Assembly (NCBI GenBank): GCA_963810005.1
Contig: CAWELY010000011.1
Coordinates: 122,458-186,457, forward strand
DNA: 64,000 bases
Direction of reading: 5' to 3'
From: an uncultured Acidobacteriota bacterium
GTDB lineage: Bacteria > Acidobacteriota > Terriglobia > UBA7540
Part shown: positions 1-64,000 of the stretch, in pieces
Layout: each line of letters starts with the position of its first letter
Position numbering within the stretch: position 1 is the first letter of the stretch
Program-made: the position numbers and the translations under genes
The notes under the pieces: model-generated
Seen by the model: only the letters and a program-made list of their open reading frames with translations
What the model was told of the DNA's origin: nothing
Databases searched by the model: none

Positions 1-152
1 CGTTCCTCCGGCGACAAACGGTTCTTTACGGCAGGTAGCCCCGTCCCTTCCACTACCGCAAGAACATATTCTTCCACGCTCATTCCGTTCGCCTGCGCCT
101 GGGCCAGTAGCCCGGCTTCAACCTCCGGCTTGAACTTCAGAGTCACCATCAT
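1..152 (-). CDS. small antitoxin-like protein, N-terminal part (gene runs off the window start)
   Basis: ATGATG at 152-147 preceded by GGAGAG. Translation MMVTLKFKPEVEAGLLAQAQANGMSVEEYVLAVVEG... looks like a short antitoxin-type protein and lies in a TA-rich region. Too short in the window for the ORF track. Confidence 0.3.
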   Translation of the reverse strand, partial: MMVTLKFKPEVEAGLLAQAQANGMSVEEYVLAVVEGTGLPAVKNRLSPEE

Positions 153-252
153 GGGTTCTCTCCATCCCTAAACCCTGATATTACCCTATCGCGAGAGGCC
201 GGGTTTGTCTACGGGAAATCACGTTGGGACACAGACATAAGAACTGGTCGCC

Positions 253-275
253 ACGGACAGTGCTTTCCTGTCCGT
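253..275. repeat. hairpin ACGGACAG-N7-CTGTCCGT (CACGGNCAG family)
   Basis: Perfect 8-bp stem read directly. Same stem design as 396-422, 1185-1211 and the 64-bp tandem units. Confidence 0.6.
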
Positions 276-391
276 AGGCTTTTCTCAGGCGCGATATCCC
301 AAGGGCAATCTTAGGTAATCAATCATGCTCAAAGGCCTTCAAGCACCCGCGACGGCAGCTACAATTGACCGGGAGTTTCGCATCGAGGGAG

Positions 392-472
392 AAGCCCACG
401 GACAGGAAAGCGCTGTGCGTGGCTAGCAGCTTGGGTCCGAGACATCAAACCCCATGTCTGCGCCGCCCGCGT
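392..472. repeat. two-module intergenic repeat (CACGGNCAG hairpin module plus GACATCAAACCCCATGTC module)
   Basis: Both modules recur at 1140-1214 with their order swapped. Module 441-472 matches 1140-1171 with two mismatches. Confidence 0.6.
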
Positions 473-527
473 GTGCGGTCACGATTTCCTTGTGGTTCAA
501 CAGAGCCCGAGGTAAGATATTCTTACT

Positions 528-935
528 ATGGAATTGAAGCTTTCTACGAAGGGCCAGATCGTTCTAGCCGGGGCCATTCGCCGCCGACTCGGCCTCCAAC
601 CCGGCGACTCGCTCGACGCCAAAGTGCAAGCCGGGCGCGTCGTGTTGACGCCGCGGAAAACGCGCTTCTCCAAGGCGACCCTGCGCGTTGACCCCCTAAC
701 CGGTCTCCCGGTTCTCAGCGCTGGGGTGGGCGCGCCGCGTTTCAGCAGCAAGCAGGTTCGCGGGATTTTGGCGGAATTTCCATTCGCATCTCCCCCGTTG
801 GGTCAAGACCGCGAAACAGACCACGGACGGCCACCTGGCGCAACTCGCCAGCGCCAACAGCGCAGTGCTGGCAACGCTGGACAGGGGGATTCCGCGAGCA
901 TTTCTGATCCCCGTACGAGGATTATAATGTCTTGA
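528..935 (+). CDS. AbrB/MazE/SpoVT-type (VapB-like) antitoxin; the ORF reads on into a degraded toxin region
   Basis: The N-terminus MELKLSTKGQIVLAGAIRRRLGLQPGDSLDAKVQAGRVVLTP is the SpoVT/AbrB swapped-hairpin motif. The antitoxin-like part ends near 780 and the rest of the ORF has no recognisable similarity. Confidence 0.6.
   Translation: MELKLSTKGQIVLAGAIRRRLGLQPGDSLDAKVQAGRVVLTPRKTRFSKATLRVDPLTGLPVLSAGVGAPRFSSKQVRGILAEFPFASPPLGQDRETDHGRPPGATRQRQQRSAGNAGQGDSASISDPRTRIIMS
814..927 (+). pseudogene. C-terminal remnant of a PIN-domain VapC toxin
   Basis: An alternative frame gives KQTTDGHLAQLASANSAVLATLDRGIPRAFLIPVRGL*. This is a typical VapC C-terminus (TD.HLA.LA...ATLDR.F). No N-terminal PIN part is present. 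Confidence 0.45.
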
Positions 936-1139
936 TAGGGGGAGCGGGCTCCCCTTCCACTGCCCCCGCACTCTCGGCCCGTATCCGGGCCTTTCTGACC
1001 TCGGACTCCGGTCTTGTTCTGCTCTTGAATTTTGAATCTGCCATCCGCAATCCCCCAGCCCCTAACCCCTAAGCCCTGCTCTTCTCGGCTGCCGTGCACC
1101 CTTGGGCGCGAGAGGTCGCAACGCGGGGCTTGTGACGCA

Positions 1140-1214
1140 GACATCAAACCCCATGTCCGCGCCACCCGCGGGCATGAGAAAAGCCCACGGTCAGGACTGC
1201 GCTGACCGTGGCTA
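1140..1214. repeat. second copy of the two-module repeat (order inverted relative to 392-472)
   Basis: GACATCAAACCCCATGTCCGCGCCACCCGCG, followed by AAGCCCACGGTCAGGACTGCGCTGACCGTGGCTA containing a perfect 10-bp stem. Confidence 0.6.
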
Positions 1215-1519
1215 CGCCGCTTTCAATCGCTTCGGAGGCCGATCCGGCAGCGACCAAAATTCGCTTGATTTCCGCCCGCCAAGCCACACCAACTGCGATT
1301 CGCCATTACGGGGAGAGTCTTTGAAGGACCAGCTATCGGAAGACGACAGGATTCCAGCGGAGATCGGCTTCCGGAAAGGGGTCCGGGGTTTTCACCACAT
1401 TCCGCCTGACGCTACTTGCTCTTAGCGCCACACCGGAGGTGGGGAATAAATCACCACCACCGGCGTGGCGCCATTTCGACTCTGTCCGCCGCGATATCCT
1501 CCCCTGTTTGGGCCCAGGT

Positions 1520-2147
1520 TCAGAGCACGTCAGTGATAGGTGTATTCACGGTAATGCGCTTCGCTTTGACTTGGCCGGTGAGGTGGACGAGGTTGTTGCC
1601 GCTTGGGTCGTACTGGTCAAGCGTAAATGTCCCCACATAGCTGTTGTGGTCGGGGCTCAGGGTGATCACTTCGCGGATATTGCCAGGCCCCAGCAAAGTC
1701 TCGTCGGGGTTCCAACTTATCGTGAAATGATTGAGTTTGTACTGGGATGGACTGGTTTTCTCCCACACTCCCAGGCAGAAGCTTTGGGTGGCAGGCGCCC
1801 GCGATGAATTGAGGATTTCTGTTCCATCGCTGTGCCACTGGGAAAATCCCGCATCGAGCACCGTGCCGTCGGGTATGCCAGCATTACCCTCGGAGATGAG
1901 GTCCACCCTCCAGAAACCCACGATCATATCTTGGTCGGGCGTCTGGCGATGCTTCCGTATCGCCGTAAGCGGCTAACTTGAACAACGCTGGACTAAACTC
2001 ACCGGTCCAGGACTGGTTTCGCAGCTTAGATGCGCCCCGTTTGGACACGCCCACATTCATGCATTGGGCATTCGCCAACGAGGCGAAAACTGTCGCGAGG
2101 ATAGCTACTCCGAGGGTCGCCTTCAACGCTCCGAACATTGTTTTCAT
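1520..2147 (-). pseudogene. secreted hypothetical protein, one frameshift near 1930-1960
   Basis: AAGGAGA then ATG at 2147. Signal peptide MKTMFGALKATLGVAILATVFASLANA (ORF 1884-2204) continues in ORF 1520-1927 after a 1-nt shift (..TPDQDMIVGFWRVDLISEGNAG..). Confidence 0.5.
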
Positions 2148-2457
2148 AAGATTCTCCTTTTTTGTTGGCCTGGATCTCTCCTGTTGGCATTCCCGAATCA
2201 ACACGGGATGGCATGCTGGGAACAGGATTGCATCTCCTGGCCTCTATTCAAATTCGCGGCGGTCATTCATTCGGGTCTGTCCTGCTCCCGTTGCCTGGCT
2301 CGCTCGCGTGGGGTGGACTATGAGCCGATTGAGAAAGTGCTTCAGCGGAATCGATTATCCCCACGCAATTTCCTCTAAACAGGTGAGTTAGGGCCAAATA
2401 TCCCCCAGCAGGATTTCGTATTGATTCTGAAATCATGGAGTGTTAGATTTAGTTGGA

Positions 2458-4397
2458 ATGGGTGGTCGCCCCTCCGTGGAACAAGTCAGCAGCTCGGTAG
2501 AGGTCATCCGGTTCGGTGTCTTTGAGGCGGATACTCGCACGGGCGAGCTGCGCAAGCACGGCCTGCGAATCAAGCTTCAGGAACAGCCGTTTCAGGTTCT
2601 GTCCCTGCTACTCGCCCGGCCGGGCGAACTGGTCACACGCGAGGAGCTGCCGAAGCTCTGGCCTGCGGACACTTTCGTGGACTTCGAGCAGGGCCTGAAC
2701 AAAGCCATCAATAAACTACGAGAAGCCCTCTGCGACGACCGGGAGACGCCGCGCTATATCGAAACCTTGCCGCGACGTGGCTATCGCTTTATCGGCCCGG
2801 CTATCAGCGCCCAGCCGCCATCGGAGCCAGGTGGCCCCCCGGCGGTGTTGGTGGCTCAGCCTGATCCCGTTGTAACCGACAAGCCTTGGACGGCCCGCTG
2901 GAAGACGCCCGCCATATTCCTTTTGCTGGGGGTGCTGGCCCTCGTAGTTTCGGCGCTCTGGTATAGCTTGACCCGCAGGCAGGTTTCTCCGGCCGCGGCT
3001 ACGGCCCCCGCGGCGCCGATCCGCTCGCTGGCCGTCCTGCCGCTCCAGAATCTATCCGGCGATAATGACCAGGAGTACTTCGCGGAAGGAATGACCGAAG
3101 AACTAATCACCGACCTCGGACAGATGAGCGCCTTGCGCGTGATCTCCCGTACCTCCGTCATGCAGTACAAGGGAACCGCCAAGACGCTGCCGCAAATCGG
3201 GCGGGAACTGGGCGCCGACGCCATCGTGGAGGGCGCCGTTTTCCGCTCGGGCAGCCGGGTGCGCATCACCGCCCAACTGATCGATGCCCGAACCGACCAC
3301 CACCTCTGGGCGCATGCGTACGAGCGCGACCTGCGGGATGTGCTGATTTTGCAGGACGAAGTGGCGCGCGATATCGCGAATGGAATTCGATTCGAGCTGA
3401 CGCCCCAGGAGCGAGCGCGCCTGACGGGTTCTCACCCTGTCAACCCGGAGGCGCACGAAGCCTACCTCAAGGGCCGCTATTACTGGAATCAGTTCACCGA
3501 GGCAGATGTGAGGAAGAGTCTCGGATTCTTCCAGCAAGCGATCGAAAAGGACCCGAACTATGCCCTGGGCTATTCCGGCTTGGCCGATTACTACGATGTG
3601 ATGTACGGCGGCATGAGCGCGCTGCCTCGTAACGAAGCGTGTTCGAAAGCGGAGCCTGCCGCGCTCAAAGCCGTCGAGCTTGACGATTCGCTTGCCGAAA
3701 CTCACACCGCTTGGGTTCCAGGTCCGATTTTTCTGCGACTGGGATTGGCAGGGCGCCGAGAGCGAATTCAAACGGGCCATCCAGCTCAATCCGAGCTATT
3801 CTTTGGCGCACCGCATTTACGCCACCTTTTGACATGCTAGCGGCCGAGCAGGGGAAGCCATGGGCGAAATAGATCGGGCGGTGGAAAACGATCCGATGTC
3901 GGCCGACCTTTACTTTGCGCTCGGAAGGCGCTATTACGAGACGCGGCAATACGACCAAGCTCTCCAGCAATACCAGAAGGCGCTCGAAATGGATCCGAAG
4001 CGGGCTAATCCTCACTACGGCTTCGGTGATGTATACGCCCAGCAGGGGCGGTATAACCTGGCGATCCGGGAGTTTCGGAAGGGCCTCGAGCTTTCCGGCA
4101 GGGAGCCTGCGGCGTCACCCGAGCTGGGCTATGTGTATGCCCTCGCAGGGAGACGACCGGAGGCGCTGGAGATACTAAAGCAATTGAACGAGATGTCCAA
4201 ACATCGGCCGGTCTCGGCACTCGATCGGGCGTTTGTTTATATAGGTTTGGGTAATAAAGAGCAAGCCCTCGCGTTACTCGACAAGGCGTATGAGCAGCAC
4301 GAGTTGGGGATGATTTATTCTGAAATCGGAGCCGCGGTACGATCCCCTCCGCTCGGATCCGCGCTTCCAGGATTTAATGCGGCGTGTGGGTCTCTGA
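2458..4397 (+). pseudogene. CadC/OmpR-type winged-helix transcriptional regulator with TM segment, TolB-like region and TPR repeats; two frameshifts and one in-frame TGA
   Basis: N-terminus VIRFGVFEADTRTGELRKHGLRIKLQEQPFQVLSLLL..LWPADTFVDFEQGLNKAINKLREAL, followed by a TM helix. The TPR part continues through ORF 3860-4459. Frame breaks lie near 3715 and 4320, with a TGA at 3829-3831 (YATF*). The restored C-terminus is EPRYDPLRSDPRFQDLMRRVGL*. Confidence 0.75.
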
Positions 4398-4485
4398 GCT
4401 GGGGCCCGGGGCCCGACAGCAGGGATAGATGCTCCTACAGGCGCAGAGCCGGTTGTTGAATGCTCGGGAAGCAGCGGGCACCGCG

Positions 4486-4744
4486 GAGGTGGGCGTACTT
4501 GGCCCTCCTCCGCGGCACTGGATCGGGAAATGACCGCTGGGGGACGCGGGTGCAAGGCCTGTCTTTGGGAGTGCGGCGACTCGTCGCCGCTTTTGCTCGC
4601 CGCGACTCGTCGCGGCGAACCTTTGCACCGGTGACGAGTCACCGGCGGCAAAAAGCGGGACCGAGTTCCCGCACTCCGAAAGCGACGCCACCGGTCAGAG
4701 CACCCGCGTTTGATGGCCATGCGAAAGCCGCTACGGACACGGGG
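4486..4744. repeat. 259-bp composite structured repeat, copy A
   Basis: Collinear with 6667-6925 at a constant offset of 2181 nt, with no indels and few mismatches. It holds internal palindromes (GGCGACTCGTCGCC, GGTGACGAGTCACC) and an outer complementary pair ACGCGGGTGC / GCACCCGCGT. Confidence 0.85.
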
Positions 4745-4804
4745 CGAATAGACGAGCCGAAGACGAAGGCAAACAACGCCTACATCTGCGTTACCCCCTC
4801 TTAG

Positions 4805-5131
4805 TCAGGCAGTCGCTCGACGGCAGGAGGGGACGAAGACAATCTTCACCTCTCGGCCTAAGGCTGTGGCGATTCGCCGGAGCATCGAAAGGGAATGCCC
4901 TTCGTAATCAGCATCCTCAAGGCGGCAAATGACGGAAGCGGTGGTTCCCACCTTGGCGGCGAGTTGGCGTTGGCTAAGACCCGAGCGGCTGCGGAGCTTG
5001 TAGATCTGGCTGGCGACATCCGCCGCGGAGAGATCGTCCTCGAACGCCGCACGTAACTCCTGGTCCGCGCCCACGTAACGGCCATACGCAAACTGCAAAG
5101 CTGGTGAGTTGAATTGCCGCTTCTTTTTCAT
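4805..5131 (-). CDS. higA: XRE-family HTH antitoxin (HigA-like)
   Basis: 108-aa ORF with an HTH region (LRSRSGLSQRQLAAKVGTTASVICRLED). It starts 3 nt after the stop of the upstream RelE/HigB-like gene. Confidence 0.75.
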   Translation of the reverse strand: MKKKRQFNSPALQFAYGRYVGADQELRAAFEDDLSAADVASQIYKLRSRSGLSQRQLAAKVGTTASVICRLEDADYEGHSLSMLRRIATALGREVKIVFVPSCRRATA

Positions 5132-5134
5132 CTG

Positions 5135-5509
5135 TTACCTCCCTGGCTTAAAGGTGTGAGCAGCCGGATTCAGCTCGAAAGTGGACTTGGCTCGGATAGC
5201 CTTGTCGATCTCCTGTTTGGGCACTTCCCGTTCCTTCGCCAGACCGTGCGTCACAACTACGGCTTTCCCTCCATGAAAAAAGTACAGCATCCGGTAGTGA
5301 ACTCCCTGGTAGCTCGCCCGCAACTCGTAGATTCCATCGCGGAGGAAATCCGCCTCGGGACGCCGAAGTTCGTGCCCCAAGTCCTCCAGCCGCTTGAGCC
5401 GCACCAGGCATTTAACCCGCGCCTTGGGCGAAAGGGCATCCAGCCACTCGATCAGCCATGGCATTTTGCCCCGCGCGTCCTGGTAGAAGATAAGCTCAAC
5501 TGCCGGCAT
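5135..5509 (-). CDS. higB: RelE/ParE-superfamily toxin (HigB / Gp49-like)
   Basis: Internal ATG at 5509 gives MPAVELIFYQDARGKMPWLIEWLDALSPKARVKCLVRLKRLEDLGHELRRPEADFLRDGIYELR..HYRMLYFFHGGKAVVVTHGLAKE. The toxin-first gene order is typical of HigBA. Confidence 0.75.
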   Translation of the reverse strand: MPAVELIFYQDARGKMPWLIEWLDALSPKARVKCLVRLKRLEDLGHELRRPEADFLRDGIYELRASYQGVHYRMLYFFHGGKAVVVTHGLAKEREVPKQEIDKAIRAKSTFELNPAAHTFKPGR

Positions 5510-5614
5510 ATCAACCCCGGCGATGTTCGCATAATTGCGAACGAAAGTCAACCCGGCCTTTCGCCGCCCAAAAAGAAAAGATTCACCACAGAGGTGCAGA
5601 GAGCACGGACCAAG

Positions 5615-5820
5615 CGGCGCCACTAAATCGGGAAATGACCGCTGGGGGACGCGGGTGCAGGGCCTATCATGGGCGGGATGGGGTGTGGCACCGGCACTCT
5701 TGCCTGTGTCCAATGTGTGGAAGGCATCCGCCTTGGGCACAGGCAAGAGTGCCTGTGCCACCACGCTACCGACAGAGCCCCGCGTTTGATGGCCAGGCGA
5801 AAGCCGCTCCGTACACGGGG
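5615..5820. repeat. composite repeat, copy B (same flanks as A/C, different hairpin core)
   Basis: Shares ATCGGGAAATGACCGCTGGGGGACGCGGGTGCA.GGCCT and CCCGCGTTTGATGGCCA.GCGAAAGCCGCT..ACACGGGG with copies A and C. The core is replaced by the inverted repeat GGCACTCTTGCCTGTG / CACAGGCAAGAGTGCC. Confidence 0.7.
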
Positions 5821-5921
5821 CCGGATGACGAGCCGCGGACGACGTTGGGCCGAACGGCGTTCGGCCATGGCCCAGCGCCTCTGGGCCCTACGCGGCGGGT
5901 TGCGGTTCTGCCGCGTACCGG

Positions 5922-6350
5922 CTATGGGGCAAGCAGGCCCTCTGCTTTCGCCAGTTTTCTTTGTTTCTCGTCGAACGTGTAGAAAGTCTCAGTACGCAGG
6001 ACCAAAGCGGAGGCGACATGCAAGACCTCGAGGGAACGTGTGCCCAGGCGCCGAGTGTGCTTTTCCGCCAGGCGTCTGGCCTCATCAAATGCCCCCGGGG
6101 GTAAAGGGCGAAGCACAATGACCCCGTTCGCCATATCCTCCCGGAAGAGTTTTTGCGCAGCCTTCACTTTGGAATGATCAAGCTCTTTCCGAAAAAGCCG
6201 GAGCTGGAAGGCATTGGTGATCTCGATCTCGCCCAGGGGGCTCAGCGAGAGCGGCAGGGCGGCACGTTTCATCTGTGCCGCCGCGAGGGCGGAGTTCCCG
6301 TCGAGAACGTAAAGGGAGACGAGGAAACTTGTATCGGCGTAGGCGCTCAA
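5922..6350 (-). CDS. vapC: PIN-domain ribonuclease toxin VapC
   Basis: 142-aa ORF. MSAYADTSFLVSLYVLD.. carries the N-terminal acidic PIN motif, and the C-terminus is TFYTFDEKQRKLA. It overlaps the upstream antitoxin by 4 nt. Confidence 0.85.
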   Translation of the reverse strand: MSAYADTSFLVSLYVLDGNSALAAAQMKRAALPLSLSPLGEIEITNAFQLRLFRKELDHSKVKAAQKLFREDMANGVIVLRPLPPGAFDEARRLAEKHTRRLGTRSLEVLHVASALVLRTETFYTFDEKQRKLAKAEGLLAP

Positions 6351-6598
6351 GATCTGCCACGCTCGCGGGCAATAAGCTCAGCTCCAGAAACCTTGAGGGG
6401 TGTCTTCCCATATACCGCCTGCAAGCGATTGAGAAAATCCGGCCGTCGCGGAGGAGGCGCAGGCGGGCAGGGCATGAGCTTCGCAATCACCCGCCTCCGT
6501 TTGGTAATCTGAATTTCCTCACCCTCCCGAAGCAGGTTCTCGACCTCCCGAAAACGATAGCGCAGATCGCGCACGGTGGCTTTTTTCATGTGATGCAT
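6347..6598 (-). CDS. Phd/YefM-type antitoxin paired with VapC
   Basis: MHHMKKATVRDLRYRFREVENLLREGEEIQITKRRRVIAKLMP. Only the last 83 codons of track ORF 6347-6901 are used, because the upstream part of that ORF is repeat copy C. Confidence 0.7.
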   Translation of the reverse strand: MHHMKKATVRDLRYRFREVENLLREGEEIQITKRRRVIAKLMPCPPAPPPRRPDFLNRLQAVYGKTPLKVSGAELIARERGRS

Positions 6599-6666
6599 TA
6601 TAGCATCACAACCGGTCACAGATAAGTTTTCTTTTGTAAACACCCTTGCGGCGCAGAGCAGGTGGC

Positions 6667-6925
6667 GAGGTGGGCGTACTTGGCCCTCCTCCGCGGCACT
6701 GGATCGGGAAATGACCGCTGGGGGACGCGGGTGCAAGGCCTGTCTTTGGGAGTGCGGCGACTCGTCGCCGCTTTTGCTCGCCGCGACTCGTCGCGGCGAA
6801 CCTTTGCACCGGTGACGAGTCACCGGCTGCAAAAAGCGGGACCGAGTTCCCGCACTCCGAAAGCGACGCCACCGATCAGAGCACTGGCGTTGGAGGGCCA
6901 TGCGAAGGCCGCTACGGACACGGGG
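6667..6925. repeat. 259-bp composite structured repeat, copy C
   Basis: Near-identical to 4486-4744, diverging only in the last ~60 nt. Confidence 0.85.
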
Positions 6926-6975
6926 CCAGGTGACGAGCCGGGGAGGACGCCAAAGTACGTCCGCCTCCGCGCTGC

Positions 6976-7569
6976 CTACTGCCTACTGCCTTCTACCAAT
7001 CGTTCGTAAGCTGCCGGGTCGTCCACATCGAGGAGAATGCCGGGGTCGGTGACTTCCACAAATTGTGTCGCGTTGCGATATTTGCGGATGACCGTGTTGG
7101 CGGGTTCTTCGGGAGGGAGCGCCAGCAGCTCGGGAAACAAACTCTGGCGGATGACCACGGGGTGGCCGCGCTCGCCTTTATAGGTGGGAATCAGGACCGG
7201 CGGGCGAGTCGATTCGAAACTCTCACTTAATTTCGTAATAACTTCGCTGGAGATGGCGGGATGGTCGACAAGGCAGAGAATTACGGCTTCCGGCAAATCG
7301 GTGGCCACCGCCGCCAGCCCCCGTTGCAGTGAAGATGTTTGACCGCGCTGGTAATGGTGGTTGACCACGACGCGCACGGCCTCGAGGTTCACCGCGCCTC
7401 GGATGGTTTCCGCGTGATGGCCCAACACCACCGTGACCTTCGCGACCCCGGCGGCGCCAAGCGCATCAATAATGTTTTCCAGGAAGGTGCGCCCGTGGTA
7501 GGCGAGCAGGGCCTTGTCGCGCCCCATGCGCCGGGACTGGCCCGCGGCGAGAATCAGGCCGGCCATCAT
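6976..7569 (-). CDS. MobA/MocA-like nucleotidyltransferase (molybdenum cofactor cytidylyltransferase family)
   Basis: Starts at ATGATG 7569: MMAGLILAAGQSRRMGRDKALL... carries the LAAGxSxRMG motif. The start overlaps the xdhC stop (ATGA). Confidence 0.75.
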   Translation of the reverse strand: MMAGLILAAGQSRRMGRDKALLAYHGRTFLENIIDALGAAGVAKVTVVLGHHAETIRGAVNLEAVRVVVNHHYQRGQTSSLQRGLAAVATDLPEAVILCLVDHPAISSEVITKLSESFESTRPPVLIPTYKGERGHPVVIRQSLFPELLALPPEEPANTVIRKYRNATQFVEVTDPGILLDVDDPAAYERLVEGSRQ

Positions 7570-8387
7570 GGGGTGTGCTGGACTTTCGGTTTGTACGCCA
7601 GGGAGGGAACGTTGGGCGCGGTGTTGCGCCGCACCGCAATCATCTCCGCCACGATGGCCACCGCGATTTCTTCTGGCGTGAGCGCGCCGATATCGAGCCC
7701 GATCGGCGAATGCACGCGCTCGATGCGCTCCGCCGGCACGCCTTCGCGCTCCAGGACCTTGCAAATCTCGATGAACTTGCGCTTGCTGCCGATCATCCCG
7801 AGGTAGCGCGCCGGCGTGGTGACGGCCCAGCGCAGACAATCGAGGTCGCCTTTGTGGCCGCGCGTTACCAGGACCAGGTAGGAGTGGTCGTTCACGTTGA
7901 TCTTGGGGAATACCTCTTCCCACGGCCCGGCGAAGGTCTCGGAGGCTTCGGGAAAGCGTTCTTTGTTGGCAAAGGCTTCGCGATCGTCAGCCACCACCAC
8001 GTCAAAACCCGCAATTTTCGCCACTTTTGCCACCTGCAGGCCCACGTGCCCGCCGCCCAGAATGAACGCCGTGGGCGTGGCCAGAATGGGCTCAACGAAA
8101 ATGTCGAGCGAGCCGCCGCAGATCAGCCCGTTGTCATACTCGGGGTTGGCGTTCAGATTGAAGTGCAGGCGCCGGGGCTTCTCCTCGCGCATCACCTCCT
8201 GCGCCACCGACCACACTTCCGCTTCCACGCAGCCGCCGCCCACCGTGCCGGCAATCGAGCCATCGTCGCGAATCAGAATCTTGGAGCTTTCGTGGCTGGG
8301 GATCGATCCCTGCACCTCGACAATGGTGGCCAGCGCGCCCTTGCGCCCCGCCTTCCGCAGCCGAACGATTTCTTCAAAAATGTCCAT
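7566..8387 (-). CDS. xdhC: XdhC/CoxI-family molybdoenzyme maturation protein
   Basis: 273-aa intact ORF. GALATIVEVQGSIPSHESSKILIRDDGSIAGTVGGGCVE plus a Rossmann-like part FILGGGHVG..VVVADDRE. Confidence 0.85.
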   Translation of the reverse strand: MDIFEEIVRLRKAGRKGALATIVEVQGSIPSHESSKILIRDDGSIAGTVGGGCVEAEVWSVAQEVMREEKPRRLHFNLNANPEYDNGLICGGSLDIFVEPILATPTAFILGGGHVGLQVAKVAKIAGFDVVVADDREAFANKERFPEASETFAGPWEEVFPKINVNDHSYLVLVTRGHKGDLDCLRWAVTTPARYLGMIGSKRKFIEICKVLEREGVPAERIERVHSPIGLDIGALTPEEIAVAIVAEMIAVRRNTAPNVPSLAYKPKVQHTP

Positions 8388-8577
8388 GCCCGAATCCTAG
8401 ATTATGCGCCGCGTGCGGCAATGTCAACGCGCAGTCCGCAGGGGACGAACCCGAAGTTTCTATCCGCCGGTGCGCGTAAAGAGTAAAATCCAGGTTTGGA
8501 AGGGCGGCGCTACACCTGCTCCAACTCGAATTTGGATGCTGGCAGTTGAAACCGGTCAGAAGGGAAGGGAACACATC

Positions 8578-9606
8578 ATGAAGGCAATGCGATTTCACCA
8601 GCACGGCGGTCCGGAGGTCCTGAGGTACGAGGATGCGCCGGACCCGAAAATATTGGCAAACGAAGTCCTGGTGAAGGTGAAGACCTGCGCGCTGAATCAT
8701 CTGGACGTCTGGGTACGCGGTGGCGTGCCGGGGTGGCGCATCCCGTTGCCGCACATTGTGGGGGCCGATGTTTCCGGCGAGGTGGCGGAAGTGGGGTCGC
8801 TGGTGACGCGCGTAAAACCGGGCGAGCGCGTGCTGCTCTCGCCGGGGGTCAGTTGCGGCCAGTGCGAGATGTGCTTCAAGGGGCTGGACAGCGCCTGCCG
8901 CCAGTTTACGGTGATGGGCGTGTTCAATGACGGCGGGTACGCGGAGTACGTGAAATCTGCGGAGATGAACGTGCTTCCCCTTCCCGGTGACCTCAGCTTT
9001 GACGAAGCTGCCGCCGTGCCCTTGGTTTTTCTCACCGCCTGGCACATGCTCTTTACGCGCGCGGGGTTGAAGCCGGGCGAGGAGGTGTTGGTGATCGGCG
9101 CGGGCTCGGGAGTGGGCAGCGCGGCGATTCAAGTGGCCAAACTCGTAAACGCGCGCGTCATCGCCACGGCAGGCGCGGATTGGAAGCTGGAAAAAGCCCT
9201 AGCGCTGGGCGCGGACGAAGTGATCAACCACACGCGGCAGTCGATTGGTGAAGAAGTGAAGCGCCTGACCCGCAAGCGCGGCGTCGACGTGGTCGTCGAT
9301 CACGTGGGAGCGGCGGTTTGGGAAGCCTGCTTTGATTCGCTCGCCACGTATGGGCGGCTCGTGACCTGCGGCATGACCACCGGCGCCGACCTCAAGCTGA
9401 ACGGCCAGGGCCTTTTCGGCCGCCAGCGCACGCTTCTCGGGTCGTTCATGGGAGGCAAGGCGGAACTCGTGGACGCCCTCAAGTTTATCGCCCAACGCAA
9501 ACTGAAAGCGGTGATCGATTCGTCATTCCCCCTCGAAGCAGCGGCCGCCGCGCAGAAAAAGATGGAGGGGCGCGATTTCTTCGGCAAGATTCTGCTGCAT
9601 CCGTAA
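8578..9606 (+). CDS. zinc-type medium-chain dehydrogenase / quinone oxidoreductase family
   Basis: ATG at 8578 after GAAGGGAAGGGA. MKAMRFHQHGGPEVLRYEDAPDPK.., with the GAGSGVGSAAIQ nucleotide-binding motif. Confidence 0.85.
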   Translation: MKAMRFHQHGGPEVLRYEDAPDPKILANEVLVKVKTCALNHLDVWVRGGVPGWRIPLPHIVGADVSGEVAEVGSLVTRVKPGERVLLSPGVSCGQCEMCFKGLDSACRQFTVMGVFNDGGYAEYVKSAEMNVLPLPGDLSFDEAAAVPLVFLTAWHMLFTRAGLKPGEEVLVIGAGSGVGSAAIQVAKLVNARVIATAGADWKLEKALALGADEVINHTRQSIGEEVKRLTRKRGVDVVVDHVGAAVWEACFDSLATYGRLVTCGMTTGADLKLNGQGLFGRQRTLLGSFMGGKAELVDALKFIAQRKLKAVIDSSFPLEAAAAAQKKMEGRDFFGKILLHP

Positions 9607-9713
9607 CCGCGATTTCTGACTGCGCTGGGACGCATTCGGGGAACTGCCGCAAGGCCCGTCCCGACTTGTGGAAACGGGCTACGGAAAAACGCTTTACGGC
9701 GGGCATTCGGTGC

Positions 9714-9852
9714 GAAGCTTTGGAGTGCGGCAGCTTGCTGCCGCTTTGTCCCCAGCCCGCTTGCTGGCGGGGAATTGTGCGCTCGGATGGTTTTCCCGTG
9801 AGCAAGCTCGCGGGCAGAAAAGCGGCAGCAAGCTGCCGCACTCCAAAGCTTC
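9714..9852. repeat. long palindromic element (arms GAAGCTTTGGAGTGCGGCAGCTTGCTGCCGCTTT / AAAGCGGCAGCAAGCTGCCGCACTCCAAAGCTTC)
   Basis: Near-perfect ~34-nt inverted arms around a ~70-nt spacer, read directly. It shares the GAGTGCGG-N10-CCGCTTT design with the core of repeats A and C. Confidence 0.7.
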
Positions 9853-9974
9853 GCGCGACCCTATTGGCGCTTGCCGTCCGCCCAACGAGTTTTTCCGCCG
9901 CGGGGGAAGCACACAAGAAAGCTGTGGGCGAATGAAGCTCTGGTGTATGATCCATTTCCCCCTAGGTTCTTCGC

Positions 9975-10898
9975 ATGTGGATTGAAATGGTGGCAGCAGA
10001 CCTGGAAAGACTTTGGCGCGTCGGCCTCAAGCGCGTCCGCCCGGGGGACATCGTGCTTTCCAGCGGGCGCTACCTCTTCGAGACGGAAGTGCACGCCTAT
10101 GCCTTTTCGATTGCGGCCAACGCCCTTCTTTCCTTTTTCCCCTTCAACCTGATTTTGCTGGCCATCTGCCGGCGCTGGCTGCACTGGGAGAGTGCTTACC
10201 AGACGATTCTCCAGCTTTTGAGCGTAAACCTCCCCAACGGGGGGGATTTTGTGATTCGCAATTTGGTGGCCGTGGTTCACGGGCGGCCGCGGTTGCAAAT
10301 GGTATCCGTGCTCATGCTTTTTTTCACCAGTTCGGGGGTGTTTCTGCCGCTCGAGATCGCCCTCAATAAAGTCTGGGGGTTCCCGCGCAATCGCACTTTC
10401 CTGAAGAATCAAGGAATGTCTTTTGTCCTCGCCCTGGTCTCCGGCGTGCTCGCCCTTTGCTTCATCCTGGCGATTACTCCCCTGCGGGCGGCGATAACTT
10501 TCTTGATCGGCTGGATACCTTCCCCGAGTTTCCTCACGATGGTGTCGCACCTTGCCCTGGAGATTGCCTCCGTGCCCCTCGTGGCTTCGCTTTATTTCAT
10601 GATTTACTATTTTCTGCCCAACGGGAAAGTCCCCATGGCGCGGGTTCTCCTCGCCGCCATCGCCGCGGGAATCCTAACGGAGGTGGGGAAGGTGCTCTAT
10701 ATCCTGACCCTCCCGATGTTCCATTTCCGGGAAGTTTACGGACCCTTTGAGACGTCGGTGGCGCTGCTTTTTTGGGCGTATGCGGGCTCCCTGATTCTGC
10801 TCTTCGGGGCGCACCTCTCGGCGCACCTGTTTGTGTCGAATGAGGTCACCCGGGAGGTTGAGGCGGTTGGAAGTGAGGAGCTGGAAGAGAGCAGCTAA
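9975..10898 (+). CDS. YihY/BrkB-family integral membrane protein
   Basis: 307-aa multi-TM ORF with YihY-like motifs (FSIAANALLSFFPF, LNKVWGFPRNRTF, WAYAGSLILLFGA). Its TAA stop is partly supplied by the IS630 end. Confidence 0.8.
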   Translation: MWIEMVAADLERLWRVGLKRVRPGDIVLSSGRYLFETEVHAYAFSIAANALLSFFPFNLILLAICRRWLHWESAYQTILQLLSVNLPNGGDFVIRNLVAVVHGRPRLQMVSVLMLFFTSSGVFLPLEIALNKVWGFPRNRTFLKNQGMSFVLALVSGVLALCFILAITPLRAAITFLIGWIPSPSFLTMVSHLALEIASVPLVASLYFMIYYFLPNGKVPMARVLLAAIAAGILTEVGKVLYILTLPMFHFREVYGPFETSVALLFWAYAGSLILLFGAHLSAHLFVSNEVTREVEAVGSEELEESS

Positions 10899-12016
10899 GT
10901 TGACTACACTAAATATTGCGCGTAATTCGGTTTGGGTATACCATCCCTTGTATGGCCCGACCGAGTTTGCTCAAGCTGTCGGAAGCGGACGAGCGCCAGT
11001 TGCGGGAAGCCGCGGCCGACTCTCCTGATGCAGATTTTCGTGATGCCTGTCGCGCCGTTCTGAGCCTGGCCCGAGGGGCGACGCGCCCGCAGGTGGGGGA
11101 GCAGTTGCGCGTGCATCCGGCCACGGTCGGGCGTTGGGCGGCGCGCTATCGCCAGCGGGGGCTCGCCGGGCTTCGGGGCCCGGAGCACGATGGCCGCGGA
11201 CGACCGCGCCGCTTGCAGGTGGAGCATTTGCAATGGCTGCGGCAAACGGTTCTTACCTCGCCCCGGAAATTGGGTTATGCTTTCACCGCCTGGACCTTGC
11301 CGAGGCTGGCGGAGTTCTTGCAGCGGCAGACGGGGGTAACGGTGCAACCGCACTACCTGGGACGGCTGCTGCACCGCATGGGCATTGCCCGGAAACGTCC
11401 CAAGCGGGTGCTGGAAGGCAAACGCGATGAGGCCGCCCATGACCGCGCCAAAACTGAGTTGCAAGCCCTCAAGAAGCATCTGGGGCGGCGGAAAAGGACC
11501 GTCGTGATCAGCCAGGACGAAACCGAATTTCATCTTTACCCTTACCTGGTGGCGATCTGGTCGGTGGTGGGCAGTCCCCAACCGGAAGTGCGCACGCCGG
11601 GGAAGAATCAGAAGCGCGTCTTGTATGGAGGCCTGAACCTGAAAACCGGACACCTCACCAGCCACTGGGCGGCGACGAAAAGCGGTGCGCATTTTGTCGA
11701 ATATCTGGAAACGCTCTTGCATGATTATCCCGACCAGAAGATCCTCATGATCGCCGACAACGGCAGCTTCCATCATACGCTGAAAGTGGACGCCTTCGTG
11801 AAGGACCACCGCAACCGTTTGGAGATCAAATGGCTGCCTCCGTATTGCCCCGACCTGAACGACATCGAGCGCACCTGGAGACGGCTCAAGGCCAGCCATG
11901 CCTCCAACTTCCTGTTTAACTCCCTCGACGAGTTGGTCGATAACGTGCGCCAAGGCATTGGCGAACTGAATTCCACGGTCGCTACCAATTAAGAGCATTA
12001 TTTAGTGTAGTCAACT
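10898..12016 (+). mobile_element. IS630-family insertion sequence, apparently intact, with TA target-site duplication
   Basis: 18-nt perfect terminal inverted repeats AGTTGACTACACTAAATA (10898-10915 and 11999-12016, reverse complement). TA flanks both ends at 10896-10897 and 12017-12018. A single transposase ORF lies inside. Confidence 0.85.
10952..11992 (+). CDS. IS630-family DDE transposase
   Basis: MARPSLLKLSEADERQL.. N-terminal HTH region, then a catalytic region with ISQDETEF, IADNGSFH and LPPYCPDLNDIERTW. An alternative TTG start lies at 10916. Confidence 0.85.
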   Translation: MARPSLLKLSEADERQLREAAADSPDADFRDACRAVLSLARGATRPQVGEQLRVHPATVGRWAARYRQRGLAGLRGPEHDGRGRPRRLQVEHLQWLRQTVLTSPRKLGYAFTAWTLPRLAEFLQRQTGVTVQPHYLGRLLHRMGIARKRPKRVLEGKRDEAAHDRAKTELQALKKHLGRRKRTVVISQDETEFHLYPYLVAIWSVVGSPQPEVRTPGKNQKRVLYGGLNLKTGHLTSHWAATKSGAHFVEYLETLLHDYPDQKILMIADNGSFHHTLKVDAFVKDHRNRLEIKWLPPYCPDLNDIERTWRRLKASHASNFLFNSLDELVDNVRQGIGELNSTVATN

Positions 12017-12116
12017 TAGAAGCTAGAAGTTAGAATTTAGAAGGTAGAAGTTAGAAGGGAGATGCTAACCTCCTTCCTCCAGCTTCTAGCTTCTAACTCC
12101 TAGCTCCTAAATTCTG
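12017..12116. repeat. heptamer word array hairpin (TAGAAGN words and their complement)
   Basis: TAGAAGC TAGAAGT TAGAATT TAGAAGG TAGAAGT TAGAAGG, then a ~15-nt spacer, then the imperfect reverse-complement run (CAGCTTCTAGCTTCTAACTCCTAGCTCCTAAATTCTG). Confidence 0.6.
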
Positions 12117-12125
12117 ACTCTGAGG

Positions 12126-13207
12126 TTGATATTTATGGGAGACCGGCAGGAGATACAAGCAATCCCGGGCGCATTGCGCCTGACGCTGGAGAAGGCCCAC
12201 GCTGAGTATGGGGCGGTGGCGCGCAAGATCCGGTGGGGTGACGGGCCCGTCTACGTCTGCGGGGCGGGGGAATGCGCCGCCCTGGGCGTGGCGGCTGGCT
12301 ATGCGTTTGAGTACTTTCTCGGCTTGCCGGTGGTGGCGCGCCCGGTGGAGGTTTTCCAGAACTACAGTCGCTCCCTCCTGCACCCGCGCTCGGTGCTGGT
12401 CATGATTTCGGCCAGGGGAGAATGGCCGGAAGCCCAGGAACTTGCCCGCGATGCGCTGGAGCGCGGTTGCACGACGGTGGCGTTGGCCAATACTCCCGAC
12501 AGCCCGCTGGTGAAATTGGCGGATCATGTTTTCCTCACCCCGGCCGAAGGTGATGCGGAATCGCCCACCGTGATCGGTTTGTATGCACGCCGCCCTCAAT
12601 TTCCTGGCGTTCGAAGCCATGCGGGTGCTGCAAGAAACCCAAGCCGTGGTGGGACCTGGTGGAAAAGGATTTTGATCAGTTGCCGGAAAAGCTCGAGTGG
12701 GTGTTCACGCAGCTTCCGTCGGTGGTCCGCTCGGCGGCGGCCGAGGTGGCGCGGTTTCCCCGCGCTGCGCATCGTGGGGGGAGGTTTTTACCACTATCCC
12801 GCTTGGCAGGCGGCGCGGCGAATGAGATTCCTGGCCGGACCTTCCGGTGGAGGCCATCGAGGCCTCGGAGTTGTTGCAGCGGAATTGCCCACTTCGCCCG
12901 GCGTGACGACGCGGTCCTGTTTCTTTCCGGCTCGCAATCGAAAATGAAGAAACTCCTCCATCGCTCGGCCGCCCAAGCGCGGGCGAATGGCGCGCGGGTG
13001 CTTTCCCTGACCGACAGCAACGATCGCGAACTTGCCGAGGGCTCGGACCTGGGAATCTTGATCCCCTCGCTCCTGGAAGCGCCGGCAAGTACCCTCACGA
13101 TGTTTATGCTCGAATGGCTGGCGATGGAAGCCCTTCGCGCCAAGGCGCCACAAGAGAAAGTCAAAAGTCAACAGTCAAAAGGCAAAAGTGAAAGGCCGGA
13201 AGTCTAA
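12126..13207 (+). pseudogene. double SIS-domain sugar isomerase/aminotransferase-like protein, several frameshifts
   Basis: ORF 12126-12947 begins with SIS-like VYVCGAGECAALGVAAGYAFEYF..VLVMISARGEWPE. The C-terminal SIS part (VLFLSGSQSKMKKLL..ARVLSLTD) is in ORF 12659-13207. Frames switch near 12590, 12770 and 12830-12900. Confidence 0.65.
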
Positions 13208-13390
13208 AACGGCCCCGCCCCGTTTCCGCGCTTCCAGCTTCGCCGCGGCTGTTTATTCAAGCAGGCACCGCCCAGTTGGGGAGCGTTGCAAGATGTAAGA
13301 ATCGGCATTTGAGAGCTATCTTTATCGGAAAGCACAAATCAGGCATCTTAATGGATTATAGTAAGGCGTTAAGATATTAACTTTATATCG

Positions 13391-13419
13391 TTGACACGGG
13401 GTTCTGATTCTGTTCTAAT
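13391..13419 (+). promoter_or_regulatory. candidate sigma70-type promoter TTGACA-17-TCTAAT
   Basis: TTGACA at 13391-13396, a 17-nt spacer, TCTAAT at 13414-13419. The ATG of the XRE gene begins 7 nt after the -10, and there is no SD sequence, so the mRNA may be leaderless. Confidence 0.3.
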
Positions 13420-13425
13420 TCAGCT

Positions 13426-13764
13426 ATGGACGTAGGAAAACGATTAAGACAATTGCGTGAAGTTAAAGGTCTCTCGCAAGGCGACATCGAACGGCGGTCT
13501 GGTCTCTTGCGCTCGTACATCTCTCGCGTTGAAGGCGGATACACAGCACCCTCGCTCCCAACCCTGGAAAAATTCTCCAAAGCATTGGAAGTCGAACCTT
13601 ACCAATTGCTTTTCCAGGGTGAGGGAAAACCGTCCGCACCCAAGGTTCCCGATCAGGTGAACCTGGGCAAGCCGGTCAAAAAGCTGATTAAGTCTTTTGA
13701 GATGATGTCGAGCACGAACCGCAGGCTGTTGATGTCGATGGCGGATAAGCTCGCCAAGCACTGA
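13426..13764 (+). CDS. XRE-family helix-turn-helix transcriptional regulator
   Basis: MDVGKRLRQLREVKGLSQGDIERRSGLLRSYISRVEGGYTAPSLPTLEKFSKAL is a canonical Cro/C1 HTH. It lies in a locally AT-richer patch. Confidence 0.75.
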   Translation: MDVGKRLRQLREVKGLSQGDIERRSGLLRSYISRVEGGYTAPSLPTLEKFSKALEVEPYQLLFQGEGKPSAPKVPDQVNLGKPVKKLIKSFEMMSSTNRRLLMSMADKLAKH

Positions 13765-14231
13765 GAGCACCCAAACTGTTCTGTACGCGTCGGCAGCGGT
13801 TATCCTTCTCGGCTTTTACCGGGAAGGCAAGGGATGAGTGTTGGCAAAAGCGTCAGCGCTATCGTCTCTGCCTTTTGACCCGCAGATGCCGGGAAGCCGG
13901 TAATCCCGTGAGGGTGGATGTGTCTCTCGCGTACCTGGACAGAGCCAAGGTCTCGCCTTCTTCCTTCGCAGCTCCAACGCTTCGAAGAGCGAGGCGTTGA
14001 CCGGTGGCGGAGTCGAGGTGTTTCCATTTCGCGCGTCAGGAAATGGCAGCGGTACCCGCGAGCAGCAATCCTTTGACAAGATACTCTGCCAATTCGGGGG
14101 GACTCAAAAAAACCTTCCGCGGAGGTCTGTATGTGTCTTCCGGCTGAGGCAGGCTTTTCCCGGCGAGCAAATTGCAATGACCATATGGGGCTGTTAGAAT
14201 TGGGCGAGGGTTTCAACGGTAATTCTTGAAC

Positions 14232-14250
14232 GAGAATGATGATCAATTGC
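14232..14250. promoter_or_regulatory. Fur/PerR-like box candidate upstream of rubrerythrin
   Basis: GAGAATGATGATCAATTGC matches the 19-nt Fur consensus GATAATGATAATCATTATC at 14 of 19 positions. It ends 30 nt upstream of the rubrerythrin ATG. Confidence 0.3.
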
Positions 14251-14279
14251 AAGCTGTTCACAAATAAGGAGTCAAAACT

Positions 14280-14703
14280 ATGGCAACCCATCTGAAAGGC
14301 ACGAAGACCCACGAGAATCTGAAGGCAGCATTTGCCGGCGAGTCGCAGGCAAACCGCCGGTATTTGTATTTCTCCAAGCAGGCAGACGTTGAGGGATATC
14401 CGGATGTCGCCGGTTTGTTTCGCGACACGGCGGAGGGCGAAACCGGCCACGCTCACGGTCATTTGGATTACCTGAAAGCCGGTGGGTGATCCTGCCACCG
14501 ACCTGCCCATCGGCGACACCCAGGAAAACCTGAAGGCCGCCATCGCCGGCGAGACCCACGAATATACGGACATGTACCCCGGCATGGCCAAGTCCGCGCG
14601 GGAAGAAGGCTTCACCGAAATTGCGGATTGGTTCGAGACCCTGGCCAAGGCGGAGAAATCCCACGCGGGACGCTTCCAAAAAGGTCTGGACAGCATTTCC
14701 TAA
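14280..14703 (+). pseudogene. rubrerythrin/ferritin-like diiron protein (no rubredoxin domain), one frameshift at about 14485
   Basis: AAGGAG precedes the ATG at 14280. Two ExxH half-sites are present ([26 protein letters not shown] and [23 protein letters not shown]). ORFs 14280-14489 and 14482-14703 join if one G is removed from GGTGGG. Confidence 0.8.
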
Positions 14704-14752
14704 TTTTCCACTGGGTATTTAATTCTCAGGTAGCGACTCAGGTCGAGGAAGG

Positions 14753-14783
14753 GTAGTGCGGACCTGTTCTGTAGGTCCGCGCT
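14753..14783. repeat. solo hairpin of the GCGGACCT..AGGTCCGC family
   Basis: GTAGTGCGGACCTGTTCTGTAGGTCCGCGCT, which is one arm-hairpin of the double-hairpin elements at 36528, 38877 and 59201. Confidence 0.6.
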
Positions 14784-14874
14784 TTCATGCCCATGGAGCG
14801 AGCCGTGGACCTGCGGAACCGGTCCGTGCTACACCTGCTACATCTGCTGAGAGAGCTTTGCCGGAGTCGATCCC

Positions 14875-16259
14875 ATGGATATCATCAAAGGCGCGCCCAC
14901 TGCTGGCATGACATACGATCCGAACAACCCGATTTACTGGGATGCCAAGGGGTTGAAGCAGGAGTTGCGGCGCGTCTTCGAAATCTGCAACGGGTGCCGC
15001 CTCTGCTTCAATCTTTGTCCTTCGTTCCCGGACATGTTCAACGCTTTCGACCGCCAGGTGGGTGACCACGTTGAATTGACGCCGCAGGAGACGGACCAGA
15101 GTCCTCGACGGCTGCTTTCAATGCAAAATCTGTTACGTTAAGTGCCCCTACACGCCCGGACGACAAGCACGAATTTCAGCTCGACTTTCCGCGCCTGCTC
15201 CTGCGTGCCCACGCCGTCCGGCAGAAGGAGCGCGGCATCGGGCTGCGTGACCGCCTTTTGTCGCGGCCGGAGATGATGGGGAAGATGGCCAAGCTCACTC
15301 CCGGCCTTGCCAACTGGGCCAACCGTCAACCGCTGCTGCGCGCGGGGCTGCAATGCGGGCTGGGAATCCATAAGGACAAACTCCTTCCGGAATTCCACGG
15401 CGAGCTGTTTGAGGAGTGGTACCGCAAGCAACCGCCGCCCGCCGGCGATCCCACCAAAGCCGTGCTCTTCAGTACTTGCTTCGTGAACTACAACCATCCC
15501 GACCTGGGCAAGGATCTCATGGAAGTCTTTTCCCGGAATGGCATCGCCCTGGGCCTGCCGAAGCAGAATTGTTGCGGCATGCCGGCGATGGAAGCGGGTG
15601 ACATCGAGCTGGCCAAGCGGCTGGCGCGGCAAAATGTGGAGGCGTTGCTTCCATACGTGCGGGAAGGGAAGAAGGTTCTGGCGGTCAACCCCACCTGCTC
15701 TTACATGATGCGCAAAGAGTATGGCGAACTGGTGGGCACGCCGGAAGCGCGCGAGGTGGCGGCCGCCGCCATGGACCCGTGCGAGTTTCTGTTTCAACTC
15801 AAGCAAGAGGGCAAATTCAACCGCGATTTCCGCAGCACTCCCGAACTCGTCGCCTACCACGTGCCCTGCCACCTGCGCGCACAGAACATCGGCTTCCGCT
15901 CCCGCGACCTGATGCGCCTGATTCCGGGAACGACGGTGAAGATGGTGGAGCAATGTTGCGGCCACGATGGCACGTGGGCGATGCGCAAGGAATTTTTCCC
16001 CCTCTCGCTGCTCACCGGCAAAAAGGCGTTTGACCAGATGCAGGCCGTCCAAGCCAAAGTGATGGCCACCGATTGCCCACTGGCGGCGATTCAATTTCAG
16101 CAGGCGATCGGGCAGCGGCCGATTCACCCGATTCAGGTGCTGGCCCGCGCCTACCGCTCCGACGGCTTCCCCAAAGCCATCAATCCACCCGAGGAGAAGA
16201 AGGGCCGAGCGGCGCTCGGCCTTCCGGCAATTCGCACCCGTGCTCGATGGAGGTATTAG
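14875..16259 (+). pseudogene. (Fe-S)-binding protein of the GlpC / heterodisulfide-reductase-related type (2x4Fe-4S plus two CCG domains), frameshifted
   Basis: CNGCRLCFNLCP, then in another frame CFQCKICYVKCPYTP, then ORF 15258-16259 carrying the CCG motifs (NCCGMPA, EQCCGHDG). Frame breaks lie near 15095 and 15157. Confidence 0.8.
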
Positions 16260-16263
16260 ACCT

Positions 16264-16830
16264 ATGAAGCTGATCGACGTTTCGGAAATCAAACACATTG
16301 CCGACTACGAAATCCTGCGTCCCGAGTGGCGGCCGCAAATGATGGCGCTCAAGGACCGGCGGCGCATTCGCGTGGGCGGGCACATGACGTTCCTGTTCGA
16401 AAACCGCGACACCGTGCGCTATCAGATTCAGGAGATGATGCGCATCGAGCGGTTGCAAAACCCCCACGAGATCGCTCATGAGGTCAAGACTTACAACGAG
16501 CTGATCCCTGCCGCCGGGGAGCTTTCTGCCTGCCTGCTGATTGAGTACGAAACCCCGGCGGAACGCGACGTCTGGCTGCGCAACCTGCTGGGTTTGGAGC
16601 ATCACATTTGGCTTGAAACCGGCGGCCAGCGGTCGCAGGCGCGGTTTGACGACCGCCAGATCTCGACCGACCGCCTCAGTTCCGTCCAGTACATCAAATT
16701 CCAACTCAGCCCTGAGCAGGTGGCGGCGTTTCCTCGAGAGGCCAAGATTGTCATTGACCACCCGAAATACCCGGCCGAACAAAACCTCACCCCGGAACAA
16801 TTGCAAGAACTGTCGGCGGACTTGAAGTAG
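16264..16830 (+). CDS. DUF3501-family protein
   Basis: ATG at 16264, 4 nt after the Fe-S gene stop. MKLIDVSEIKHIADYEILRPEWRPQMMALKDRRRIRVGGHMTFLFENRDTVRYQIQEMMRIE matches my recollection of DUF3501, a family commonly found next to rubrerythrin and CCG Fe-S genes. Confidence 0.7.
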   Translation: MKLIDVSEIKHIADYEILRPEWRPQMMALKDRRRIRVGGHMTFLFENRDTVRYQIQEMMRIERLQNPHEIAHEVKTYNELIPAAGELSACLLIEYETPAERDVWLRNLLGLEHHIWLETGGQRSQARFDDRQISTDRLSSVQYIKFQLSPEQVAAFPREAKIVIDHPKYPAEQNLTPEQLQELSADLK

Positions 16831-17151
16831 CGGGGAATAGCAAGAACGCCGAGGGATGCGGCTGGCGCGCCTGGGGTGGCTCGAACCCGCAAGGGAATTC
16901 AGTCTCAACGTTTCGCGACCATGGGCAAGTTCCTCGTATCGCAGACGAACGTGCCGCCTACGCCCCGATTCATCATACCCATCCAGTTTCTTGAGCAGTC
17001 CAATGGGCCCGGCGCTTGAGTTGGGTTCGACGAACCCCGTACGAGTGCGACAATGCGATGGCGGCAGAATAACAAGACACGCACGCATAGGCAGGCTTTC
17101 GCGGCTCAGGGCCCCGTGGTACGATGCCCGCACGGCGGTGGAGGAATTTAC

Positions 17152-18537
17152 ATGAAAAAATTGTGTCTGCTTCTCGGATTGTTCACGGTGTTTGCCGGAT
17201 TCGCTTGGGCAGGGGAGGACTACCCTTTGGGGCCGGACTCGCAGCGCCAACCGGGGGTGCCGCAAGGCACGGTGACGCATTACACCTGGAACAGCAAGAT
17301 TTATCCCGGCACGGTGCGCGACTATTGGGTTTATGTGCCGGCCCAATACGCCGCGGAAAAACCTGCGTGCGTGATGGTGTTCGAGGATGGCAAGAGTTAT
17401 ATGAGTGAAGACGGCCGGGCGCGCATCCCGATTGTGTTTGACAATCTCATTGCCAAGCACGACATGCCGGTGACTATCGCGATTCTGATTGATCCGGGTG
17501 TCCTGAAAGCGCTCGCCCCGGGCCAGCAAGACCGGGTCAACCGAAGCTACGAGTACGACGGCTTGAGCGACCGTTATGCGCGATTTTTGCTCGACGAGAT
17601 TCTCCCGGAGGTGGGGAAACACTATAACCTTTCCACGAATCCGAACGACGGGGCGATTTCCGGCGGAAGTTCGGGTGGAATCTGCTCCTTCACCGTTGCC
17701 TGGACGCATCCTGAGGCCTTTCGACGCGTGCTGAGCTTTATCGGCAGTTTCACCGATCTGCGCGGCGGCGACATTTATCCGGCGCTCATCCGCAAAACTG
17801 AGCCGAAGCCGTTGCGAGTTTTTCTACAGGACGGCAACCATGACCTCAACAACTTCGCGGGCGACTGGTGGATGGCCAATCAATCCATGGCGTCCGCGCT
17901 CACCTTCGCCGGATATGACGTCAAGTTTGTGACCGGGGACAAGGATCACGACATGATCCAGGGCGGAGCCATCATGCCGGACGCTTTGCGTTGGCTGTGG
18001 CGCGACTATCCCCAGCCGATTGCCAAGGCCGCCATGCATCCCCTGGGCGATTCGCACTCGGGGTTCGTGGAATTTGCTCCGGATTGGGAGGTGGTGAGCT
18101 CTGCGAGCCAATATCCGCCTGGAGTCCTTGCTCGTCTAAAACCGAATGGGGTTTGCTTGTCCCCCGACCGATCCATGCTTTACGTCAGTGACCCCGCGGG
18201 AAAGTGGGTATGGTCGTATCAAGTGCAAGGCGACGGCACTCTCGCCAACGAGGAGCCCTTCTTTCGTTTGGAGACTCTCGACGAATCTTCGGAAAGTGGC
18301 GCCTCCGGCATGGTGATGGATAGCCAGGGTCTTCTTTACGTGGCAACGCTCTTGGGGATTCAGGTTTGCGATCAGCAGGGAAGAGTGGTGGCGATCCTCA
18401 ATTGGCCGGAGCAGGCCGAGCCGTACATGGGCCCAGTTACCGGAGTCGCATTCGGCGGTCCGGACCATCAATACCTGTACGCTACGGTTGGGAACAAGGT
18501 TTTCCGCAAGCATCTGGTGCGGAAGGGCGGTTCGTGA
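17152..18537 (+). CDS. secreted esterase-family domain (enterochelin-esterase-like) fused to an SMP-30/gluconolactonase-like beta-propeller
   Basis: GGAGGAA precedes the ATG. Signal peptide MKKLCLLLGLFTVFAGFAWA. The GGSSGG serine-hydrolase motif lies in AISGGSSGGICSF. The C-terminal part is LYVSDPAGKWVWSY..GMVMDSQGLLYVAT..LYATVGNKVF. Confidence 0.7.
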   Translation: MKKLCLLLGLFTVFAGFAWAGEDYPLGPDSQRQPGVPQGTVTHYTWNSKIYPGTVRDYWVYVPAQYAAEKPACVMVFEDGKSYMSEDGRARIPIVFDNLIAKHDMPVTIAILIDPGVLKALAPGQQDRVNRSYEYDGLSDRYARFLLDEILPEVGKHYNLSTNPNDGAISGGSSGGICSFTVAWTHPEAFRRVLSFIGSFTDLRGGDIYPALIRKTEPKPLRVFLQDGNHDLNNFAGDWWMANQSMASALTFAGYDVKFVTGDKDHDMIQGGAIMPDALRWLWRDYPQPIAKAAMHPLGDSHSGFVEFAPDWEVVSSASQYPPGVLARLKPNGVCLSPDRSMLYVSDPAGKWVWSYQVQGDGTLANEEPFFRLETLDESSESGASGMVMDSQGLLYVATLLGIQVCDQQGRVVAILNWPEQAEPYMGPVTGVAFGGPDHQYLYATVGNKVFRKHLVRKGGS

Positions 18538-18570
18538 ACTGATCCTTTGGCGATAGATTTGCCGCACGCA

Positions 18571-18600
18571 CGTAGGGGCGGTTCGCGAACCGCCCTTACG
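18571..18600. repeat. palindrome CGTAGGGGCGGTTCGCGAACCGCCCTTACG downstream of the esterase gene
   Basis: Near-perfect 30-nt palindrome read directly. A sister element GGGCGCTTCGCGAAGCGCCC lies at 58633-58652. Confidence 0.55.
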
Positions 18601-18625
18601 CTGCAACTACCAGGAGGCCTTTAAT

Positions 18626-19648
18626 TTGAACAGCCGACAGCGGGTTAAATCCGCCATCAACTTTAATCATCCTGATCGTGCGCCCATCTCCCACGCGGTT
18701 CTTCCGGCGGCGCAGATCAAGTACGGTAAGGCGCTGGATGAAATCCTCACCGAATTCCGCGAAGATTTCGGCTGGGATTATATGCAGGACCTGCCAGTGG
18801 CAGATTTTCCGGCTGTTTACAAGCAGGGCAGGAACACCGACGATTTTGGCACGGTGTGGTTTTCCGAATGGCTGGGGGTTTGCGGCATTCCCATCGGATG
18901 GCCGATCCGCGATCTGGAGCACTACGAGGATTACCACTGGCCGGAGGTTTTCACCGCTGGGCCGCCTTCCGGAAGGCTCTACAGCGGCCACATGATGGGC
19001 TTTGATGATCGCTGGTACGCCCGCGGCGCGTGGATCACCTTCTTCGAGCAACTCCAGCAGTTGCGCGGTATGGAAAACTTCATGCTGGACATCGCCACCG
19101 AGTCCAGGGAGTTTTACCGGCTGCTCGACAACTTGCTGGATTTTCACCTGCGCTGGATCGACAAGTGGACCAGTCTAGAATATGACGGCCTCCATTTTGC
19201 CGACGACTGGGGCGGCCAAACCTCGCTGATCATCAAGCCGGAAACGTGGCGGCGGATTTTCAAGCCGCGCTATGCGGAAATGTTCAAGCGGACTCGCGAC
19301 AAGGGAATGGACGTCTGGTATCACACCGACGGGCAGGTGCGCGACATCTTTGGTGATCTAATCGAAATCGGCGTGCAGGTGATCAATTGCCAGGTGCCGG
19401 TGGTGGGGCATGAGTGGATCGCCAGGAACATTCGCGGGCGCGTGGCCATTCGCACCGATATTGACCGTCAGCGCGTCATGCCTTTTGGCTCGACGTCGGA
19501 AGTGAAGGAAGAAGTGCACCGGACCTTTGAGGTGTGCGGGTCGTCGAAGGGCGGCATCGTCGCCTGCGGCGAAGTCGGACCCGACGTGCCGCTTGCGAAT
19601 ATCCGCGCCATGTATGAAGCGTTCCGTGAGTATGGAACATACACCTGA
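18626..19648 (+). CDS. uroporphyrinogen-decarboxylase (URO-D) superfamily protein
   Basis: 340-aa intact ORF with a non-ATG start in the track. It has URO-D/MtaA-like segments (GLHFADDWGGQTSLIIKPETWRRIFKPRY, VWYHTDGQV, GGIVACGEVGPDVPLANI). Confidence 0.65.
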   Translation: MNSRQRVKSAINFNHPDRAPISHAVLPAAQIKYGKALDEILTEFREDFGWDYMQDLPVADFPAVYKQGRNTDDFGTVWFSEWLGVCGIPIGWPIRDLEHYEDYHWPEVFTAGPPSGRLYSGHMMGFDDRWYARGAWITFFEQLQQLRGMENFMLDIATESREFYRLLDNLLDFHLRWIDKWTSLEYDGLHFADDWGGQTSLIIKPETWRRIFKPRYAEMFKRTRDKGMDVWYHTDGQVRDIFGDLIEIGVQVINCQVPVVGHEWIARNIRGRVAIRTDIDRQRVMPFGSTSEVKEEVHRTFEVCGSSKGGIVACGEVGPDVPLANIRAMYEAFREYGTYT

Positions 19649-19682
19649 TGACTCTCACCGCTGAGGCGCGGAGACGCGGAGA

Positions 19683-19850
19683 AGTAAAAGAAAGTCAAAA
19701 GGCAAAGTGCAAAAGTCAAAAGTCAAAAGTGAAAGACCGTGCGTTCCCAAATCCTTTCCTTGAGGCGTGGAGACCGGACTAAAGGTAAGGATTTTGGAAC
19801 GTCTGGTTTTTACTTTTGCCTTTTGCACTTTGCGTTTTGCCTTTTGACTT
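19683..19850. repeat. heptamer word array hairpin (AAAGTCA words) between convergent genes
   Basis: The left arm is AAAGTCA AAAGGCA AAGTGCA AAAGTCA AAAGTCA AAAGTGA. The right arm is the complement (TTTTACTTTTGCCTTTTGCACTTTGCGTTTTGCCTTTTGACTT). The spacer holds its own small inverted repeat (CCCAAATCCTT / AAGGATTTTGG). Confidence 0.7.
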
Positions 19851-19894
19851 GTTCTTGTTCCTCCGTGCCGATGCGTCTCCTCGGTGAGCCGCCC

Positions 19895-20659
19895 CTACTT
19901 CACAAATCGAATCACGCCAAACGACCACGGAGAGTGGAACGTGTGGGTATCACTCTGAACGAAGCTCCAGGAAAGAAAGCGCCGTTGGGTATCGTCTCCC
20001 GGACCGTCACAGCGAAAGAAGTTGATTCGCCAGTCGGTATTGGCCTCCAACGGCTTCGTTCCTTTCAAACCGGCTATCGGTATGCGCAGCTCACAAGTCC
20101 ACACGTGGTTCTTGCCGTCGACGTGCGTCGCGTGCTCGAACCCGGAATCCCAATTAGGATTGCCGAAGGGTTTCTTGTCGAGGTCGATCTCCAGATCGAT
20201 CCAAAGGTTGTTGGGCGCCACTTCAAACTCGTAGTAGTGTCTCAAGCGTTCGGGTTGGGGATTCAAGAATACCTCCACCACGTCGCGGTCCCAGAGCGTC
20301 CAGAAATCCTTGCTGGGATCCTTGCCCTCGTACAAGTTCAAAGTCGTGTATTGGCAGCGGTAGGCGATGTAAACGTAAGCTGGCGTCCAAAGTGAAGCGA
20401 TCTCGGTGGCGGATTGCGGGAAGGTGACCGGCTTGAAAGCGTCATGCTCAACCTTGACCCAGGACGCGCCGCGCCACACGGGCTTATCGAGATTGCCGTC
20501 GGGGACATAATCCTGGACCGTAAATTTGGAGATGAACTGGGAGTTGCTGATATAGGATTGGGGGTCCGAACCAGGAGCTTTCGCAGCTTCCACCATCAGA
20601 GTGCCTCCCAAGACAATAATGAGGACAACAAAACCGGCGAACTGTTTTCGACAGGACAT
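19895..20659 (-). CDS. membrane-anchored/secreted carbohydrate-binding family 9 (CBM9/DOMON-like) protein
   Basis: ATG at 20659 after GGAGG. MSCRKQFAGFVVLIIVLGG.. is the anchor. The CBM9-like pattern is LWTPAYVYIAYRC..LWDRDVVEVFLNP...HYYEFEVAPNN..WTCELRIPI..WRINFFRCDG. Confidence 0.6.
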   Translation of the reverse strand: MSCRKQFAGFVVLIIVLGGTLMVEAAKAPGSDPQSYISNSQFISKFTVQDYVPDGNLDKPVWRGASWVKVEHDAFKPVTFPQSATEIASLWTPAYVYIAYRCQYTTLNLYEGKDPSKDFWTLWDRDVVEVFLNPQPERLRHYYEFEVAPNNLWIDLEIDLDKKPFGNPNWDSGFEHATHVDGKNHVWTCELRIPIAGLKGTKPLEANTDWRINFFRCDGPGDDTQRRFLSWSFVQSDTHTFHSPWSFGVIRFVK

Positions 20660-20919
20660 CAACAACCTCCTCGGTGGGCTGGATGTGTGCGCAAGAAACC
20701 GCCCATTATGGCGGACGGTGCAAGAATTCACAACGGGATTCGACCCTGGACATGGTGCTGCCCTAATTTCGGGCGTAGCGCCGGGCTTCACCCCGGCACG
20801 TGCCGTCCTAAAGGGCGGCGCTACGTTCCAATGAGGACACTACCCGGGAAATAAGCGTGTTGACTCTCTGGGGAAGGAAAACTAAGCTGGCACGGTTGCC
20901 TTGCGAAGAGGAGGAGAGC

Positions 20920-22146
20920 ATGAGTTTCTGGAGTCGAAGGCAGTGGTTGCGCGGCGCTGTTGCGGCAATGGTGGGAAGCCGCGCGGGTGTGTCGCCCCGG
21001 CCGGCGCGGGCGGGGGCAAGCCCCGGGAAATCCGCGGAGGAACGCAAATCGGCGCTGGACCTGAATGATTTCGCGCCCCGGAGCATGCTCCACGTACCGG
21101 CGACAAAGGTTCCGCGCTCGAAGTTCCCGGTGATTGACGTTCATACCCACCTGTCCTTCCAGGCCGCAGGCCAGCATGGGGTTGACCTTGGAGAAAAGAT
21201 GACGTACCCAATGCCGCCGGAGGAAATTTTGGCGGTTATGGATCGCAAAAACCTTCGTACCATGGTGGACCTTACGGGCGGACACGGCCAAGGCTTGGTC
21301 GAAGTCATCGCGAAGTGGCAGACCGCCTATCCGGGGCGCTTCCTGGTGTTTACCGAACCGTGGTGGGAGCGGACGAATGAGCCCGGCTACGCCCAATTCC
21401 AGGCGGATGAGATCGAGCGTGCCCACCAGGCCGGCGCCAAGGGATTAAAGGTGCTGAAAACGCTGGGGCTGTACTTGCGCGAGAATGTTACCACGGGGAA
21501 TCTGGTGAAGCTGGACGATCGGCGCTTTGATCCGATGTGGGAAGCCTGTGGCGCGTTCGGCATGCCCGTGTCGATTCACACTTCCGACCCCGACGCGTTT
21601 TTCCTGCCCATCGACCGCTTCAATGAGCGGTTCGAAGAGTTGAACAACCATCCCAGTTGGTCGTTCTACGGCCACGACTTTCCCGGCAAAATGGATTTGC
21701 TCGAGGCGCGCAACCGCGTGTTTGCCCGCCACCCCAAGACGCAGTTCATTGCCTTGCACGTCGGGAATCGGGGAGAAGACTTGGGCTACGTTTCCGAATG
21801 CCTGGACCGCTTGCCCAACATGCACGTCGAGACGGCCGCGCGGCTCAACGAACTCGGCCGGCAGCCGCGCCAGGCGCGCAAATTCTTCGAAAAGTATCAG
21901 GACCGCATCATGATGGGAACGGACGCGATTCCGCACGGCATGGAGACTCCGCAGCAGATTTTCGGCGATGAGCTTTACGAGATCTATTTCCGCTTCCTGG
22001 AGACGGAAGACGAGTATTTCGACTATGCCCCGGCGCCGGTTCCTCCCCAGGGGCGCTGGAGAATCTCCGGCCTGGGCCTGCCGGACGAAATTCTGCGCAA
22101 GGTCTATTACCAAAATGCCGCGCGCCTGCTGAATCTGGGTTCGTGA
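20920..22146 (+). CDS. metal-dependent amidohydrolase (amidohydrolase_2 TIM-barrel family) with Tat-like signal
   Basis: GAGGAGGAG precedes the ATG at 20920. MSFWSRRQWLRGAVAAMVG is a twin-arginine signal, followed by VIDVHTHL and the later motifs IHTSDP, ALHVGN and GTDA. Confidence 0.8.
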   Translation: MSFWSRRQWLRGAVAAMVGSRAGVSPRPARAGASPGKSAEERKSALDLNDFAPRSMLHVPATKVPRSKFPVIDVHTHLSFQAAGQHGVDLGEKMTYPMPPEEILAVMDRKNLRTMVDLTGGHGQGLVEVIAKWQTAYPGRFLVFTEPWWERTNEPGYAQFQADEIERAHQAGAKGLKVLKTLGLYLRENVTTGNLVKLDDRRFDPMWEACGAFGMPVSIHTSDPDAFFLPIDRFNERFEELNNHPSWSFYGHDFPGKMDLLEARNRVFARHPKTQFIALHVGNRGEDLGYVSECLDRLPNMHVETAARLNELGRQPRQARKFFEKYQDRIMMGTDAIPHGMETPQQIFGDELYEIYFRFLETEDEYFDYAPAPVPPQGRWRISGLGLPDEILRKVYYQNAARLLNLGS

Positions 22147-22186
22147 CCCGCAAGCGCTAACTCAATTGAAAAACAGCCAGTTAGGT

Positions 22187-22260
22187 TGGCTGGGAGGCAG
22201 GGATTCGAACCCCGATACGCAGATCCAGAGTCTGCAGTCCTACCGTTAGACGACCTCCCA
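22187..22260 (-). tRNA. tRNA-Gln: tRNA-Gln (anticodon CTG), 74 nt with encoded CCA
   Basis: The reverse complement is TGGGAGGTCGTCTAACGGTAGGACTGCAGACTCTGGATCTGCGTATCGGGGTTCGAATCCCTGCCTCCCAGCCA. It has a 7-bp acceptor stem, an anticodon stem GCAGA/TCTGC with loop CTCTGGA, and a GTTCGAATC T-loop. Confidence 0.9.
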
Positions 22261-22360
22261 GTGAGGCGTCATTATAGAAGTAAACGGGCGGCCACGCGCT
22301 TGTCAAGGCTTCTTTTCTAAACTCCTTGACGCGCATTGCCGGGCAAGATAGGCAGGGTGC

Positions 22361-23506
22361 TCAGAACAATCGGAAGCTGACTTCCACCATGACTCGCACC
22401 GGCACCGGCGTGCCGTTTCTCAGGGCAGGTTTGAACTTCCACGTCCTTACGGTTTCGACCGCTTTTTCATCCAAGCCGAGACCGAGGGGCTTTACGACTC
22501 GGCAATCCGTGACGGCCCCGGAGGCATCGACGATGATCCACAGCACGACCGTGCCCTGGTACTTCGCCTTGCGAGCTTCCTCGGAGTACGCGGGATCGGG
22601 CTTGTAAATGGGGATCGGCGCGCTCACGCCGCCCCCCACGCTATAAACTCCGCCGCCCACGCCGCCACCTTCGCCGGGACCAAGGCCGCCGCCTTTGCCG
22701 GAACCAATTCCCCCGCCTTCTCCGCTGCCGATGCCGCCGCCAAATCCCGGGCCGTTCGAGGGGGGGCCGACCACTCCGTTGGGATCACCCCAATGGCATG
22801 TTGGCAGCTCATTTGCGGGAGCTTCAATTCCGGCGGCCCCAGCAGCGTAGGCGCAACCTGAAGCTGCGGGTTCGGTGTTGGGAATCACCGCCATGGGCGG
22901 CGCGAGCTGCATCTTGGCAAACTTGGGAATGGCGCCTTTCGACGCCGGGGTCGGCGAGCGATCTCCACCGCCTCCACCGCCTCCGGCCTTCTTGCCTCTC
23001 GGTCGGGAGTCAATCGGCCGAGGTAGGGTGAGATATCCACGACCTCGGTTCTGGTGGCGGCCTTCACGGGCTGCCACATGCGGGAGAGGATGTAGGGCAG
23101 CAACAGGAGGGTCAGGGCGATGGTGTGCACCAGCACGGAATTGACCCAGGAGCCGCTTGCATCCGATAGTCGCGCCAAATGTCGGGAGGGTACGGCCGGT
23201 TCTTAAAGATCAGCGAGCCCGCCAGTTCGCCCAGGGCAAACCCGGCGATCACTCCCATGAAGCAGGCCGGCGTCTCGCCGCCAGAACCAGCCGCCCGCTC
23301 CCAAGACCATGGCAAGCGCGAACGCGACAAAGCGCGCGCTTTTCCTGCTGCCCATAGTTGTAAATTCCGATCGGGTCGCGAGGCTTTTCAAATGCCACCT
23401 TGATCTGGGAGGGGAGATCCATGAACCACGGGCGCATGTCCGTGGCCGGCAGCTTGGCTTCGCCGCGATAGTATTGCGCGGGCACCGTCACCTTCGGCTC
23501 GCGCAA
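22361..23506 (-). pseudogene. TonB-family energy transducer, N-terminal half frameshifted several times
   Basis: The C-terminal TonB domain is intact (PIYKPDPAYSEEARKAKYQGTVVLWIIVDASGAVTDCRVVKPLGLGLDEKAVETVRTWKFKPA). A Gly/Pro-rich linker precedes it. The TM segment SWVNSVLVHTIALTLLLLPYIL (ORF 22885-23178) and upstream pieces lie in other frames. Confidence 0.7.
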
Positions 23507-23947
23507 CCAGTCGCGAATCTGCCGGAATGCGGAAACGAAGAGCGAGGGGGGCTCGACAGAGTGTGACTTTGAATCGCGCGTCCACGGCGGGTGCGGTTCT
23601 TGGGCGGCATCTTTTCCGGGCCGACTTCAACCTGAAGGTTGCTGGTTGACATTAACCTTTGTTCCCATTCCTCGGGCGAATCTTACGCCCGGGCGCGAGG
23701 CTTTGCCTAACCCTTTACATTTACAATTGATGGCGGACGGCGCAACTGGGTTGTATCGACTAGGGCTTCGCTGTTCGTCCGCTACGACCTTTTTTCATAC
23801 TACCACATCAAGCGCGCGGTGATAAAGCCCAAGGGCCCGATAGGGTGAATCCTGCACCAGACCTTTATTGACTTGCTTGAGATACACGCGCCGACTTGAT
23901 ACACTGTTCATTCGACTTCATTTCAAATTGCGGACGGTCAACCTCTT

Positions 23948-24848
23948 ATGCCAGCACGAGCCAGTTTCCTTGATCCGTTGGAGCCAGCCAATGGCGAGCA
24001 CGGCAAGCTTTACGTCGTCGGCACTCCGATTGGAAATCTTGAGGACATCACCCTGCGCGCCATTCGTATCCTCAAAGAGGTGGACCTGATTGCCTGCGAG
24101 GACACTCGCCGCACGCAGAAACTCCTGAATGCTTACAAGATTCAGACGCGCACCGTGAGTTACCACGAGCACAATGAAATGACGCGCGCGCCCGAGCTGG
24201 TTATCCAGATGGAAGAGGGCAGCAGCATTGCCCTGGTCACGGACGCCGGCATGCCCGTGGTGTCAGACCCGGGCTTCCGGCTGGTGCACCTCGCCGTTCG
24301 CCATAGCATTCCCGTGATTCCCGTGCCCGGCGCGTCGGCCTTTGTGGCGGCGCTGGCGGCTTCCGGATTGCCCGTGGATAAGTTCCGTTTCCTGGGGTTC
24401 CTGCCGAGCAAGAAGGGCGAGCGCCGAAAGGCTTTGGAGGAACTCAAAGACGCCACCCGGACGCTGGTCTTCTACGAGGCGCCGCATCGCTTGCTGGAGA
24501 TGCTTAAGGACGCGCGGGAAATCCTCGGCGAGCGGGAAATCGTTGTGGCCAGGGAAGTGACCAAGGTCCACGAGGAGTTCCTGCGCGGAACCATCGGCAC
24601 CACCCTCGAGAATTTGAAGAAGCGGCCGGCGAAGGGCGAAATCACCGTGCTGATTGGCCTGCACGCCGTATCGGAGGCTAACGAAGCCGCCTCGCCGCGC
24701 GGCGTCCATCATATCGGAAATCCAGGCGGTCATGGCGGAGCGCAAGGTCGATGAGCGAGCCGCTTTGAAGATTGTGGCCCGCGCCCGCGGCGTCTCCAAG
24801 AGCGAAGCCTACCGCCTGCTGCAAGCGGAGAAGAACCGCAAGAAGTAG
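23948..24848 (+). pseudogene. rsmI: 16S rRNA (cytidine1402-2'-O)-methyltransferase RsmI, one frameshift near 24650-24700
   Basis: GKLYVVGTPIGNLEDITLRAIRILKEVDLIACEDTRRTQKLL..., then LVTDAGMPVVSDPG. The C-terminal tail (SIISEIQAVMAERKVDERAALKIVARARGVSKSEAY) is in ORF 24654-24848. Confidence 0.85.
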
Positions 24849-25054
24849 CCCAGATTCCACATTCCCCGGTAGTAGCGTAGCTTGGTCCGTGATCGCCCGG
24901 ACGGGCCGCGTATTCCATCCATTTTCGTCCAAAAAACGCCGACTGATCGGTGTACAATTTGCCAGTGTCTCCTGCGTTTTCATGCACATAATCGGTTCAT
25001 TCTTCATTTTTAACATCTTTTTGTATCGATGCCTGACTTTTGACCTGGCTCGGC

Positions 25055-25401
25055 CTAACTTCCCTCGGCGCTATACATGGGAAGGGTGGCTCCCATGAAG
25101 CGAACTCCTACGCGGTAGAATTCCTCGTTTTCTTTGCTGGCCCGGACGACGGTGGCTTCGGTGAAGAAATCCGTGGGTCCCGCGCTGGGCCGCGTCGGGC
25201 CGCGCCCGGGGATAACGATGGTGAGAGCGGCAAAGATGGCCAAATTGCGGTTGGTGAGAAAGGAGAGTCCGCGCCGGCTCACTTCCAGCGAGGTGGTGGC
25301 ATCGTCGTACTCCCGGCCTAACGCGTCCAGCCCTCGCACCCGGATGGGGATGGCCGCTTCGACCCGGCGCTGACTTCTTCTTTCCTCCTGACGATCTCCA
25401 T
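25055..25401 (-). pseudogene. PilZ-domain protein, probable frameshift just after the start
   Basis: RRVEAAIPIRVRGLDALGREYDDATTSLEVSRRGLSFLTNRNLAIFAALTIVIP is PilZ-like. The only nearby ATG (25401, MEIVRRKEE..) is 1 nt out of frame. The gene lies 18 nt downstream of dusB. Confidence 0.5.
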
Positions 25402-25419
25402 CAAGGTCACCTTGCCTTT

Positions 25420-26430
25420 TCAGGAGGCGATTGCCGCTTCCGAGCGGCCCGGGTGGGCGGCGAGCGAGGCGAAGAACGCGTCCACGCGCTCTAGCACTTC
25501 GCCGGTTTCGCGCGCGCTTTGCACTTGCCGTCGCAATTCCGTTCCGTTGCGCACGCCGTGCGTAAACCAGCTTGCAAATTGCTTCATCTTGCCGATGGCG
25601 CCGGGAATTTCCTCGGCGACCAGCATGGAGTAGTAAGTGCGAATCAGTTCGTAGCGGTCGGCGTCGGCCGGTTCGCGGTACGCGCCCGTGGCGAAGAATT
25701 CCGCCAGTTGGCGGAAGATCCAGGGATTGGAGGCGGCCGCGCGCCCGATCATCACCGCGTCGCAGCCGGTCTGTTCGTGCAGCGCCAGGGCGTCCTGGGG
25801 CTTGAACACGTCGCCGTTGCCGATCACGGGAATGCGCACGGCTTGCTTGACCTGCTGGATGATTTCCCAACGCGCCCGGCCGCTGAAGCCCTGCACGCGG
25901 GTGCGCGGATGGATGGCCAAAGCTTCCACGCCGCAGTCCTCCGCCAGGCGCGCCACTTGCAAGGCCACAATTTCCTCATCGCTCCAGCCGGAGCGGAGTT
26001 TGATGGTGAAGGGAATCTTGACGGCGGCGCGAATGGCGCGCAGGATTTTTTCCAGCAACGGCAGGTCGCGCAGCAGTCCGGAGCCGCCGCATTTCACCAC
26101 TTTCTTGGCGGGGCAACCCAGGTTCAGGTCCACCAGGTCAAATCCCAGGTCTTCGATTTGGCGCGCCGCGTCGGCCAGGTGCGCCGGGTCAGCGCCGAAA
26201 ATCTGCGCGCTGATGGGCCGCTCTTCCTCCGTGTAATACAGATAGCGTTGCGAACGGAAATTCTGGCGAATCATGCCCTCGCTGGAAACAAACTCCGTCA
26301 TGATCAGCCCGCAACCGCCCAGGCGCTTGATGAAGCGGCGGAAAACCGTGTCGGTAATGCCCGCCATGGGCGCCAGGATGTGCGCCGGCCGGATGACCAC
26401 GTCGCGAATGTGAAGGTCTTGAAATACCAT
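25420..26430 (-). CDS. dusB: tRNA-dihydrouridine synthase (DusB-like)
   Basis: 336-aa intact ORF with LAPMAGITDTVFRRFIKRLGGCGLIMTEFVSSEG..., DLNLGCPAKKV and HPRTR. Confidence 0.9.
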   Translation of the reverse strand: MVFQDLHIRDVVIRPAHILAPMAGITDTVFRRFIKRLGGCGLIMTEFVSSEGMIRQNFRSQRYLYYTEEERPISAQIFGADPAHLADAARQIEDLGFDLVDLNLGCPAKKVVKCGGSGLLRDLPLLEKILRAIRAAVKIPFTIKLRSGWSDEEIVALQVARLAEDCGVEALAIHPRTRVQGFSGRARWEIIQQVKQAVRIPVIGNGDVFKPQDALALHEQTGCDAVMIGRAAASNPWIFRQLAEFFATGAYREPADADRYELIRTYYSMLVAEEIPGAIGKMKQFASWFTHGVRNGTELRRQVQSARETGEVLERVDAFFASLAAHPGRSEAAIAS

Positions 26431-26619
26431 TTTGTGCTTCCCCGAACCTTGCCGCCGAAATGCGCAACGCGCTGGCGGCCAGATTGCTCGTGCCCCCCCC
26501 CCGCAACCTCTAACCTAGCTAGGCTAACCACAGGAAGGCATTAGTCAAGCGAAGCTTCTCGGCGGGGGGGTGGCTGACTCCTCGCTGCCTGCTGACTCAA
26601 CCCAGCGCGCCGTGAAAGC

Positions 26620-27817
26620 TCATCCGGCGAAAAGGCGGCGGGCCATGGCTTCACGCTCCTTCAGGCCGGCGCCCTCGAACTCGCTTACCACCTGTTCCAG
26701 CAGACTAGGAACATCAAGGCCCTGCGGGCACTTCTGGACGCAATCCCGGCAGTGCGAACACAGCGATGCATAGGCCGGCTGGCCCGCCACATCCCTCCCA
26801 TGCGCAGTACGTAAAGGAACGCGGCCTGCTGCTTCATGACCGAAGGTGTGAAAGGCGTTGAACAACGAAAAGCATTCGGGGATATTGACGCCCGAGGGGC
26901 ATGGCTGGCAGTACCCGCAGCCCGTGCAGCCAACCTTCATGATTTCGCGGTATTTCCTGCCCACTCTCGCGATCAGGCCGACATCCGCACCGGTGAGCGA
27001 ATCCGGGCGGGCGTCCTCCGCGATCTTGAGATTCTCTTCTCACCTGTGCCTCATCGTTCATCCCCGACAGAACTACGGTCACTTCCGGGTGGTTCCAAAC
27101 CCATCGCAGGGCCCACTCGGCGGGAGTCCGGCGGCTTCGCCGCTTCCTGCCAGAGGGCTTCGATCGGTCAGGTGGTTGGGGAGAAGCGGCCAGCGCGCCG
27201 CCGCGCAGGGGCTCCATCACGATCACGCCCAGGCCCTTCGCCGCGGCGTATTTCAGCCCCTCGGTGCCGGCCTGGTTATCCTCGTCGAGGTAGTTATATT
27301 GAATCTGGCAGAACTCCCACGGATAGGCGTCAACGATGCGTTTAAAATCCTCCCGGAGCCCGTGGAATGAGAAGCCCGCGTTGGCAATTCGCCCGTCCGC
27401 CCGAGCCTGGTCGAGAAACTCCGCAACGCCGAGCGCCGCCACTCGGTCCCAAGTGGTTCCATTCAGCGAGTGGACCAAGTAGTAGTCGAGGCGCGAGGTG
27501 GCAAGTTTCTTGAGCTGCGCATCGAGAAAGCGGTCCATGTCGGCACGGTTGCGGACGAGCCAGGCGGGCAGCTTGGTGGCGAGTTTCACCCGCTCGCGAT
27601 ATCCGCCGGCGAGGGCTCGGCCGACAAACGGTTCGCTTTCACCTCCATGATACGGCCAAGCCGTATCGATATAGTTCACTCCGTGATCGATGGCGTAGCG
27701 GATCTGGCGTGCCGCCCGCTCTTCGTCGATCCGGTCGTTCTTCTGCGCCAGACGCATGCAGCCGAATCCCAGGATCGACAATTCGTCGCCCGTCTTCGTC
27801 ACCTTCCTGTAGAGCAT
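26620..27817 (-). pseudogene. aldo/keto reductase with C-terminal 4Fe-4S ferredoxin-type domain, frameshifted
   Basis: The N-terminus MLYRKVTKTGDELSILGFGCMRL..IDTAWPYHGGESE is AKR-like. The C-terminal piece in ORF 26620-26964 carries CTGCGYCQPCP and CSHCRDCVQKCP. Frames break between about 27200 and 26960. Confidence 0.8.
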
Positions 27818-27890
27818 CGCTTTTCCTCTCCGTTAAAAGACTCAAATTGATGCCACGGTCCCCCCGCCCCGATATCACATCCTGAAGGCT

Positions 27891-28295
27891 GGCGATGCCG
27901 AAGCGCATTTGGCCCTCGGCCACCAATTCGCCGTCGCGGAAGATGGAGCCGCGCAACTCGCCGAACTGCGCTTTCATCCGCACCACTTCGGCTTCCACGC
28001 GCACCGTGTCGCCGGCCTCAATCGGTTTAATAATACGCGCGGAGGGAATGTGCAAGATCATGGCGATCTTGCCGGCCATCTCCGGGCGCTCCATCACCAG
28101 GACGGCGCCGACCTGCGTGACCAGTTCCAGAATGACGCCGGTGGGGATGATGGCCACGCCGGGGGGATTCCCGCGCGCGGCCTGATCGTCAATGGAAAAA
28201 TGCTTCATCGCCACGATGCGCTGCCCGGGCACGAATTCCGCAACCTGGTCGACAAAGAGAAAAGGGTAGCGGTGGGGCAGAATGCGCGCGATGTC
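27891..28295 (-). CDS. FabZ-like hot-dog fold protein (boundaries uncertain)
   Basis: ILPHRYPFLFVDQV..IIPTGVILELVTQVGA..GDTVRVEAEVVRMK resembles FabZ, but the GHFP catalytic motif reads GNPP. Track ORF 27639-28403 overruns the AKR start by 180 nt and starts inside a word repeat. Only the conserved core is annotated. Confidence 0.55.
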
Positions 28296-28324
28296 GGCGG
28301 GAGAGAAAGGATAGTCATGAAAGC

Positions 28325-28428
28325 TAAAGGATAAAATGTAAATTGTAAATGATGAAATGGTAAAAGCGGAGAGCCAAGTTGATTTACCCAGTTTCAATTT
28401 CATACTTTATCATTTTCCTTTCACCCTT
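28325..28428. repeat. heptamer word array hairpin (TGTAAAT/ATTTACA-type words)
   Basis: AAAGGATAAAATGTAAATTGTAAATGATGAAATGGTAAAAG, with a partially complementary run TTCATACTTTATCATTTTCCTTTCAC. The same word family occurs at 34470-34560. Confidence 0.5.
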
Positions 28429-29381
28429 CATTCCTTCGGCGGTTTCAGCAGTTCGCGCTTCAGCGCTGGGTTGCGGCTGGTCCAGTCGCCGGGGCGGTCG
28501 TGGTCCGTGGCGTACTGCTGGCGCACGGCTTCCAGCTTGGAGTCCATCTCATCCAGGAAACTGACCACCATGGCCTCGGCAAACATCGGTTCCTTGGGCG
28601 AGCCGAACTCCAGCTTGCCGTGATGGGAAAGAATAATGTGCTCGAGTTCGTCCTTGAGTTCGGCAGGGAAGTCGGGGATCTGGCTGAATCTTCGCCTGCA
28701 CCATTTCCAGCGCCATGGTGATATGCCCGATCAGTTGTCCGCGCGTGGAGTAGCGGAAACCGCGGGTGAAACTCAGTTCTTCCGTCTTGCCCATATCGTG
28801 GAGCACCAGGCCGGCCACCATCAAGTCGCGCCGCAGCCAGGGATAATGATCCGCCACGCGATCGGCCAGGGCGACGAGCGACGACACATGTTCCAAGAGG
28901 CCGCCCAGAAAGGCGTGGTGATAGCTCATCGCCGCGGGCGCCAGCTTGTACTTTTCCGCCATGGGCGGGTCTTCCAGAATGCTCAGCAGCAGAGCGCGCA
29001 GCGGACCGTCGCTCATGCGGCGCACGCGCTCCAGCAACGCGGCGTACATCTCCTCCGGGTCGCGCTGGGTGCGGGGAAGATAATCGAACAGGTTCACTTC
29101 TTCGGGCGCGCAAAGCGTGATCTTCCGAATGCGAAGTTGCGGCGTGCCGCGATAGCTTTCCACGTGCCCTTCCACCTGCACGATGTCGTCAGCTTCAAAG
29201 GCGGAGTGGTGCGTTCGGAGTAGTCCCAGAGCTTGGCGGAAATGACGCCCGTGGTATCTTGCAGGCTGAGGTCCAGATAGGCGGAGCCATTACTGGTGAT
29301 CTTACGTTCTTTGGATTGGACCAGAAAGGTGCTGCGCACCGGTGAGTCCGGCGTGAGGTCCTTGACAAAGGTCTGCTTCAT
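28428..29381 (-). pseudogene. OB-fold plus HD-domain nuclease (YhaM-like 3'-5' exoribonuclease family), two frameshifts
   Basis: The N-terminus MKQTFVKDLTPDSPVRSTFLVQSKERKITSNGSAYLDLSLQDTTGVI is the OB fold. The HD part is AMSYHHAFLGGLLEHV..LVLHDMGK. The restored tail is ILSHHGKLEFGSPKEPMFAEAMVV..PALKRELLKPPKE*. Confidence 0.7.
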
Positions 29382-30413
29382 TGAGTTCTTTTCGGCGGTT
29401 AGCGCCGCGCCCGGCGTTATCTTCGCCGGTGTCAATGTATCCCGGCGCCATAAAGATGTAACTGTCTTTGCGAAGTTGGGTCAGATATTCGCGCAGCTTG
29501 GGCTCCATGCGCTGGTTGTAGAGCATCTCCTGAACGCGCGATTCAACTTCTTCAAACTTGGGGATGCCGGGGCTGAAACGTTCCAGAAGCCTCAGGATCA
29601 TGTAGCCGTTCTTGGTTTGAAGCGACGTCGGTATATTCGTTGATATCGAGCTTGCTCGATGGCCGCGAGCGATTGCCGGCGCCACGCGTGCTGGTTTTCA
29701 TTGGAGCCGATGTCTCCGCCCTGAGTCAACACTAGGCCCGTCGGAATATTTCTTCACCACCTCGCTAAACTTGCGCGCCGCCCTTCAGTTCCGCCTCCGC
29801 GTCCTTGGCGCGTTTCTCCGCCTCCTCCGGCTTGTACTTCTCGGTGGAAATCAGGATTTCCGCGAGGTGGACCATGCCCTCCGATTTGAAATCGTCCTTG
29901 TGCTGATTGTAATATTTCCGCGCATCTTCCCGCGTCACGACGATGCGGGAGCCGACATCGCGGCTGATGACTTCCTGCATCAGGAGTTGGCGGCGGATCT
30001 GGTCTTTGAAGTCCTCCCAATTAACTGCCTTGTTGTTCCGCGTCCTTTTGCAGGTCTTCGATCGTCGCAAGGTTATCCTGCTTGCGCATTTGATCCAGCT
30101 TCTTGATGAGTCCGTGTCCACATTGATATCTTCGTCTTTGGCCTTTCTGGACCATCAGCGACTGGTCAATCAGGTTGCGCAGAAGGTTCTTGCTTTCATC
30201 ATTCAATTTGGCTTCGAGGTCGGCGCCGGAGTATTGCTGGGCAAGCTCGTCGCGAAGCTTGTCTCTTTCCCGTTCAAACTGGCGCTGGGTAATGATTTCA
30301 GCTGTTGACGCGCGCGATGATGCGTTCCACCACGTGGGCGGCCCGCAGCCTGGGGCGCCGCAAAAGTTGCCGCCAGGATGGCGATGTGCCAAAATTTTGA
30401 GCGTTCGTTTCAT
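29302..30413 (-). pseudogene. SurA/PpiD-like periplasmic chaperone with parvulin PPIase domain, many frameshifts
   Basis: Signal-like start MKRTLKIL at 30413. The SurA N-domain pieces are IITQRQFERERDKLRDELAQQY and NLLRNLIDQSLMVQK. The parvulin part is VHLAEILIS. The tail GYMILRLLERFSPGIPKFEEVESRVQEMLYNQRMEPKLREYL is spread over at least 4 frames. Confidence 0.65.
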
Positions 30414-30419
30414 GGTTTT

Positions 30420-30555
30420 CTCCAGCTGACAGCCGACAGCTAACAGCTCCGGCAGCTAACAGCCGACAGTTTACAGCTCGTACAGCCAACAGCTTTATTG
30501 AGCCAAGCTCTAGCCAGCCGTTACTGTAAGCTGTCGGCTGTGAGCTGTTAGCGCC
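30420..30555. repeat. heptamer word array hairpin (CAGCYRA words)
   Basis: CAGCTGA CAGCCGA CAGCTAA CAGCTCC..CAGCTAA CAGCCGA CAGTTTA CAGCTCG TACAGCCAA CAGC, then the complementary CTGTAAGCTGTCGGCTGTGAGCTGTTAGC. It lies between the SurA-like gene start and the mfd end. Confidence 0.65.
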
Positions 30556-30571
30556 AACTTCTAGGCGTATC

Positions 30572-33500
30572 TTAAGTCTGCCGCGCGTGCAATTCCTGCA
30601 AGACGTTTTGGACCTGGGTCAGCAGGTTGCCCTCGCGGTCGCGCCCGCGGAAGCGCAGGACGCGGTCCGGGCGGAAGCTGGCATCGCGCCGCCGCCGCAC
30701 AAACTGCGCCAGCCGCTGGGGATCAACCGGCGCCTGCTCATGGAACTTGATCCAGATTTCATCCCCTTTGCGCTCAACCGTTTGTACCAGCAAGCGCTCC
30801 GCCGCGCTCTTCAGCAAGGCGTAATCAAGCAGGTTGGAAACCGAAGGGGGAATGGGGCCGAAGCGGTCGGCCAGCTCGGCTTCCAGGTCGGCCCGCTCGG
30901 TAGGGCGTGGCGGCGCTGGAAATGCGCTTGTACATGCGCAGGCGCTGGTTCTCGTCGGGAATGTAGGAGTCGGGAATTTTGATGTCGAGGCCCAGGTTGA
31001 GCGAGGTGCGCACTTCAATCTTGGCTGGGAGCGCCCCGCAATTCCTCCACCGTCTGCTCCAGCATCTTGAGGTAGAGGTCAATGCCCATGGCGTTCAGGT
31101 GGCCATGTTGCTCGGCCCCCAACAGATTGCCGGCGCCGCGCAATTCCAGGTCCAGCGCCGCCAGGCGAAAGCCCGCGCCGAGATCGGAGAATTCCTTCAT
31201 CGCCGCGAGCCGCCGCCGGGCGATGGGCGTCAGGGTGTCTTCCGACCCGATCAGGAAAAAGGCGTAGGCGCGGCGGTTCGAGCGGCCCACGCGCCCGCGA
31301 AGCTGGTAGAGGTCGGCAAGGCCGAAGCGGTCGGCGTGATTCACGATGATGGTGTTGGCGCGGGGGATGTCCAGGCCGTTTTCGATGAGCGCCGTGGCCA
31401 CCAGCACATCGTATTCAGCCGCGCATGAACTTCAGCATCGCCCGCTCGAGGTCTTTCTCGCCCATCTGGCCGTGCGCCACGCCCAGGCGCGCCGTGGGCA
31501 GCAGGCGCTGCAAAAGCGCGGCCATCTGGAAAATCGATTCCACCCGGTTGTGCACGAAGAAGACCTGGCCCTGCCGTTGCATCTCCTGCATGATGGCGGA
31601 CTGGATGAGCGCCTGGTTGAAAGGCGCGACGGTGGTTTGAATGGCCAGGCGGCCGCGGGGCGGGGTCTCGATGACGGAAAGGTCGCGCAATCCGCCGAGC
31701 GACATGTGCAGCGTGCGCGGAATGGGCGTTGCCGACATGGTCAGGACATCCACGCCGGATTTTAATTTCTTCAGCTTCTCTTTGGCGGCCACGCCGAAGC
31801 GCTGCTCCTCGTCCACAATCAGCAATCCCAGGTCGCGCCAGTGCACATCCTTGGAGAGCAGCCGGTGCGTTCCGATCAGGATGTCCACGCGGCCGGCTTC
31901 CGCGTCGGCCATGATTTTCTTCTGCTCCGCCGCCGTGCGAAACCGGCTGAGCATTTCCACGCGCACGGGGAAAGGCGCCATGCGCTGCGCGGAAGGTGGT
32001 GAAGTGCTGGAAGGCCAGCACCGTCGTGGGGGCCAGCACCGCCACTTGGCGGCCGTCCTGAATCACTTTGAATGCGGCGCGCATGGCGAGCTCGGTCTTG
32101 CCATACCCCACGTCGCCGCAGAGCAGCCGGTCCATGGGCTCGGGGCTTTCCAGGTCGCGCTTGATGTCGGCAAGGGCGGTGAGCTGGTCGGGCGTCTCCT
32201 CAAATTCAAACGCGTCTTCGAACTCGCGCTGCCAGGGCGTGTCGGGGGAGGCGGCAACCCCGCCGCGCATTTTGCGTTCGGCGTAAAGTTGCAAAAGCTC
32301 CTGCGCCATGTCGCGCAAGGCGCGTTTGACGCGCGTCTTGGTGCGCTCCCAAGTGGCGCCCCCCAGCCGGTCGAGGGGAGGTTTGGCGCCTTCGTGGGAG
32401 CGGTACTTTTCCACCAGGTCCAGGCGCTCGAGCGGCACGTACAGCTTGGCCTCGTCCTGAAACGTCAGCAGCATGAAATCGCGCGACGCGCCCGCCACGG
32501 AGATTTGCCGCAGACCTTGATAAATGCCGATGCCGTGATCGATGTGGACGACGTAGTCGCCGACTTTCAGATCGCTGAGGTCGGAGATAAAGCTGGAGAT
32601 CCCGGAACGCTCGCGCCGCCCGCGCGCTGCCCAGTCAAAGCCACCGAACAAGTCCGCGTCCGCCAGCCACAATTGCCTCAGCTCGGGAAAGGCCACGCCT
32701 TCGCGAATCTCGCCCCGGGCAATGAGCACACGAGCGGTATCGAGCGATTGGGTGATCGGGTCAATTCTATTGCCGCTTGTCGATTGCCGATTTTCGATTG
32801 GTTCAATCGTCAATCGACCATCGGCAATCGACAATGAGCTCCCCGATCTCTCGATCACCCGATCATACGGAATCTCGTAGTCCTTCAAAATCTCCCGCAG
32901 ACGATCCACCTTGCCACTGGTGGGGACGACGAAAATGACGGACTCGCCGCGCTTCACCCGACTGCGAAGATCTTCGACCAACTCCTTGACCCTCCCTTGA
33001 TACTTGGGAGGAGGTTGGGTGAGGAGAATCGGGCCATCAGAGGAATCGGGTGATCGGTTGATCGGGTGATCGGGTGAATGAACTGCTCGCTTGTCACTCG
33101 TCACTCGCCACTCGTCACTGCTCTCAAGAACTGCTCGCTCATCACTCGTCACTCGCCACTTGTCACTACTTTCACGCCACTCGTCACTGCTCTCAGCGCC
33201 TTCGGGCGGGAAGTATAAGTCGCCGCCGATAACCACCGCTTGCGAGCTGGTTTCCGCGGCCGGCGTGACGTTCTCAAGGCCCAATTCTTTGAGCGAAATT
33301 TGTGGAACGCTCTGGATGGCTTGAAGGAATTCTGGTTCGGTCAGATAAACTTCCCGGGGTTCTGGGCGGGGCGGAACGATGTCGCGAACTTCCTCGAAGC
33401 TTGCCGTCAGGCTCTCGATCGTAGGCGAAATTTGGGCGCGGCGGTCGAGGAGTTCGTCCCAAACCAGCACCGGACGATCCAGGAGGGAAAACAGCGTGTG

Positions 33501-34391
33501 CGGGTGGGGCTCGACGAGGGGAACAAAAAACTCCCACCCCGGGAAAGTATTGGAATGTTCCGCCGCCCACTCGGGTTCGCGTTCCGGCAGTGATGTTCCT
33601 CGCGATTGCGCGTGCTCGCGGGCGCGCAAAGTGAGCACGCGCACCAGCCTTTCGAAGAATTGCGGGGAACGCTGGGCTTCCGAAAGCGGCAGCAGCAGCG
33701 CTTTCGGTACGGGTTTGCGCGAGCGTTGCGATGACGGGTCGAATTCCCGCACGGACTCGAGTTGGTCACCAAAAAATTCCAGCCGGAAGGGCCATTCGGC
33801 CTCGGGAGGGAAAGCGTCCACAATTCCGCCGCGCACGGAGTATTGACCAACGGCAGCGACGGGCTCCCCCGGCTCGTACCCAACGCTCCGCAGGTGCTCC
33901 AGCAGGTCGTCCAGACTCAACTCGTCACCCACCTTGAGTTCGAGTGCGAGGGAGGAGTAGAAGGCGCTTTCGCGGAGCCGCCCCAAGGCGGCGGAAACGG
34001 GCGCGAAAATCACGCGCACCCCGCCTCGCGCCAGGCTCCAAAGCGCTACGGCGCGCTGCTCCTGGATTTCCGCGTGCGGCGAGCGGCCTTCGTACGGTGA
34101 GCAGTCCAGCCCGGGCAAGATTTGGACCGAACTGCCGGCGCCGGGCTCCAGACCTTCCAGAAATGTCGCTGTCGTTTGCCGGTAGTTCTGCGCCGCCTCA
34201 TTGTCCTGAGTCAAAACCACCACCGGCCGCTTCACTTGATGCGCCAGCGCCGCTACCACCAACGCCTTGGCCGTGGGCGTCAGGCCGGAGATGGCAATAG
34301 GCTGTGTGCCAGGCTCGGCCAGCGCCGCAACCGCCGCGCGCACGCTGGCGTGCGCAAGAAGTGGTCGGAGCAGGGAATGAATATCGGCCAT
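30572..34391 (-). pseudogene. mfd: transcription-repair coupling factor Mfd; the N-terminal ~2400 nt are in one frame, the C-terminal third is broken at least 4 times
   Basis: ORF 31341-34391 carries the UvrB-homology and RNAP-interaction parts up to DRLLCGDVGYGKTE..VAVLAPTTVLAFQH. Helicase motifs continue in ORFs 31415-31981 (LIVDEEQRFGV, TLTMSATPIPRTL), 31015-31407 (QLRGRVGRS), 30825-31082 and 30572-31018. Confidence 0.9.
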
Positions 34392-34469
34392 GGGAGCACA
34401 ACAATTTATGCCGGGCTAGGAGTAATAGGGTCGAAGCCCAACTAGTTTCTCCGGCAGGGCGCAGGACAA

Positions 34470-34560
34470 GAATTGTAAATGATAAATGGTAAAGTATAAA
34501 AGGGATGAACTTGTGATTAACCATTTACAATTTATCATTTACCATTTACACCCTATTTCC
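34470..34560. repeat. heptamer word array hairpin (GTAAATG/ATTTACA words)
   Basis: TTGTAAATGATAAATGGTAAAGTATAAAAG..spacer..CCATTTACAATTTATCATTTACCATTTACAC, an imperfect inverted pair just upstream of mfd. Confidence 0.65.
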
Positions 34561-34623
34561 ATTTGCCCTAAAACCTTGCCGCCTATTGCCTGCTTGCGGG
34601 AACATGCAAACGGCGTTCGCTGC

Positions 34624-35115
34624 CTACTGCTTACTGCCTACTGCTTTCCGCGCAGCCTCGATGATGGCAGTGGTTGAATAGCCGGGAACGATCGGGATGG
34701 AAACCACCCGCCCGCCGGCGGCCTCCACTTCGTCGCGGCCGACGATTTGATCGAGAGTGTAATGCCCGCCCTTGACCAAAACATCGGGCAACATGCGTTT
34801 CACGACTCCCAGTACCGACGCGTCGTCGAAGATCGTCACATAGTCCACGGCAGCCAGGGCGGCGATGATTTCCGCGCGCTCGGCTTCCGGCTGAAGCGCC
34901 CGATTCTTCCCCTTGAGGGTGCAAACGCTGCGGTCGCTATTCATGGCGACGATCAAAACATCGCCCAGCTTGCGCGCCTCGGCAAACAGGCGGGTGTGGC
35001 CGGGATGCAGCAGGTCGAAGCATCCGTTGGTCAGGACCACCCGCCGGCCTTGACGTTTGAGCTCGTCAACCTTGCGATAGGCCTGCTCGAGGGGCAGGAC
35101 CTTTTGGATCCCCAT
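34624..35115 (-). CDS. cytidylyltransferase-fold D-beta-D-heptose 1-phosphate adenylyltransferase (RfaE/HldE domain II type)
   Basis: Internal ATG at 35115: MGIQKVLPLEQAYRKVDELKRQGRRVVLTNGCFDLLHPGHTRLFAEARKLGDVLIVAMNSDRS. CFDLLHPGH is the nucleotidyltransferase HxGH motif. Confidence 0.8.
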   Translation of the reverse strand: MGIQKVLPLEQAYRKVDELKRQGRRVVLTNGCFDLLHPGHTRLFAEARKLGDVLIVAMNSDRSVCTLKGKNRALQPEAERAEIIAALAAVDYVTIFDDASVLGVVKRMLPDVLVKGGHYTLDQIVGRDEVEAAGGRVVSIPIVPGYSTTAIIEAARKAVGSKQ

Positions 35116-35491
35116 GCGGCTATCCCCCTTCCGGGAATGGTCATTGCGATCACTCTTCCGGCCGGGCAATCTCCTTTCGCGAAAGGCGCGGGCGCCAGAT
35201 CAAGATACATCATTCTAACCGGTATTTCGCACCGAGCGGAGAGGTTCTCATCGCGTGGCTGCAAAAGGCTAGGGCAAGAAGAGGCGGAAAATCTCCTCCG
35301 AGTCCGAGCCGAGCCCGAGCCGCATGACTTTCTGGAGGGCAGTGATATACTGCCGCTATTCTGCGGGGAGGGAATCGCGAGGCGGGGTAAGTCGGCCGGA
35401 CGTCACCTCCCGGCAGAAGGTCCGACGATGGCAGTTTGCAAGGTGAGCGTGCTTCGGCACCAGCGCATTAATCGATGAGAGGGATGCACCC

Positions 35492-36502
35492 ATGAAAGCA
35501 ATTCTCTTTGAACAACCCGGCAAGATGAGCCTGGCGGAATTCCCCGATCCTGAGCCGGTGGCCGGTTGGGCGCGGATTCGCGTTCGGGCGGCGGCGATTT
35601 GCATGACGGATTTTGAGTTGTTGCGAGGCCGGCTTACCGTGGAGTACCCCCTTACCCCCGGGCACGAGTACTGTGGTGTGGTGGACCAAGTCGGCTCGCC
35701 CTCCGACGAGGCATGGGTAGGGCGGAAGGTGGTCGCGGACAACGAGATTACCTGCCTGAAGTGCGGGTTTTGCCGGCGGGGAGAATGGCGGCGCTGCCCG
35801 GAATATCGGCAGATTGGGTTCGGCCCTTCGGGAGGTTACGCCGAGTACGTCGTGGCCCCCATTCACAATCTGCATCCGCTCCCGGACTCGATTTCCTTTG
35901 AGCAGGGGGCGCTGCTGGAACCGCTGGGTGTGGGCATCGCCGTGGCTTCCATCGCCGGAGCCCACCTGGGATCGACCGCAACGATTCTTGGCATGGGCCC
36001 AATCGGATTGAATTGTTTGGCGGTCTTGAAGGCCTCGGGAGCGCGGCGCATTCTCTGCCTGGACAAGCAGCCCAAGCGCTTGGCCTTGGCCAAATCCTGG
36101 GGAGCGCAGGAGGTGACCGAGGACGCCGAGCATCTCAAAGCCTTGGCCAAGACGCTGCATCCGGAAGGGACCGACATCGTGATTGAGGCCAGCGGGCATC
36201 TTCCCTTGGTTCCGCTGGGGATCAGCCTCACGCGGTTTGGTGGCAGCTTTGTCCTGGCGGGTTACTGCAAGTTTGAGGCGCTGCCGTTTGCGCCGGACTC
36301 GGTCCAGGGGCCCAACATCCGCATGCTGGGCGCTGGGAACAATTGCGGATTTATTGAACCTGCCGCCCTGGCCGTGGGTGACGGCGTGCTCAGCACGGAA
36401 GGAATGATCACGCACCGTTTTCGGCTCGAAGATTTCCGCCAAGTATTCTCCGACGAGCAGGTGACTGCGAGGGATTACATCAAAGGCGTATTCGTGTTTT
36501 GA
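35492..36502 (+). CDS. zinc-dependent alcohol/polyol dehydrogenase (MDR family, threonine/sorbitol dehydrogenase-like)
   Basis: 336-aa intact ORF with GHEYCGVV, the structural-zinc cluster CLKCGFCRRGEWRRC, and GMGPIG. Confidence 0.85.
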   Translation: MKAILFEQPGKMSLAEFPDPEPVAGWARIRVRAAAICMTDFELLRGRLTVEYPLTPGHEYCGVVDQVGSPSDEAWVGRKVVADNEITCLKCGFCRRGEWRRCPEYRQIGFGPSGGYAEYVVAPIHNLHPLPDSISFEQGALLEPLGVGIAVASIAGAHLGSTATILGMGPIGLNCLAVLKASGARRILCLDKQPKRLALAKSWGAQEVTEDAEHLKALAKTLHPEGTDIVIEASGHLPLVPLGISLTRFGGSFVLAGYCKFEALPFAPDSVQGPNIRMLGAGNNCGFIEPAALAVGDGVLSTEGMITHRFRLEDFRQVFSDEQVTARDYIKGVFVF

Positions 36503-36527
36503 GCGGCACGGCGGCAGGAGATAGCAG

Positions 36528-36616
36528 GTGTAGTGCGGACCTGTTTTGTAGGTCCGCGGTTCGTCCACGATGGGCATGGAAAAGCCGCGGACCTACAAAA
36601 CAGGTCCGCGCTACAC
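36528..36616. repeat. double-hairpin REP-like element (GCGGACCTGTTTTGTAGGTCCGC .. spacer .. GCGGACCTACAAAACAGGTCCGC)
   Basis: ~89-nt element whose two arms are inverted copies and each arm is itself a hairpin. Further copies lie at 38877-38961 and 59201-59284, with a solo arm at 14753-14783. Confidence 0.8.
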
Positions 36617-36650
36617 TTCTCCCTGCCGAGCCTGTGGTGAGAAATCCAGC

Positions 36651-37790
36651 CTAAGCGGGGAAGACGCGCCGGCCGCGGGAAATGACGCGCTCAACTTGAA
36701 GGGTTTCGGGTTCACGCCGAAATATGACTAAGTTTGCCGGCTGGCCCGCGGCGACTTGCGAACAGACGGTGGGTCGCTTCAGCAAATGGGCGGGATTCGC
36801 GGTTGCCGCCTGAATTGCCGCCTCCAGCCTACACTGGGAAGATTTGATGAAGACGGCCACCGCACGATTCATGGTCAGCGCGGAACCGGCCATGGAGACA
36901 CGATCGGCCCTGACCACCTGACCCGAAGGCAGCAGCTCGATTTCCGTTCCCACCAGCGAATACCTACCGGGAGGCATTTGGGCGACGTGGACGGCGTCGG
37001 TAATCAGGATACATTTATCAATCCCCTTGGCAGCGACAATCACTTTGACCACGTCAGGAGGCAGATGAAAACCGTCGCAAATCATGCTGGCGTGCAAGGA
37101 TTCGGCCGCGAGTTGCGCCCACAGGGGAGCCTTGTGCCGGTGAAGACGCTCCGGGCAGCCGTTCCCCAAATGCGTATTGAGGGTGGCGCCCGCCGCCGCC
37201 GCGCGATGGACGTCATCCGCACCCCCGTCCGTGTGGCCGACTGCCACCACTACTCCCGCGCTGTGCGCTTGGCGAATGAACTCCTCCGCGCCGGACAGTT
37301 CCGGGGCCAGCGTGACAATTCCAATGCGCCCGCCCGCGGCGCGTTGCAGCTCCAGGAATTCGTCCCAATTGGGATCCCGCATCCACTTGGGATCGTGCGC
37401 GCCGTGTGACCCGAAAGGGGACAGGTATGGACCCTCCAGGTGGTAGCAGGGAACCGCATGAGCAAAATCACTGTTCATGCGCGCCGCCTGCTCGAGGATG
37501 GCGAAACTCCTCGCCAGTTCGGAAAGCGAATTCGTGATGAGGGTAGGGCAGAAGGTGGTGACGCCGGTGCTCCAGATGGCGGGTAGCACGCTGATCGCTT
37601 TCTCTGCGTCCAGGTCCCGGCTGGAGAAATCCACTCCGGCAAAACCGTTTACTTGAATATCGACAAATCCCGGGCTGATAAACGGGAATTCATCGCTCAC
37701 CGCGCCCCGAATGACGACAGAGGTTATTTGTTCGTCAGTTATTTCGACTTTAGCACAACCAACGCCGGGAATATTTCCTTCCAACTCCAT
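36651..37790 (-). CDS. nagA: N-acetylglucosamine-6-phosphate deacetylase
   Basis: 379-aa intact ORF with PGFVDIQVNGFAGVDF, CYHLEGPYLSP, VAVGHTD and THLGNG. Confidence 0.85.
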   Translation of the reverse strand: MELEGNIPGVGCAKVEITDEQITSVVIRGAVSDEFPFISPGFVDIQVNGFAGVDFSSRDLDAEKAISVLPAIWSTGVTTFCPTLITNSLSELARSFAILEQAARMNSDFAHAVPCYHLEGPYLSPFGSHGAHDPKWMRDPNWDEFLELQRAAGGRIGIVTLAPELSGAEEFIRQAHSAGVVVAVGHTDGGADDVHRAAAAGATLNTHLGNGCPERLHRHKAPLWAQLAAESLHASMICDGFHLPPDVVKVIVAAKGIDKCILITDAVHVAQMPPGRYSLVGTEIELLPSGQVVRADRVSMAGSALTMNRAVAVFIKSSQCRLEAAIQAATANPAHLLKRPTVCSQVAAGQPANLVIFRREPETLQVERVISRGRRVFPA

Positions 37791-37794
37791 GGGC

Positions 37795-38701
37795 TTACCC
37801 TCGTTTCTTTAAGGACTCCAATTCTTCCAGCGTGCGCGGCCAATCCTGCTTCATCAGTCGTGATAGGGCGCGGTCGGCGAGCAGCTTGCCGCCCGTTTGA
37901 CACTTGGGGCAGTAGTTGGTTTCGTTGTTGGCGTAGCGAATGCGCTGCACTTTGGTCCCGCAACGTGGGCAGGGCTTGCCATATTTCCCATGCACCGCCA
38001 TATCTTCACGAAATGCCGTGACATTTTCCGGGAATCCACCTTGGGCCTCGGCGCGCAGCCGGTCAGTCCAGTCGATAAGAGCACTACGTGTGGCGATGTG
38101 CAGATGCTCAATTTCATTCATGACCCAATCGCTCGGTCAGCGTGACAGGTGAAAGCTGGGCGCGGTGAAGGATTTCGTCGGAGTAGGCGTTGCCGATGCC
38201 GCTGAACAATCGCGGGTCGGTCAAGGCGCGCTTCAGCGTGTGATTGGCGGAGGTCAGGCGCGCCGCAAAGGAATCAAGATCTGCGGTAAGAACTTCCAAT
38301 CCACCCGGGTCGAGCTCCCGCAAACCGTCTTCGCCTTGAACGACGTGCAGTGACGCGCGGCGCTGCGAGCCTGCTTCGGTCAGGAGCAAGCTGCCGTGGG
38401 GAAAATCCATGGCCGCCAGCGCGCGCTTGGGAGTGAGCTTCACACCCGGCTTGCTCCAGTGCAGGCGCCCCGCAATCATCAAGTGCAGCACCAGCCAGAG
38501 ATCGTCTTCGCAAGCCGATGGCGATGCGCTTGCCAACGCGCCGCAGCTCCCGCACGGATTTTCCTTCCACCGCCTGTAAGCGGCGGCGTGGCGGTGCGGA
38601 GCAGGAACGGGCTTGCCACGCGCACGCGCTCCAAGCGGCTGATTCAGGATGCGCGGCTCGAGAGCTTCGATGTATACGACGATGTCGGGAAGTTCCGGCA
38701 C
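37795..38701 (-). pseudogene. Fpg/Nei-family DNA glycosylase/AP lyase, about three frameshifts
   Basis: GTG start gives (M)PELPDIVVYIEAL. The H2TH part is LTDPRLFSGIGNAYSDEILHRAQLSP. The zinc finger [25 protein letters not shown] is in ORF 37795-38121. Frames switch near 38620, 38520 and 38115. Confidence 0.8.
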
Positions 38702-38876
38702 GATTTCGTCATCTTGACATGAGGTCCTGCGCCCGTAAACCCCCTTGTGGAGTGTCGGCGCCGGTGGCCAGACATCTCTGGTACAAGCCCGGCGGCGGCG
38801 GTATAATGATGCGTCGCAATTTGTTGGGGTGATATTGAGACGGTCCATAAGCTTTTGGGGACGGCGCGCCGCCGGC

Positions 38877-38961
38877 GTAGCGCGGACCTGTTTTGTAGGT
38901 CCGCGGCTTGTTCCCTATGGGTAAGGAAATGCCGCGGACCTACAAAACTGGCCCGCGCTAC
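38877..38961. repeat. double-hairpin REP-like element, copy 2
   Basis: GTAGCGCGGACCTGTTTTGTAGGTCCGCGG..CCGCGGACCTACAAAACTGGCCCGCGCTAC. Confidence 0.8.
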
Positions 38962-39041
38962 GTTTTCAAGCAGCGGGTAGATTTGCACCGCGAGAGGGAT
39001 TTCCGAGGAAAACTGAGAGCATCAACAACGAGGAGGATGAA

Positions 39042-39570
39042 ATGAAAAAATTCGCAATCGGATGTGCTGAGTGTGCTGACGGTGGCCTGCTTCGCGGCCG
39101 CGGTCTTTTGCGCAGGCTGGCCCCCGAGGCACATCGAGTTTGACCCTCAAGGGGAAAACGGTTTCGGTTGAGTACGGACGGCCCTCACTAAGGGGACGCA
39201 CCACGGATGCAGCTGCTCGGCAGCTTGCCGGCCGGAGGCTTTTGGCGGTTGGGCTCTAATACTTCCACAACTTTCAAGACCGAGATCGACCTGGCCTTTG
39301 GCGACGTTACTGTCCCGGCCGGGAGAATATAGCCTCTGGATGCAGAGGCAAAGTGACAATTCCTGGAAGCTCGTTTTCAATAAGCAGCACGGCCAGTGGG
39401 GCACTCAGCATGACGCAGCACAGGATTTGACCTCAGCACCTTTGAAAGAATCCAAGGCGGCTAAGTCCGTGGAGATGGTAACTCTAACCCTCAGTAAAGC
39501 GGGCGGCGGTGGGACCCTCACGATCCAGTGGGGCACGCTGGAAGCGGCCGCCAGCTTCACAGCGAAATAA
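39042..39570 (+). pseudogene. DUF2911-like secreted protein, several frameshifts
   Basis: AGGAGG precedes the ATG at 39042. The C-terminal intact piece GEYSLWMQRQSDNSWKLVFNKQHGQWGTQHDAAQDLTSAPLKE..VEMVTLTL resembles DUF2911 as I recall it. N-terminal signal and strands are in other frames. Confidence 0.5.
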
Positions 39571-39577
39571 GAAGCAG

Positions 39578-39778
39578 GTCCGGAGTCCGGTGTCCGAAGT
39601 TCGAAGTCCGGACGTTGCGATTCATTGCCGCTCAGGCGCTGAGACGGGGAATAGGTGTCAGGTATCAGGTGTCAGGTGTCAGGTGTCAGGTGTCAGGGTT
39701 TTACTGGTACCTGACACCTGACACCTTATTGGACTTCGGACTCCGGGACTCCGGACTTCGGACTCCGGACTTCCATTC
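39578..39778. repeat. nested two-family heptamer word hairpin (outer CCGGAGT words, inner GTGTCAG words)
   Basis: The outer arms are GTCCGGAGTCCGGTGTCCGAAGTTCGAAGTCCGGAC and GGACTTCGGACTCCGGGACTCCGGACTTCGGACTCCGGACTTCC. The inner arms are GGTGTCAGGTATCAGGTGTCAGGTGTCAGGTGTCAGGTGTCAGG and CCTGACACCTGACACC. Confidence 0.75.
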
Positions 39779-39790
39779 CAGGGGACATCC

Positions 39791-40835
39791 ATGCGGACGC
39801 GACTATTGGGACGTACGGGTTTAAAAGTTTCGGAAATTTGTTTAGGCACGATGACGTTTGGAAGCTTGCACGGCGGGCGGAGCGCTCCGGGCTGCGATGA
39901 AAAGGAATCACTGGCGATTCTGAATGCCTACCTCGAGCAGGGGGGCAATTTTCATTGATACCGCCGACGGTTACGCCGAGGGCCGTTCCGAGGAAATCCT
40001 GGGAAGAGGATTGAAGGGCCGTCGCGATGACGTGGTGCTGGCCACCAAGGTTTTCTTCCCCGCCGGCGCGGGAGCGAACCGCAAAGGGCTTTCCCGCAAG
40101 CACATTTTCGAGGGGGTTGAGGCGAGCCTGCGGCGCTTGCAAACCGATTACCTCGACCTGTATCAGGTGCATTGCTTTGATTCGCACACGCCGCTGGAAG
40201 AGACCCTTTCAGCGCTCGATGCGCTGGTGAGGCAAGGCAAGGTTCGTTACCTCGGGTGCTCGAATTTTTGCGCCTGGCAATTGGCCAAAGCGCTCGGAGT
40301 GTCGGCGCTGCACGGTTATGCCCGCTTCGATTGCCTCCAGCCGCAGTACAGCTTGGTGTGCCGGCCGATCGAGCGCGAGATTCTGCCGCTCTGCCGCGCC
40401 GAAGGCGTTGGGGTCATTGCCTGGAGCCCCTTGGGCGGTGGCTTTCTGAGCGGAAAATATCGCTCCGGGGAGGGCGCACCGCCGGCGTCGCGTCTGGCGG
40501 ACTCTGATCCCTCCATGCGCTTTTTGGTGGAGCGGCTTTTCACCGAACGGAATTACCAAATCCTGCGCGCCGTGGAAGAGGCGTCTGTTCGTTTGGGAAA
40601 AACCCTCAGCCAGGTGGCCCTCGCGTGGCTGCTGGCCATGCCCGGTGTTACCTCCGCAATTATCGGAGCGCGCAATCTGGCGCAGCTTCACGAGAATATG
40701 GGAGCGGGCGGTTGGGATTTCCCTCCGGAAGAATGGAAAAAGCTCGATGACGCGAGCGCACTGCCGGTTGAGTATCCGCAGGATTTTCAGGCTTGGGTGG
40801 AGCCGCTGATTCACGGAGACTTGGGCGGGCATTGA
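39791..40835 (+). pseudogene. aldo/keto reductase, single frameshift in a T-run at 39949-39952
   Basis: [35 protein letters not shown] then a stop. Removing one T joins it to ORF 39924-40835 ([17 protein letters not shown]..., LYQVHCFD, GARN..QL). Confidence 0.85.
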
Positions 40836-40891
40836 GCCCATGCTTTGCGGTTCTGTCTGATTTCATGTAAGCTCAGTTTCGGGAGATCAGT

Positions 40892-41092
40892 ATGAGGCAA
40901 CCCGTAAGGATTACGACGGACTTTCCCTCCGTGGAAGAAATGGCCCGGGTTGTGGGAGTGCCCCAAGCGCGCGCGAAGGAACTGGTGGAGCTTGCCAGGA
41001 TGAGCCGCGTGGGATCAAGACGCTCTCCGCAGGGTCCTGCGGCAAGAAAGGGTGCTACTCGACGTGCCCGATCACGTGGTCGCAGATCCTAA
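40892..41092 (+). CDS. small basic-tailed hypothetical protein
   Basis: 66-aa ORF. The N-terminal part FPSVEEMARVVGVPQARAKELVELAR looks helix-turn-helix-like, and the Arg-rich tail overlaps the next ORF. No family recognised. Confidence 0.3.
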   Translation: MRQPVRITTDFPSVEEMARVVGVPQARAKELVELARMSRVGSRRSPQGPAARKGATRRARSRGRRS

Positions 41093-41703
41093 TCCGACAG
41101 CTCTCGGCCTGCCCGGTGCCTTCCTAAACATACCGTACGACAGCGCCTTTCAAAGTCTGTATTTGGCATACATCGCGGGGATTACCGCTTTCGGCTTGGC
41201 GCCACGAGCGACGTTAGAGATCCCAGGCGGTGCCCGTCGCCTGGACAGAGTCTTTGATCTCATCAAAAGCTGCCGTTATTCCTTTCACGACCTCTCACGG
41301 GTTGAGTTGGACGTGCGGCGGCCCGTCACACCCCGCTTCAATATGCCTTTTGAACTCGGCCTCGCGGTGGCTTGGGACAAGCTGAATGCCGGCCGGCACG
41401 TCTGGTTCGTGCTAGAGGCCAAAAGCCGGAGAGTACAAAAGTCCTTGAGCGACCTGGGGGGGGACGGACGCCTATATTCATGGTGGAAAGCCCCAAGGTG
41501 TTTTTCGCGAGCTTTGTAATTGCCTTGTCCGGACGGAGCGCCAGCCAACAGTGCAGCAAATGGCCGGCATTTATCGAGGGCTTGTCGAAGTCATACCCGA
41601 AATCAAAAGACGCGCCGGAGCCAAATCCGCGTTCGAGGCGCGCGTGTTCGCCGATCTGATTGTCACTTCACTCGCCCTTGCAGATCGCGGTTTGGTTCGG
41701 TAA
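41052..41703 (+). pseudogene. hypothetical protein with a TIR-like / nucleoside 2-deoxyribosyltransferase-like signature, frameshift in a G8 run (41456-41463)
   Basis: FLNIPYDSAFQSLYLAYIAGITAFGLAPRATLE..RLDRVFDLIKSCRYSFHDLSR..PRFNMPFELGLAVA fits the flavodoxin-fold pattern as I recall it. The C-terminal half continues in another frame to the TAA at 41701-41703. The start codon is uncertain (GTG candidates). Confidence 0.4.
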
Positions 41704-41824
41704 GGATGCGTTTCATCCCATGCCTAAACCTTTTGTTTCATAACCCATAAACTTTTGGAACTTTTGTTCAGCGAGAGGTGTCACTATTTCTGTAAGACTA
41801 TCTTAGGAGGTTTCATTTAATCCC

Positions 41825-41941
41825 ATGGTCATCATTGCACTGTTCGGTGGTCTCGTTGTCGGTGGAGCGCTTTTTGCTGTGCTCAAGAATAGTGGTAGTA
41901 AAGCGTCGGATAGTAAGTACACGAAGTTGAACATTGGGTAG
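41825..41941 (+). CDS. 38-aa single-TM peptide candidate
   Basis: AGGAGG at 41806-41811, ATG at 41825. The peptide is MVIIALFGGLVVGGALFAVLKNSGSKASDSKYTKLNIG*. It lies in a low-GC patch, is below the ORF-track size cutoff, and is unsupported by homology. Confidence 0.25.
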   Translation: MVIIALFGGLVVGGALFAVLKNSGSKASDSKYTKLNIG

Positions 41942-42518
41942 TCACGTTTTCCGGCCCAATCCATCCAGTCCCCAGTAAACCAAACCTTTTCCATGTGCTC
42001 AGGAAAGGATGTTGTGGGAACAAGGGTGAAGTGTTGCTGCTCGCGGGCGCCGCACCGGATGCGGCTTTTGCGGGACTGCCCATTCGCGCCAAGGGCGCGC
42101 GGCATGAAAGTGAAAGCCGATCCCTCGAACATAGCGCGGGCGTCTCGCCCGCGGTGGCGCGGGCATCCTGCCCGTAGGCGCTAAGAAAACGGTTCGAGAC
42201 TCCCCTGAAGCCCGCGAAGCGGGTGCTGTCATTTTGGCCCACGGCGAGCCAGCCGTGGGAAAGAACGTAAGAGGAAGGAGTCCCGAGCCCCGCCAGGGGC
42301 GACATCGGGTCATCGTTCGAACGGCGCCCGCGAGCGCGCTCGGGCTATGTTCTTGCCTGACCATGCCCGAATGCCGCCCCTACCGGGGCTAGCGAGTCTT
42401 GTATGCCATCCGCATCCCACGGCTGGCTCGCCATGGGCTAAATGACCTCGCCCGCTACGCGGGCTGGCTGCCGACGGTGCTTATCTTAACGCTTATGGGC
42501 ATCCTGCCCGTGCGTTCC

Positions 42519-43919
42519 TTAGTAGAAGCGAATCTCGTCGATGTCGAGGGTGAAGTCTCCCGGCGGGCCGTCGACGCGGAATTCCAAAACCAGGGGACTT
42601 TTGTGAGATGAGGGATTGGGGGCGGCAAGCCATGCTGCCGGCAAGCGAACGCTTTGCCATTGGGAGTCAGGGATAAAAGTGAGAGTGGGTACGGGCAGGG
42701 TGGGATCGGGTGGAGTGATCTTGACCAGGAAAAGGCGGCTATCGCCGCGCACTTCCAACTGAACGCCGCGCAACTTTGGACTACCCTCGGGGAGAGTGAA
42801 AGGGTAGCGGGCGGTGACGGATCCGCGCTCCGAGCCGGCAGCGGACTCGACGCGCCCTTTGAAGCGCAGCGCGTGCCGTGTGCCGTCGGCGCCGGGCGAT
42901 ATCACTTCGAATTCGCCGAGGGAACGGCCGGGAGCATTCGCCTCCGTCGCGACCTGCCAGCTTTTGAGAATTTCCTCGGACTCCTCCCGACCTTCGAAGT
43001 CATTCAGCAAGATGCTATCGCCAGGGGAAATATGTTGCCCTTCCGCGAGAGGTGGATTGCTGGTGAGCGAGAAGGTTTCCTCCCACGTCGCGGCAAGGTT
43101 TCCGCGCTCATTCATCCAAATCCCCATGACCAGAAATGGCACAATAAAACTAATGGAGACTAACTTGGCGCGGGGGGAGATTTTCTCCTCTTTTTCCCAG
43201 CGGAAGAGTTTCCAGGCAAAAAGCAGGCCGAAGGTCCCGGAGATGAGAAGCACCAGCATTTCCGCCCGGTGGTCGAACAGCGACTGACCACTTACCATGA
43301 TGGCTTGAATCGAGCTGACCAGATAGGTGGCGGGCAAGAAGGCGGCGAAGCGCTGGATCCAGTGGGGCAACATCGGTAACGGCACGGTGACCCCGGAGAG
43401 AAAGACCAGGGTGAACCAAACGACGTTGTTGTAAACCTGCGCCTCCTGCATGGTGTTGGCCACGCTGGCAATGGTGAGTCCAAATCCGGCGAAGGCGAAG
43501 GTGCCGACAGTGACCAGGACGAGGAGCGTAAGCGGGGAGACATTGAGCGGCATGTGGAAGAATACCCGGGCGCAGAAAACCAGCATGGCGAGGGTGGGAA
43601 GCTCGAGCAGGTAGTTTGCCAGCAGACTACTGAATACCATCGATCCGGGGCCGATGGGGGCCAGACGGTAGCGGCGCAGGCTGCCACGCTCGCGCTGCAT
43701 CACCGATTGCAAACCCAGCCCCCAGAAGCTGCTCCCCATGATTTGGAGGGTCACTACCGGCCCGAAAAAGTAAACCACCACCCCCGGATTGCCGCGCGCA
43801 AAAATGCCCGAGTAAACAAAAAGGAAAATGATGGGAAAGAGGAAGGTGAAGAAAAGCGCGACCTTCGTGCGCATCACCAGCTTGATCGACATCAGCGCGA
43901 TTCGAATCGAGGGCAGCAT
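42519..43919 (-). CDS. ABC-2 type transporter permease with a ~190-aa C-terminal beta-sandwich-like extracytoplasmic domain
   Basis: 466-aa intact ORF. Six TM segments of ABC-2 type occupy the first ~270 aa, followed by a soluble tail ending LVLEFRVDGPPGDFTLDIDEIRFY, which is CIA30/CBM-like by eye. Confidence 0.75.
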   Translation of the reverse strand: MLPSIRIALMSIKLVMRTKVALFFTFLFPIIFLFVYSGIFARGNPGVVVYFFGPVVTLQIMGSSFWGLGLQSVMQRERGSLRRYRLAPIGPGSMVFSSLLANYLLELPTLAMLVFCARVFFHMPLNVSPLTLLVLVTVGTFAFAGFGLTIASVANTMQEAQVYNNVVWFTLVFLSGVTVPLPMLPHWIQRFAAFLPATYLVSSIQAIMVSGQSLFDHRAEMLVLLISGTFGLLFAWKLFRWEKEEKISPRAKLVSISFIVPFLVMGIWMNERGNLAATWEETFSLTSNPPLAEGQHISPGDSILLNDFEGREESEEILKSWQVATEANAPGRSLGEFEVISPGADGTRHALRFKGRVESAAGSERGSVTARYPFTLPEGSPKLRGVQLEVRGDSRLFLVKITPPDPTLPVPTLTFIPDSQWQSVRLPAAWLAAPNPSSHKSPLVLEFRVDGPPGDFTLDIDEIRFY

Positions 43920-43924
43920 AGTAC

Positions 43925-44125
43925 CAGTCGCTCAGTCCGGAGTCCGGCGTCCGGAGTCGGGAAAATAACAACAGGCCTTACTTATCGCATGTCTTATAAA
44001 TCTCCCGAACGAGTTCACGCGCTTTCCCCCAAGCTTGAAGATCCTCAAAGCGTCGTATGGTTGCCATGTTCTTTCGACTCCGGACCCCGGACTCCGGACC
44101 CCGAACTCCAGACAGCAGACTCGGA
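43925..44125. repeat. CCGGAGT-word inverted arms inside the ABC operon spacer
   Basis: GTCCGGAGTCCGGCGTCCGGAGTCGGG at 43925-43951 and GACTCCGGACCCCGGACTCCGGACCCCGAACTCC at 44085-44118, flanking ~130 nt of lower-GC sequence. Confidence 0.6.
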
Positions 44126-44133
44126 CGGTTACT

Positions 44134-45066
44134 TCACTCCTCGATTCGCCCCCCGGTCATTTCCACGAACACATCTTCCAGGGTCGGCTGAGCGATGTGG
44201 AGGTCGAGCAAGGAGTTGCCTTCTGCCTCCAGAAAGCGCACCAGGGCCGCTACGGCAACTGCGGTCGGTTGCGCGTGGAGAAAATACCTGCCATCAACCT
44301 CGAGGCAATCGACCACGGCGTCGAGCTGGATCAAACGGTCGGGTGAAACGGGCTTGGCAAGGGACACCTCGATGCGCGTGCCTTTGCCGGAGCGGAGCAC
44401 CAACTCGCGTGGCGTCCCCAAGGCGATCAGTTGACCGTGGGCGATGATGGCGACGCGGTCGCACAGGCGCTCGGCCTCCTCGATATAGTGAGTCGTCAGC
44501 AAGGTGGTGCGGCGCTCTTCGCGGAAGCGTTCGATGAGGGCGTAGATGTCGCGGCGCAGTTGGGCATCAAGGCCCACCGTGGGTTCGTCGAGCAATACGA
44601 GTTCAGGGTTATTCACCATGGCCAGCGCCAAAGCCAGTCGCTGCTTCTGCCCGCCGGAAAGCTTTTCAAAAAACGTCCGCCGCTTTTCCGCCAGGCCAAA
44701 TCGCTCCAGCAGCATTTCAATGGAGGCCGACTCGAGGTAAAAGCTGGCGAACAAGTCAAGGGCTTCTTCCACTCGAATCTTGTCCGGCAGCACCGTGGCC
44801 TGGAGTTGCGCGCCAATGCGCTCCTTGAGCGCAGATTGCTCGCGCCCAGGGTCCATGCCGCACACCGTTACCGTGCCGCCGTCCGGCTGGCGCAGACCTT
44901 CCAGGATTTCAATGGTGGTGGTTTTCCCCGCGCCGTTGGGCCCCAGCAAGCCAAAAACTTCGCCGGCCTTGATCTCAAAGGTGATCCCCCGCAGGGCCTC
45001 AAGGTCGCCATAACGCTTGCGCAAGCCTTCCACGCGCACCACCACGGAGTTGGGGTCATTCGCCAT
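44134..45066 (-). CDS. ABC transporter ATP-binding protein (ABC-2/DrrA-type)
   Basis: 310-aa intact ORF with Walker A GPNGAGKTT, signature LSGGQKQR, Walker B LVLLDEP and the H-loop TTHY. Confidence 0.9.
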   Translation of the reverse strand: MANDPNSVVVRVEGLRKRYGDLEALRGITFEIKAGEVFGLLGPNGAGKTTTIEILEGLRQPDGGTVTVCGMDPGREQSALKERIGAQLQATVLPDKIRVEEALDLFASFYLESASIEMLLERFGLAEKRRTFFEKLSGGQKQRLALALAMVNNPELVLLDEPTVGLDAQLRRDIYALIERFREERRTTLLTTHYIEEAERLCDRVAIIAHGQLIALGTPRELVLRSGKGTRIEVSLAKPVSPDRLIQLDAVVDCLEVDGRYFLHAQPTAVAVAALVRFLEAEGNSLLDLHIAQPTLEDVFVEMTGGRIEE

Positions 45067-45291
45067 GATGTGAAGAGTTCATGATATCGGACAAGAATAC
45101 CCGAGGCAATCAGTATGAACGCCGAGATGACAATATGGCGCAGAGTTTGGCCCCCAATTTGTTGGGAGGAGATGAAAGTGTTATATTGCACTGTCATTTT
45201 ATTTCGGCTATTTAACCCGTTTGAAGGGGATACAGGGACGATTAACCCCTTTAACCCCTTGTCAAGCCGGTGAAAGGTTCTGGGGTGACCA

Positions 45292-46521
45292 ATGAAGATT
45301 TTGGTTTTGAATTGTGGCAGTTCTTCCATCAAGTTTCAGCTCATTGAAACCGACAGTGAGCTGATTGAGTCGAACACCGATCGGTGCATTGCCAAGGGAA
45401 GTGTGGATCGCATTGGGACGGACGAAGCGACCTTGAAGGTGTCGGTCCCGCCCAATCCAGCCCGGTCCACGACGGAAGAGATTCTCGACCACCAGACGGC
45501 ACTGACCCGGGCGATTGCGGTCCTGAAGGAATGCCACGCGGTCGCGGACATTTCGCAGATTCAGGCGGTAGGGCATCGGGTGGTGCACGGGGGTGAGCGC
45601 TTTTCTGCTTCGGTGGTCATTGACGAAGGGGTTGAGCAGGAAATCCAAAACTGCGTGGAGTTGGCCCCGCTGCACAATCCGCACAATTTGCGTGGCTATT
45701 ACGTGGCGCGCAAAGTGATGCCGCAGGTGCCGCAAGTGGCGGTATTCGATACGGCCTTCCACCAAACCATCCCGCCGCACGCTTATCTGTATGGATTGCC
45801 TTACTCCTACTACCGGCGCTACCACATCCGGCGTTATGGGTTCCACGGCACCTCCCACCGGTACGTGGCGTTTCGCTACCGAAAGATTTTCGGCAAAGCG
45901 CGCGACGAGGCCAACCTCATTACCACGCACTTAGGCAACGGCTGCTCGATCACGGCGATTGACAAAGGCCACTCGATTGACACCTCCATGGGATTCACAC
46001 CGCAGGAGGGCCTGGTGATGGGGACGCGCTGCGGCGACATTGATCCAGCCGCGCTTTTTTACATCATGTCGAAGGATGAATTGACCCTGCACGACATGTC
46101 CACGCTGCTCAATAAATTCTGCGGCCTCTATGGAATCTCCGGCGAGTCGAATGACATGCGCGAGCTGATGACGGCTTCCGCGAAGGGCGACGAGCAGGCG
46201 AAACTGGCGATCGAAGTCTTCTGCTATCGCATCAAGAAGTACATTGGCGCGTACAGCGCGGCACTGGGGCACGTGGATGGCGTGGTGTTTACCGGCGGCA
46301 TCGGGGAAAATTCCCCGGCCATCCGCGCCCTGGCGTGTGCGGGGCTCAGCCTACTGGGAATTGAGATTGACTCGGCTCGCAACGAGGCTATCGTGGGGAA
46401 GGAAGGCGAGATCTCCACCGCGGGCAGTCGCGTGCGGGTCATGGTGATTCCCACCAACGAGGAACTCCTGATCGCCCGCGACACTTTCCGTGCCGTGCGC
46501 GGCTTGCCGAATCCGCACTAA
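45292..46521 (+). CDS. ackA: acetate kinase
   Basis: 409-aa intact ORF. MKILVLNCGSSSIKFQL, then VGHRVVHGG, FDTAFHQTIP, GFHGTSH and VFTGGIGENS. Confidence 0.95.
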   Translation: MKILVLNCGSSSIKFQLIETDSELIESNTDRCIAKGSVDRIGTDEATLKVSVPPNPARSTTEEILDHQTALTRAIAVLKECHAVADISQIQAVGHRVVHGGERFSASVVIDEGVEQEIQNCVELAPLHNPHNLRGYYVARKVMPQVPQVAVFDTAFHQTIPPHAYLYGLPYSYYRRYHIRRYGFHGTSHRYVAFRYRKIFGKARDEANLITTHLGNGCSITAIDKGHSIDTSMGFTPQEGLVMGTRCGDIDPAALFYIMSKDELTLHDMSTLLNKFCGLYGISGESNDMRELMTASAKGDEQAKLAIEVFCYRIKKYIGAYSAALGHVDGVVFTGGIGENSPAIRALACAGLSLLGIEIDSARNEAIVGKEGEISTAGSRVRVMVIPTNEELLIARDTFRAVRGLPNPH

Positions 46522-47048
46522 GGAACAGCTTGGGTGTCAGGTGCAAGGGAAAAGCCATCCCCCTGGCACCTGAAACCCGCTTCTCCCGATCCAGCCGGAT
46601 CCCGCAAGAAGACGGGCTCACCTTTGGCGGAGCGGCATTCTCAATTTAGTTTGGTTCGAGGGGAAAGACGGCGGTTCCCGTCTCCCGTTTTCCGGCATCG
46701 ACGCTGAGAACAAACAGTTGCTTATTCAAATTGGCCGTCACGTGCCGGGATTTTGGCGCCGGCAAATACGCTCTTGCCTTGGCAAAAAGAGAATGCAGCG
46801 GGGCGGGCCGGGGGTTCCTTTTCGGACGGGAAGCTTTAATACTGCGCGCACCGAACTGGACGATTGCGGCGTGAGGTAGTACACTGCGCGCGGCGCTCGG
46901 GAATTTAGCATTTGGGATTTTGACTTGCCGGAGCGTGGTGGGGTGACCGCGGGGCGGCTCCCGAAAGCCCCGATGTCCGCCGTCAGGGCGAAGTCAGCCA
47001 GCGGCGATAATACTAGGATGTGTAAATAGTAAAAGGGTTATATTCCTG

Positions 47049-47249
47049 ATGAACATCGATGACTCCATCCTGCCGGAGCAGAGGAAGCCTTTGGCCGGCG
47101 CCTGCCACCATCAGTGGCAGAATCAGAAAGGTCCATACGTGGTGGCGCAGGTTTGCGAGGTTTGCAAGCTCTTCCGGTACAAAAGCAGCGTCACGGCGGA
47201 TTGGGAATATCGCGCGCCCATTCCCTTCGGGCGCGTGCCGGCGGAATGA
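47049..47249 (+). CDS. small Cys/His-containing hypothetical protein
   Basis: 66-aa ORF with C-HH..CxxC spacing (GACHHQWQ...VCEVCKLF). There is no clear RBS and no family is recognised. Confidence 0.25.
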   Translation: MNIDDSILPEQRKPLAGACHHQWQNQKGPYVVAQVCEVCKLFRYKSSVTADWEYRAPIPFGRVPAE

Positions 47250-47557
47250 GGCGCTACGAAACCCGTGATTGGGGGGTTGGGGATGGGGAATTGGGGCGAA
47301 AACCGAAGCCCGAGTCCCGCATCCCAGGTTTGGGGCTTGCCCGCTTGCCGCTCTCGAAGTAAACTTTGAGACGCGGTATGTTCGTCAATGCGGTCGGCGA
47401 CCGTAAGAGGAAAGCTCACCATCGTCATAGAGTTGAACCCTGGGCCACGGCGTGCAAGTGGCTCTTAGATCACAGCCGTACCAGGGCGGAGCAAGTCGAT
47501 ATTCTTCTTGCCAGCTCGTGGTATACTTTGGCAAAGATGAATGTCGACGGGAGCGAC

Positions 47558-48547
47558 ATGAAGACCTGCCCAACATGCCAAGGAAGTTATCCAAACAATT
47601 ACGCCGTTTGCCCGGCGGATGGCAGTCCGCTGGAAGAAGTCGGAACCTGGGCGGATGGAAGTATCATCCGCGGGAAATACCGCCTGCTGGCCAAAGTGGG
47701 GCAGGGTGGTATGGGTTCTGTATACAAGGCGCTGCACCTGGCATTTGATGAATTGCGGGCGCTGAAAGTGATTGCCCCGGAGCTCCTCACCGACGATCTT
47801 TTCGTCAAGCGATTCAAGCACGAAGCGGTCATTACCCGCCGGCTTCAGCACCCCAACGCCGTGCGCGTGGACGACATTGACGAGGCCGAAGATGGCCGCC
47901 CATTCATCGTCATGGAGTTCATCGAAGGGAAGAGCCTGAAGAAGCTCATCCGCGAGGAAGGCCCGCTGCCCGGTCCCGCGCGTGTGTCGATCATCAAGCA
48001 AAGCGCGGCGGCGCTGGATGCGGCGCACCGGCTGGGCATGGTTCATCGCGATATCAAGCCGGACAACATTGCGCTGGTGGATGCTCCCGATGGGGAGATG
48101 GTCAAGGTTCTCGATTTCGGCATTGCCAAAATGAAAGAGGCGCGCATGGGCGAGGCCGCCGGCCTGACTTTGACGGGCGCCGGCGTGGTGATCGGCACGC
48201 CGCAATACATGTCCCCCGAACAGGCCATGGGGAAGCGCGGAGATGAGCTTGATGGCCGCGCTGACCTTTACTCTCTGGGCGTCGTGATGTACCAGATGCT
48301 CACCGCGGACCTGCCCTTCAAGGCCGATACGACAATGGAAATGCTGTTGGCCCACATGCAGAAACCGCCTGCGCCCATCGCCGTGTTGCACCCGGAATTG
48401 CAAGTGCCGGAGCCTGTGGCCGCCCTCGCCATGCGCTTGCTGGAAAAGAACCGCGACAAGCGTCCGGCTTCCGCCCGCGCGCTGATCCAGGAGATCGAGA
48501 AGCTCGAGAAAGACCTGTCTGAGTCCCGGGCAAGACGCGGGTCTTGA
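47558..48547 (+). CDS. Ser/Thr protein kinase (Hanks type) with N-terminal CxxC..C zinc-ribbon-like motif
   Basis: MKTCPTCQGSYPNNYAVCPADGSPL, then GQGGMGSVYKA, ALKV, HRDIKPDNI, DFGIAKM and GTPQYMSPEQ. An alternative start lies at 47537. The ORF ends at 48547, but the sequence continues coding-like in other frames. Confidence 0.85.
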   Translation: MKTCPTCQGSYPNNYAVCPADGSPLEEVGTWADGSIIRGKYRLLAKVGQGGMGSVYKALHLAFDELRALKVIAPELLTDDLFVKRFKHEAVITRRLQHPNAVRVDDIDEAEDGRPFIVMEFIEGKSLKKLIREEGPLPGPARVSIIKQSAAALDAAHRLGMVHRDIKPDNIALVDAPDGEMVKVLDFGIAKMKEARMGEAAGLTLTGAGVVIGTPQYMSPEQAMGKRGDELDGRADLYSLGVVMYQMLTADLPFKADTTMEMLLAHMQKPPAPIAVLHPELQVPEPVAALAMRLLEKNRDKRPASARALIQEIEKLEKDLSESRARRGS

Positions 48548-49440
48548 CGGCGGATGATTTGATCTCGCGCCAGCGAAACCCGGGTTGCAGCCGGGGCCGA
48601 TCGTGGCGCGGCGGGAAGCGCCGTTCCTCCGCGGCCGCCGCCCCCGCCGGTTCGGCCGGTCGAGCCCCCAGGCCCGCGCAGCCGCCCGTGCGGCCCGGCC
48701 GCAGCCGGCGCAGGTTGTGGCGCCGCCGTCGCCATGCGTCCCAAGCCTCCCGAATCCCGCTGGGGAATGTGGGCGGCGCTGATCGTATTGCTGGTGGGTC
48801 ATCGGCGGTTGGAGGACTTGGATTGGATCGCGCCACGCTACCCGCCATCCGCTGCCCCAGCAGGACTCTGACTGCCACGCTCACCGCCGATCCGACTGCG
48901 GTCGAGAAAGGCCAGTCCGTACACCTTGCGCTGGTCTTCGCAGAACGCCACCGACTTGGACTTGGAGCCGGGGGTGGGTAAGGTCAGCCGGAAGGTCCCA
49001 CGCCGGTCACCCCGCAGGGGTCGATCACGTACACCCTGACCGCCTCGGTCCGGGCGGAACGCAGGCGGCCGCGGCCCACGTTAACGTAACAAATCCGCCT
49101 CCGACTCCCTCGATTTATAAACCCAGTTCCGATTTGGGCCAGAAAGGCCATGGGCAAACAACATCCCAAGCCGAAACCCCCGCCACCCACGCCCAAGCCG
49201 GAGCCCCCGCCCGCTCCTCCGGCAGTCGACCCAAGGGTCAAGGGGAAGATTACCTTGGGTGATTTCCACTATAAGCGCTGGCGAGTATGATGACGCCATC
49301 GCCGCTTACCAGGAAGGCTTGAAACTGGATCCTTCCAACGCCGAACTTCACTCAGAAACTCGATGCAAGCCATTAAAAGCCTGCGTCAGACAGAGAAACA
49401 AAAATCTGGGCGAAAGCTTCAAGTGTGGAGGGCCGCTAAT
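48548..49440 (+). pseudogene. probable frameshifted continuation of the kinase (TM segment, Ig-like domain, Pro-rich linker, TPR-like tail)
   Basis: Pieces in different frames: RWGMWAALIVLLV (TM), LTATLTADPTAVEKGQSV..DLDLEPGVGKVS, PKPKPPPPTPKPEPPPAPP, and GEYDDAIAAYQEGLKLDPSNAEL. Confidence 0.45.
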
Positions 49441-49540
49441 GGGCGCGACCTTGCCACGTGATGAATTCCTTCCCGTGGCCTTGACGAGGTTCGCCGATAG
49501 CGATATAAAAAGGGCGAGATCAATCCCAGGGGCCAAACGT

Positions 49541-50812
49541 ATGGGTCCGCATCCAGGGGGTAAGCGTATTCCGAGAATTCTCGCGCTGCTGCTGGTGTTG
49601 ATTGCGGCCATTGCTCTCATTCCCTCACTTGGAAACGCCCAAAAAGCCGCCAAGAAACTCACCAAGCAGGACATCATCGATCTTCTGACCGGCGACGTGT
49701 CCAGCGACGATGTGGCGCAGGAGGCGCGGAAATCGGGCATCTCCTTTCAAGTTACCGCCTCCGTGGCGAAGGAAATTCGCGACGCCGGTGGAACGGATGA
49801 CTTGATTCGCGTGCTGCGAACGCTGGCGCCCCCTGCTCCCGCGCGCCGCTCCGCGGGCACCCCCCACGCCAACGCCCGCTGCCTCTCCCCCCGTTCTGAT
49901 GATTGAGTCCAGTCCCGGCCAGAGCCAAGTGTACATTGATGATGAACCGGTGGGATCGACCAGCCAGCAGGGCCGCCTGAAGTTGACCCGGCTTGCCGCG
50001 GGAGATCACCGCGTGCGCATCTCGCTGAGCGGTTACCAGGATCACGAAGAGACCGTCACCCTCACCGCAGGAGAAGTCACCACCGTCGCCGCCACGCTCC
50101 AGCAGCCCGCCGCGCCGCTCGAACCCACCTCCCTGCGTCCCCAGGCGGAAGAGACGCCGACGGCGAACCCGGCCCGGCCAAGCCGGATATCTTGGCGTCC
50201 AGCCCATGCAACAACAGCCCGCGGGGGCGCGCGGGGTGGTGATCTCCGGCGCATTGCCCGGCGGCCCGGCTGACCAGGCGGGATTGAAAGCTTACGACAC
50301 CATCCTGGCCGTCAATGGGCAGCAGGTGACCACACCGCAGGAACTCCGGCGAGCCTTGGCGGCCATCAGGCCGGCGAAGTGGTGCAAGTCACTTGGTACA
50401 ACGGATCAAGCAACGTCACGCAGGCAAGTCCGGCTGGTGCCTGCCCCCGCGCCAGGCCAGGCCTCGGCGCAGCCCGTTCGCCTTCCACGCTATATGCCGC
50501 AAACGGCTCCATGTCATTTCGCGTGGCCCACGACCACGGACTGAGCGGCCAGGATTACTGCGTGGGGTTGATGTCCATCGGCAATGGAATGATCTATTAC
50601 AAGAGCTGACAATGGCATTCACAATTTTGAAATACCGTTACACTCGATCAAGGAGGCCCGCCGGAACGGGGTGTATCTTGTCGGGTACGGGGCGTTCCAT
50701 ATTCGCACGAAGGGCGGCATCGAATTACAACTTTGCGGCCCTCAACCAACAAGGCGAGCCCGAGCCCCCGGACGCGATTTTAACCGCCATCAATAGCGCC
50801 ATGGGAAGGTGA
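49541..50812 (+). pseudogene. secreted PEGA-domain plus PDZ-domain protein, multiply frameshifted
   Basis: Signal MGPHPGGKRIPRILALLLVLIAAIALIPSLGNA. The PEGA part is SSPGQSQVYIDDEPVGSTSQQGRLKLTRLAAGDHRVRISLSGYQDHEETVTL. The PDZ part is GARGVVISGALPGGPADQAGLKAYDTILAVNGQQVTTPQEL. The tail lies in further frames. Confidence 0.55.
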
Positions 50813-50907
50813 GCCGGGTTGGATCCAGCATCTTGCATTTTCGGTGCAAGAGCGCGGACGCCCGCTGGCTCTGCTCAGGCCAATTCTAAAATCCAAAATC
50901 AAAGGTC

Positions 50908-52028
50908 CTACGTCCAGCGGAACCAGCGCAATGCCAGCAGGTAGGAGAGAACTCCCCAGAGGCCCAGCACGAGCAGGCGTGCCGCATTGGTGGGCCAGCG
51001 GCGCGCCTTCCAGAATCGCGGCGCGCAGGGCGTCGTTCAGCGCGGTGAGCGGCAGCGCTTTGATCAGCGGGTGAAGGAGGGCGGGGAATCGCTCGTAAGA
51101 AAAGAAGACGCCGGACAGAATCCACATGGGCATCATGACGAGGTTGATCAGTCCGCTGACCGTCTCGATTTTTTGCGCGCGGCTGGCGGTGAGCAGCCCC
51201 ACGCCGCCGAAGCAAAGCGCTCCGAGCGCGCTGATGATCAGGATGGAAGTCCACGAGCCCGCGACGCGCATGTGGAACGCCAGCACGCCGAATCCGAGCA
51301 GCAGCGCCAGCTCAATCAGCATCAACACCAAGCGGCTGCTGGCCAGGGCCAGCAGAAAGTCACTGCGGCGCATGGGGCTGGCGACAAATCGCTTGAGCAG
51401 CTTGCGCTGGCGCAAGTCCACCAGGGCAAATCCAATTCCCCACATGCCGGAGTTCATCAGGTTCATGCCCAGCAGGCCGGGAATCAGGAAGTCGATGTAG
51501 CGCGCCCCGGGCTCGCTGGAGATGCGGCCGGTGGTGGGGACGCTGTTCTTTCTTCCCGCGGCCGCCTGGAGAGCGTCATCGGTGACGCTGCGGGCCAGCA
51601 CGCTTTCCGGGCGCGCCGGGTCATAGAGGTATTCAAACCCGCCGGCGTGCGGCGTCACCACCAGGTCGTATTTGCCCAGGCGAAACTGGTTGAGCGCTTC
51701 GGTGGCAGGGAGCAAATCCACATGCACCGTGCCTGCCGCCGACGCGCGTCGGAACAGTTCCATCGCCTGCGCTGCCTCCGGGCCCTGCCACCAGCGCCAC
51801 GCGGCTGACGTCGGCAGGCTTGTTGCGGAAGGCAATCCCCAGCCCCAGCGCCAGGAGAATGGGAAAGCCGAATACCCAGAAGATGACTTCCGGCTCGCGG
51901 TACATTTCCTTCAGGCGGGCCAGGAGCAGGAGCCCGTAGCTTTTCCAACGGCCGGTAATCGGGCGATCGGGTGACCGGTGATCGGGCGATCGGGACGGCA
52001 CGGTCATCGGGTGATCCGGTTCGAGCAT
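50908..52028 (-). pseudogene. ABC-2 type transporter permease (paralog of 42519-43919 core), two frameshifts
   Basis: N-terminal piece RWKSYGLLLLARLKEMYREPEVIFWVFGFPILLALGLGIAF (ORF 51633-52028). The body is in ORF 50780-51835. The restored C-terminus is NAARLLVLGLWGVLSYLLALRWFRWT*, with its stop at 50908-50910. The first ~20 codons are GATCGGG-word repeat. Confidence 0.7.
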
Positions 52029-52190
52029 TGCGAAGCTGCACGGTGATCTCGAGGGTCGTAGATCGTCAAATTTTGGATCCGAACTTTGGCGTTCCGATCT
52101 CTCGCATCATAATCGAATCCTCAGATCTCCGATTTCCAGATTCGACGATCGAATCCATCGCCAATCGCCGATCACCCGATCCGCAAATCC
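51952..52190. repeat. GATCGGG/CCCGATC word blocks between ABC ATPase and permease
   Basis: CGGTAATCGGGCGATCGGGTGACCGGTGATCGGGCGATCGGGAC..GGTCATCGGGTGATCCGG at 51952-52020, and ATCGCCAATCGCCGATCACCCGATCCGC at 52160-52187, plus intervening GATC-rich words. Confidence 0.55.
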
Positions 52191-52191
52191 C

Positions 52192-53133
52192 TCACTCCTC
52201 CCGCAGGTGCCGTCCCGTGAGGTGCACGAAGACGTCCTCCAGGCTGGCTTGGCGCGTGGTGAGGTGCAGCAAGTGCCCGTTGCGGCTTTGTATGGCCGCG
52301 AGCAGGGCGGGGATGGTTTCATGCGGTTCGCGCACGCTCAGCACCACGCGCCCGTCCTCCTCGTGTACGGCTTCGACGCCGGGCAGCGAGCGCCACGCCT
52401 CCAGCTCGCCGGGGACATTGCCCGTGGCGTCGAATTCCACCATGTGGTGCCCGCCCAAGCGCTCGATCAGCTCGGAGGGCGTTCCGGAGGCGATGGTGAG
52501 GCCGTGGTCGATAATGGCGATGCGATCGCAGAGGCGCTCGGCTTCGTCCATGTAGTGCGTGGTCAGCAGGACGGTGCCGCCGCGCTGCTGGAATTGCCGG
52601 ATAACTTCCCAAAGCTGGCGCCGGCTTTGCGGATCGAGGCCCGTGGTGGGTTCGTCGAGGAACAGGATTTTGGGATTGGCCACCAGCGCCGTGGCCACCG
52701 CCAGCCGCTGTTTTTGCCCGCCGGAAAGTTTGCCCACCCAGGCGTCGGATTTTTCCGTGAGCGCCATCTCCGCCATCACTTCCTCGATCGCGCGCGGGCG
52801 GCGATAAAAACTGGCGAACAACTCCAAGGTTTCGCGCACGGTGAGCTTTTCCGCCAGGCGCGTTTCCTGAAGCGAGATTCCCATCAGCTCGCGGAGTTCG
52901 CGATTGTGCGTCTGCCAGTTATTGCCCAGAATTTCGATTTCGCCGGAAGTGGGTTCCAGCAATCCTTCCAGGATTTCGATGGTGGTGGTCTTGCCCGCCC
53001 CATTGGGGCCCAGCAGGCCGAAGCACTCGCCGGCGTGGATCTCCAGATCGAGCCCGCGAACGGCCTCGACGTTGCCCTCGTAGGTTTTGCGCAGCGCCCG
53101 GCAGCGAACGGCGACGTCCATGGTCGGCATCAT
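52192..53133 (-). CDS. ABC transporter ATP-binding protein (ABC-2/DrrA type); in this sequence it is in frame with the upstream YjbQ-like domain
   Basis: Internal Met MMPTMDVAVRCRALRKTYEG.. with Walker A GPNGAGKTT, LSGGQKQR, FLDEP and TTHY. No stop codon separates it from 53199-53616. Confidence 0.9.
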   Translation of the reverse strand: MMPTMDVAVRCRALRKTYEGNVEAVRGLDLEIHAGECFGLLGPNGAGKTTTIEILEGLLEPTSGEIEILGNNWQTHNRELRELMGISLQETRLAEKLTVRETLELFASFYRRPRAIEEVMAEMALTEKSDAWVGKLSGGQKQRLAVATALVANPKILFLDEPTTGLDPQSRRQLWEVIRQFQQRGGTVLLTTHYMDEAERLCDRIAIIDHGLTIASGTPSELIERLGGHHMVEFDATGNVPGELEAWRSLPGVEAVHEEDGRVVLSVREPHETIPALLAAIQSRNGHLLHLTTRQASLEDVFVHLTGRHLREE

Positions 53134-53198
53134 AGCGGATTGCGGCGCGGGTGTGAACTCACTTGCGCGCGCGGCGAGCCGATCCACCAGGCCGATGC

Positions 53199-53616
53199 CT
53201 AGCTCGCCTACCACAGTAACCACCACCGTGCGCTGGCGTCCGCGCACATCGCATTCGAGGTGGAAGATTTGCTGCCATGTTCCGAGCAGCAGTTTGCCCT
53301 CGGCAATGGGCACCGTCAGCGAGGGGCCCAGCAGGGTGGCCTGCAAATGCGAATGGCCGTTGCCGTCGTGCCACGCCTGCTCGTGGCCGTAGTTGCGGCT
53401 GGGGGGGATGAGCTTGTTGAGGATGGCCGGCAGGTCCTGCTGTAGCCCGGGCTCAAACTCGATGGTGCCGATTGCCGCCGTGCTGCCGACATTGAAAACG
53501 TTGACGGTCCCGGTTTTGATGCTCGACGCGGCGACGGCGGCGGCAACCTGAGAAGTGATGTCGTGCATGTCGCCTTGCCCCGCGGTGCGAAGCGAAAACT
53601 GTTGTTGGTGAACCAT
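53199..53616 (-). CDS. YjbQ/UPF0047-family domain (secondary thiamine-phosphate synthase family), N-terminal part of the 474-aa ORF 52192-53616
   Basis: MVHQQQFSLRTAGQGDMHDITSQV..TGTVNVFNVGSTAAIGTIEFEPGLQQDL..HDGNGHSHLQATLLGPSLTVPI..GTWQQIFHLECD..RTVVVTV is full-length YjbQ-like (~139 aa). Confidence 0.75.
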
Positions 53617-53714
53617 GTCTCTATATTCCCACGATGCTCGAAATCGTGGAACATATTTTTCTCAGCGCAGAATTATCCCGCGCCCCGCGGGATCCTTTTC
53701 ACAGGTTCTTACGA

Positions 53715-54110
53715 TCAGGGGTTCACCGTCAGCGTCGGCTGGCGCAGACTCCTGCTCTTTCGGAGTCTGCGATCCCGAAGGGACTTCTCATAAGTTGAAC
53801 TCAACCCATCCGATCCATGCGGAGAATTGACGCATCCTGCCAATAGTAGAACCTCCAGCTTGACCACGGCCCGTCCCCGGGGGAACTCACCAGCCCGCGC
53901 GTCACCGGGTTGTTGTGCAGAACCCAGCCGACGAGCAGAAAGCCATTCCTGCCGCACCTCGTTCAGTTCGTAGCCCGAAGCTGTAGGTCCGGCTCTTTGG
54001 ACAAAGCCGCGCCGAAAGCGATCGGAGAGGAAAAGGGGCGTGCGGCGATAGGTGCTGGTGGTGATGAATTGGAGTTCGCCGGGACTGTAAACGCGGTGGT
54101 AGAAGGGCAT
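53715..54110 (-). pseudogene. internally deleted REP-associated tyrosine transposase (RAYT) copy
   Basis: The first ~33 residues (MPFYHRVYSPGELQFITTSTYRRTPLFLSDRFRR) match the intact copy at 54792 exactly. The 3' end nucleotides match the RAYT C-terminus (..WQDASILRMDRM). The middle, including the HUH motif, is missing. Confidence 0.75.
53743..53771. repeat. REP hairpin H1 (CGCAGACTCC-loop-GGAGTCTGCG)
   Basis: 10-bp perfect stem within the conserved context GGCTGGCGCAGAC...GTCTGCGATCCCGAAGGGAC. Confidence 0.7.
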
Positions 54111-54168
54111 GGCGCAGGAGAGTATACTCTCGACGGTGCGGGGCCGGAAGAGAACGTCCCTTCGGGAT

Positions 54169-54196
54169 CGCAGACACCAAACGACGGGTGTCTGCG
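54169..54196. repeat. REP hairpin H2 (inverted orientation)
   Basis: GTCCCTTCGGGATCGCAGACACC..GGTGTCTGCGCCAGCC, the reverse complement of the H1/H3 context. Confidence 0.7.
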
Positions 54197-54226
54197 CCAG
54201 CCGGCGAATTCATGAGAGGAAGCCGA

Positions 54227-54568
54227 ATGACGCCTCTGCGTCTTTTCATTTTGTATAACACCGGGATCTTTGCCTACATGGCTTGGCGACTCAATGAAGG
54301 CATGCCAGAGGGAAGAGCCATCAAGATGGGCCTTTTGTTAGCCATCCTGGCCAACCTCGGGGTTGTTGTCCAGTGGTTTCACACAAGGGACAGGGCAAAG
54401 GGTGTAACGCCGGGACGGTCTTCGTCACGCCCGTGGGGGCACGGCTTGCGTTTTGCCTTGATGGTCTTGATCGTCTGGCGGTTGTCTGGCGCCGCCGACC
54501 TCGCCTTCTTTGTGATATATGGATTCGTCATTACAGTAACCTTCTGGCTCTGGGACAGGTTGGCATGA
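54227..54568 (+). CDS. small multi-TM hypothetical membrane protein between the two RAYT copies
   Basis: MTPLRLFILYNTGIFAYMAW..MGLLLAILANLGVVVQWF..LRFALMVLIVWRLSGAADLAFFVIYGFVITVTFWLW has about 4 hydrophobic segments. The track ORF starts at 54188. No family recognised. Confidence 0.4.
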   Translation: MTPLRLFILYNTGIFAYMAWRLNEGMPEGRAIKMGLLLAILANLGVVVQWFHTRDRAKGVTPGRSSSRPWGHGLRFALMVLIVWRLSGAADLAFFVIYGFVITVTFWLWDRLA

Positions 54569-54705
54569 CCCCGCTCGATGAATCCGAGCAGTAATCGCCG
54601 CAGAGCGAGTGGGAGGCCCCAGTAATCTGCAGGGAGGCATGATGGAACCATGCGGGGAACGGGGAAGCGGCTACGCTCAAAGAACTTGGGCAAAAGGCCG
54701 GCTGG

Positions 54706-54733
54706 CGCAGACACCCGCCTTTTGGTGTCTGCG
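54706..54733. repeat. REP hairpin H3
   Basis: GGCTGGCGCAGACACCCGCCTTTTGGTGTCTGCGATCCCGAAGGGAC, in the same orientation as H1. Confidence 0.7.
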
Positions 54734-54791
54734 ATCCCGAAGGGACGTTCTCTTCCGGCCCCGCGCCGTCGAGAGTATACTCTCCTGCGCC

Positions 54792-55343
54792 ATGCCCTTC
54801 TACCACCGCGTTTACAGTCCCGGTGAACTCCAATTCATCACCACCAGCACCTATCGCCGCACGCCACTTTTCCTCTCGGATCGCTTTCGGCGCTGCTTTG
54901 TCCAGAGGCTGGACGAGGTGCGGCAGGAATGGCATTTCCTGCTCGTCGGCTGGGTTCTGATGCCCGAGCATTTTCATATGCTGATCAGGCCCGAGCCCGC
55001 CGAAACCACTCCCCTGATTATGAAGGGGCTCAAGGAGGAATCGGCCAAGCGCATCATCAGAACGCTTCGGGAAAACCTTCAGTATCCTTGGTGCCGGAAG
55101 ACGCTCGCCAGGCTGCGGCTGCCCTCCACGGTTCACGATGAATCCCACTACCGTCTCTGGCAGCGCCGCTTTTACCCCTTCAATGTCTTCTCCGAAAACA
55201 AATTCCAGCAGAAATTGGACTACATGCACAACAACCCGGTGACGCGCGGCCTGGTGAGTTCCCCCGGCGACTGGCCGTGGTCAAGCTGGAGGTTCTACTA
55301 TTGGCAGGATGCGTCAATTCTCCGCATGGATCGGATGCGTTGA
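54792..55343 (+). CDS. REP-associated tyrosine transposase (RAYT, IS200/IS605-like Y1 HUH transposase)
   Basis: 183-aa intact ORF. The HUH motif is in LMPEHFHMLIRP and the catalytic Tyr region is KLDYMHNNPVTRGLV. REP hairpins flank it in inverted orientation. Confidence 0.85.
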   Translation: MPFYHRVYSPGELQFITTSTYRRTPLFLSDRFRRCFVQRLDEVRQEWHFLLVGWVLMPEHFHMLIRPEPAETTPLIMKGLKEESAKRIIRTLRENLQYPWCRKTLARLRLPSTVHDESHYRLWQRRFYPFNVFSENKFQQKLDYMHNNPVTRGLVSSPGDWPWSSWRFYYWQDASILRMDRMR

Positions 55344-55372
55344 GTTCAACTTACGAGAAGTCCCTTCGGGAT

Positions 55373-55400
55373 CGCAGACTCCCAAAGGCAGGAGTCTGCG
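55373..55400. repeat. REP hairpin H4 (inverted orientation)
   Basis: GTCCCTTCGGGATCGCAGACTCCCAAAGGCAGGAGTCTGCGCCAGCC. Confidence 0.7.
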
Positions 55401-55487
55401 CCAGCCGGCCCGCTCGGCGAGTCCCTCATCTGGGGGCGTCATCCAATACCTAACTGCCTTGGGGGCAGCAAATTGGATGTTCGATGA

Positions 55488-55622
55488 GCGGGTAGCGCAG
55501 AGTTGGGCGTAGTTTGCCCTACTCTGCGGTTCGTAAATTGGTAATAGCATTTCTGAGGATGTTGTGAAAAGATGAAAGCCGCAGAGTAGTTCCAAAAGGC
55601 GGAACAACTCTGCGCTACCCGC
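55488..55622. repeat. 135-nt nested inverted repeat (candidate structured RNA or MITE) directly upstream of the WD40-like gene
   Basis: The outer arms are GCGGGTAGCGCAGAGTTG (55488-55505) and CAACTCTGCGCTACCCGC (55605-55622), which are perfect complements. The inner arms are CTACTCTGCGG (55520-55530) and CCGCAGAGTAG (55579-55589). Confidence 0.6.
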
Positions 55623-55627
55623 TAAGG

Positions 55628-56980
55628 ATGTTGACTTTAATGAGCACAGATTCCGCGCCAATACGAATCTCCACAGCAATATGCATGGTCTTGCTCGCGA
55701 TGATCTGCATTTGCTGGTCGGCATCAAGATCGAAGCACCGAGTCCAAGCTCTAAACACCATCCCTCTTCAGCGAGCCCCGAATTTTTCGTCTGATCTCAT
55801 GGACATCAGTAAGCAGGGAACTCTGTTAATCTACCCATGGGGACCGCCGCCGCCGGCCGAGGGTCAGAAAATGGTTTGGGAGCCAAGGCTGCTGCTTTGG
55901 GACTATCAACGGCAGCAGGCAGCCTTGGAGTTCCCAAGTAGGGATGATTTTGTAAACTGGATAAATAAGGCGCCAGGGCTGTCACGGGAGGAATGGCAAT
56001 TCAGGTTCCAAGGGGATGGAAACCGAATTGTGGGCGATCAGACTCCCTGGCTTGTACTGGTCGACCTCAAAACACGAGCCGAAATTGGGCGCGTTCTCCC
56101 GTCAGAATCATACCCGTGGAAAGACTCGCCCATACTGCCTGAAGCAGCGCCGGGCATTAGTATCTGTCATCTCGATATCAATCCGCAAAACGGGTTTGTG
56201 GCAGCCGTGTACAATGTTGGAAAGGGTACCCATCTTTATGTGTATGACAGCGACCTGAAAAGACAGATTGCGAGTTGGGACTTGCCGCGAATGGTAAGGG
56301 ACCTCTGTTGGTCCCCGGATGGAAAGAAGCTCGCAGTCCTCTTCCATGGCAGGTTTGACGAAAACAGGAAACAGGTCAGCATCTACTTCACGACCTCGTC
56401 CCAGGAGCCAGATGTGTGGGTCATGGATCCGCATTCGAGAGAGCCGCTGGTTAAGTTTCGGACGGGGTCCTGTCAAGACCAAATCGCGTTTAGCAAGGAT
56501 GGTAGCCTCATCTACGTGATCAATGATTACCTGTATCAGACTAGCGGGCTCATTTACGAGATCAATGATTACCTGCATCGTTCTCGTGGTCACAACGGTG
56601 CGATTAGGGTTTTCTCCGCTATTTCCGGTGCGCTCGTACAGACGATTACTGCGGGACCGAAAGGAGTCCACTCTGGCTTCAGGCTCTCTCCTGACGGGAG
56701 TCTCATCGCAGCCGATGCCAGCACCTACGTTCCGCTGATTCTGGGATGGAGGGAAATGGAGCAACCCTCTGGGAAAATAGCAAGGGTGGTTCTACTCGAT
56801 GCCAAAACAGGAGATTTGCTGTTCGAGCATCACGAAAGGAGCGAGGGGGACTTATGGGATCCGCTGGGATTGGCTTTTTCCCCAGACGGTCGGCTTCTCT
56901 TTGTAAACTTTCCTGGCGGCGAAAAATATCCTTATCAACGCATTGAAGTCTACTCGATTGATGATGTTAGCGGTCACTGA
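55628..56980 (+). CDS. membrane-anchored beta-propeller (WD40/TolB-like) hypothetical protein
   Basis: 450-aa intact ORF in a lower-GC stretch. N-terminal TM ISTAICMVLLAMICICW. Repeated motifs are of the type CWSPDGKKLAV, AFSKDGSLIYV, RLSPDGSLIAA and AFSPDGRLLFV. An alternative start at 55640 has better SD spacing. Confidence 0.6.
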   Translation: MLTLMSTDSAPIRISTAICMVLLAMICICWSASRSKHRVQALNTIPLQRAPNFSSDLMDISKQGTLLIYPWGPPPPAEGQKMVWEPRLLLWDYQRQQAALEFPSRDDFVNWINKAPGLSREEWQFRFQGDGNRIVGDQTPWLVLVDLKTRAEIGRVLPSESYPWKDSPILPEAAPGISICHLDINPQNGFVAAVYNVGKGTHLYVYDSDLKRQIASWDLPRMVRDLCWSPDGKKLAVLFHGRFDENRKQVSIYFTTSSQEPDVWVMDPHSREPLVKFRTGSCQDQIAFSKDGSLIYVINDYLYQTSGLIYEINDYLHRSRGHNGAIRVFSAISGALVQTITAGPKGVHSGFRLSPDGSLIAADASTYVPLILGWREMEQPSGKIARVVLLDAKTGDLLFEHHERSEGDLWDPLGLAFSPDGRLLFVNFPGGEKYPYQRIEVYSIDDVSGH

Positions 56981-57019
56981 CAGCAGTTCGCCTCAGCGCC
57001 GGCGCGGAGATTTCCTTCG

Positions 57020-57747
57020 ATGGCGTACCCAAGCATTCCAAAACGCGTAGCGGCGGTCAGGGAGGTAATAATCGTGCAACCGGCCGAAGCTGAAGGTCCG
57101 CCGCACTTAGGACTTGGTGATGGATTCTCGCTTCTGGAGATGATGGCGGTGATCGAAGACCAGTGGCGAGTGATTAGTGGCCAGTGGCGAGCAGGAAAGG
57201 CGGAAGAACAGTGGCGATTGACGAGCGGAAAGAGCAGGTCACAGGGAAAAGGTTACGGGGAAGAGAAGCAAGAGAGAATAGTGACAAGTGACGAGCGGAA
57301 ACCCAAAGCTGAACTACAGTGACGGGTGGCAAGTGACGAGTGACGAGCGGAATGACAACTCGCGTGGCTTCTCGCTTCTGGAGATGATGACGGTGATCGA
57401 CGCTGATCCTCATCCTGGCGACCTTCGCCATGCCCATTTACCATACGGTGGTCAGTGCGGGCGCGCGAAGCCACGCTGCGCGAGGACCTCTTCACGCATG
57501 CGCTCCCAGATCGACCGCTTCACCCACGACAACGAGCGCGGCCCCGCCTCACTCGACGAATTGGTGGATAAGGGTTACATGGGGGCCATCCCCACCGACC
57601 CCTTTACCGGCTCGAACGAAACCTGGCAAGTCGAAACCGAGGACACGTCCCTCTCCCTCGATGATTCCGCCCCGCTGGGAATCGTGGACGTCCACAGCGG
57701 CTCGCGAGGACAATTCGCTCGACGGCACGCCCTACAGTAGTTGGTAG
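57020..57747 (+). pseudogene. type II secretion / type IV pilin-like pseudopilin (prepilin N-terminal methylation motif), split by a repeat block and frameshifted
   Basis: The GFSLLEMM(A/T)VI motif occurs twice (57122 and 57366). After the second copy, the restored frames give TLILILATFAMPIYHTVVSA.AREATLREDLFT.MRSQIDRFTHDNERGPASLDELVDKGYMGAIPTDPFTG, which is GspG-like. There are 3 frame changes within ~100 nt. Confidence 0.6.
57157..57365. repeat. GTGGCGAG/GTGACGAG heptamer word block lying between the two 35-nt pilin duplicates
   Basis: CAGTGGCGAGTGATTAGTGGCCAGTGGCGAGCAGG..AGTGACAAGTGACGAGCGG..GTGACGGGTGGCAAGTGACGAGTGACGAGCGG. The same word family is found inside mfd at 33085-33195. Confidence 0.65.
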
Positions 57748-57956
57748 CGCAGGACCCGCTCTCCGGTCCTGCGGCTTTTCCCGCGGTCCGGGGTCCGAAG
57801 TCCGGAGTCGCAAGAACCGGGGCGAGTGGCAAGCAGGAAAGCCAGAAGAACAGGGCCGCGTTCCACGAAAGGGAACTACATCCTTAGCCCGTCAACTGAC
57901 GGATGAAACCGGAGGAAGCCCGGAAAATCAGGTTCCGGCCCGGAAGGGGCCAAACC

Positions 57957-58452
57957 GGTGGCACGGGCGTCTCGCCCGCGAAGGGTCACGGCCAGGATGG
58001 CCGTGCCACAACATTTCCCCGGTGGCACAGGCGTTCCGCCCGTGAAGGGTCACGGCCAGGGCGGCCGTGGCACAACATTTCCCCGGTGGCACGGGCGTCT
58101 CGCCCGCGAGCAGTCACGGCCAGGATGGCCGTGCCACAACATTTCCCCGGTGGCACGGGCGTCTCGCCCGCGAGCAGTCACGGCCAGGATGGCCGTGCCA
58201 CAACATTTCCCCGGTGGCACGGGCGTCTCGCCCGTGAAGGGTCACGGCCAGGACGGCCGCGCCACAACATTTCCCCGGTGGCACGGGCGTCTCGCCCGTG
58301 AAGGGTCACGGCCAGGACGGCCGTGCCACAACATTTCCCCGGTGGCACGGGCGTCCCGCCCGTGAAGGGTCATGGCCAGGACGGCCGTGCCACGTCGGGC
58401 AGGGCCCGTCACCCGAGGCTCTTACGGGCACGGGCAGGATGCCCGTGCCACT
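57957..58452. repeat. tandem array of ~7 units of a 64-bp repeat, plus a degenerate terminal unit
   Basis: Units start at 57957, 58021, 58085, 58149, 58213, 58277 and 58341, an exact 64-nt period. Each unit is GGTGGCACGGGCGTCTCGCCCG.GA.GGTCACGGCCAGGATGGCCGTGCCACAACATTTCCCC with two hairpins. Confidence 0.9.
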
Positions 58453-58632
58453 TCCTCCCGCGTGACACACTTCCCCACATCGGTTATCGACAGTGCGGGG
58501 TGAGGAGATGAATCAATTTGCCGGCTTCGAAAGGTTTTCAATGGCCCGATGTCCCGATGAACCGATGGCCCGATCCCCAGACCCGTGACGAGGGGCAAGG
58601 GCAGAGGGCAGATTCAAGTCTCTGACCTGTAG

Positions 58633-58652
58633 GGGCGCTTCGCGAAGCGCCC
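58633..58652. repeat. perfect 20-nt palindrome GGGCGCTTCGCGAAGCGCCC
   Basis: Read directly. Related to 18571-18600. Confidence 0.6.
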
Positions 58653-59200
58653 TGATCACCCCCGGAGCGCATTTTCGCTGAGGTTAAGGTGCGGAAGTTA
58701 GCGGGCCTTATTGTCCGAAGATGGAAGGGCGGGGCTTTACAGGGTCCGAAAAAACTCGCCTGCGCCGTGTTTCCGGGCTTTTTGTTCTCAATATTGAGGG
58801 AAGCGACATATTATCCCTCGTCCCAATAGGCGGGTACTAAGCACCGATTCGTCCCTTTTCGTGGGCAATCGTGGGTTATCAACCCAAAGGTCCGCTCAAG
58901 GGGTGATTGGAATCGCACTTTGGAGCACCGTATTTCACTTTTAGGCCTGCACTCGCTAGAACCGCTTAGCACCCTCTGGCCACCATCTTCGGGCACCTGC
59001 CCACTGTCCACTTCCTACTTGCCCTTCGAGTGCGCAATGCGCGTTCCCGCCATTCCCTGCAAGGCTTCAGGAGTCCCTTCCGGGGAGTTTCGGTTATCGT
59101 CGGGTTCAGGTGAGATGGCCCGATGACCCGATGGGCCGATTCTCTTCGGCTTCCTTCTGACTATGCAATCCACGGCGAATTGAGTACTCTGAAAGCAGGT

Positions 59201-59284
59201 GCAGCGCGGACCCGTTTTGCAGGTCCGGGGCTCGTCCGCGATGGGCAAGGAAAAGCCGCGGACTACAGAACCGGTCCGCGCTAC
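59201..59284. repeat. double-hairpin REP-like element, copy 3 (more diverged)
   Basis: GCAGCGCGGACCCGTTTTGCAGGTCCGGGG..CCGCGGACTACAGAACCGGTCCGCGCTAC, immediately upstream of the M16 peptidase start. Confidence 0.7.
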
Positions 59285-59315
59285 CCTTCTCGTGCTTACC
59301 ATCAGGGGGAATTTC

Positions 59316-62030
59316 ATGTTGCGCATTCACTACTTCCAGCGGCGGGGCCGTTTGTCGAATTTCACCAGGCTTGCTCTGATCACCGGCGTGATTACATTAC
59401 TGTTCTGCGCTTCACTCGATTCGGCGAGCCCCGGAGCTGAGCAGTCTGCCAACGTTACGCGAGCCACTCTCGCCAACGGACTCCGCGTGGTTATTGTCCG
59501 CGACACACTGGCTCCGGTCGTGACCACGGTCATGAACTATCAGGTGGGCTCGAATGAGGCGCCGGCAGGATTTCCGGGCATGGCGCACGCCCAGGAACAC
59601 ATGATGTTTCGCGGGAGCCCGAGCCTGTCGGCAGATCAACTGGCTGATATTTCGGCGGCCATGGGCGGCGATTTTAACGCCGACACGCAGCAAACCGTGA
59701 CGCAGTATTTCTTTACGGTCCCGGCGGAAGACCTGGATGTTGCCTTGCACCTTGAGGCGATTCGGATGCGCGGTTCTCTCGACACCGAGGACCTTTGGAA
59801 GGAGGAGCGTCCCGCCATCGAGCAGGAGGTGGCGGCGGACCTCTCCAATCCGCAATATGTCTTTTACACGCAGTTGCTGGGGGCCATGTTCCAAGGAGCC
59901 CCTTACGCCCATGATGCGCTGGGCACGCGCCCGTCTTTTGACCAAACCACCGGGCAAATGCTCCATCAGTTTTATGACGCGTGGTACGCACCCAACAACG
60001 CGATTTACGTAATTGCCGGAGATGTGGAACCCGAGCACGTTCTGGCACAAGTCAAGGCGCTTTTTGGCGATATTCCCAAGAAGACTCTTCCCGCCAAGCC
60101 CCCGGTCAACCTGGAAGCGGTGAAGGGCAAGGCGCTGGCGCTCCCCACCGACCTTCCTTACGGGCTGGCGGTGGTTTCCTTCCGCATGCCGGGGTCGAAC
60201 AGCCCGGACTATGCCGCCACCCAATTGCTGGGGGACGTGCTCAGCAGCCAGCGGGGCAGTTTGTATGCTTTGGTTCCGCAAGGGAAGGCGCTCTACGCCG
60301 GGTTCTCCCTATCGACGCTGCCCGAGGCAAGCCTGGGCTACGCCTTGGCCGTCTTCCCGCAGGGCGGCAGCGGCGACGATCTGGTCAATGAAATCAAAAA
60401 AATCCTGTCCGATGACGTGAAAAGCGGCCTGCCCTCCGATCTGATAGAAGCGGCGCGACGGCACGAGATCGTCGACGCCGAATTCCAAAGAAACTCGGTT
60501 TCGGGACTAGCCATGGAGTGGTCGGAAGCGGTCGCGATCGAGGGCCGCGAGTCGCCCGACGAGGATATCCAGGCCATCGCCAAAGCCTCCCCGGAGGATG
60601 TGGGGCGCATGGCGCGGCAATACCTGAACTTCGATCAGGCCATAACCGCCGTTCTCACTCCGCAGCCCTCGGGGAAGCCGATTTCTTCCAGTGCCTTCGG
60701 CGGCAAGGAGTCCCTGGCGTCCACCCAGACTCACCCGGTCGAACTCCCCGAGTGGGCGGCGAAGGCTCTTAGCCGCCTGTCGGTGCCGGAATCGAGCGTC
60801 CGTCCGGTGGTCACAACCTTGTCCAACGGTCTGAGACTTATTATCCAGCCAGAGTCGGTTAGCAACACAGTAAGTGTCTGGGGTCAAATCAAAAACAATT
60901 CCAACGTGGAAGCGCCGGAAAGCAAGCAGGGCGTGGGTAGCATTCTCGATCAGCTCTTTGAATATGGAACCACCACGCTCGACCGGCTGGCATTTCAGAA
61001 GGCGCTCGATGACATTGGCGCGGAAGAGTCCGCCGGGGCGGGTTTTTCCTTGCAGGTTCTACCCGCGCAGTTCGAGCGGGGCGTGCAGCTTTTGGCGGAA
61101 AACGAACTCAACCCGGCCCTGCCGGAAGACGCCTTCAAAACCGTGCAGCGGCGGCTTGCCTCGGCCGTGGCGGGCCAACTGCAAAGCCCCGATTTTCTGA
61201 CCCATCAAGCGGTGAATACGGCGCTTTTCCCCAAAGATGATCCGAGTTTGCGCCACGCGACGCCCGCCACCGTGCAATCCTTGAGCTTGCAGGACGTCAA
61301 GGATTACTACCAACGTACTTTCCGGCCGGATCTGGCCGCCATCGTAGTCATCGGAAACGTTACCCCGGATGAGGCGAAGGCCGTCATCACCAAGTACTTT
61401 GCAGACTGGAAAGCAGTGGGCGAAAAGCCGAATACCGATTTTCCGATGCCGCCGCCCAATAAGGCTTCTGCGACGGCGGTCCCCAATGCCAGCCGGGTTC
61501 AGGACGAGGTCACGCTGGCGGAGACCCTGGGCCTGAACCGCTTTAATCCCGACTATTACGCCCTCGAACTGGGAAACCACGTTCTGGGAGGTGGCTTCTA
61601 CGCCACCCGCTATTACCGCGACTTGCGCGAAAAAGGCGGACTGGTTTATTCCGTTTCGTCCTCCTTCAATGTGGGAAAGACTCGCGGGGTTTACGAGGTC
61701 CACTACGGTTGTGATTCCCCCAACGTCTCCAAAGCGCACAGCATTGTGGCCCGCGATTTGAAGGACATGCAGACGGCGCCGCCCACGGGCCACGAACTGG
61801 AGGAGGCGAAGGCACTCCTGCTGCGGGAGATTCCACTTTCCGAGTCGAGTGTCGACACTATTGCCGGCGGGATGCTTTCCCGGGCCTTACTGGGGCTGCC
61901 GCTGGATGAGCCCATCCAGGCCGCGCGCCATTACGTAGCCCTCACGCCAGAGGATGTCCGGGTGGCCTTCGCCAAATGGATTCGGCCGGATGATTTGGTC
62001 CAGGTAACGCAGGGCCCCGCGCCGCAGTGA
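59316..62030 (+). CDS. M16-family zinc metallopeptidase (pitrilysin/insulinase type, duplicated two-domain architecture)
   Basis: ATG at 59316. N-terminal anchor LALITGVITLLFCA. The inverted zinc motif HxxEH is in GMAHAQEHMMFRGS. The ~904-aa ORF is intact, with a second M16-like half (LSNGLRLIIQPE...). Confidence 0.9.
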   Translation: MLRIHYFQRRGRLSNFTRLALITGVITLLFCASLDSASPGAEQSANVTRATLANGLRVVIVRDTLAPVVTTVMNYQVGSNEAPAGFPGMAHAQEHMMFRGSPSLSADQLADISAAMGGDFNADTQQTVTQYFFTVPAEDLDVALHLEAIRMRGSLDTEDLWKEERPAIEQEVAADLSNPQYVFYTQLLGAMFQGAPYAHDALGTRPSFDQTTGQMLHQFYDAWYAPNNAIYVIAGDVEPEHVLAQVKALFGDIPKKTLPAKPPVNLEAVKGKALALPTDLPYGLAVVSFRMPGSNSPDYAATQLLGDVLSSQRGSLYALVPQGKALYAGFSLSTLPEASLGYALAVFPQGGSGDDLVNEIKKILSDDVKSGLPSDLIEAARRHEIVDAEFQRNSVSGLAMEWSEAVAIEGRESPDEDIQAIAKASPEDVGRMARQYLNFDQAITAVLTPQPSGKPISSSAFGGKESLASTQTHPVELPEWAAKALSRLSVPESSVRPVVTTLSNGLRLIIQPESVSNTVSVWGQIKNNSNVEAPESKQGVGSILDQLFEYGTTTLDRLAFQKALDDIGAEESAGAGFSLQVLPAQFERGVQLLAENELNPALPEDAFKTVQRRLASAVAGQLQSPDFLTHQAVNTALFPKDDPSLRHATPATVQSLSLQDVKDYYQRTFRPDLAAIVVIGNVTPDEAKAVITKYFADWKAVGEKPNTDFPMPPPNKASATAVPNASRVQDEVTLAETLGLNRFNPDYYALELGNHVLGGGFYATRYYRDLREKGGLVYSVSSSFNVGKTRGVYEVHYGCDSPNVSKAHSIVARDLKDMQTAPPTGHELEEAKALLLREIPLSESSVDTIAGGMLSRALLGLPLDEPIQAARHYVALTPEDVRVAFAKWIRPDDLVQVTQGPAPQ

Positions 62031-62178
62031 GAGGTGGGAGTGGAAAACCAAGGGTGGCGCAGCGCGGCGGAACCGCAAGAGAAAGTCAAAACGCCAAGCG
62101 CAAAAGGCAAAAGTGAAAAGACGCGCCTCCAATGTCCCTTGCCAGCATGGCAACGAGCGGGAGGCCACCCGGGACTTG

Positions 62179-62909
62179 TTACATTGCCACGAATCGATTG
62201 TCGGTGGCTTTCTGGAGCGACTTCGCAAATGTTTCCCAGGGGCAGCCGATACTCGCGGTTGCGAGTTTGCAACCTTCGACCATTACATCTTCTTTTGCGG
62301 GCGGCGCGGGCAGGGTGAGGGGGGTGGCGCTGCGCATCTGCTCGAGGGTCTGGGCAAGATACTGGGTTTGCACGAAGTAGTGGCCGGTGCCCGACTGCTG
62401 CCACAGGGAAAAGATCAGCGCGCCGCCGGGGGGTGTTTCGTCTGGTGGATAACCCGCCAATCCCCAAGAAAGGCCGAGCATGCCCGAGAGGTTCGCCAGG
62501 TTGGTATCGTGGCCCGACAAGATCAAGACCGCAGCTCCGGGAGAGCACAGCGCTCCCGGCGCCGCCTTTCCGGTTTCCGCCTGCTCCATCGATCTCAATA
62601 CATGATCGAGCAGGTTTGAACCCCTTGTTTGAGCAAGATACAGGGTGCGCCGCGTCAAGTCCGAGGACACCGCGTGGAGTTCGAGGACGCGCGACAATGT
62701 GTCCGCATCGAGGCGCCCCAGCCGAGATCCTTGCCTTGCATGCCATCGGTGTATTCGAGCAGTAGATCCGGCCACGGCTCCGCCGCGTACTGATTGAGGC
62801 GGTCGGAGGTCCATGTGGGTGAGCGCACTCCGCGCCGGGTGATGATGACCACGTAACGGAGTTGCGCGGGTAGGGCGGCGCCGGCGGCTACATTGCCGAC
62901 GCCCACCAC
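62179..62909 (-). pseudogene. histidine acid phosphatase (branch 2, phytase/AppA-like), frameshifted and N-terminally incomplete
   Basis: LRYVVIITRRGVRSPTW is the RHGxRxP-type motif, but it reads RRG. The C-terminal LILSGHDTNLANL is the HD motif. Pieces lie in ORFs 62655-62909 and 62179-62952. Confidence 0.55.
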
Positions 62910-62968
62910 CCACGTGAACCGGGGACAAAATCACCCTTGGGAAACGGCCCAAGGCAACCCCACTGTCC

Positions 62969-63054
62969 GGTTGTAGGGGTACGGCTTGCCGTACCCTCTT
63001 GGCTTGGTCGCGCGGTAAATGTGAGGAGGGTACGGCAAGCCGTACCCCTACAAC
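62969..63054. repeat. long inverted repeat: 30-nt perfect arms GGTTGTAGGGGTACGGCTTGCCGTACCCTC / GAGGGTACGGCAAGCCGTACCCCTACAACC with a 26-nt spacer
   Basis: Arms at 62969-62998 and 63025-63054, read directly. Each arm also contains its own palindrome GGTACGGCTTGCCGTACC. Confidence 0.85.
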
Positions 63055-63066
63055 CCACTACTTTTC

Positions 63067-63400
63067 ATGATTAAGGCTATAGCGCAGGCCCACGGCTATG
63101 GTCGGTTTGTACCCTTCGGTCTGTTGACTTCAACGGCTTCCACGAGATCCGCCGGAATGACGTCGAGCCGTATCTGGCGGACGTCCGCCTCCGGAGAAGG
63201 AATCGATATCCCGTCGATCATCGTATTGGTGAGGCGCGGCTCCGTGCCGCGCACCTGGATATACTCACCCTCACCTTCGCTCCGTTGCAGAGCGATGGAA
63301 GGCATCCGGCCAAGAGCATCGGCCACATTAGCATTGGGTAGGGAAGTAATGACATCCGCAGGTAGAACTTGAAGACGGATTGATGACAGTTTGCCATGCA
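63067..63400 (-). pseudogene. TonB-dependent receptor remnant (plug-domain fragment joined to a short C-terminal barrel end)
   Basis: VLPADVITSLPNANVADALGRMPSIALQRSEGEGEYIQVRGTEPRLTNTMIDGISIPSPEADVRQIRLDVIPADLVEAVEV is a plug domain. The following frame gives ..GYKPTIAVGLRYSLNHEK*. No barrel lies between them. Confidence 0.5.
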
Positions 63401-63863
63401 GGCTGCCCGTTCGCCGTATTCAGTGGCCGGTGAAGTGGCAGGGAATGTCCGGGAGCGACAGGTGAAGCGCATCTTGCCGAGGTCAGAACTGCACGGATTG
63501 CTACCCGCTACTGCTGGCCTCGCGGTGGGCGACACACAAGGAGGAATTCAGCCGTCTTCTTTGCTGGGCGGTATAATCCTCTCGCCACAGGGTCGGCACC
63601 CCGGCCGGCCGATCTTTATGGCGACCGGCTTCTTCCTGCCGGCTATGCCTTCGCCGTTATAATGAAGCGGCCACAGTCAGATCTGGACTGACTACTTGCT
63701 GCACGCGGCGTTTAAGGTCAATCCCTAGCGCCGGGAGTGCCCTCGGCGCAATGCGCGCCCGTCCGGATCCGGGCGGAGGGGAATCAGTTGACTGGTATCC
63801 CCACCGCGACCGGCTGTTTGCTCTTTCCCGATGAGATGCGGACAGATGATCGGAGGTTCAGCC

Positions 63864-64000
63864 ATGGCTTCTCCTCGTCAAATTCGAAAAGTGGTCATAG
63901 CACTTCTATTCTTGCAGGTCACCGCTTGCGCTGCGGGCCAAACGGTCGGGCAGTGGGAGGTCTTCGAAATGAGCATGACCGCCCGCACGGCGTACGCCAA
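63864..64000 (+). CDS. secreted protein, N-terminal part only (runs off the window end); possibly DUF5060-type
   Basis: GGAGG precedes the ATG at 63864. MASPRQIRKVVIALLFLQVTACAAGQTVGQWEVFEMSMTARTAYA has a signal peptide, and the QWEVFE start resembles DUF5060 N-termini as I recall them. Confidence 0.45.
   Translation, partial: MASPRQIRKVVIALLFLQVTACAAGQTVGQWEVFEMSMTARTAYA

Follow-up and report, generated by a model that had tools for sequence, protein, structure and literature searches.

Gene-cassette arrays are usually equated with integrons. The array described here lies in a window of 64,000 nucleotides (the whole stretch of DNA that was analysed) from an uncultured Acidobacteriota bacterium and is one of several without integron parts. 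The question it raises is how toxin-antitoxin (TA) operons come to alternate with copies of one repeat beside a conserved core gene, and what moves them.

Two predicted toxin-antitoxin operons lie between three repeats

An earlier note on this DNA had placed three repeats around HigB-HigA and Phd-VapC downstream of mocA. This order is exact: read on the minus strand, it runs mocA, repeat C, Phd-VapC, repeat B, HigB-HigA, repeat A. The three mosaic copies all lie on the plus strand, in agreement with the single orientation proposed for them. The features are as follows.

1–6972, no strand: window part of an accessory island, from comparison with relatives
4483–4785, plus: repeat A, with L0 REP hairpin (4483–4518), L module (4512–4563), nested M1 palindromic insert (4564–4688), R module (4689–4745, extending to 4766) and a degenerate R0 remnant to 4785
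4805–5131, minus: HigA-like HTH antitoxin, 108 aa (Pfam HTH_37/HTH_31/HTH_3)
5135–5512, minus: HigB-like toxin of the Gp49/DUF891 family, 125 aa (Pfam PF05973, E 8e-22)
5526–5541, no strand: perfect palindrome TTCGCATAATTGCGAA, just upstream of higB
5617–5842, plus: repeat B, without L0 hairpin, with L module (5617–5673), M2 hairpin insert (~5674–5765) and R module (~5766–5842), followed by more REP-like hairpins to ~5915
5922–6350, minus: VapC-like PIN toxin, 142 aa (Pfam PF01850, E 9e-7)
6347–6598, minus: Phd/YefM-like antitoxin (weak match to Pfam PF02604, E 0.003, below the curated cut-off), starting at the ATG at 6589 or 6598
6590–6609: palindrome GTGATGCATTATAGCATCAC, overlapping the start of the Phd/YefM-like antitoxin
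6667–6966, plus: repeat C, with L0 (6667–6699), L module (6693–6744), M1 insert, R module (6870–6927, extending to 6947) and R0 hairpin to 6966
6976–7572, minus: mocA-like MobA-family nucleotidyltransferase (Pfam PF12804, E 4.5e-39); start approximate, the listed ORF 6976–7923 being over-extended

By domain content both operons are predicted type II TA modules, one pairing a Gp49/HigB toxin with an HTH partner and the other a PIN toxin with a partner whose weak Phd match falls below the Pfam cut-off. The HigA-like gene region recurs as ~93% identical DNA in another array (L046), where the palindrome TTCGCATAATTGCGAA is conserved together with the cassette. This palindrome is likely the HigBA cassette's own operator, and GTGATGCATTATAGCATCAC is a likely operator as well. 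Further degraded TA pieces had been proposed at 1–1430. A MazE/AbrB-like match (528–935, E 2e-4) and a FitA-like match (3–152, E 0.003) point faintly in that direction, both below cut-offs.

The operons belong to an 8.3-kb island (G000:C11:121135-129429) whose left end lies 1.3 kb before the window start. Its right border is the end of repeat C, which abuts (CTGCCTA)n heptamers. The island stands in place of ~120–400 nt of intergenic DNA in G005, G006 and G042, the three relatives with both flanks preserved, and is missing in all three. Another relative, G017, has ~7.7 kb of other DNA at this site, and mocA is without a following core repeat in all 16 relatives. The mocA-like gene belongs to the conserved core genes (27 of 29 genus genomes have it), and the intergenic region on its 3' side is an insertion hot spot.

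The repeat is a mosaic of conserved arms and nested palindromes

A repeat search of the window aligned 4486–4785 with 6667–6966 as a 300-nt pair of 93% identity, and also returned two three-copy families, one at the L end (4512–4568, 5617–5673 and 6693–6749; 88–100% identity) and one at the R end (4703–4766, 5779–5842 and 6884–6947; 81–84% identity). In the conserved core, an L module of 52 nt and an R module of 58 nt enclose a variable middle; with a short middle the core measures 137 nt and is conserved in sequence (85–90% across species). The middle is a hot spot for nested REP-like palindromes, among them M1, common to copies A and C, and M2, found in copy B, with 39 and 105 matches genome-wide, respectively. 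The core is usually flanked by inverted GTAG-type REP hairpins of ~35 nt: the L0 sequence is (G)GTAGCGCGGAGGTGGGCGTACTTGGCCCTCCTCCGCGG, and R0, the reverse complement of L0, ends in GCGCTACC. Such GTAG-headed imperfect palindromes in inverted pairs are the arrangement seen in REP/BIME elements.

Invariant unpaired stretches of the core include GGGAAATGACCGC and GATGGCCA.GCGAAAGCCGC. Homology by itself would not call for such conservation of the core, and binding of a protein is a possible reason for it. L and R pair over 10 bp with a few compensatory changes, which hint at some structural constraint. Two truncated core copies end exactly at the 5' edge of this pairing; truncated copies break at many different positions, above all in R.

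The repeat had been described as structured. This does not apply to the core, which folds no better than its shuffles (z -0.05 to -1.24); the hairpins are the nested REP-like elements. RNAalifold on 35 spliced copies gave a covariation term of +0.14 with compensatory pairs at 1/12, and Rfam scans by gathering threshold and by E-value gave nothing beyond chance matches of the miRNA hairpin kind within the M2 palindrome. With no Rfam family, no covariation and no excess folding energy, the core does not qualify as a structured non-coding RNA. A coding reading was rejected too: frames are not kept between middle types because the inserts (71 and 98 nt) are not multiples of three, and a six-frame tblastn of the repeat found no gene-end relative.

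Repeats form co-oriented arrays of TA and defence cassettes

The genome holds 14 copies of the L module at 7 loci. Eleven of the 14 lie within 1.5 kb of TA/defence-like genes, a neighbourhood that makes up ~3% of the genome; the resulting P of ~3e-5 is only rough, because the cassette proteins themselves served to find the background TA set. These 11 copies represent 4 loci, or 5 if a PIN pair seen by eye on C30 is counted, and the repeat is carried at just 4–5 of the ~62 TA-like loci in this genome. The enrichment that had been suggested for genome-wide mapping is borne out, and it extends across the genus. Outside a single uncultured Terriglobia genus, of soil and peat Acidobacteria, the core was not found; among the 29 genomes of this genus about 12 have clear cores and at least 5 have none. 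A search of viral contigs with both core arms gave 0 matches to either, and a phage origin was rejected.

The cassette-like layout noted earlier proves to be a true array. Adjacent repeats are co-oriented in 45/45 pairs and in a further 81/81 in metagenome contigs (126/126 together), at a modal spacing of 750–1000 nt, the size of a TA operon. Arrays are always bounded by a repeat at both ends and follow an n+1 pattern, with three repeats and two cassettes on C11, four and three on C28, and two and one on both C6 and C18. A parse into mobile insertion cassettes of the form R-R0-genes-L0-L was rejected because the arrays hold n+1 complete repeats. Array size ranges from 1 to 6 cassettes, and the several arrays are scattered at core-gene sites. 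Repeat orientation is mixed with respect to GC skew; co-orientation therefore characterises the array rather than the replication strand, and a replication-strand bias is ruled out as its source.

Most cassettes are type II TA operons with their own promoter and operator, and some are defence pairs. PIN, ParE, HigB, HepT/MNT and GNAT/TacA modules account for most of the genes. Among 47 non-redundant cassette ORFs we counted 9 PIN, 3 PIN_3 and 1 PIN_2 matches (which may overlap) and 4 ParE, together with HepT, MNT, HigB, TacA, GNAT, Phd, HNH and an AAA_21+DUF4276 pair, the PADLOC candidate HEC-01. Cassettes carry their own promoter/operator palindromes and occur in either orientation: in ~3/4 the repeat lies at the 3' end of the operon and ~1/4 face the opposite way, at varying distances between repeat and gene.

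Cassettes are shuffled and break points are scattered

Comparison of strains, proposed earlier as a check, revealed gain, loss and shuffling of cassettes at the repeats. The neighbours of the HigBA cassette change from array to array in nearly all cases, and the Phd/VapC cassette occurs in about four different contexts. One locus has HEC-01 alone between its flanks in several contigs, TacAT, PIN and HEC-01 in this genome, and MNT and HEC-01 in another. The repeats do not follow the cassettes. The middle type is single in only 1/11 and 1/15 cassettes seen with different partners and is constant with neither neighbouring cassette, and the L and R variants likewise follow neither. Cassettes that are 96–99.5% identical between two arrays have flanking repeats of only ~83–88% identity.

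Measured from L, the change points of recent exchanges fall at -37, at -2 and in the middle; measured from R, they fall at +17, +51 and +102. They come from only about six independent datable exchanges, with junctions blurred by later REP insertions and deletions. Break points are scattered along the repeat, not fixed, and homologous recombination between portable repeats is therefore favoured. That TA modules repeatedly targeted one repeat family, the other possibility raised in the earlier note, is not favoured because the junctions between cassette and repeat are not fixed.

Integron parts and linked recombinases

An integron-type system had been suggested as well. The integron integrase IntI (TIGR02249) is absent from six genus genomes (G000, G001, G005, 96% complete, G015, 92% complete, G017 and G021); the best matches, at 108–116 bits against a cut-off of 265, are XerC/D-like. 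A pattern scan for attC in four arrays, in which R'' (RYYYAAC) and R' (GTTRRRY) boxes had to lie 50–160 nt apart and pair mutually, found 0–2 box pairs per strand, none with stem complementarity. GTTGGAT is present in some R modules, without a partner box. Co-oriented sites apart, the arrays have neither IntI nor attC boxes nor a recombination site of the cassette's own, and an integron or CALIN identity is rejected.

The search for recombinases near other copies, also advised earlier, came out negative: in 447 clustered flank ORFs, with Pfam run on the recurrent ones, no recombinase recurs beside the arrays. The recurrent families are TPR, NotI-like nuclease, TIR and glycosyltransferase. The genome encodes many tyrosine recombinases. 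Only the C6 array has a large serine recombinase pseudogene nearby, at a distance of 1.4 kb; other copies of this pseudogene, on C12 and C38, are without the repeat.

How the arrays may arise

The reading that we tentatively prefer, and to which we give somewhat less than an even chance, is that the repeat is a genus-specific mosaic intergenic element providing portable homology at the borders of small self-contained cassettes. General homologous recombination of the RecA type between direct copies would loop cassettes out, and these could integrate at any other copy, or replace the cassette there, within the genome or after uptake of kin DNA. Such recombination would build n+1 arrays of one orientation and shuffle the order of their cassettes. 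TA modules would dominate because genes between direct repeats of 0.2 kb are easily deleted and addiction modules, by penalising their own loss, resist it; this penalty is established TA biology in Vibrio superintegrons (PMC13108822).

The 126/126 co-orientation, the n+1 pattern and the combinatorial shuffling would also suit an integron-like site-specific system, in which an unlinked tyrosine, serine or HUH recombinase recognises the core and circular cassettes, with one repeat each, are excised and re-inserted at other cores. We consider such a system unlikely, since no recombinase recurs beside the arrays, IntI and attC boxes are missing, recent break points are scattered, truncations fall at many positions (especially in R), and a given cassette takes along neither the complete repeat nor the middle part, as it would an attC. 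The core itself also gives this alternative arguments, namely two conserved arms around a variable centre, unpaired parts strongly conserved in sequence, the 10-bp L/R pairing with a few compensatory changes, and two truncated copies broken exactly at its 5' edge; the many tyrosine recombinases of the genome would offer candidates. It is a doubtful proposition that the 137-nt core is the recombination site of an undescribed, integron-independent Terriglobia system, whose unlinked recombinase would take up and reshuffle TA and defence cassettes at many chromosomal sites, with the scattered break points left by secondary homologous events on top.

Two further explanations were considered. The repeat could be a non-autonomous element of the MITE/REPIN type, mobilised in trans and inserted between pre-existing TA operons in fast-changing islands, the cassette look being a by-product. 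Independent insertions predict both orientations, yet opposed neighbours number 0 of 126, orientation is never mixed within arrays, and it is not tied to GC skew. The inverted ends expected of a MITE are present, and L0 and R0 have the GTAG head typical of RAYT-associated REPs; other REP families are nested inside, solo and broken copies adjoin IS elements on C3 and C36, and the range of the element is a single genus. Thousands of other intergenic regions in the genome are nonetheless without a repeat while 11 of just 14 copies sit at TA/defence genes, arrays are closed by a repeat at both ends, and the island border shows no target-site duplication, so we judge this explanation rather unlikely. 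Very improbable, in our view, is a cis-acting element (a terminator or insulator, an mRNA-stabilising 3' structure or a small RNA gene) selected beside TA operons. REP-type hairpins act on mRNA 3' ends, and the repeat's position at the operon 3' end in ~3/4 of cassettes would fit; the reversed ~1/4, the varying distance to the gene, the core folding energy equal to shuffles, the covariation near zero with one compensatory pair in 35 sequences, the lack of an Rfam family and the lack of a kept reading frame argue against it.

This abundant lineage of soil and peat assembles its TA/defence arrays, and reshuffles them, at several places on the chromosome with a lineage-specific repeat and without integron parts. 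If homologous recombination at portable repeats suffices, as in our preferred reading, this would be a simple and probably widespread route for the accumulation of addiction and defence modules, with a selective reason for TA modules filling the arrays. If a dedicated recombinase is involved instead, the arrays would represent a new cassette-capture system.

Comparison with known systems

The pdif (XerC/D) modules of Acinetobacter plasmids have sites of 28 bp in alternating orientation. The likeness lies in small modules, often TA pairs, that occur in many contexts with a short recombination site repeated at their borders; the units here differ in being 140–300 nt long and direct, and nothing like a dif site was recognised.

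Sedentary chromosomal integrons and CALINs, such as the Vibrio cholerae superintegron with its VCR-type attC, are alike in their arrays of small cassettes, in a taxon-specific repeat of one orientation with conserved arms and variable centre, in the strong enrichment of promoter-bearing TA cassettes alongside defence cassettes, and in an order that differs between strains. Unlike integrons, the genus has no IntI (six genomes) and the repeats no R''/R' (RYYYAAC/GTTRRRY) boxes. Unlike an attC, the core does not fold as an imperfect palindrome, the repeat is tied to no cassette and the crossover is not fixed. Integrons have one platform with attI and Pc, whereas several short arrays are found here at scattered core-gene sites.

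The BIMEs and the REP and REPIN elements of Proteobacteria are GTAG-tagged palindromes (PMC3733652). The repeat shares with them inverted GTAG-headed hairpins, set as a mosaic about a conserved motif that is not palindromic, an extragenic position and the nesting of several palindrome families. It differs in that the core has only ~14 copies per genome, tied to TA/defence cassettes, and that the units within an array are strictly co-oriented.

In the minimal mobile elements and intergenic mosaic (NIME/dRS3) repeats of Neisseria, alternative cassettes are swapped at fixed slots by homologous recombination, without a dedicated recombinase. Homologous exchange of cassettes at chromosomal slots by means of conserved flanks or repeats would be common to both systems. 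The homology in Neisseria is mostly that of flanking core genes, whereas here a dedicated 0.2-kb repeat lies between the cassettes. Both the elements and the mosaic repeats of Neisseria are mentioned in PMC1797815. The cargo in the present arrays consists almost only of TA modules.

Toxin-antitoxin operons between repeat copies

A repeat search of the window (G000:C11:122458-186457; the source genome, G000, is a MAG of 7.0 Mb in 44 contigs, 73% complete, with 59% G+C) returned a direct pair of 300 nt at 93% identity (4486-4785 and 6667-6966) and two three-copy families, the arms of repeats A, B and C. With the Pfam matches added, the minus-strand order proposed in the earlier note (mocA, repeat C, Phd-VapC, repeat B, HigB-HigA, repeat A) proved exact.

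Features of the window
3-152: FitA-like ribbon-helix-helix fragment, TA remnant
244-429, 1169-1215: other REP-type inverted repeats
528-935: MazE/AbrB-like ORF, TA remnant
4512-4568, 5617-5673, 6693-6749: left arm L, three-copy family (repeat search)
4703-4766, 5779-5842, 6884-6947: right arm R, three-copy family (repeat search)
4805-5131: HTH antitoxin, partner of Gp49/HigB (Pfam)
5135-5512, minus strand: Gp49/HigB toxin (Pfam)
5526-5541: perfect palindrome before the HigBA operon
5922-6350: PIN toxin (Pfam)
6347-6592: Phd-like partner of the PIN toxin, weak match (Pfam)
6590-6609: perfect palindrome before the Phd/PIN operon
from 6976: MobA/MocA-like transferase (Pfam)

The two palindromes are putative operators, one for each operon. 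The degraded TA pieces that the earlier note placed at 1-1430 correspond to the MazE/AbrB-like ORF and the FitA-like fragment, both weakly supported matches; no copy of the core repeat lies in that interval.

G000 carries 14 copies at seven loci.

Repeat loci of G000, by contig
C11: three copies (window); HigBA, Phd/VapC
C28: four copies; candidate HEC-01 defence pair (PADLOC; AAA_21 + DUF4276), PIN cassette, TacA/GNAT cassette
C6: two copies; PIN cassette
C18: two copies; PIN cassette
C30: single copy; PIN pair
C3, C36: single broken copies; IS elements adjoin

Genome-wide, the copies are enriched near TA genes: 11 of the 14 (4 of the 7 loci by that screen) lie within 1.5 kb of a TA/defence-like locus, compared with ~3% of the genome (P ~3e-5, the TA background being estimated with the cassette proteins themselves). 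The repeat is present at only 4-5 of the ~62 TA/defence-like loci in G000. Domain matches of the 47 non-redundant cassette ORFs, pooled over all arrays, were to PIN (9), PIN_3 (3), PIN_2 (1; overlap among these is possible) and ParE (4), and further to HepT, MNT, HigB, TacA, GNAT, Phd, HNH, AAA_21/DUF4276, antitoxin-like families and one hydrolase.

The HEC-01-matching cassette (G000:C28:3004-4850, also at the loci L048 and L066) encodes a 401-aa AAA_21/AAA_15 ATPase and a 214-aa DUF4276 protein, with PADLOC candidate matches at E 1e-99 and 6e-60, respectively. Between two species the cassette shares 98% identity, compared with 89-95% for the core genes that flank it. The PIN cassette at G000:C28:5260-6520 is 99.5% identical to that of a metagenome contig (L073:1026-2284), from which two 1-nt indels separate it. 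In G000 these indels split a 214-aa upstream gene into 146 + 60 aa and frame-shift the PIN toxin (144 aa, compared with 150 aa in L073), which is probably inactivated.

Anatomy of the repeat

The anatomy was drawn from the 14 G000 copies and ~190 further copies of relatives and metagenomes. The repeat is a mosaic whose sequence-conserved parts are the modules L (52 nt) and R (58 nt), and 10 bases of L (ACGCGGGTGC) are able to pair with R (GCACCCGCGT). They are separated by a variable middle: a short 40-nt hairpin (n = 47 units), the M2 palindrome (n = 47), the M1 compound palindrome (n = 30) or rarer forms. In its short form the core is 137 nt. M1 and M2 are separate repeat families, with 39 and 105 genome matches in G000, respectively. 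A 143-nt palindromic element at 9712-9854 of the window has arms that match M1, as inserted in repeats A and C, at ~80% identity, which argues that M1 is an independent REP-like family nested into the repeat. Most units are capped by L0 and R0, ~35-nt hairpins that are mutual reverse complements and open with GTAG (GGTAGCGCGGAGG...), which is the RAYT-type REP tag (PMC3733652). These caps are missing from some units, or replaced by other REP types.

A structured-RNA reading of the core was rejected. Rfam gave only chance miRNA-like matches, on the M2 palindrome. In RNAalifold, 35 copies from which the middle had been removed yielded 12 base pairs, one of them with compensatory change, and a covariation term of +0.14; within the L/R pairing, about one-third of copies have a C-to-G change that is not compensated. 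Compared with dinucleotide shuffles, the core has no extra folding stability on either strand (z -0.05 to -1.24). The "structure" for which the repeat had been named therefore resides in nested REP hairpins, and the core itself is conserved as sequence. A coding reading was likewise rejected, since the middle inserts add 71 or 98 nt and so do not keep the reading frame, and six-frame tblastn of the repeat met no related gene end in the G000 genome.

Array organization and cassette exchange

Adjacent units are co-oriented in 45/45 intervals at genome loci and 81/81 on metagenome contigs, counts that are inflated by orthologous arrays, so the independent cases are fewer than 45 + 81. Unit spacing peaks at 750-1000 nt, and a repeat closes the array at both ends (n cassettes, n+1 repeats). 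Cassette genes run antisense to the L-to-R direction in about three-quarters of cases and sense in the remainder, so the transcription unit does not include the repeat as a fixed component. At the seven G000 loci, repeat orientation and local GC skew are not consistently related, and co-orientation is thus a property of the array, not of the replication strand.

The mocA region is found in 27 of 29 genus genomes, and in 0 of the 16 relatives fetched does the repeat follow mocA. Three relatives (G005, G006 and G042) keep both flanks, the neighbour conserved with C11:119350-121135 sitting 120-400 nt from mocA. The G000 island has its exact end point at the R0 hairpin of repeat C and abuts a (CTGCCTA)n heptamer run that is shared with relatives (window 6967-6985; relatives' loci L051-L053). 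This mocA 3' intergenic region is an insertion hot spot: between the same flanks lie 8.3 kb in G000 and ~7.7 kb of other DNA in the related genome G017, and G006 has ~400 nt of other REP-like elements.

Inter-repeat intervals were labelled by DNA cluster and the arrays compared. HigBA has other neighbours in almost every array where it is present, Phd/VapC has ~4 contexts, and the TacAT, ParE and PIN cassettes are similarly varied. One chromosomal slot occurs in three states: (flank)|HEC-01|(flank) in several contigs, TacAT|PIN|HEC-01|(flank) in G000 and MNT|HEC-01 in the related genome G008. Cassette gain and loss among strains, for which the earlier note had asked, is thus borne out by the island's absence from three relatives and by the shuffled neighbours.

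The repeat does not travel with its cassette. Among cassettes seen with different partners, the middle type is constant in only 1/11 and 1/15 (one figure per side). Repeats flanking copies of one cassette, with unlike neighbours on the far side, are 84% (L) and 82-84% (R) alike, compared with a random-pair background of 84% and 81%, and likeness stays at that level even for cassettes 96-99.5% identical. Change points were placed where aligned recent exchanges drop from ~99% to ~85% identity, and only ~6 exchanges were resolved. Relative to L, they fall ahead of L0 (-37), where L0 meets L (-2) and after L at the middle; relative to R, in the pairing arm inside R (+17), near the R end (+51) and after R0 (+102). 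Junctions also vary between copies of one cassette: some have REP hairpins and others do not, and the truncation points of L or R differ. In two truncated copies the break coincides exactly with the 5' edge of the L/R pairing; they are the main pointer to a preferred site, and amount to a hint.

Recombinases and distribution

Across six genomes of the genus, no integron integrase scored above the curated cut-off, and no R''/R' attC box pairs were found in four arrays. Recombinases sought near other repeat copies did not recur among 447 clustered ORFs flanking ~100 loci; the recurrent unknowns there are TPR proteins, a NotI-like nuclease, a TIR protein and a glycosyltransferase. At the C6 array alone, a large serine recombinase gene interrupted by an in-frame stop lies 1.4 kb upstream, with a group II intron reverse transcriptase fragment after it (G000:C6:85800-89004); the related recombinase copies on C12 (79%) and C38 lack a neighbouring repeat. 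G000 also holds ~12 near-identical copies of a tyrosine recombinase gene pair (361 aa + 527 aa; for example C1:114628-116111 and C6:240489-241972), which suggests a recombinase-borne mobile element in multiple copies.

Of 24 genomes sampled within the same genus, 19 have the core (clear in ~12), and 16 genomes representing other genera in the order and class have none. A pattern scan of GTDB species genomes gave 16 stretches, all in Terriglobia- or Acidobacteriota-labelled MAGs from peat and soil. A scan of JGI metagenomes placed the core on 72 contigs; viral contigs gave zero core matches.

Discussion

The cassette-array layout suggested earlier stands, with co-oriented units, n+1 repeats and the same cassette in different contexts. 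Of four readings, we tentatively place first one in which the repeats act as portable homology: general recombination between them would loop cassettes out, and the same process could let them re-enter at any other copy. It is the best fit because of the co-orientation, the n+1 rule, free shuffling, scattered change points, ragged copies and the lack of a linked recombinase. TA modules would then fill arrays because they are able to punish their own loss, a penalty described for cassette arrays (PMC13108822). In Vibrio, DNA uptake from kin feeds cassette arrays, there via IntI (PMC12614218).

A dedicated, unlinked recombinase acting on the core is suggested by the strong sequence conservation of the unpaired stretches and by the arm-centre-arm layout, and we consider it unlikely. 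Plain MITE/REPIN spread, which we judge no more probable, accounts for the hairpin ends and the nesting but leaves the uniform orientation and the tie to TA genes unexplained. A cis-RNA role of the repeat is poorly supported and the least probable of the four.

We found no description of this repeat-bounded cassette system in the literature searched. The sedentary chromosomal integron is alike in outcome, but it is defined by IntI, attC boxes and linkage of site with cassette, and all three tests failed here, so an integron-type system is not supported. BIME/REP mosaics share building blocks with the repeat, which differs from them in copy number, cargo association and orientation.

Follow-up and report, generated by a model that had tools for sequence, protein, structure and literature searches.

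PF05635/TIGR02436 is the 23S rRNA intervening-sequence (IVS) protein S23p, a four-helix bundle homologous to the DGR protein Avd. In Coxiella, the stem of the 23S rRNA IVS carries 3-4 GACAGAT repeats ahead of the S23p ORF; their number differs among strains, and RNase III cleaves at the first repeat. In Xanthomonas, a GGGAATC array is located at the start codon of XCC0516 (PDB 2GSC). Tandem heptamers, some of them in inverted pairs, are over-represented in Calothrix/Nostoc, Xanthomonas, and Beggiatoaceae, and heptamers are reported to be the most frequent class of long SSRs in bacteria, with slippage proposed as the cause. In view of these heptamer repeats (STRR/heptamer SSRs) and the Coxiella heptamer IVS stem, the arrays that the preliminary description reported from the acidobacterial DNA analyzed here (an uncultured member of the Terriglobia) have precedents. 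What is new, and our main result, is the association of heptamer arrays with the PF05635/TIGR02436 gene, and the evidence ties the hairpins described below to the IVS/S23p kind of element. The Coxiella IVS combines a heptamer stem with an S23p ORF in rRNA, whereas the hairpins of the window (the whole 64-kb stretch that was analyzed) are mostly gene-less and lie between genes or in linkers.

Using a cut-off of at least 16 of 21 self-matches at lag 7, we found 24 period-7 arrays (924 nt) in the window compared to 0.0 in first-order Markov shuffles, an excess far above chance. Other periods from 4 to 15 yielded 0-3 arrays each, except for 13 at period 14, which equals 2x7. A few period-8 arrays were present, and no period but 7 was enriched over the shuffles. 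TRF recovered the same loci as the lag-7 scan and revealed super-periods of 14, 21, and 48 nt. A typical arm is built of 4-6 tandem units of 7 nt, in some cases of 8 nt, and at least nine different words occur within the window. Arrays were confirmed at 6972, 12017, 13157, 19691, 30423, 33093, 34471/34516, 34620, 39578, 39653, 43934, 57160-57347, 57786, and 62080. The recurrence of one word at distant loci also held: the arrays at 13154, 19691, and 62080 have the AAAGTCA word in common, including the first and last units. The TGTAAAT word is present at 34471, but weak at 28332 (2.7 copies). Period 7 applies to most loci, but not to those described as GATCGGG (32842-32865, 33045-33077, 51958-51994), which have period 8; further period-8 loci were detected by TRF at 58541 and 59114. 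The array loci are as follows, with the strand where one applies and the basis in brackets:

1043-1079, plus strand: unpaired (CCCCTAA)x2.7 (TRF, lag-7 scan, partner test)
12012-12120: hairpin of (TTAGAAG)x6, a 14-nt centre GGAGATGCTAACCTCC and (CTTCTAR)x5 (TRF, sequence)
13154-13195, plus strand: unpaired (AAAGTCA)x5.3 at the 3' end of the SIS-domain gene (no partner; fold z -0.4)
19654-19888: layered hairpin, about 235 nt long (fold -122.1 kcal/mol, z -10.8)
28323-28350, plus strand: weak unpaired (TGTAAAT)x2.7 (TRF, lag-7 scan, partner test)
30421-30552: hairpin (CAGCYRA)x~10 / (CTGTNRG)x4 (fold -60.7 kcal/mol, z -5.8)
32738-32866, minus strand: nested hairpin, in frame, in mfd linker 2 (inner hairpin fold -41.9 kcal/mol, z -6.1)
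33045-33174, minus strand: in-frame arrays in mfd linker 1 (TRF, translation, orthologue comparison, partner test)
34471-34551: hairpin of AATGGTAAAGGATA-type units / (ATTTACC)x4.9 (fold -20.4 kcal/mol, z -3.2)
34617-34652, plus strand: unpaired (CTGCCTA)x3.6 (TRF, lag-7 scan, partner test)
39577-39775: nested hairpin directly 5' of the aldo/keto-reductase start (fold -114.7 kcal/mol, z -7.0)
43930-44110, minus strand: inverted GGAGTCC/GTCCGGA arrays (fold -90.1 kcal/mol, z -4.8)
46530-46578: small hairpin (GGTGTCA)x2 / (TGGCACC)x2, 11 nt past the ackA stop codon (partner test)
47267-47296, plus strand: degenerate unpaired (GATTGGG)x4 (TRF, partner test)
51958-52185: period-8 (ATCGGGCG)x4.8 with a reverse-complement partner at 52157-52181 (TRF; partner score 14.5 vs. 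null maximum 13.5)
57157-57363, plus strand: direct runs of AGTGGCG/AGTGACG, the word as in mfd linker 1 (TRF, sequence reading)
57780-57810, plus strand: unpaired (GTCCGGR)x3.4, 40 nt past a pseudopilin-like gene (TRF, partner test)
58541-58574, plus strand: period-8 (ATGGCCCG)x4.2 (TRF, partner test)
62075-62120, plus strand: degenerate unpaired AAAGKCA, 45 nt past the M16 peptidase stop codon (lag-7 scan, fold, partner test)

The CTGCCTA word also occurs at 6964-7000 (x2.9), and the ATGGCCCG word again at 59114-59140, in the same orientation as at 58541-58574. Separate REP-like palindromes are also found in the window.

The arrays occupy tight spacers, most of them abutting stop or start codons. 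They had been described as sitting mostly at gene 3' ends or between convergent genes, but most loci lie between co-directional genes; the ends of convergent genes are occupied only at 19654-19888, which separates a URO-D-like gene (18626-19648, plus strand) from a CBM9 gene (19895-20791, minus strand), and at 62080. An IS630-type transposase gene (10916-11992) precedes the hairpin at 12012-12120, and a SIS-domain gene starting at about 12126 follows it (Pfam). The one at 30421-30552 begins 20 nt past the mfd stop codon (30572, minus strand) and adjoins the ribosome-binding site and start (30413) of the next gene, while 34471-34551 sits between the mfd start (34391) and a cytidylyltransferase-like gene (34624-35169). 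The locus at 51958-52185 has an ABC-2 permease gene (50780-51835) and a second ABC ATPase gene (52192-53616) on its flanks, and 57157-57363 is bordered by a 35-nt direct repeat (57122-57156, 57366-57400) encoding the prepilin N-terminus GFSLLEMM(A/T)VI.

Inverted pairs, described as the usual arrangement, make up about half of the array loci. A reverse-complement partner above the shuffled null was found at 12012 (score 20.5 vs. null maximum 13), 19696, 30421, 32770, 34471, 39577, 39650, 43930, 46530, 51958 (barely over the null), and 33045 (with 32842), but not at 1043, 6964, 13154, 28323, 34617, 47267, 57780, 58541, 59114, and 62080; 33083-33174 and 57160-57347 are direct runs. The predicted long hairpins were obtained for the paired loci, which fold with -20 to -122 kcal/mol and z -3.2 to -10.8 relative to shuffles (12012-12120: -42.1 kcal/mol, z -3.2), but not for the unpaired ones (z about 0). 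Sequence inspection confirmed that no T-tract follows the stems. A common architecture of short-period tandem units, often in inverted pairs predicted to form long hairpins, is upheld. Elements can also be nested, one within the loop of another, both in intergenic DNA and in mfd linker 2. The layers at 19654-19888 are outer CGCGGAGA-type 8-mers, then (AAAGTCA)x6.3 and (CTTTTGC)x5.4, and a small central hairpin. At 39577-39775, outer (GTCCGGA)x5 / (GGACTCC)x5.7 arms enclose two hairpins, a small one of CGCTCAGGCGCTGAG and one of (AGGTGTC)x6.4 / (ACCTGAC)x2.6.

The arrays had been thought to contain no ORF, which is incorrect at two places. Those at 32738-33174 lie inside the mfd frame (TRCF domain in ORF 30572-31018, Pfam) and are translated. 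In linker 2, outer period-8 arms (GATCGGGN)x3 / (NACCCGAT)x3 enclose (ATTGNCG)x4.6 / (CAATCGA)x4.6 at 32770-32835, the translation reads ...DRVIERSGSSLSIADGRLTIEPIENRQSTSGNRIDPITQSLD..., and the site has different fillings or is empty in orthologues. In linker 1, the period-8 array (ATCGGGTG)x4 encodes HSPDHPINRSPD, and (GTCACTC)x~11 encodes SSDEWRVTSDERAV repeats in which TGG variant units avoid an in-frame TGA. The 8-mer array of linker 1 is the reverse complement of 32842-32865, with a conserved stretch of about 60 codons in between.

The second place is the spacer between an ABC ATPase gene (44134-45066) and an ABC-2 permease gene (42519-43919). Here, within the 106-nt spacer of 43930-44110, 29 codons of a PF05635/TIGR02436 gene survive as a remnant (43981-44067, MATIRRFEDLQAWGKARELVREIYKTCDK*; tblastn E 1.6e-7, HMM E 6.6e-4). 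At the equivalent site of the relative L013, inverted GTCCGAA arrays enclose a PF05635 gene (E 1.2e-31). The 5' end of this gene aligns with the spacers of the window, L003, and L005, in which about 330 bp are then deleted. Judging by this alignment, 43930-44110 derives by deletion from a cassette that carried the gene. In some species the site is empty, in others other words fill it, and the "empty" sites in L026 and L011 contain short proto-arrays. An HMM built from 70 PF05635 proteins revealed no further trace in the window, nor in most of the related loci. With a gene trace in 1 of about 23 window array loci, the remaining loci are assigned to the same kind of element by shared architecture and not by homology.

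Among related Terriglobia, 27 of 39 loci contain arrays, with periods 5, 6, 8, 9, and 10 near zero. Comparison of orthologous regions showed arrays at matching sites, with the word retained but unit numbers variable, and sometimes with a different word. At the ackA 3' end, 2 to 9 units are present across orthologues (5-9 per arm in L001 and L011), and conservation of the nested arrangement at 39577 extends to L001 and, in part, to L023. In L017, L019, and L022, a PF05635 gene has GGTAGGT-type arrays on its flanks. Neither a target-site duplication nor a clean empty/filled pair was found at the ATPase-permease site and mfd linker 2.

For a broader view, 80 unrelated metagenome loci (GC 0.32-0.71) were picked by protein patterns only. 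An array was located within 200 nt upstream of the PF05635 gene in 51 of 77 cases, downstream in 47 of 74, and on both sides in 33 of 71. Array density was 1.98/kb near the gene compared to 0.20/kb elsewhere, and flank complementarity exceeded the 99th percentile of mismatched controls in 49 of 70 loci. An array of 7-9-nt units lies on one side of the gene and the reverse complement of that array on the other; the upstream array abuts the start codon, and the downstream one contains the stop codon. The same bracketing was observed in Nostoc punctiforme, Trichormus variabilis, Riemerella, and Azospirillum, where the cassette is within the 23S rRNA gene (IVS). A typical arm has a median of 5.4 units (IQR 4.8-6.2), although some have 18-23. 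Word similarity correlated with PF05635 protein identity (Spearman -0.33, permutation p about 0.002), and distant arrays had the cassette word of their own locus in 42% of cases vs. 6% for other loci. Window words were within one mismatch of cassette words in 82% vs. 63% of random heptamers, a difference that is not significant. G-U-compatible mismatches on the sense strand showed no excess (77 vs. 76), and therefore give no positive support for selection on an RNA stem.

We therefore consider it probable that the arrays represent arms of stem-loop elements of the IVS type. In the elements of this kind known from 23S rRNA intervening sequences, a long stem encloses a small S23p/four-helix-bundle gene; the acidobacterial ones would be lodged in intergenic spacers and tolerant protein linkers, and nearly all those in the window may have lost the gene or never had it.

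A less likely, though not negligible, explanation is that the arrays are ordinary long SSRs, with slippage favoring 7-nt units wherever the sequence is unconstrained. Pairs would then arise when pre-existing 3'-end stems expand on both arms, and the PF05635 neighborhood would be a by-product of a shared spacer habitat. The variable unit number at orthologous sites, the super-periods (which point to block duplications), the unpaired half of the arrays, the proto-arrays at "empty" sites (e.g., L026, L011), and the slippage explanation reported for heptamers, the most frequent long SSRs in many genomes, all agree with this. It does not readily explain the 10-fold denser arrays beside PF05635 genes on the same contigs, reverse-complement arrays on both sides of the gene, a stop codon embedded in an array, a word that co-varies with the protein across widely differing GC content, words identical even in their first and last units at distant loci, or whole hairpins, including nested ones, inside a coding linker.

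It is improbable that the arrays are binding sites through which a trans-acting protein regulates neighboring genes at the DNA or RNA level. A candidate would be a PF05635 pentamer with roughly one unit per subunit, consistent with arms of about five units, the five chains of PDB entry 2GSC, and the homopentamer that the Coxiella paper ascribes to Xanthomonas; a heptamer-repeat-binding protein was postulated in Nostoc, and the word co-varies with the protein. Most words share an AG core, but this is biased, as the rotation procedure was seeded on AG. At least nine words in 64 kb would demand many specificities, arms of 18-23 units exceed a pentamer, and arrays are tolerated within a translated linker.

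An origin as REP/BIME-type palindromes that a RAYT transposase mobilizes, or as IS-derived MITEs, is very improbable: the elements are many-copy, intergenic, and palindromic, an IS630-type transposase gene adjoins the 12012 hairpin, and REP-like palindromes exist in the window, but the arms are tandem short units with no conserved 20-40-nt palindrome, the word changes from locus to locus, no terminal inverted repeats match the IS630 copy, the compared sites lack target duplications, and an unsystematic view of the ORFs revealed no RAYT-like gene. The poor fit to REP, MITE, and intrinsic-terminator models noted earlier is confirmed. Assembly or sequencing artefacts of low-complexity DNA are effectively refuted as the origin, since, although several frameshifts in mfd, SIS, and pseudopilin, genes that are otherwise conserved, make assembly indel errors plausible, the arrays are lineage-wide, occupy matching positions in dozens of MAGs and metagenome contigs from separate assemblies, and occur in finished genomes of cultured organisms.

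If the arrays are indeed arms of IVS-type elements, they would be co-transcribed with the genes that host them, and any effect they have would be exerted as RNA stems. They may serve as RNase III substrates, by analogy with rRNA IVSs including the Coxiella heptamer stem, where this was demonstrated, or as 3'-end barriers uncoupling neighboring cistrons. Most are probably selfish or near-neutral passengers, whose arms would grow and shrink by replication slippage and whose likeness would be maintained by copying at the DNA level rather than by selection on RNA pairing. The link to IVSs may account for the abundance of heptamer repeats in some bacteria.

The preliminary description of this window had reported dispersed arrays of imperfect 7-nt words, usually arranged as inverted pairs. 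Lag-autocorrelation (threshold at least 16 of 21 matches; periods 4–15 compared) detected 24 period-7 arrays covering 924 nt, compared to 0.0 in ten Markov shuffles, and the heptamer excess is thus upheld. With a stricter threshold (at least 18 of 21 matches), nine period-7 arrays remained, against 0 in the shuffles. Period 14 yielded 13 arrays, which represent 2 × 7, and each of the remaining periods 0–3. TRF returned about 35 period-7 rows with coordinates matching those first named. A period of seven was found for all of the words except GATCGGG, whose arrays (33045, 51958 and 32842) have period 8; this period was also seen at 58541 and 59114.

The window has a GC content of about 60%, and genes make up approximately 77% of it (GC3-based gene map), leaving about 23% non-coding. 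Almost all arrays, built from at least nine words, are non-coding and typically lie 7–60 nt from a stop or start codon. They had been placed mostly at gene 3′ ends or between convergent genes; two indeed sit at convergent gene ends, but most were found between co-directional genes, as follows:

Co-directional spacers carrying arrays
transposase gene and SIS gene
mfd and the next gene
cytidylyltransferase gene and mfd
DUF gene and aldo/keto reductase gene
ABC ATPase gene and permease gene (twice)
3′ end of ackA

The transposase gene (IS630 type, with DDE_3 and HTH domains; 10916–11992, plus strand) ends 20 nt before the hairpin at 12012. One or more frameshifts are needed to read the SIS-domain gene (12126–13207, plus strand), mfd (30572–34391, minus strand), the aldo/keto reductase gene (39791–40835, plus strand) and a GspG-like pseudopilin gene (57288–57740, plus strand), which reflects either assembly indel errors or pseudogenes.

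For each array, a reverse-complement partner was sought within 350 nt by local alignment against shuffled arrays. Inverted pairs with arms above the shuffled null were recovered at about 11 window loci, but about 10 array loci are partnerless, so that pairing is less usual than first described. Partners were found at 12012, 19696, 30421, 34471, 39577, 43930, 46530, 51958 (marginal) and 33045 (with 32842), and self-contained hairpins at 32770–32835 and 39650–39728 are two additional paired loci. The long hairpins predicted earlier were likewise obtained for the paired loci (z −3 to −11 relative to dinucleotide shuffles), but not for the unpaired arrays (z about 0).

Predicted folds in the window
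19645–19895: MFE −122.1 kcal/mol; z −10.8
39570–39785: MFE −114.7 kcal/mol; z −7.0
43920–44125, minus strand: MFE −90.1 kcal/mol; z −4.8
30415–30560: MFE −60.7 kcal/mol; z −5.8
32760–32870: MFE −41.9 kcal/mol; z −6.1
12005–12125: MFE −42.1 kcal/mol; z −3.2
34465–34560: MFE −20.4 kcal/mol; z −3.2

The arrays at 33083–33174 and 57160–57347 are direct runs, not inverted. For unpaired arrays, plain simple sequence repeats (SSRs) born by slippage are a live rival explanation. A 207-nt stretch of AGTGGCG/AGTGACG arrays (57157–57363) sits between two copies of a 35-nt direct repeat (57122–57156 and 57366–57400; two mismatches) encoding the prepilin N-terminus GFSLLEMM(A/T)VI. Its origin may lie in a long target duplication, or in the arrays having seeded the duplication of part of a gene. 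The AAAGTCA arrays at 13154–13195, 19691–19738 and 62075–62120, and one in a related Terriglobia locus (L016, 13440–13488), have their first units (GAGAAAGTCAAAA) and last units (AAAAGTGAAAGRCCG) in common, and look like copies of one array, not independent expansions.

The statement that the arrays contain no ORF could not be maintained. In mfd (34391 to 30572, minus strand; frameshifted in this assembly), both inter-domain linkers consist of arrays read in frame. (GAGTGAC)n is read as SSDEWRVTSDERAV, with TGG in place of TGA where the stop would be in frame, and (CACCCGAT)n is read as HPI(T/N)RSPD. Linker 2 is a period-8 hairpin with a heptamer hairpin in its loop. Among 120 Terriglobia Mfd orthologues (1174–1321 aa), both linkers are hypervariable, with differences of up to about 150 residues, and are filled by translations of the window's words in both orientations; the repeat-derived peptides include SSDEWRVTSDE, HPITRSPD, ERSGDRV, ENRKSPIANRQ and PVPSPQPP. 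In two of the further loci compared (L128 and L131), linker 2 is the translation of a complete period-8 hairpin, including both arms and the loop. The linker is short and array-free in more distant orthologues and in some close ones (L129, L130), so this looks like the ancestral state. The hairpins also account for the low-complexity, highly variable stretches inserted into conserved proteins, Mfd among them.

Using the ABC-2 permease (42519–43919) as query, we found 39 related loci in peat and soil MAGs of uncultured Acidobacteriota/Terriglobia, with permease identities of up to 84% at the amino-acid level. Period-7 arrays were present in 27 of them, with other periods near zero, and the window words GGTGTCA, GTCCGGA and GAGTGAC are used by many of these arrays. 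Comparison of orthologous sites revealed turnover: presence, unit number and word all vary between relatives. The GGTGYCA hairpin at the 3′ end of ackA is orthologous and has two units per arm in the window, 5 + 9 in L001, and 5 + 4 with a 110-nt loop in L011. The nested element at 39577–39775 is kept in L001 and partly in L023, and other relatives have a REP-like palindrome there. The most variable site is the spacer between the ATPase and permease genes, which is empty (0–30 nt) in L009, L011, L012, L014, L015 and L026. It carries GTCCGGA arms in the window, L003, L005 and L013, CAGGAGY arms in L001 and L007, ATTTTGG arms in L010, and period-8 ATCGGGTC arms in six loci. A 550-bp unit at 39025–39570, repeated in relatives, was considered as a cassette and dropped, as it is a paralogous gene.

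Other repeat families were noticed as well. Palindromes with the core GCGGACCTACAAAACAGGTCCGC (window 36528–36616 and 38876–38962; L005 around 16290; L002 around 12985) have arms of 32–40 nt that are 90–94% complementary and constitute a second, distinct group of hairpin repeats between genes; some relatives carry a palindrome of this type at the site of the window's heptamer hairpin. Further long imperfect, non-tandem palindromes (e.g., GGAGTGCGGCAGCTTGCTGCCGC...) lie at 9712–9854, 4556–4689, 6737–6870, 244–429 and 62969–63055, those at 4556–4689 and 6737–6870 being near-duplicates of each other. At 57955–58393, a 64-bp unit is repeated 6.9 times in tandem with 93% matches. Every unit includes a palindrome of 52 nt, GTGGCACGGGCGTCTCGCCCGTGAAGGGTCACGGCCAGGACGGCCGTGCCAC, and since the 12-nt "spacers" do not differ from one another, a CRISPR array can be dismissed.

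A candidate partner for the arrays was found at the ATPase–permease site of L013, where two GTCCGAA arrays enclose a gene that spans about 120 codons and contains one frameshift. Its product belongs to PF05635, the "23S rRNA-intervening sequence protein" or S23p family (E 1.2e-31), and also matches NCBIfam TIGR02436 ("four helix bundle protein") and PDB 2GSC (Xanthomonas XCC0516; E 1e-17). The corresponding window spacer retains 29 codons (43981–44067) encoding MATIRRFEDLQAWGKARELVREIYKTCDK*, the N-terminus of a PF05635-type protein (tblastn E 1.6e-7; HMM E 6.6e-4). In the alignment, the window, L003 and L005 have the 5′ end of the L013 gene in common, followed by an internal deletion of about 330 bp; the hairpin at 43930–44110 is therefore a decayed gene cassette. 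An HMM search revealed no second PF05635 remnant at any other window locus, and the small ORFs adjoining arrays (13426, 29296, 29765, 41803, 34198 and 28357) are not PF05635. Intact PF05635 genes with a GGTAGGT-type array hairpin on each side were found in L017, L019 and L022. In L017 (12478–13144) and L022 (2680–3367), the gene does not lie within a single stem, the layout being L1 R1 gene L2 R2; all of these arrays belong to one word family and could thus pair in several ways, for instance R1 with L2 across the gene. PADLOC gave no defence-system match for the protein.

The association was evaluated more widely in a metagenome scan seeded solely with peptide patterns of the PF05635 protein, which returned 80 loci with GC contents of 0.32–0.71. 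An array of period 7, 8 or 9 was present within 200 nt upstream of the gene in 51 of 77 loci, downstream in 47 of 74 and on both sides in 33 of 71. Array density was 1.98 per kb near the gene and 0.20 per kb elsewhere on the same contigs. Local alignment placed the complementarity of the two flanks above the 99th percentile of mismatched controls in 49 of 70 loci; duplex folding energies of 200-nt flanks had been discarded as implausibly large even for mismatched controls. The last upstream unit adjoins the ATG, and the ORF can end within the downstream array (e.g., ...SILTPDS* = ATT CTG ACT CCT GAC TCC TGA). As a general rule, a stop codon within the downstream arm was rejected, its enrichment being only moderate (0.37 vs. 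0.20). The median cassette arm is 5.4 units long. Purines predominate in the 5′ arm of 74 of 92 arrays; because the repeat is inverted, this holds for the element whichever strand is read. AG occurs in most words, although the rotation procedure was itself seeded on AG.

Word and protein vary together. Words agreed within one mismatch in 44% of protein pairs with more than 60% identity, compared to 1–4% of pairs below 50% (Spearman −0.33 for protein identity vs. word, permutation p about 0.002), including pairs of contigs with GC contents of 0.41 and 0.57–0.66. The word of the local cassette was found in 42% of arrays lying over 400 nt away from the gene, and the match rate with other loci was 6%. 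A test of whether window words lie nearer to cassette words than random heptamers do did not discriminate between them (0.82 vs. 0.63). About 72% of the gene's neighbours are co-oriented with it, which fits co-transcription, yet is typical of bacterial genes generally. One contig with a PF05635 cassette (L042) also has an Acido-Lenti-1 RNA match (8308–8345, minus strand; 37.5 bits) broken off at the contig end, suggesting that it is acidobacterial.

A tblastn search of plasmids gave 29 records, mainly from Nostocales, the taxa known for short tandemly repeated repetitive (STRR) sequences. The array–gene–array architecture was seen in Nostoc punctiforme pNPUN02 (GGAGTCA), Trichormus variabilis, Riemerella (8-mers) and Azospirillum lipoferum. 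The Azospirillum copy, with CAGAGGA/CGGAGGA arms, lies within a 23S rRNA gene (Rfam LSU, 909 bits) and is thus a classical intervening sequence (IVS) with heptamer arms. The Gemmatirosa kalamazoonensis plasmid 1 locus (L126, 1006998–1008533) is an exception to the usual inverted architecture: its CTGCSCT arrays flank the PF05635 match in the same orientation.

The arrays had been regarded as unexplained by known models, but precedents exist. In Coxiella, the IVS stem contains three to four GACAGAT repeats, in strain-variable number, upstream of the S23p ORF, and RNase III cleaves at the first of them (PMC4990558). An excess of heptamer SSRs has been reported without explanation (PMC4692102, PMC4679880); repeat #15 of Xanthomonas campestris, which is of GGGAATC type, extends over the XCC0516 start (PMC4692102 supplement). 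A Nostoc preprint postulates a repeat-binding protein without giving its identity. In the literature, the only link found between the repeats and the S23p/four-helix-bundle family is that of the Coxiella paper.

Like the S23p-ORF IVSs of Leptospira, Coxiella, Brucella and Azospirillum, the elements described here have an inverted-repeat stem that encloses, or once enclosed, a PF05635 gene. Stems of tandem heptamers in variable number are common to Coxiella, Azospirillum, the window and the 80 cassette loci, and the window elements, like IVSs, are probably transcribed with their host genes. Unlike IVSs, they lie in mRNA spacers and a protein-coding linker rather than in rRNA helices 25 or 45, and nearly all of them lack the ORF. 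Rfam matched only tRNA-Gln in the window, with no rRNA, and no family on hairpins or cassette flanks. We favour an interpretation of the window arrays as IVS-type stem-loop elements that mostly lack a gene and reside in spacers and tolerant linkers. By analogy with the Coxiella IVS, for which RNase III excision has been shown, they may undergo RNase III processing or protect 3′ ends. A test of G-U asymmetry for RNA-level selection revealed none (77 vs. 76), an observation that favours a DNA-level mechanism for preserving the similarity of the arms; unit-number changes would arise by slippage.

A further comparison group is that of STRRs and other heptamer SSRs (Calothrix/Nostoc; Xanthomonas GGGAATC; Beggiatoaceae TAACTGA; "long SSRs" of Mrazek et al. 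2007). As in the window and its relatives, tandem heptamers are over-represented there relative to other periods, lie mainly in intergenic regions near start or stop codons, comprise several word families per genome, include some inverted pairs and differ in length between relatives. The window differs in phylum (Acidobacteriota), in its words, and in a far larger share of inverted pairs and nested hairpins. To our knowledge, none of its words equals the STRR1–3 consensus. The STRR papers draw no link to PF05635, the Xanthomonas case being visible only in a supplementary table.

REP/BIME elements of enterobacteria and pseudomonads likewise form hairpins and populate, in large numbers, the spacers inside and between operons, with plausible effects on mRNA stability and cistron uncoupling. 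However, REPs are conserved imperfect palindromes of 20–40 nt moved by RAYT, whereas the arms here are tandem 7–8-nt units with interchangeable words, different at each locus and sharing no palindrome, and PF05635 is the sole associated gene; the anatomy speaks against REPs. The diversity-generating retroelement (DGR) accessory protein Avd is homologous to PF05635 (NCBIfam DivGenRetAVD, E 4e-5, a weak match of 23.9 bits against a family cut-off of 80; review), and neither a reverse transcriptase nor a template/variable repeat pair adjoined the cassettes examined. A MITE reading likewise appears unlikely on anatomy. Target duplications were absent from the ATPase–permease site and from mfd linker 2, and one 35-nt direct repeat flanks the arrays at 57157–57363. 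Intrinsic terminators were dismissed because the stems lack a following U-tract and several lie within operons or an ORF; as first described, sequence inspection revealed no T-run 3′ of the stems at 12120, 19888, 30552 and 39775. The 7–8-nt units are contiguous without spacers, in contrast to the 24–48-nt repeats and unique spacers of CRISPR, and CCCCTAA at 1059, a single 2.7-unit array without supporting context, was considered but not retained as a telomere-like sequence.

A more far-reaching reading, which we put forward tentatively and hold to be rather unlikely, is that inverted 7–9-nt arrays and the PF05635/TIGR02436 (S23p, Avd-like) pentamer form one widespread, so far unrecognized element system, in which gene-carrying cassettes are autonomous, gene-less hairpins are dependent, and the protein binds or helps copy the arrays of its own word. 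Its partner might be a cellular reverse transcriptase, or copying might occur by hairpin-templated synthesis. Hairpin loops would be the preferred targets, which would explain both the rRNA helix tips and the nested hairpins in the window. If true, rRNA IVSs, cyanobacterial STRRs, the Xanthomonas and Beggiatoa heptamers and the general heptamer SSR excess of bacteria would have a common origin.

Heptamer repeats are used as cyanobacterial fingerprinting targets and have been noted in many genomes as the most frequent class of long SSR; for 35 years they have lacked an accepted origin and partner protein. The S23p/four-helix-bundle family, for its part, occurs widely, has solved structures and has no assigned function. 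For annotation, the hairpins may be treated as likely RNA-processing sites inside operons, by analogy with the IVSs. If the repeats and S23p belong together, the protein would gain a testable nucleic-acid ligand and the repeats a protein, and there would be a route from rRNA IVSs to elements that colonize operon spacers and even protein linkers.

Follow-up and report, generated by a model that had tools for sequence, protein, structure and literature searches.

RESULTS

The mfd gene and its reading frame

The window analysed here, a 64000-nt stretch of DNA from an uncultured Terriglobia bacterium (a free-living soil acidobacterium), carries on its minus strand a gene for the transcription-repair coupling factor Mfd, and within the coding sequence lie two blocks built of 7–8-nt words. 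The features of the gene, in window coordinates, are as follows.

30572..34391, minus strand: mfd (transcription-repair coupling factor) coding region
33080..33195, minus strand: block 2, heptamer part, GTCACTC-family words (sense GAGTGAC/GAGTGGC)
33043..33078, minus strand: block 2, octamer array of four ATCGGGTG units (sense CCCGATCA), encoding SPDHPINRSPDS
32866..33042, minus strand: conserved coding segment between the blocks (GPILLTQPPPKYQGRVKELVEDLRSRVKRGESVIFVVPTSGKVDRLREILKDYEIPY)
32842..32865, minus strand: block 1, outer arm on the mRNA 5′ side, three (TGATCGGG)-type units read as DRVIERSG
32766..32835, minus strand: block 1, inner hairpin of TTGNCGA/AATCGNC heptamers, encoding LSIADGRLTIEPIENRQSTSGN
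32745..32761, minus strand: block 1, outer arm on the mRNA 3′ side, (CCCGATCA)-type units read as DPITQS

Assignment of the gene was indicated both by a PDB sequence search, which returned Mfd matches at 1e-86, and by fold comparison, where the matches were again to Mfd, including a TMt of 0.81 to 2b2n. The domain order is that of Mfd/TRCF proteins, i.e. a UvrB-homology N-terminal module, the RID (RNA-polymerase-interacting domain), an SF2 translocase and a C-terminal TRCF domain, and the Pfam domains of the orthologues are PF17757, PF02559, PF00270, PF00271 and PF03461. The gene is not read in a single uninterrupted frame: it is intact from 34391 to approx. 31990 and broken further downstream, the C-terminal half being found in shifted frames. 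Comparison with the mfd sequences L081 and L083 placed four 1-nt insertions at about 31988, 31421, 31026 and 30902, all in surroundings almost identical with these two sequences and none inside block 1 or 2. The part in shifted frame is still highly conserved (one recovered 42-residue stretch is 98% identical with the orthologue P0001), and among the orthologues listed most Mfd proteins are full length (1116–1321 residues), with a few shorter entries of 760–1062 residues. The four insertions are probably assembly errors; 1-nt frame breaks cluster at 28.4–32.0 kb of the window and also occur in a pseudopilin gene.

Neither block breaks the frame, as had been proposed in an earlier sequence-only reading of this DNA, and both are read within a 1016-codon ORF (34391..31341, minus strand). 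We found no support for an intein, an intron or an antisense gene, and the plus-strand ORF at 31641–32837 was rejected as a gene, being the usual antisense ORF of a GC-rich gene.

Structure of the two blocks

Block 1 (32745–32865) is a nested inverted repeat whose sequence, arms and translation, as first proposed, were confirmed by re-reading of the DNA. Its RNA fold has an energy of −62.8 kcal/mol (z = −6.19), with none of 200 shuffled sequences folding as well. The outer arms comprise GGGTGATCGGG at 32750–32760 and CGATCACCCGATC at 32852–32864, the inner arms GTCGATTGCCGAT at 32779–32791 and ATCGGCAATCGAC at 32820–32832, and over 32777–32800 and 32811–32834 the arms of the inner hairpin are 92% complementary. 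In the outer arm on the 5′ side, AGA replaces the in-frame TGA of the pure word (TGATCGGG). This nested layout (array, array, loop, array′, array′) is also that of intergenic arrays such as the one at 39578–39773; outside block 1, the window shows no enrichment of its inner word (17 matches compared with 8.9 expected).

Block 2 (33043–33195) spans 51 codons and contains direct repeats only (fold z = +1.0), so that the description of both blocks as hairpin elements holds for block 1 and fails for block 2. The sequence and its translation do bear out the reading of block 2 as a mixture of GATCGGG and GTCACTC words with a duplicated ESSDEWR. The heptamer part encodes ESSDEWR/VTSDERAV repeats and contains a 48-nt direct duplication (33080–33126 and 33128–33174, 89% identity); as the stretch 33126–33194 (69 nt, 23 codons) is missing from the two closest relatives, this duplication is recent. 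The four ATCGGGTG units span 33045–33077, and this octamer array and the near arm of block 1 (32842–32865), 185 nt apart, are complementary. On the suggested length check, block 2 (153 nt) is a multiple of three but the block 1 interval (121 nt) is not; the net excess of block 1 over the empty allele of its relatives is 72 nt, i.e. 24 codons. A synonymous-site test for constraint at the DNA level gave slightly raised codon identity where block 2 could be aligned, relative to its flanks, in four of five comparisons (0.92/0.77, 0.87/0.79, 0.74/0.62 and 0.71/0.64, with the reverse at 0.56/0.63), a weak trend over approx. 20 codons that faintly suggests a possible constraint other than neutrality.

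Location of the blocks in the Mfd structure

The segment between the blocks forms the helix–strand–helix–strand core of a small domain that separates the UvrB-like module from the RID. In an AF2 model, pLDDT values fall below 50 at residues 371–466 and 513–551, on either side of this ordered core, and the Ser/Pro/Asp/Arg-rich loops encoded by the blocks are probably disordered, a prediction for which the evidence is limited because the model is poor overall (mean pLDDT 57). The alignment of the inter-block segment to E. coli Mfd slipped out of register and could not be relied on, and placement of the blocks therefore depends on weak matches to the Thermus and Mycobacterium tuberculosis Mfd proteins and on the secondary structure of the mediocre AF2 model; on this footing, both sites appear to be permissive loops bordering this small domain, which is poorly conserved. 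No counterpart of either block was found in the E. coli, Mycobacterium or Thermus Mfd structures.

Empty and filled alleles among Mfd orthologues

In orthologous Mfd proteins with 70–89% identity the words of the blocks recur at both sites, with wide variation in length and content (22–73 residues at site 1, that of block 1, and 33–109 residues at site 2); these array-bearing orthologues were drawn from independent JGI, ENA and NCBI assemblies. The motif SSDEWRVTSDE-HSPDHPITRSPD is recognizable in most orthologues of at least 75% identity. Distant orthologues (57–65% identity) have short non-repetitive linkers at site 2 and 22–27 residues at site 1. Both the expectation that the blocks would prove lineage-specific on alignment to orthologues and structures and the statement that canonical Mfd proteins are devoid of such segments were thus upheld, the distant orthologues and the solved structures having neither block.

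At site 1, close relatives such as P0010 have a 24-residue ‘empty’ loop, and this allele (FSTVxxEKEKRD...) is conserved from distant through to very close relatives. Empty and filled alleles are intermixed at about 7% divergence: filled P0002 pairs with empty P0018, the sister pairs Q and P0001, and P0003 and P0004, differ in inner content, and identical inner contents recur across different Mfd lineages. A short intermediate is seen in P0048 (YERLTERSGDRAGKAATDRCGVL), which has the ancestral length with one word already present. The filled allele replaces approx. 60 nt of the empty allele, so that site 1 looks like a replacement of about this length rather than a clean insertion. In addition, comparison of the Mfd sites with the empty allele revealed no target-site duplication and no clean insertion boundary, and together with the replacement this leaves insertion of a discrete mobile element without support. 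In L081, the allele at site 1 contains the motif (GATCGGGN)n-GAACAAAG...CTGTTC-(ACCCGATC)n, which it shares with unrelated metagenome elements. Rather than being private to one genome, the arrays occur across the clade and are hypervariable at two hot spots.

The same words in non-coding arrays

The words of the blocks had been thought to be shared with intergenic arrays, and this is the case in the window and in many metagenome contigs. Within the window, GATCGGGTGATCGGG (up to three mismatches) has 18 matches compared with 3.25 expected, a count reached in none of 100 shuffles, and GTCACTCGTCACTCG has 17 compared with 1.73 expected (again none of 100 shuffles). Arrays of these words in the window include the following, the first and the third being non-coding.

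51957..52181, strand not applicable: hairpin array, GATCGGGN units at 51957–52019 with an inverted copy at 52155–52181
57160..57351, strand not applicable: GAGTGAC/GTGGCGA word array of the same family as block 2
58541..58583, strand not applicable: GATGGCCC/GATGAACC array, with a second at 59114–59140

The first of these sits between the minus-strand ORFs 50783–51910 and 52195–53661, and the second lies upstream of a GspG-like pseudopilin gene, flanked by two copies of the N-terminal coding motif of that gene. In orthologous Mfd proteins, the word of the arrays at 58541–58583 and 59114–59140 is read as PMNRWPDE within block 2. Exact two-unit copies of the other heptamer words of the window are essentially absent from 1.5 Mb of related DNA, GATCGGGT and GAGTGAC excepted, and a lexicon shared across the class therefore lacks support. 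A search of 32600–33300 against Rfam gave chance-level matches only (E = 0.29 and 0.41, far below gathering scores), and none of these word or peptide strings was found in a literature search. We also considered G-quadruplex formation, but ViennaRNA with G-quadruplex energies folded both (GGGUGAUC)4 and the window arrays into ordinary hairpins.

A DNA scan of metagenomes found (CCCGATCA)3 in more than 120 contigs, usually in non-coding sequence, and its inverted partner in 34 of these, on the 5′ side in all. The copies differ in unit number, loop length (12–218 nt) and content. Many unrelated loci have identical octamer arrays that agree in polarity and in their sub-terminal GAACAAAG/CTGTTC motif. 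In eight contigs the array is in frame with Pfam domains on both sides, the host proteins being ComEC (twice, the array located inside DUF4131), an ABC transporter, Mfd (twice), a MiaB-like protein, PriA and MacB/FtsX. Verified intragenic arrays thus amount to 8 of 120, or about 7%, and the suggested search for in-frame arrays in other genes was successful. Ten further arrays with stop-free flanks have Pfam domains only downstream, which places them upstream of genes and not in frame. A search of a 5.8-billion-protein set with the peptide (HPITRSPD)n yielded 19 hypothetical ORFs only, all tiny (29–79 residues) and hence attributable to non-coding arrays; long proteins with short inserts are beyond the reach of this peptide search and are covered by the DNA scan.

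DISCUSSION

Repeat DNA as a probable source of protein sequence

The reading that we favour, with a probability of roughly 0.75, is that a dispersed family of 7–8-nt word arrays was copied into mfd, where it came to occupy permissive loops, subject to a filter on reading frame and stop codons. The family consists of tandem word arrays, often as (nested) inverted repeats, that populate the intergenic regions of this Terriglobia lineage. Once in mfd, they would be transcribed and translated with the gene to give Ser/Pro/Asp/Arg-rich loops, and selection on Mfd would purge variants that break the frame or carry stops, leaving arrays to persist whose net length is divisible by three and in which (TGATCGGG)n and (GAGTGAC)n have AGA or TGG in place of their in-frame TGA. 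Because 7 and 8 have no common factor with 3, an array encodes one cyclic peptide whatever its frame (PDHPITRS, or SDEWRVT once the in-frame TGA has become TGG), and such arrays are easily tolerated as a result. Contents turn over rapidly, probably through duplication of units or blocks, deletion between arms and replacement of the interior, and we infer that the arrays arise and spread through slippage with template switching or recombination, or through the action of some enzyme. Of the earlier proposal that the insertions are ‘tolerated or selected’, tolerance is supported, and we saw no sign of positive selection; the arrays in mfd are probably merely tolerated.

It is unlikely, in our estimate, that the peptides are instead selected protein features, i.e. 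flexible or regulatory linkers, or phosphorylation or interaction motifs such as SPDHPITRSPD that tune Mfd, with the likeness of their DNA to non-coding arrays being secondary. Such a role would fit the in-frame occurrence of arrays at the same two sites throughout the clade, the persistence of SSDEWRVTSDE-HSPDHPITRSPD, the slightly raised codon identity of block 2 and the position of in-frame copies in other proteins, likewise between domains. However, length and content are highly variable, to the point of presence/absence polymorphism among near-identical Mfd proteins; a single DNA word yields peptides from either strand (DRVIERSG and DPITRS), most copies of the words are non-coding, and distant and solved Mfd proteins work without the segments.

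Slightly less probable again is an origin in place, in which slipped-strand expansion of ordinary coding sequence at the two loops produced the arrays independently of those between genes and with no transfer between loci. The duplication in block 2 (48 + 21 nt) is clearly local, short intermediates such as P0048 exist, and the missing target-site duplication agrees with this origin. Against it stand the identical octamer arrays, of one polarity and with the GAACAAAG/CTGTTC motif, at many unrelated loci, the same inner contents in different Mfd lineages and the combination of two or three word families in site 1 hairpins.

We regard it as very improbable that mfd is a contingency (phase-variable) gene in which gain or loss of a 7- or 8-nt unit switches Mfd off and on. 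The unit lengths are not divisible by three. In surface-modifying genes of the neuO type, long perfect tracts act as on/off switches. Switching by heptanucleotide repeats within genes is thus known, for example from neuO (PMC13001214). The mfd arrays share with neuO a 7-nt unit within coding sequence, three units of which give seven residues and keep the frame, but they are short (at most four units), imperfect and located in a housekeeping gene that gives no sign of switching; most of the orthologues listed are full length, and the frame breaks of mfd in the window all fall outside the arrays. That the blocks are assembly artefacts, through repeat-induced misassembly or collapsed reads, is hardly credible despite the cluster of 1-nt frame breaks nearby and in the pseudopilin gene, since arrays of the same kind lie at the same positions and in frame in dozens of independent assemblies, with perfectly colinear conserved sequence on either side of the blocks.

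The arrays in mfd provide a clear clade-wide example of non-coding repeat DNA that has become protein in a conserved housekeeping enzyme, and the related genomes offer empty, filled and collapsed alleles side by side. A more far-reaching and tentative possibility, to which we give rather less than even odds, is that Terriglobia have an undescribed, actively generated system of combinatorial word-array hairpins whose arms are polar (G-rich 5′ and C-rich 3′) and whose sub-terminal motifs are conserved; a dedicated enzyme or templated copying would make or move them, and their repeated entry into inter-domain loops of essential proteins would be a continuous source of new, fast-evolving disordered segments from non-coding DNA. 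If so, this lineage would be a natural system for the origin of new disordered linkers, would show how selection edits repeats into translatable sequence (by stop removal and a length filter), and would offer a route to what makes or moves tandem-word hairpins; we know of no answer to that question for the comparable repeats of cyanobacteria and xanthomonads. In practical terms, the arrays inflate and diversify protein lengths, and in soil metagenomes they can lead alignment, assembly and gene calling astray.

Relationship to known repeat systems

By analogy, the arrays appear most to resemble the Rickettsia palindromic elements (RPEs) together with the heptamer repeats of Xanthomonas and Nostoc. 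RPEs are described as short palindromic repeats found in frame within protein-coding genes (Ogata et al. 2000, as cited in PMC10969869). Both they, as that account presents them, and the word arrays form a dispersed repeat family, palindromic in RPEs and in block 1, with copies both in intergenic DNA and, in frame, within unrelated housekeeping genes, at fold-compatible positions where copies are (or, for the arrays, would be) translated as extra peptide segments (PMC10969869). The present family is indeed multi-copy, dispersed and also found outside genes, with in-frame copies in ComEC, the ABC transporter, PriA, the MiaB-like protein, MacB/FtsX and Mfd. RPEs are, by the same account, discrete elements of about 100–150 bp that share a consensus across the family and encode a conserved peptide (PMC10969869), whereas the arrays are assembled from 7–8-nt words whose number and combination vary. 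Sister lineages differ in content, block 2 lacks a palindrome (z = +1.0, compared with −6.2 for block 1), and the arrays do not form discrete RPE/MITE-like elements, which would have a consensus length and sequence, terminal inverted repeats and a target-site duplication. The host also differs, being a free-living soil acidobacterium.

Heptameric repeats include GGGAATC of Xanthomonas, GGGGAYT of Nostoc and the cyanobacterial STRR heptamers (PMC4692102). As there described, these are dispersed 7-nt G-rich words containing ...ATC, variable in unit number, mostly intergenic near gene ends and sometimes in inverted pairs; likewise, the present arrays have tandem units, here of 7–8 nt, in variable copy number and are dispersed and mainly intergenic. 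The intragenic minority is similar too, at 7–11% in xanthomonads (PMC4692102) and about 7% (verified) here. The main word here is an octamer, GGGTGATC, accompanied by several others, unlike the Xanthomonas and Nostoc heptamers, and the four G-tracts characteristic of a G-quadruplex in the STRR class did not yield one in silico. Nested multi-word hairpins with strict arm polarity, and clade-wide in-frame occupation of conserved multi-domain proteins, are features seen here for which the available text of PMC4692102 has no mention.

Finally, REPs are single imperfect palindromes of 20–40 bp with a GTAG or CGTC tag, mobilized by RAYT transposases. The arrays share with REPs and REPINs (PMC3116915, PMC3733652) the character of short hairpin-forming intergenic repeats in high copy number; unlike REPs, they are made of tandem words with neither tag, and no GTAG tag is visible at the block ends. 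As a separate observation, the genome also carries GTAG-type REP-like palindromes.

The mfd gene and its two blocks

The minus-strand ORF that holds both blocks encodes the transcription-repair coupling factor Mfd, with PDB sequence matches down to 1e-86 and an AF2 model that matches Mfd structures, among them 2b2n, an N-terminal fragment from E. coli, at TMt 0.81. Its nearest proteins are annotated Mfds from uncultured Terriglobia/Acidobacteriota, with 85% BLASTP identity over residues 1-800 and 89% identity in the multiple alignment.

Features of the mfd region (window positions)
34391..31341, minus strand, mfd ORF
33043-33195, minus strand, block 2, occupying variable site 2
32745-32865, minus strand, block 1, occupying variable site 1
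~31988, ~31421, ~31026 and ~30902, minus strand, single-base insertions in mfd, from alignment to two relatives
29410-30428, surA-like gene, split over three frames
28431-29381, HD-domain gene, split over three frames
28431-32000, span of the frame-break cluster

The mfd frame is lost four times downstream of ~31990, at insertions whose surroundings are otherwise highly conserved (98% identity over one recovered stretch of 42 residues). No frame break occurs in the first 2.4 kb of the gene, and none falls within block 1 or block 2. The surA-like and HD-domain neighbours are broken in the same manner as mfd, and more distant genes are intact (the FabA, Dus and PilZ neighbours are clean). This cluster probably marks a place where the assembly is locally rich in errors, in preference to gene decay, the alternative being that the decay is very recent.

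The arms, words (tandem repeat units of 7-8 nt) and translations that the sequence-only reading had described for both blocks were all found where it had placed them. In gene sense, block 1 runs from three TGATCGGG-type octamers through four TTGNCGA heptamers to a short loop, after which come five AATCGNC heptamers and then CCCGATCA-type octamers. Its RNA is predicted to form one long nested hairpin (-62.8 kcal/mol, z = -6.19, 0 of 200 shuffles as good), whereas block 2 folds no better than shuffles (z = +1.0), so that the description of both blocks as hairpins holds for block 1 only. The window shows no excess of the heptamer that makes up the inner part of block 1. Lengths divisible by three, also expected, were found for block 2 (153 nt, 51 codons) but not for the 121-nt interval of block 1, for which the relevant length is the excess over the array-free (empty) allele, 72 nt or 24 codons.

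Block 2 is built from direct repeats. Its GTCACTC-family heptamers are joined by a duplication of 48 nt, by a 21-nt (7-codon) repeat, which accounts for the reported duplication of ESSDEWR by encoding it twice, and by four ATCGGGTG octamers. These octamers form an array whose complement is the near arm of block 1, at a distance of 185 nt. Neither of the two closest relatives has the 69-nt repeat expansion at 33126-33194. Where block 2 can be aligned, its codon identity is slightly above that of the flanks, a weak trend, and we found no indication of function for the array-encoded peptides.

The end of the UvrB-homology module falls before residue ~370 of the protein (2b2n aligned over 331 columns; pLDDT 80-93 to ~369). 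Between the blocks the AF2 model places a helix (468-480), a strand (484-489), a helix (492-504) and a strand (509-512), a segment that weakly matches the Mfds of Thermus and M. tuberculosis at the corresponding place; block 1 is followed by the strand ..LIARG.. and then the RID. By published domain descriptions of E. coli Mfd, the inter-block region would be D3, a poorly conserved domain, which would place block 2 where D1b and D3 join and block 1 in a loop of D3. In the AF2 model pLDDT is below 50 for both blocks, and because the model is weak overall (mean 57) we only infer that the segments they encode are disordered.

Alleles at the two sites

Both variable sites were cut out of the retrieved Mfd orthologs between conserved anchors (..KDYEIP and IARGEIREG.. 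for site 1, ..IGGDLYFPP and TQPPPKYQG.. for site 2). Site 2 varies from 33 to 109 residues, and SSDEWRVTSDEQAV and HSPDHPITRSPDS-like segments are present there in almost all orthologs of at least 75% identity; in distant Mfds (57-65% identity) the site is a short, non-repetitive linker.

Site 1 has three kinds of allele. The empty allele (22-27 residues, FSTVxxEKEKRDAAPSxPAxGGVL) is found conserved in distant clades as well as in very close relatives, including P0010, P0012, P0015, P0018, P0019 and P0021. Filled alleles, which carry an array, have 35-73 residues and fall into several recurrent types: DRVIERSGDRVNKDQPTSQVSSVHPITRSPDHPI...; ..ESSDKWRVTSDERAV.SPDHPITRSPD..; ..EIGSSSHRAIESSKKQITQSPD.PMNRWPD..; and the window's own version. 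Short alleles (P0036, P0042, P0048) look like collapsed hairpins. The short site-2 linkers and the reach of the empty allele into distant clades bear out the suggestion that the blocks are lineage-specific.

Empty and filled alleles are intermixed at ~7% divergence, both in nearest-neighbour tables and on a neighbour-joining tree built from the conserved parts, with sister pairs that differ in site-1 allele type. As DNA, the filled allele of locus L081, the closest relative, reads (GATCGGGN)4-GAACAAAG...CTGTTC-(ACCCGATC)4+2, a hairpin whose interior is unlike that of block 1. The filled allele replaces ~60 nt of the empty allele, and comparison of the two at site 1 revealed no target-site duplication. 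From this distribution and the DNA-level comparison of relatives, sites 1 and 2 are therefore old hot spots with fast turnover of content, and the window's versions are recent variants.

The same words outside mfd

The octamer is over-represented in the window (18 observed, 3.25 expected), as is the GTCACTC word (17 against 1.73), and no shuffle reached either count. The proposed sharing of words between the mfd blocks and intergenic arrays was confirmed by their recurrence at the first four positions below. The intergenic DNA is rich in tandem 7-8-nt arrays, often nested inverted repeats.

Arrays elsewhere in the window
51957-52181, GATCGGGN arrays with an inverted copy, between two ORFs
57160-57351, GAGTGAC/GTGGCGA array
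58541-58583, GATGGCCC/GATGAACC array
59114-59140, GATGGCCC/GATGAACC array
39578-39773, nested intergenic array: (GTCCGGA)n, (AGGTGTC)6, loop, (GACACCT)n, (TCCGGAC)n
12016-12120, 19654-19888, 30423-30552, 34471-34549 and 43933-44113, other intergenic tandem-heptamer hairpins

The GATGGCCC/GATGAACC word is read as PMNRWPDE in block 2 of Mfd orthologs. The intergenic heptamer hairpins, including 39578-39773, use the words TTAGAAG, AAAGTCA, CAGCYRA, ATTTACC and GTCCGGA/AGGTGTC; nesting is seen in some, and most directly precede or follow genes. In the two closest relatives, the orthologous intergenic DNA lacks the array downstream of mfd. Within the window, only the mfd arrays lie inside long validated coding sequence. 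A GspG-like pseudopilin N-terminal coding motif (GFSLLEMM.VI, ~31 nt) occurs at 57128-57158 and 57371-57401, bracketing a 210-nt stretch rich in GAGTGAC/GTGGCGA words, and the downstream GspG-like gene is also frame-broken.

Metagenome contigs were scanned for (CCCGATCA)3, which was present in at least 120. Among the matches listed, 34 contigs had an inverted (GATCGGGN)n array within 300 nt, always with the G-rich GATCGGGN array 5' of the C-rich one (34:0); the opposite order, equally stable in principle, did not occur. The loops in these matches span 12 to 218 nt, often with other word arrays, and the motif GTGAAC(A/G)AAG...CTGTTCAC often adjoins the arms (loci L084-L203, e.g. L106, L114, L126, L173 and L087). 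Such strict arm polarity, with a sub-terminal motif in common, may reflect a defined element or some directional process.

At least 60 stop-free codons stood on both sides of 30 arrays among the matches listed. Pfam domains flanked the array on both sides in seven tested ORFs, so that in-frame arrays also occur in genes other than mfd: two encode ComEC and the others an ABC exporter, a MiaB-like radical-SAM enzyme, PriA, a MacB/FtsX permease and a divergent Mfd, with its array at the equivalent of site 2. An eighth case, the Mfd ortholog on L125, was identified from sequence context. All eight arrays lie between annotated domains except those of ComEC, which fall within the DUF4131 match. Ten arrays of a second batch had Pfam domains downstream only and therefore lie upstream of genes. 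Verified in-frame, intragenic cases make up ~7% of arrays among the matches listed, and the proteins matched in a peptide search were all tiny ORFs that had been called on non-coding arrays. One very long array (L153:3400-3650, ~25 tandem GGGTCATC/GGGTGATC units) means that expansion far past the usual 3-5 units is possible.

Origin of the arrays

The primary object is most likely DNA, a dispersed family of hairpin-prone tandem-word arrays, because one word is read as protein on either strand (as DRVIERSG and as DPITRS), non-coding copies are the majority and the layout inside mfd equals the intergenic one. Translatability is partly a matter of arithmetic: neither 7 nor 8 has a factor in common with 3, so that an array gains exactly 7 or 8 codons with every three units, and its cyclic peptide is the same whichever frame is read. 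CCCGATCA is stop-free in all frames; its complement TGATCGGG and GAGTGAC have an in-frame TGA once per three units, and at exactly those positions the mfd copies carry AGA (..ATC GAG AGA TCG..) or TGG (..GAG TGG CGA..). Selection on Mfd therefore filters the arrays for length and for stops, as is plain from the sequences.

For the arrays' origin and change we infer steps of three kinds: local duplication, which is evident in block 2; deletion between arms, which would give the collapsed alleles; and replacement of interiors, which, like the presence of the same types in different lineages, requires that lineages recombine or that sequence is copied in from other loci. We identified no enzyme, target duplication or donor copy.

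The RPEs of Rickettsia are in-frame palindromic repeats within housekeeping genes (PMC10969869). Xanthomonas and Nostoc have dispersed heptamer arrays, mostly intergenic, sometimes inverted and 7-11% intragenic, and cyanobacteria have STRR heptamers (PMC4692102). The mfd case unites the two, sharing in-frame repeats in a housekeeping gene with the former (palindromic in block 1 but not in block 2) and dispersed, mostly intergenic arrays with an intragenic minority with the latter. To these it adds hairpins that nest several words, a strict polarity of the arms, stops that have been edited and clade-wide hypervariable occupation of two Mfd loops. None of the literature searched describes these words or peptides, or such repeats in Acidobacteriota.

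Other repeats of the window

A 64-nt tandem repeat at 57955-58393 (6.9 copies, 93% identity) has a unit of two palindromes, GTGGCACGGGCG..CGCCCGTG and GGCCAGGACGGCC..GTGCCAC; with no variable spacers, it was rejected as a CRISPR array. REP-like perfect or near-perfect palindromes with GTAG-type heads (e.g. GTAGCGCGGACCTGTTTTGTAGGTCCGCGG) at 36528-36616, 38876-38962 and 62969-63055 are a second, conventional repeat family of the same genome. The only Rfam match at gathering score in the window is a minus-strand tRNA gene (22190-22260). In addition, a ~130-nt palindromic element (GGCCTGTCTTTGGGAGTGCGGCGACTCGTCGCC...) is present in two copies, at 4556-4689 and 6737-6870, 2.18 kb apart.
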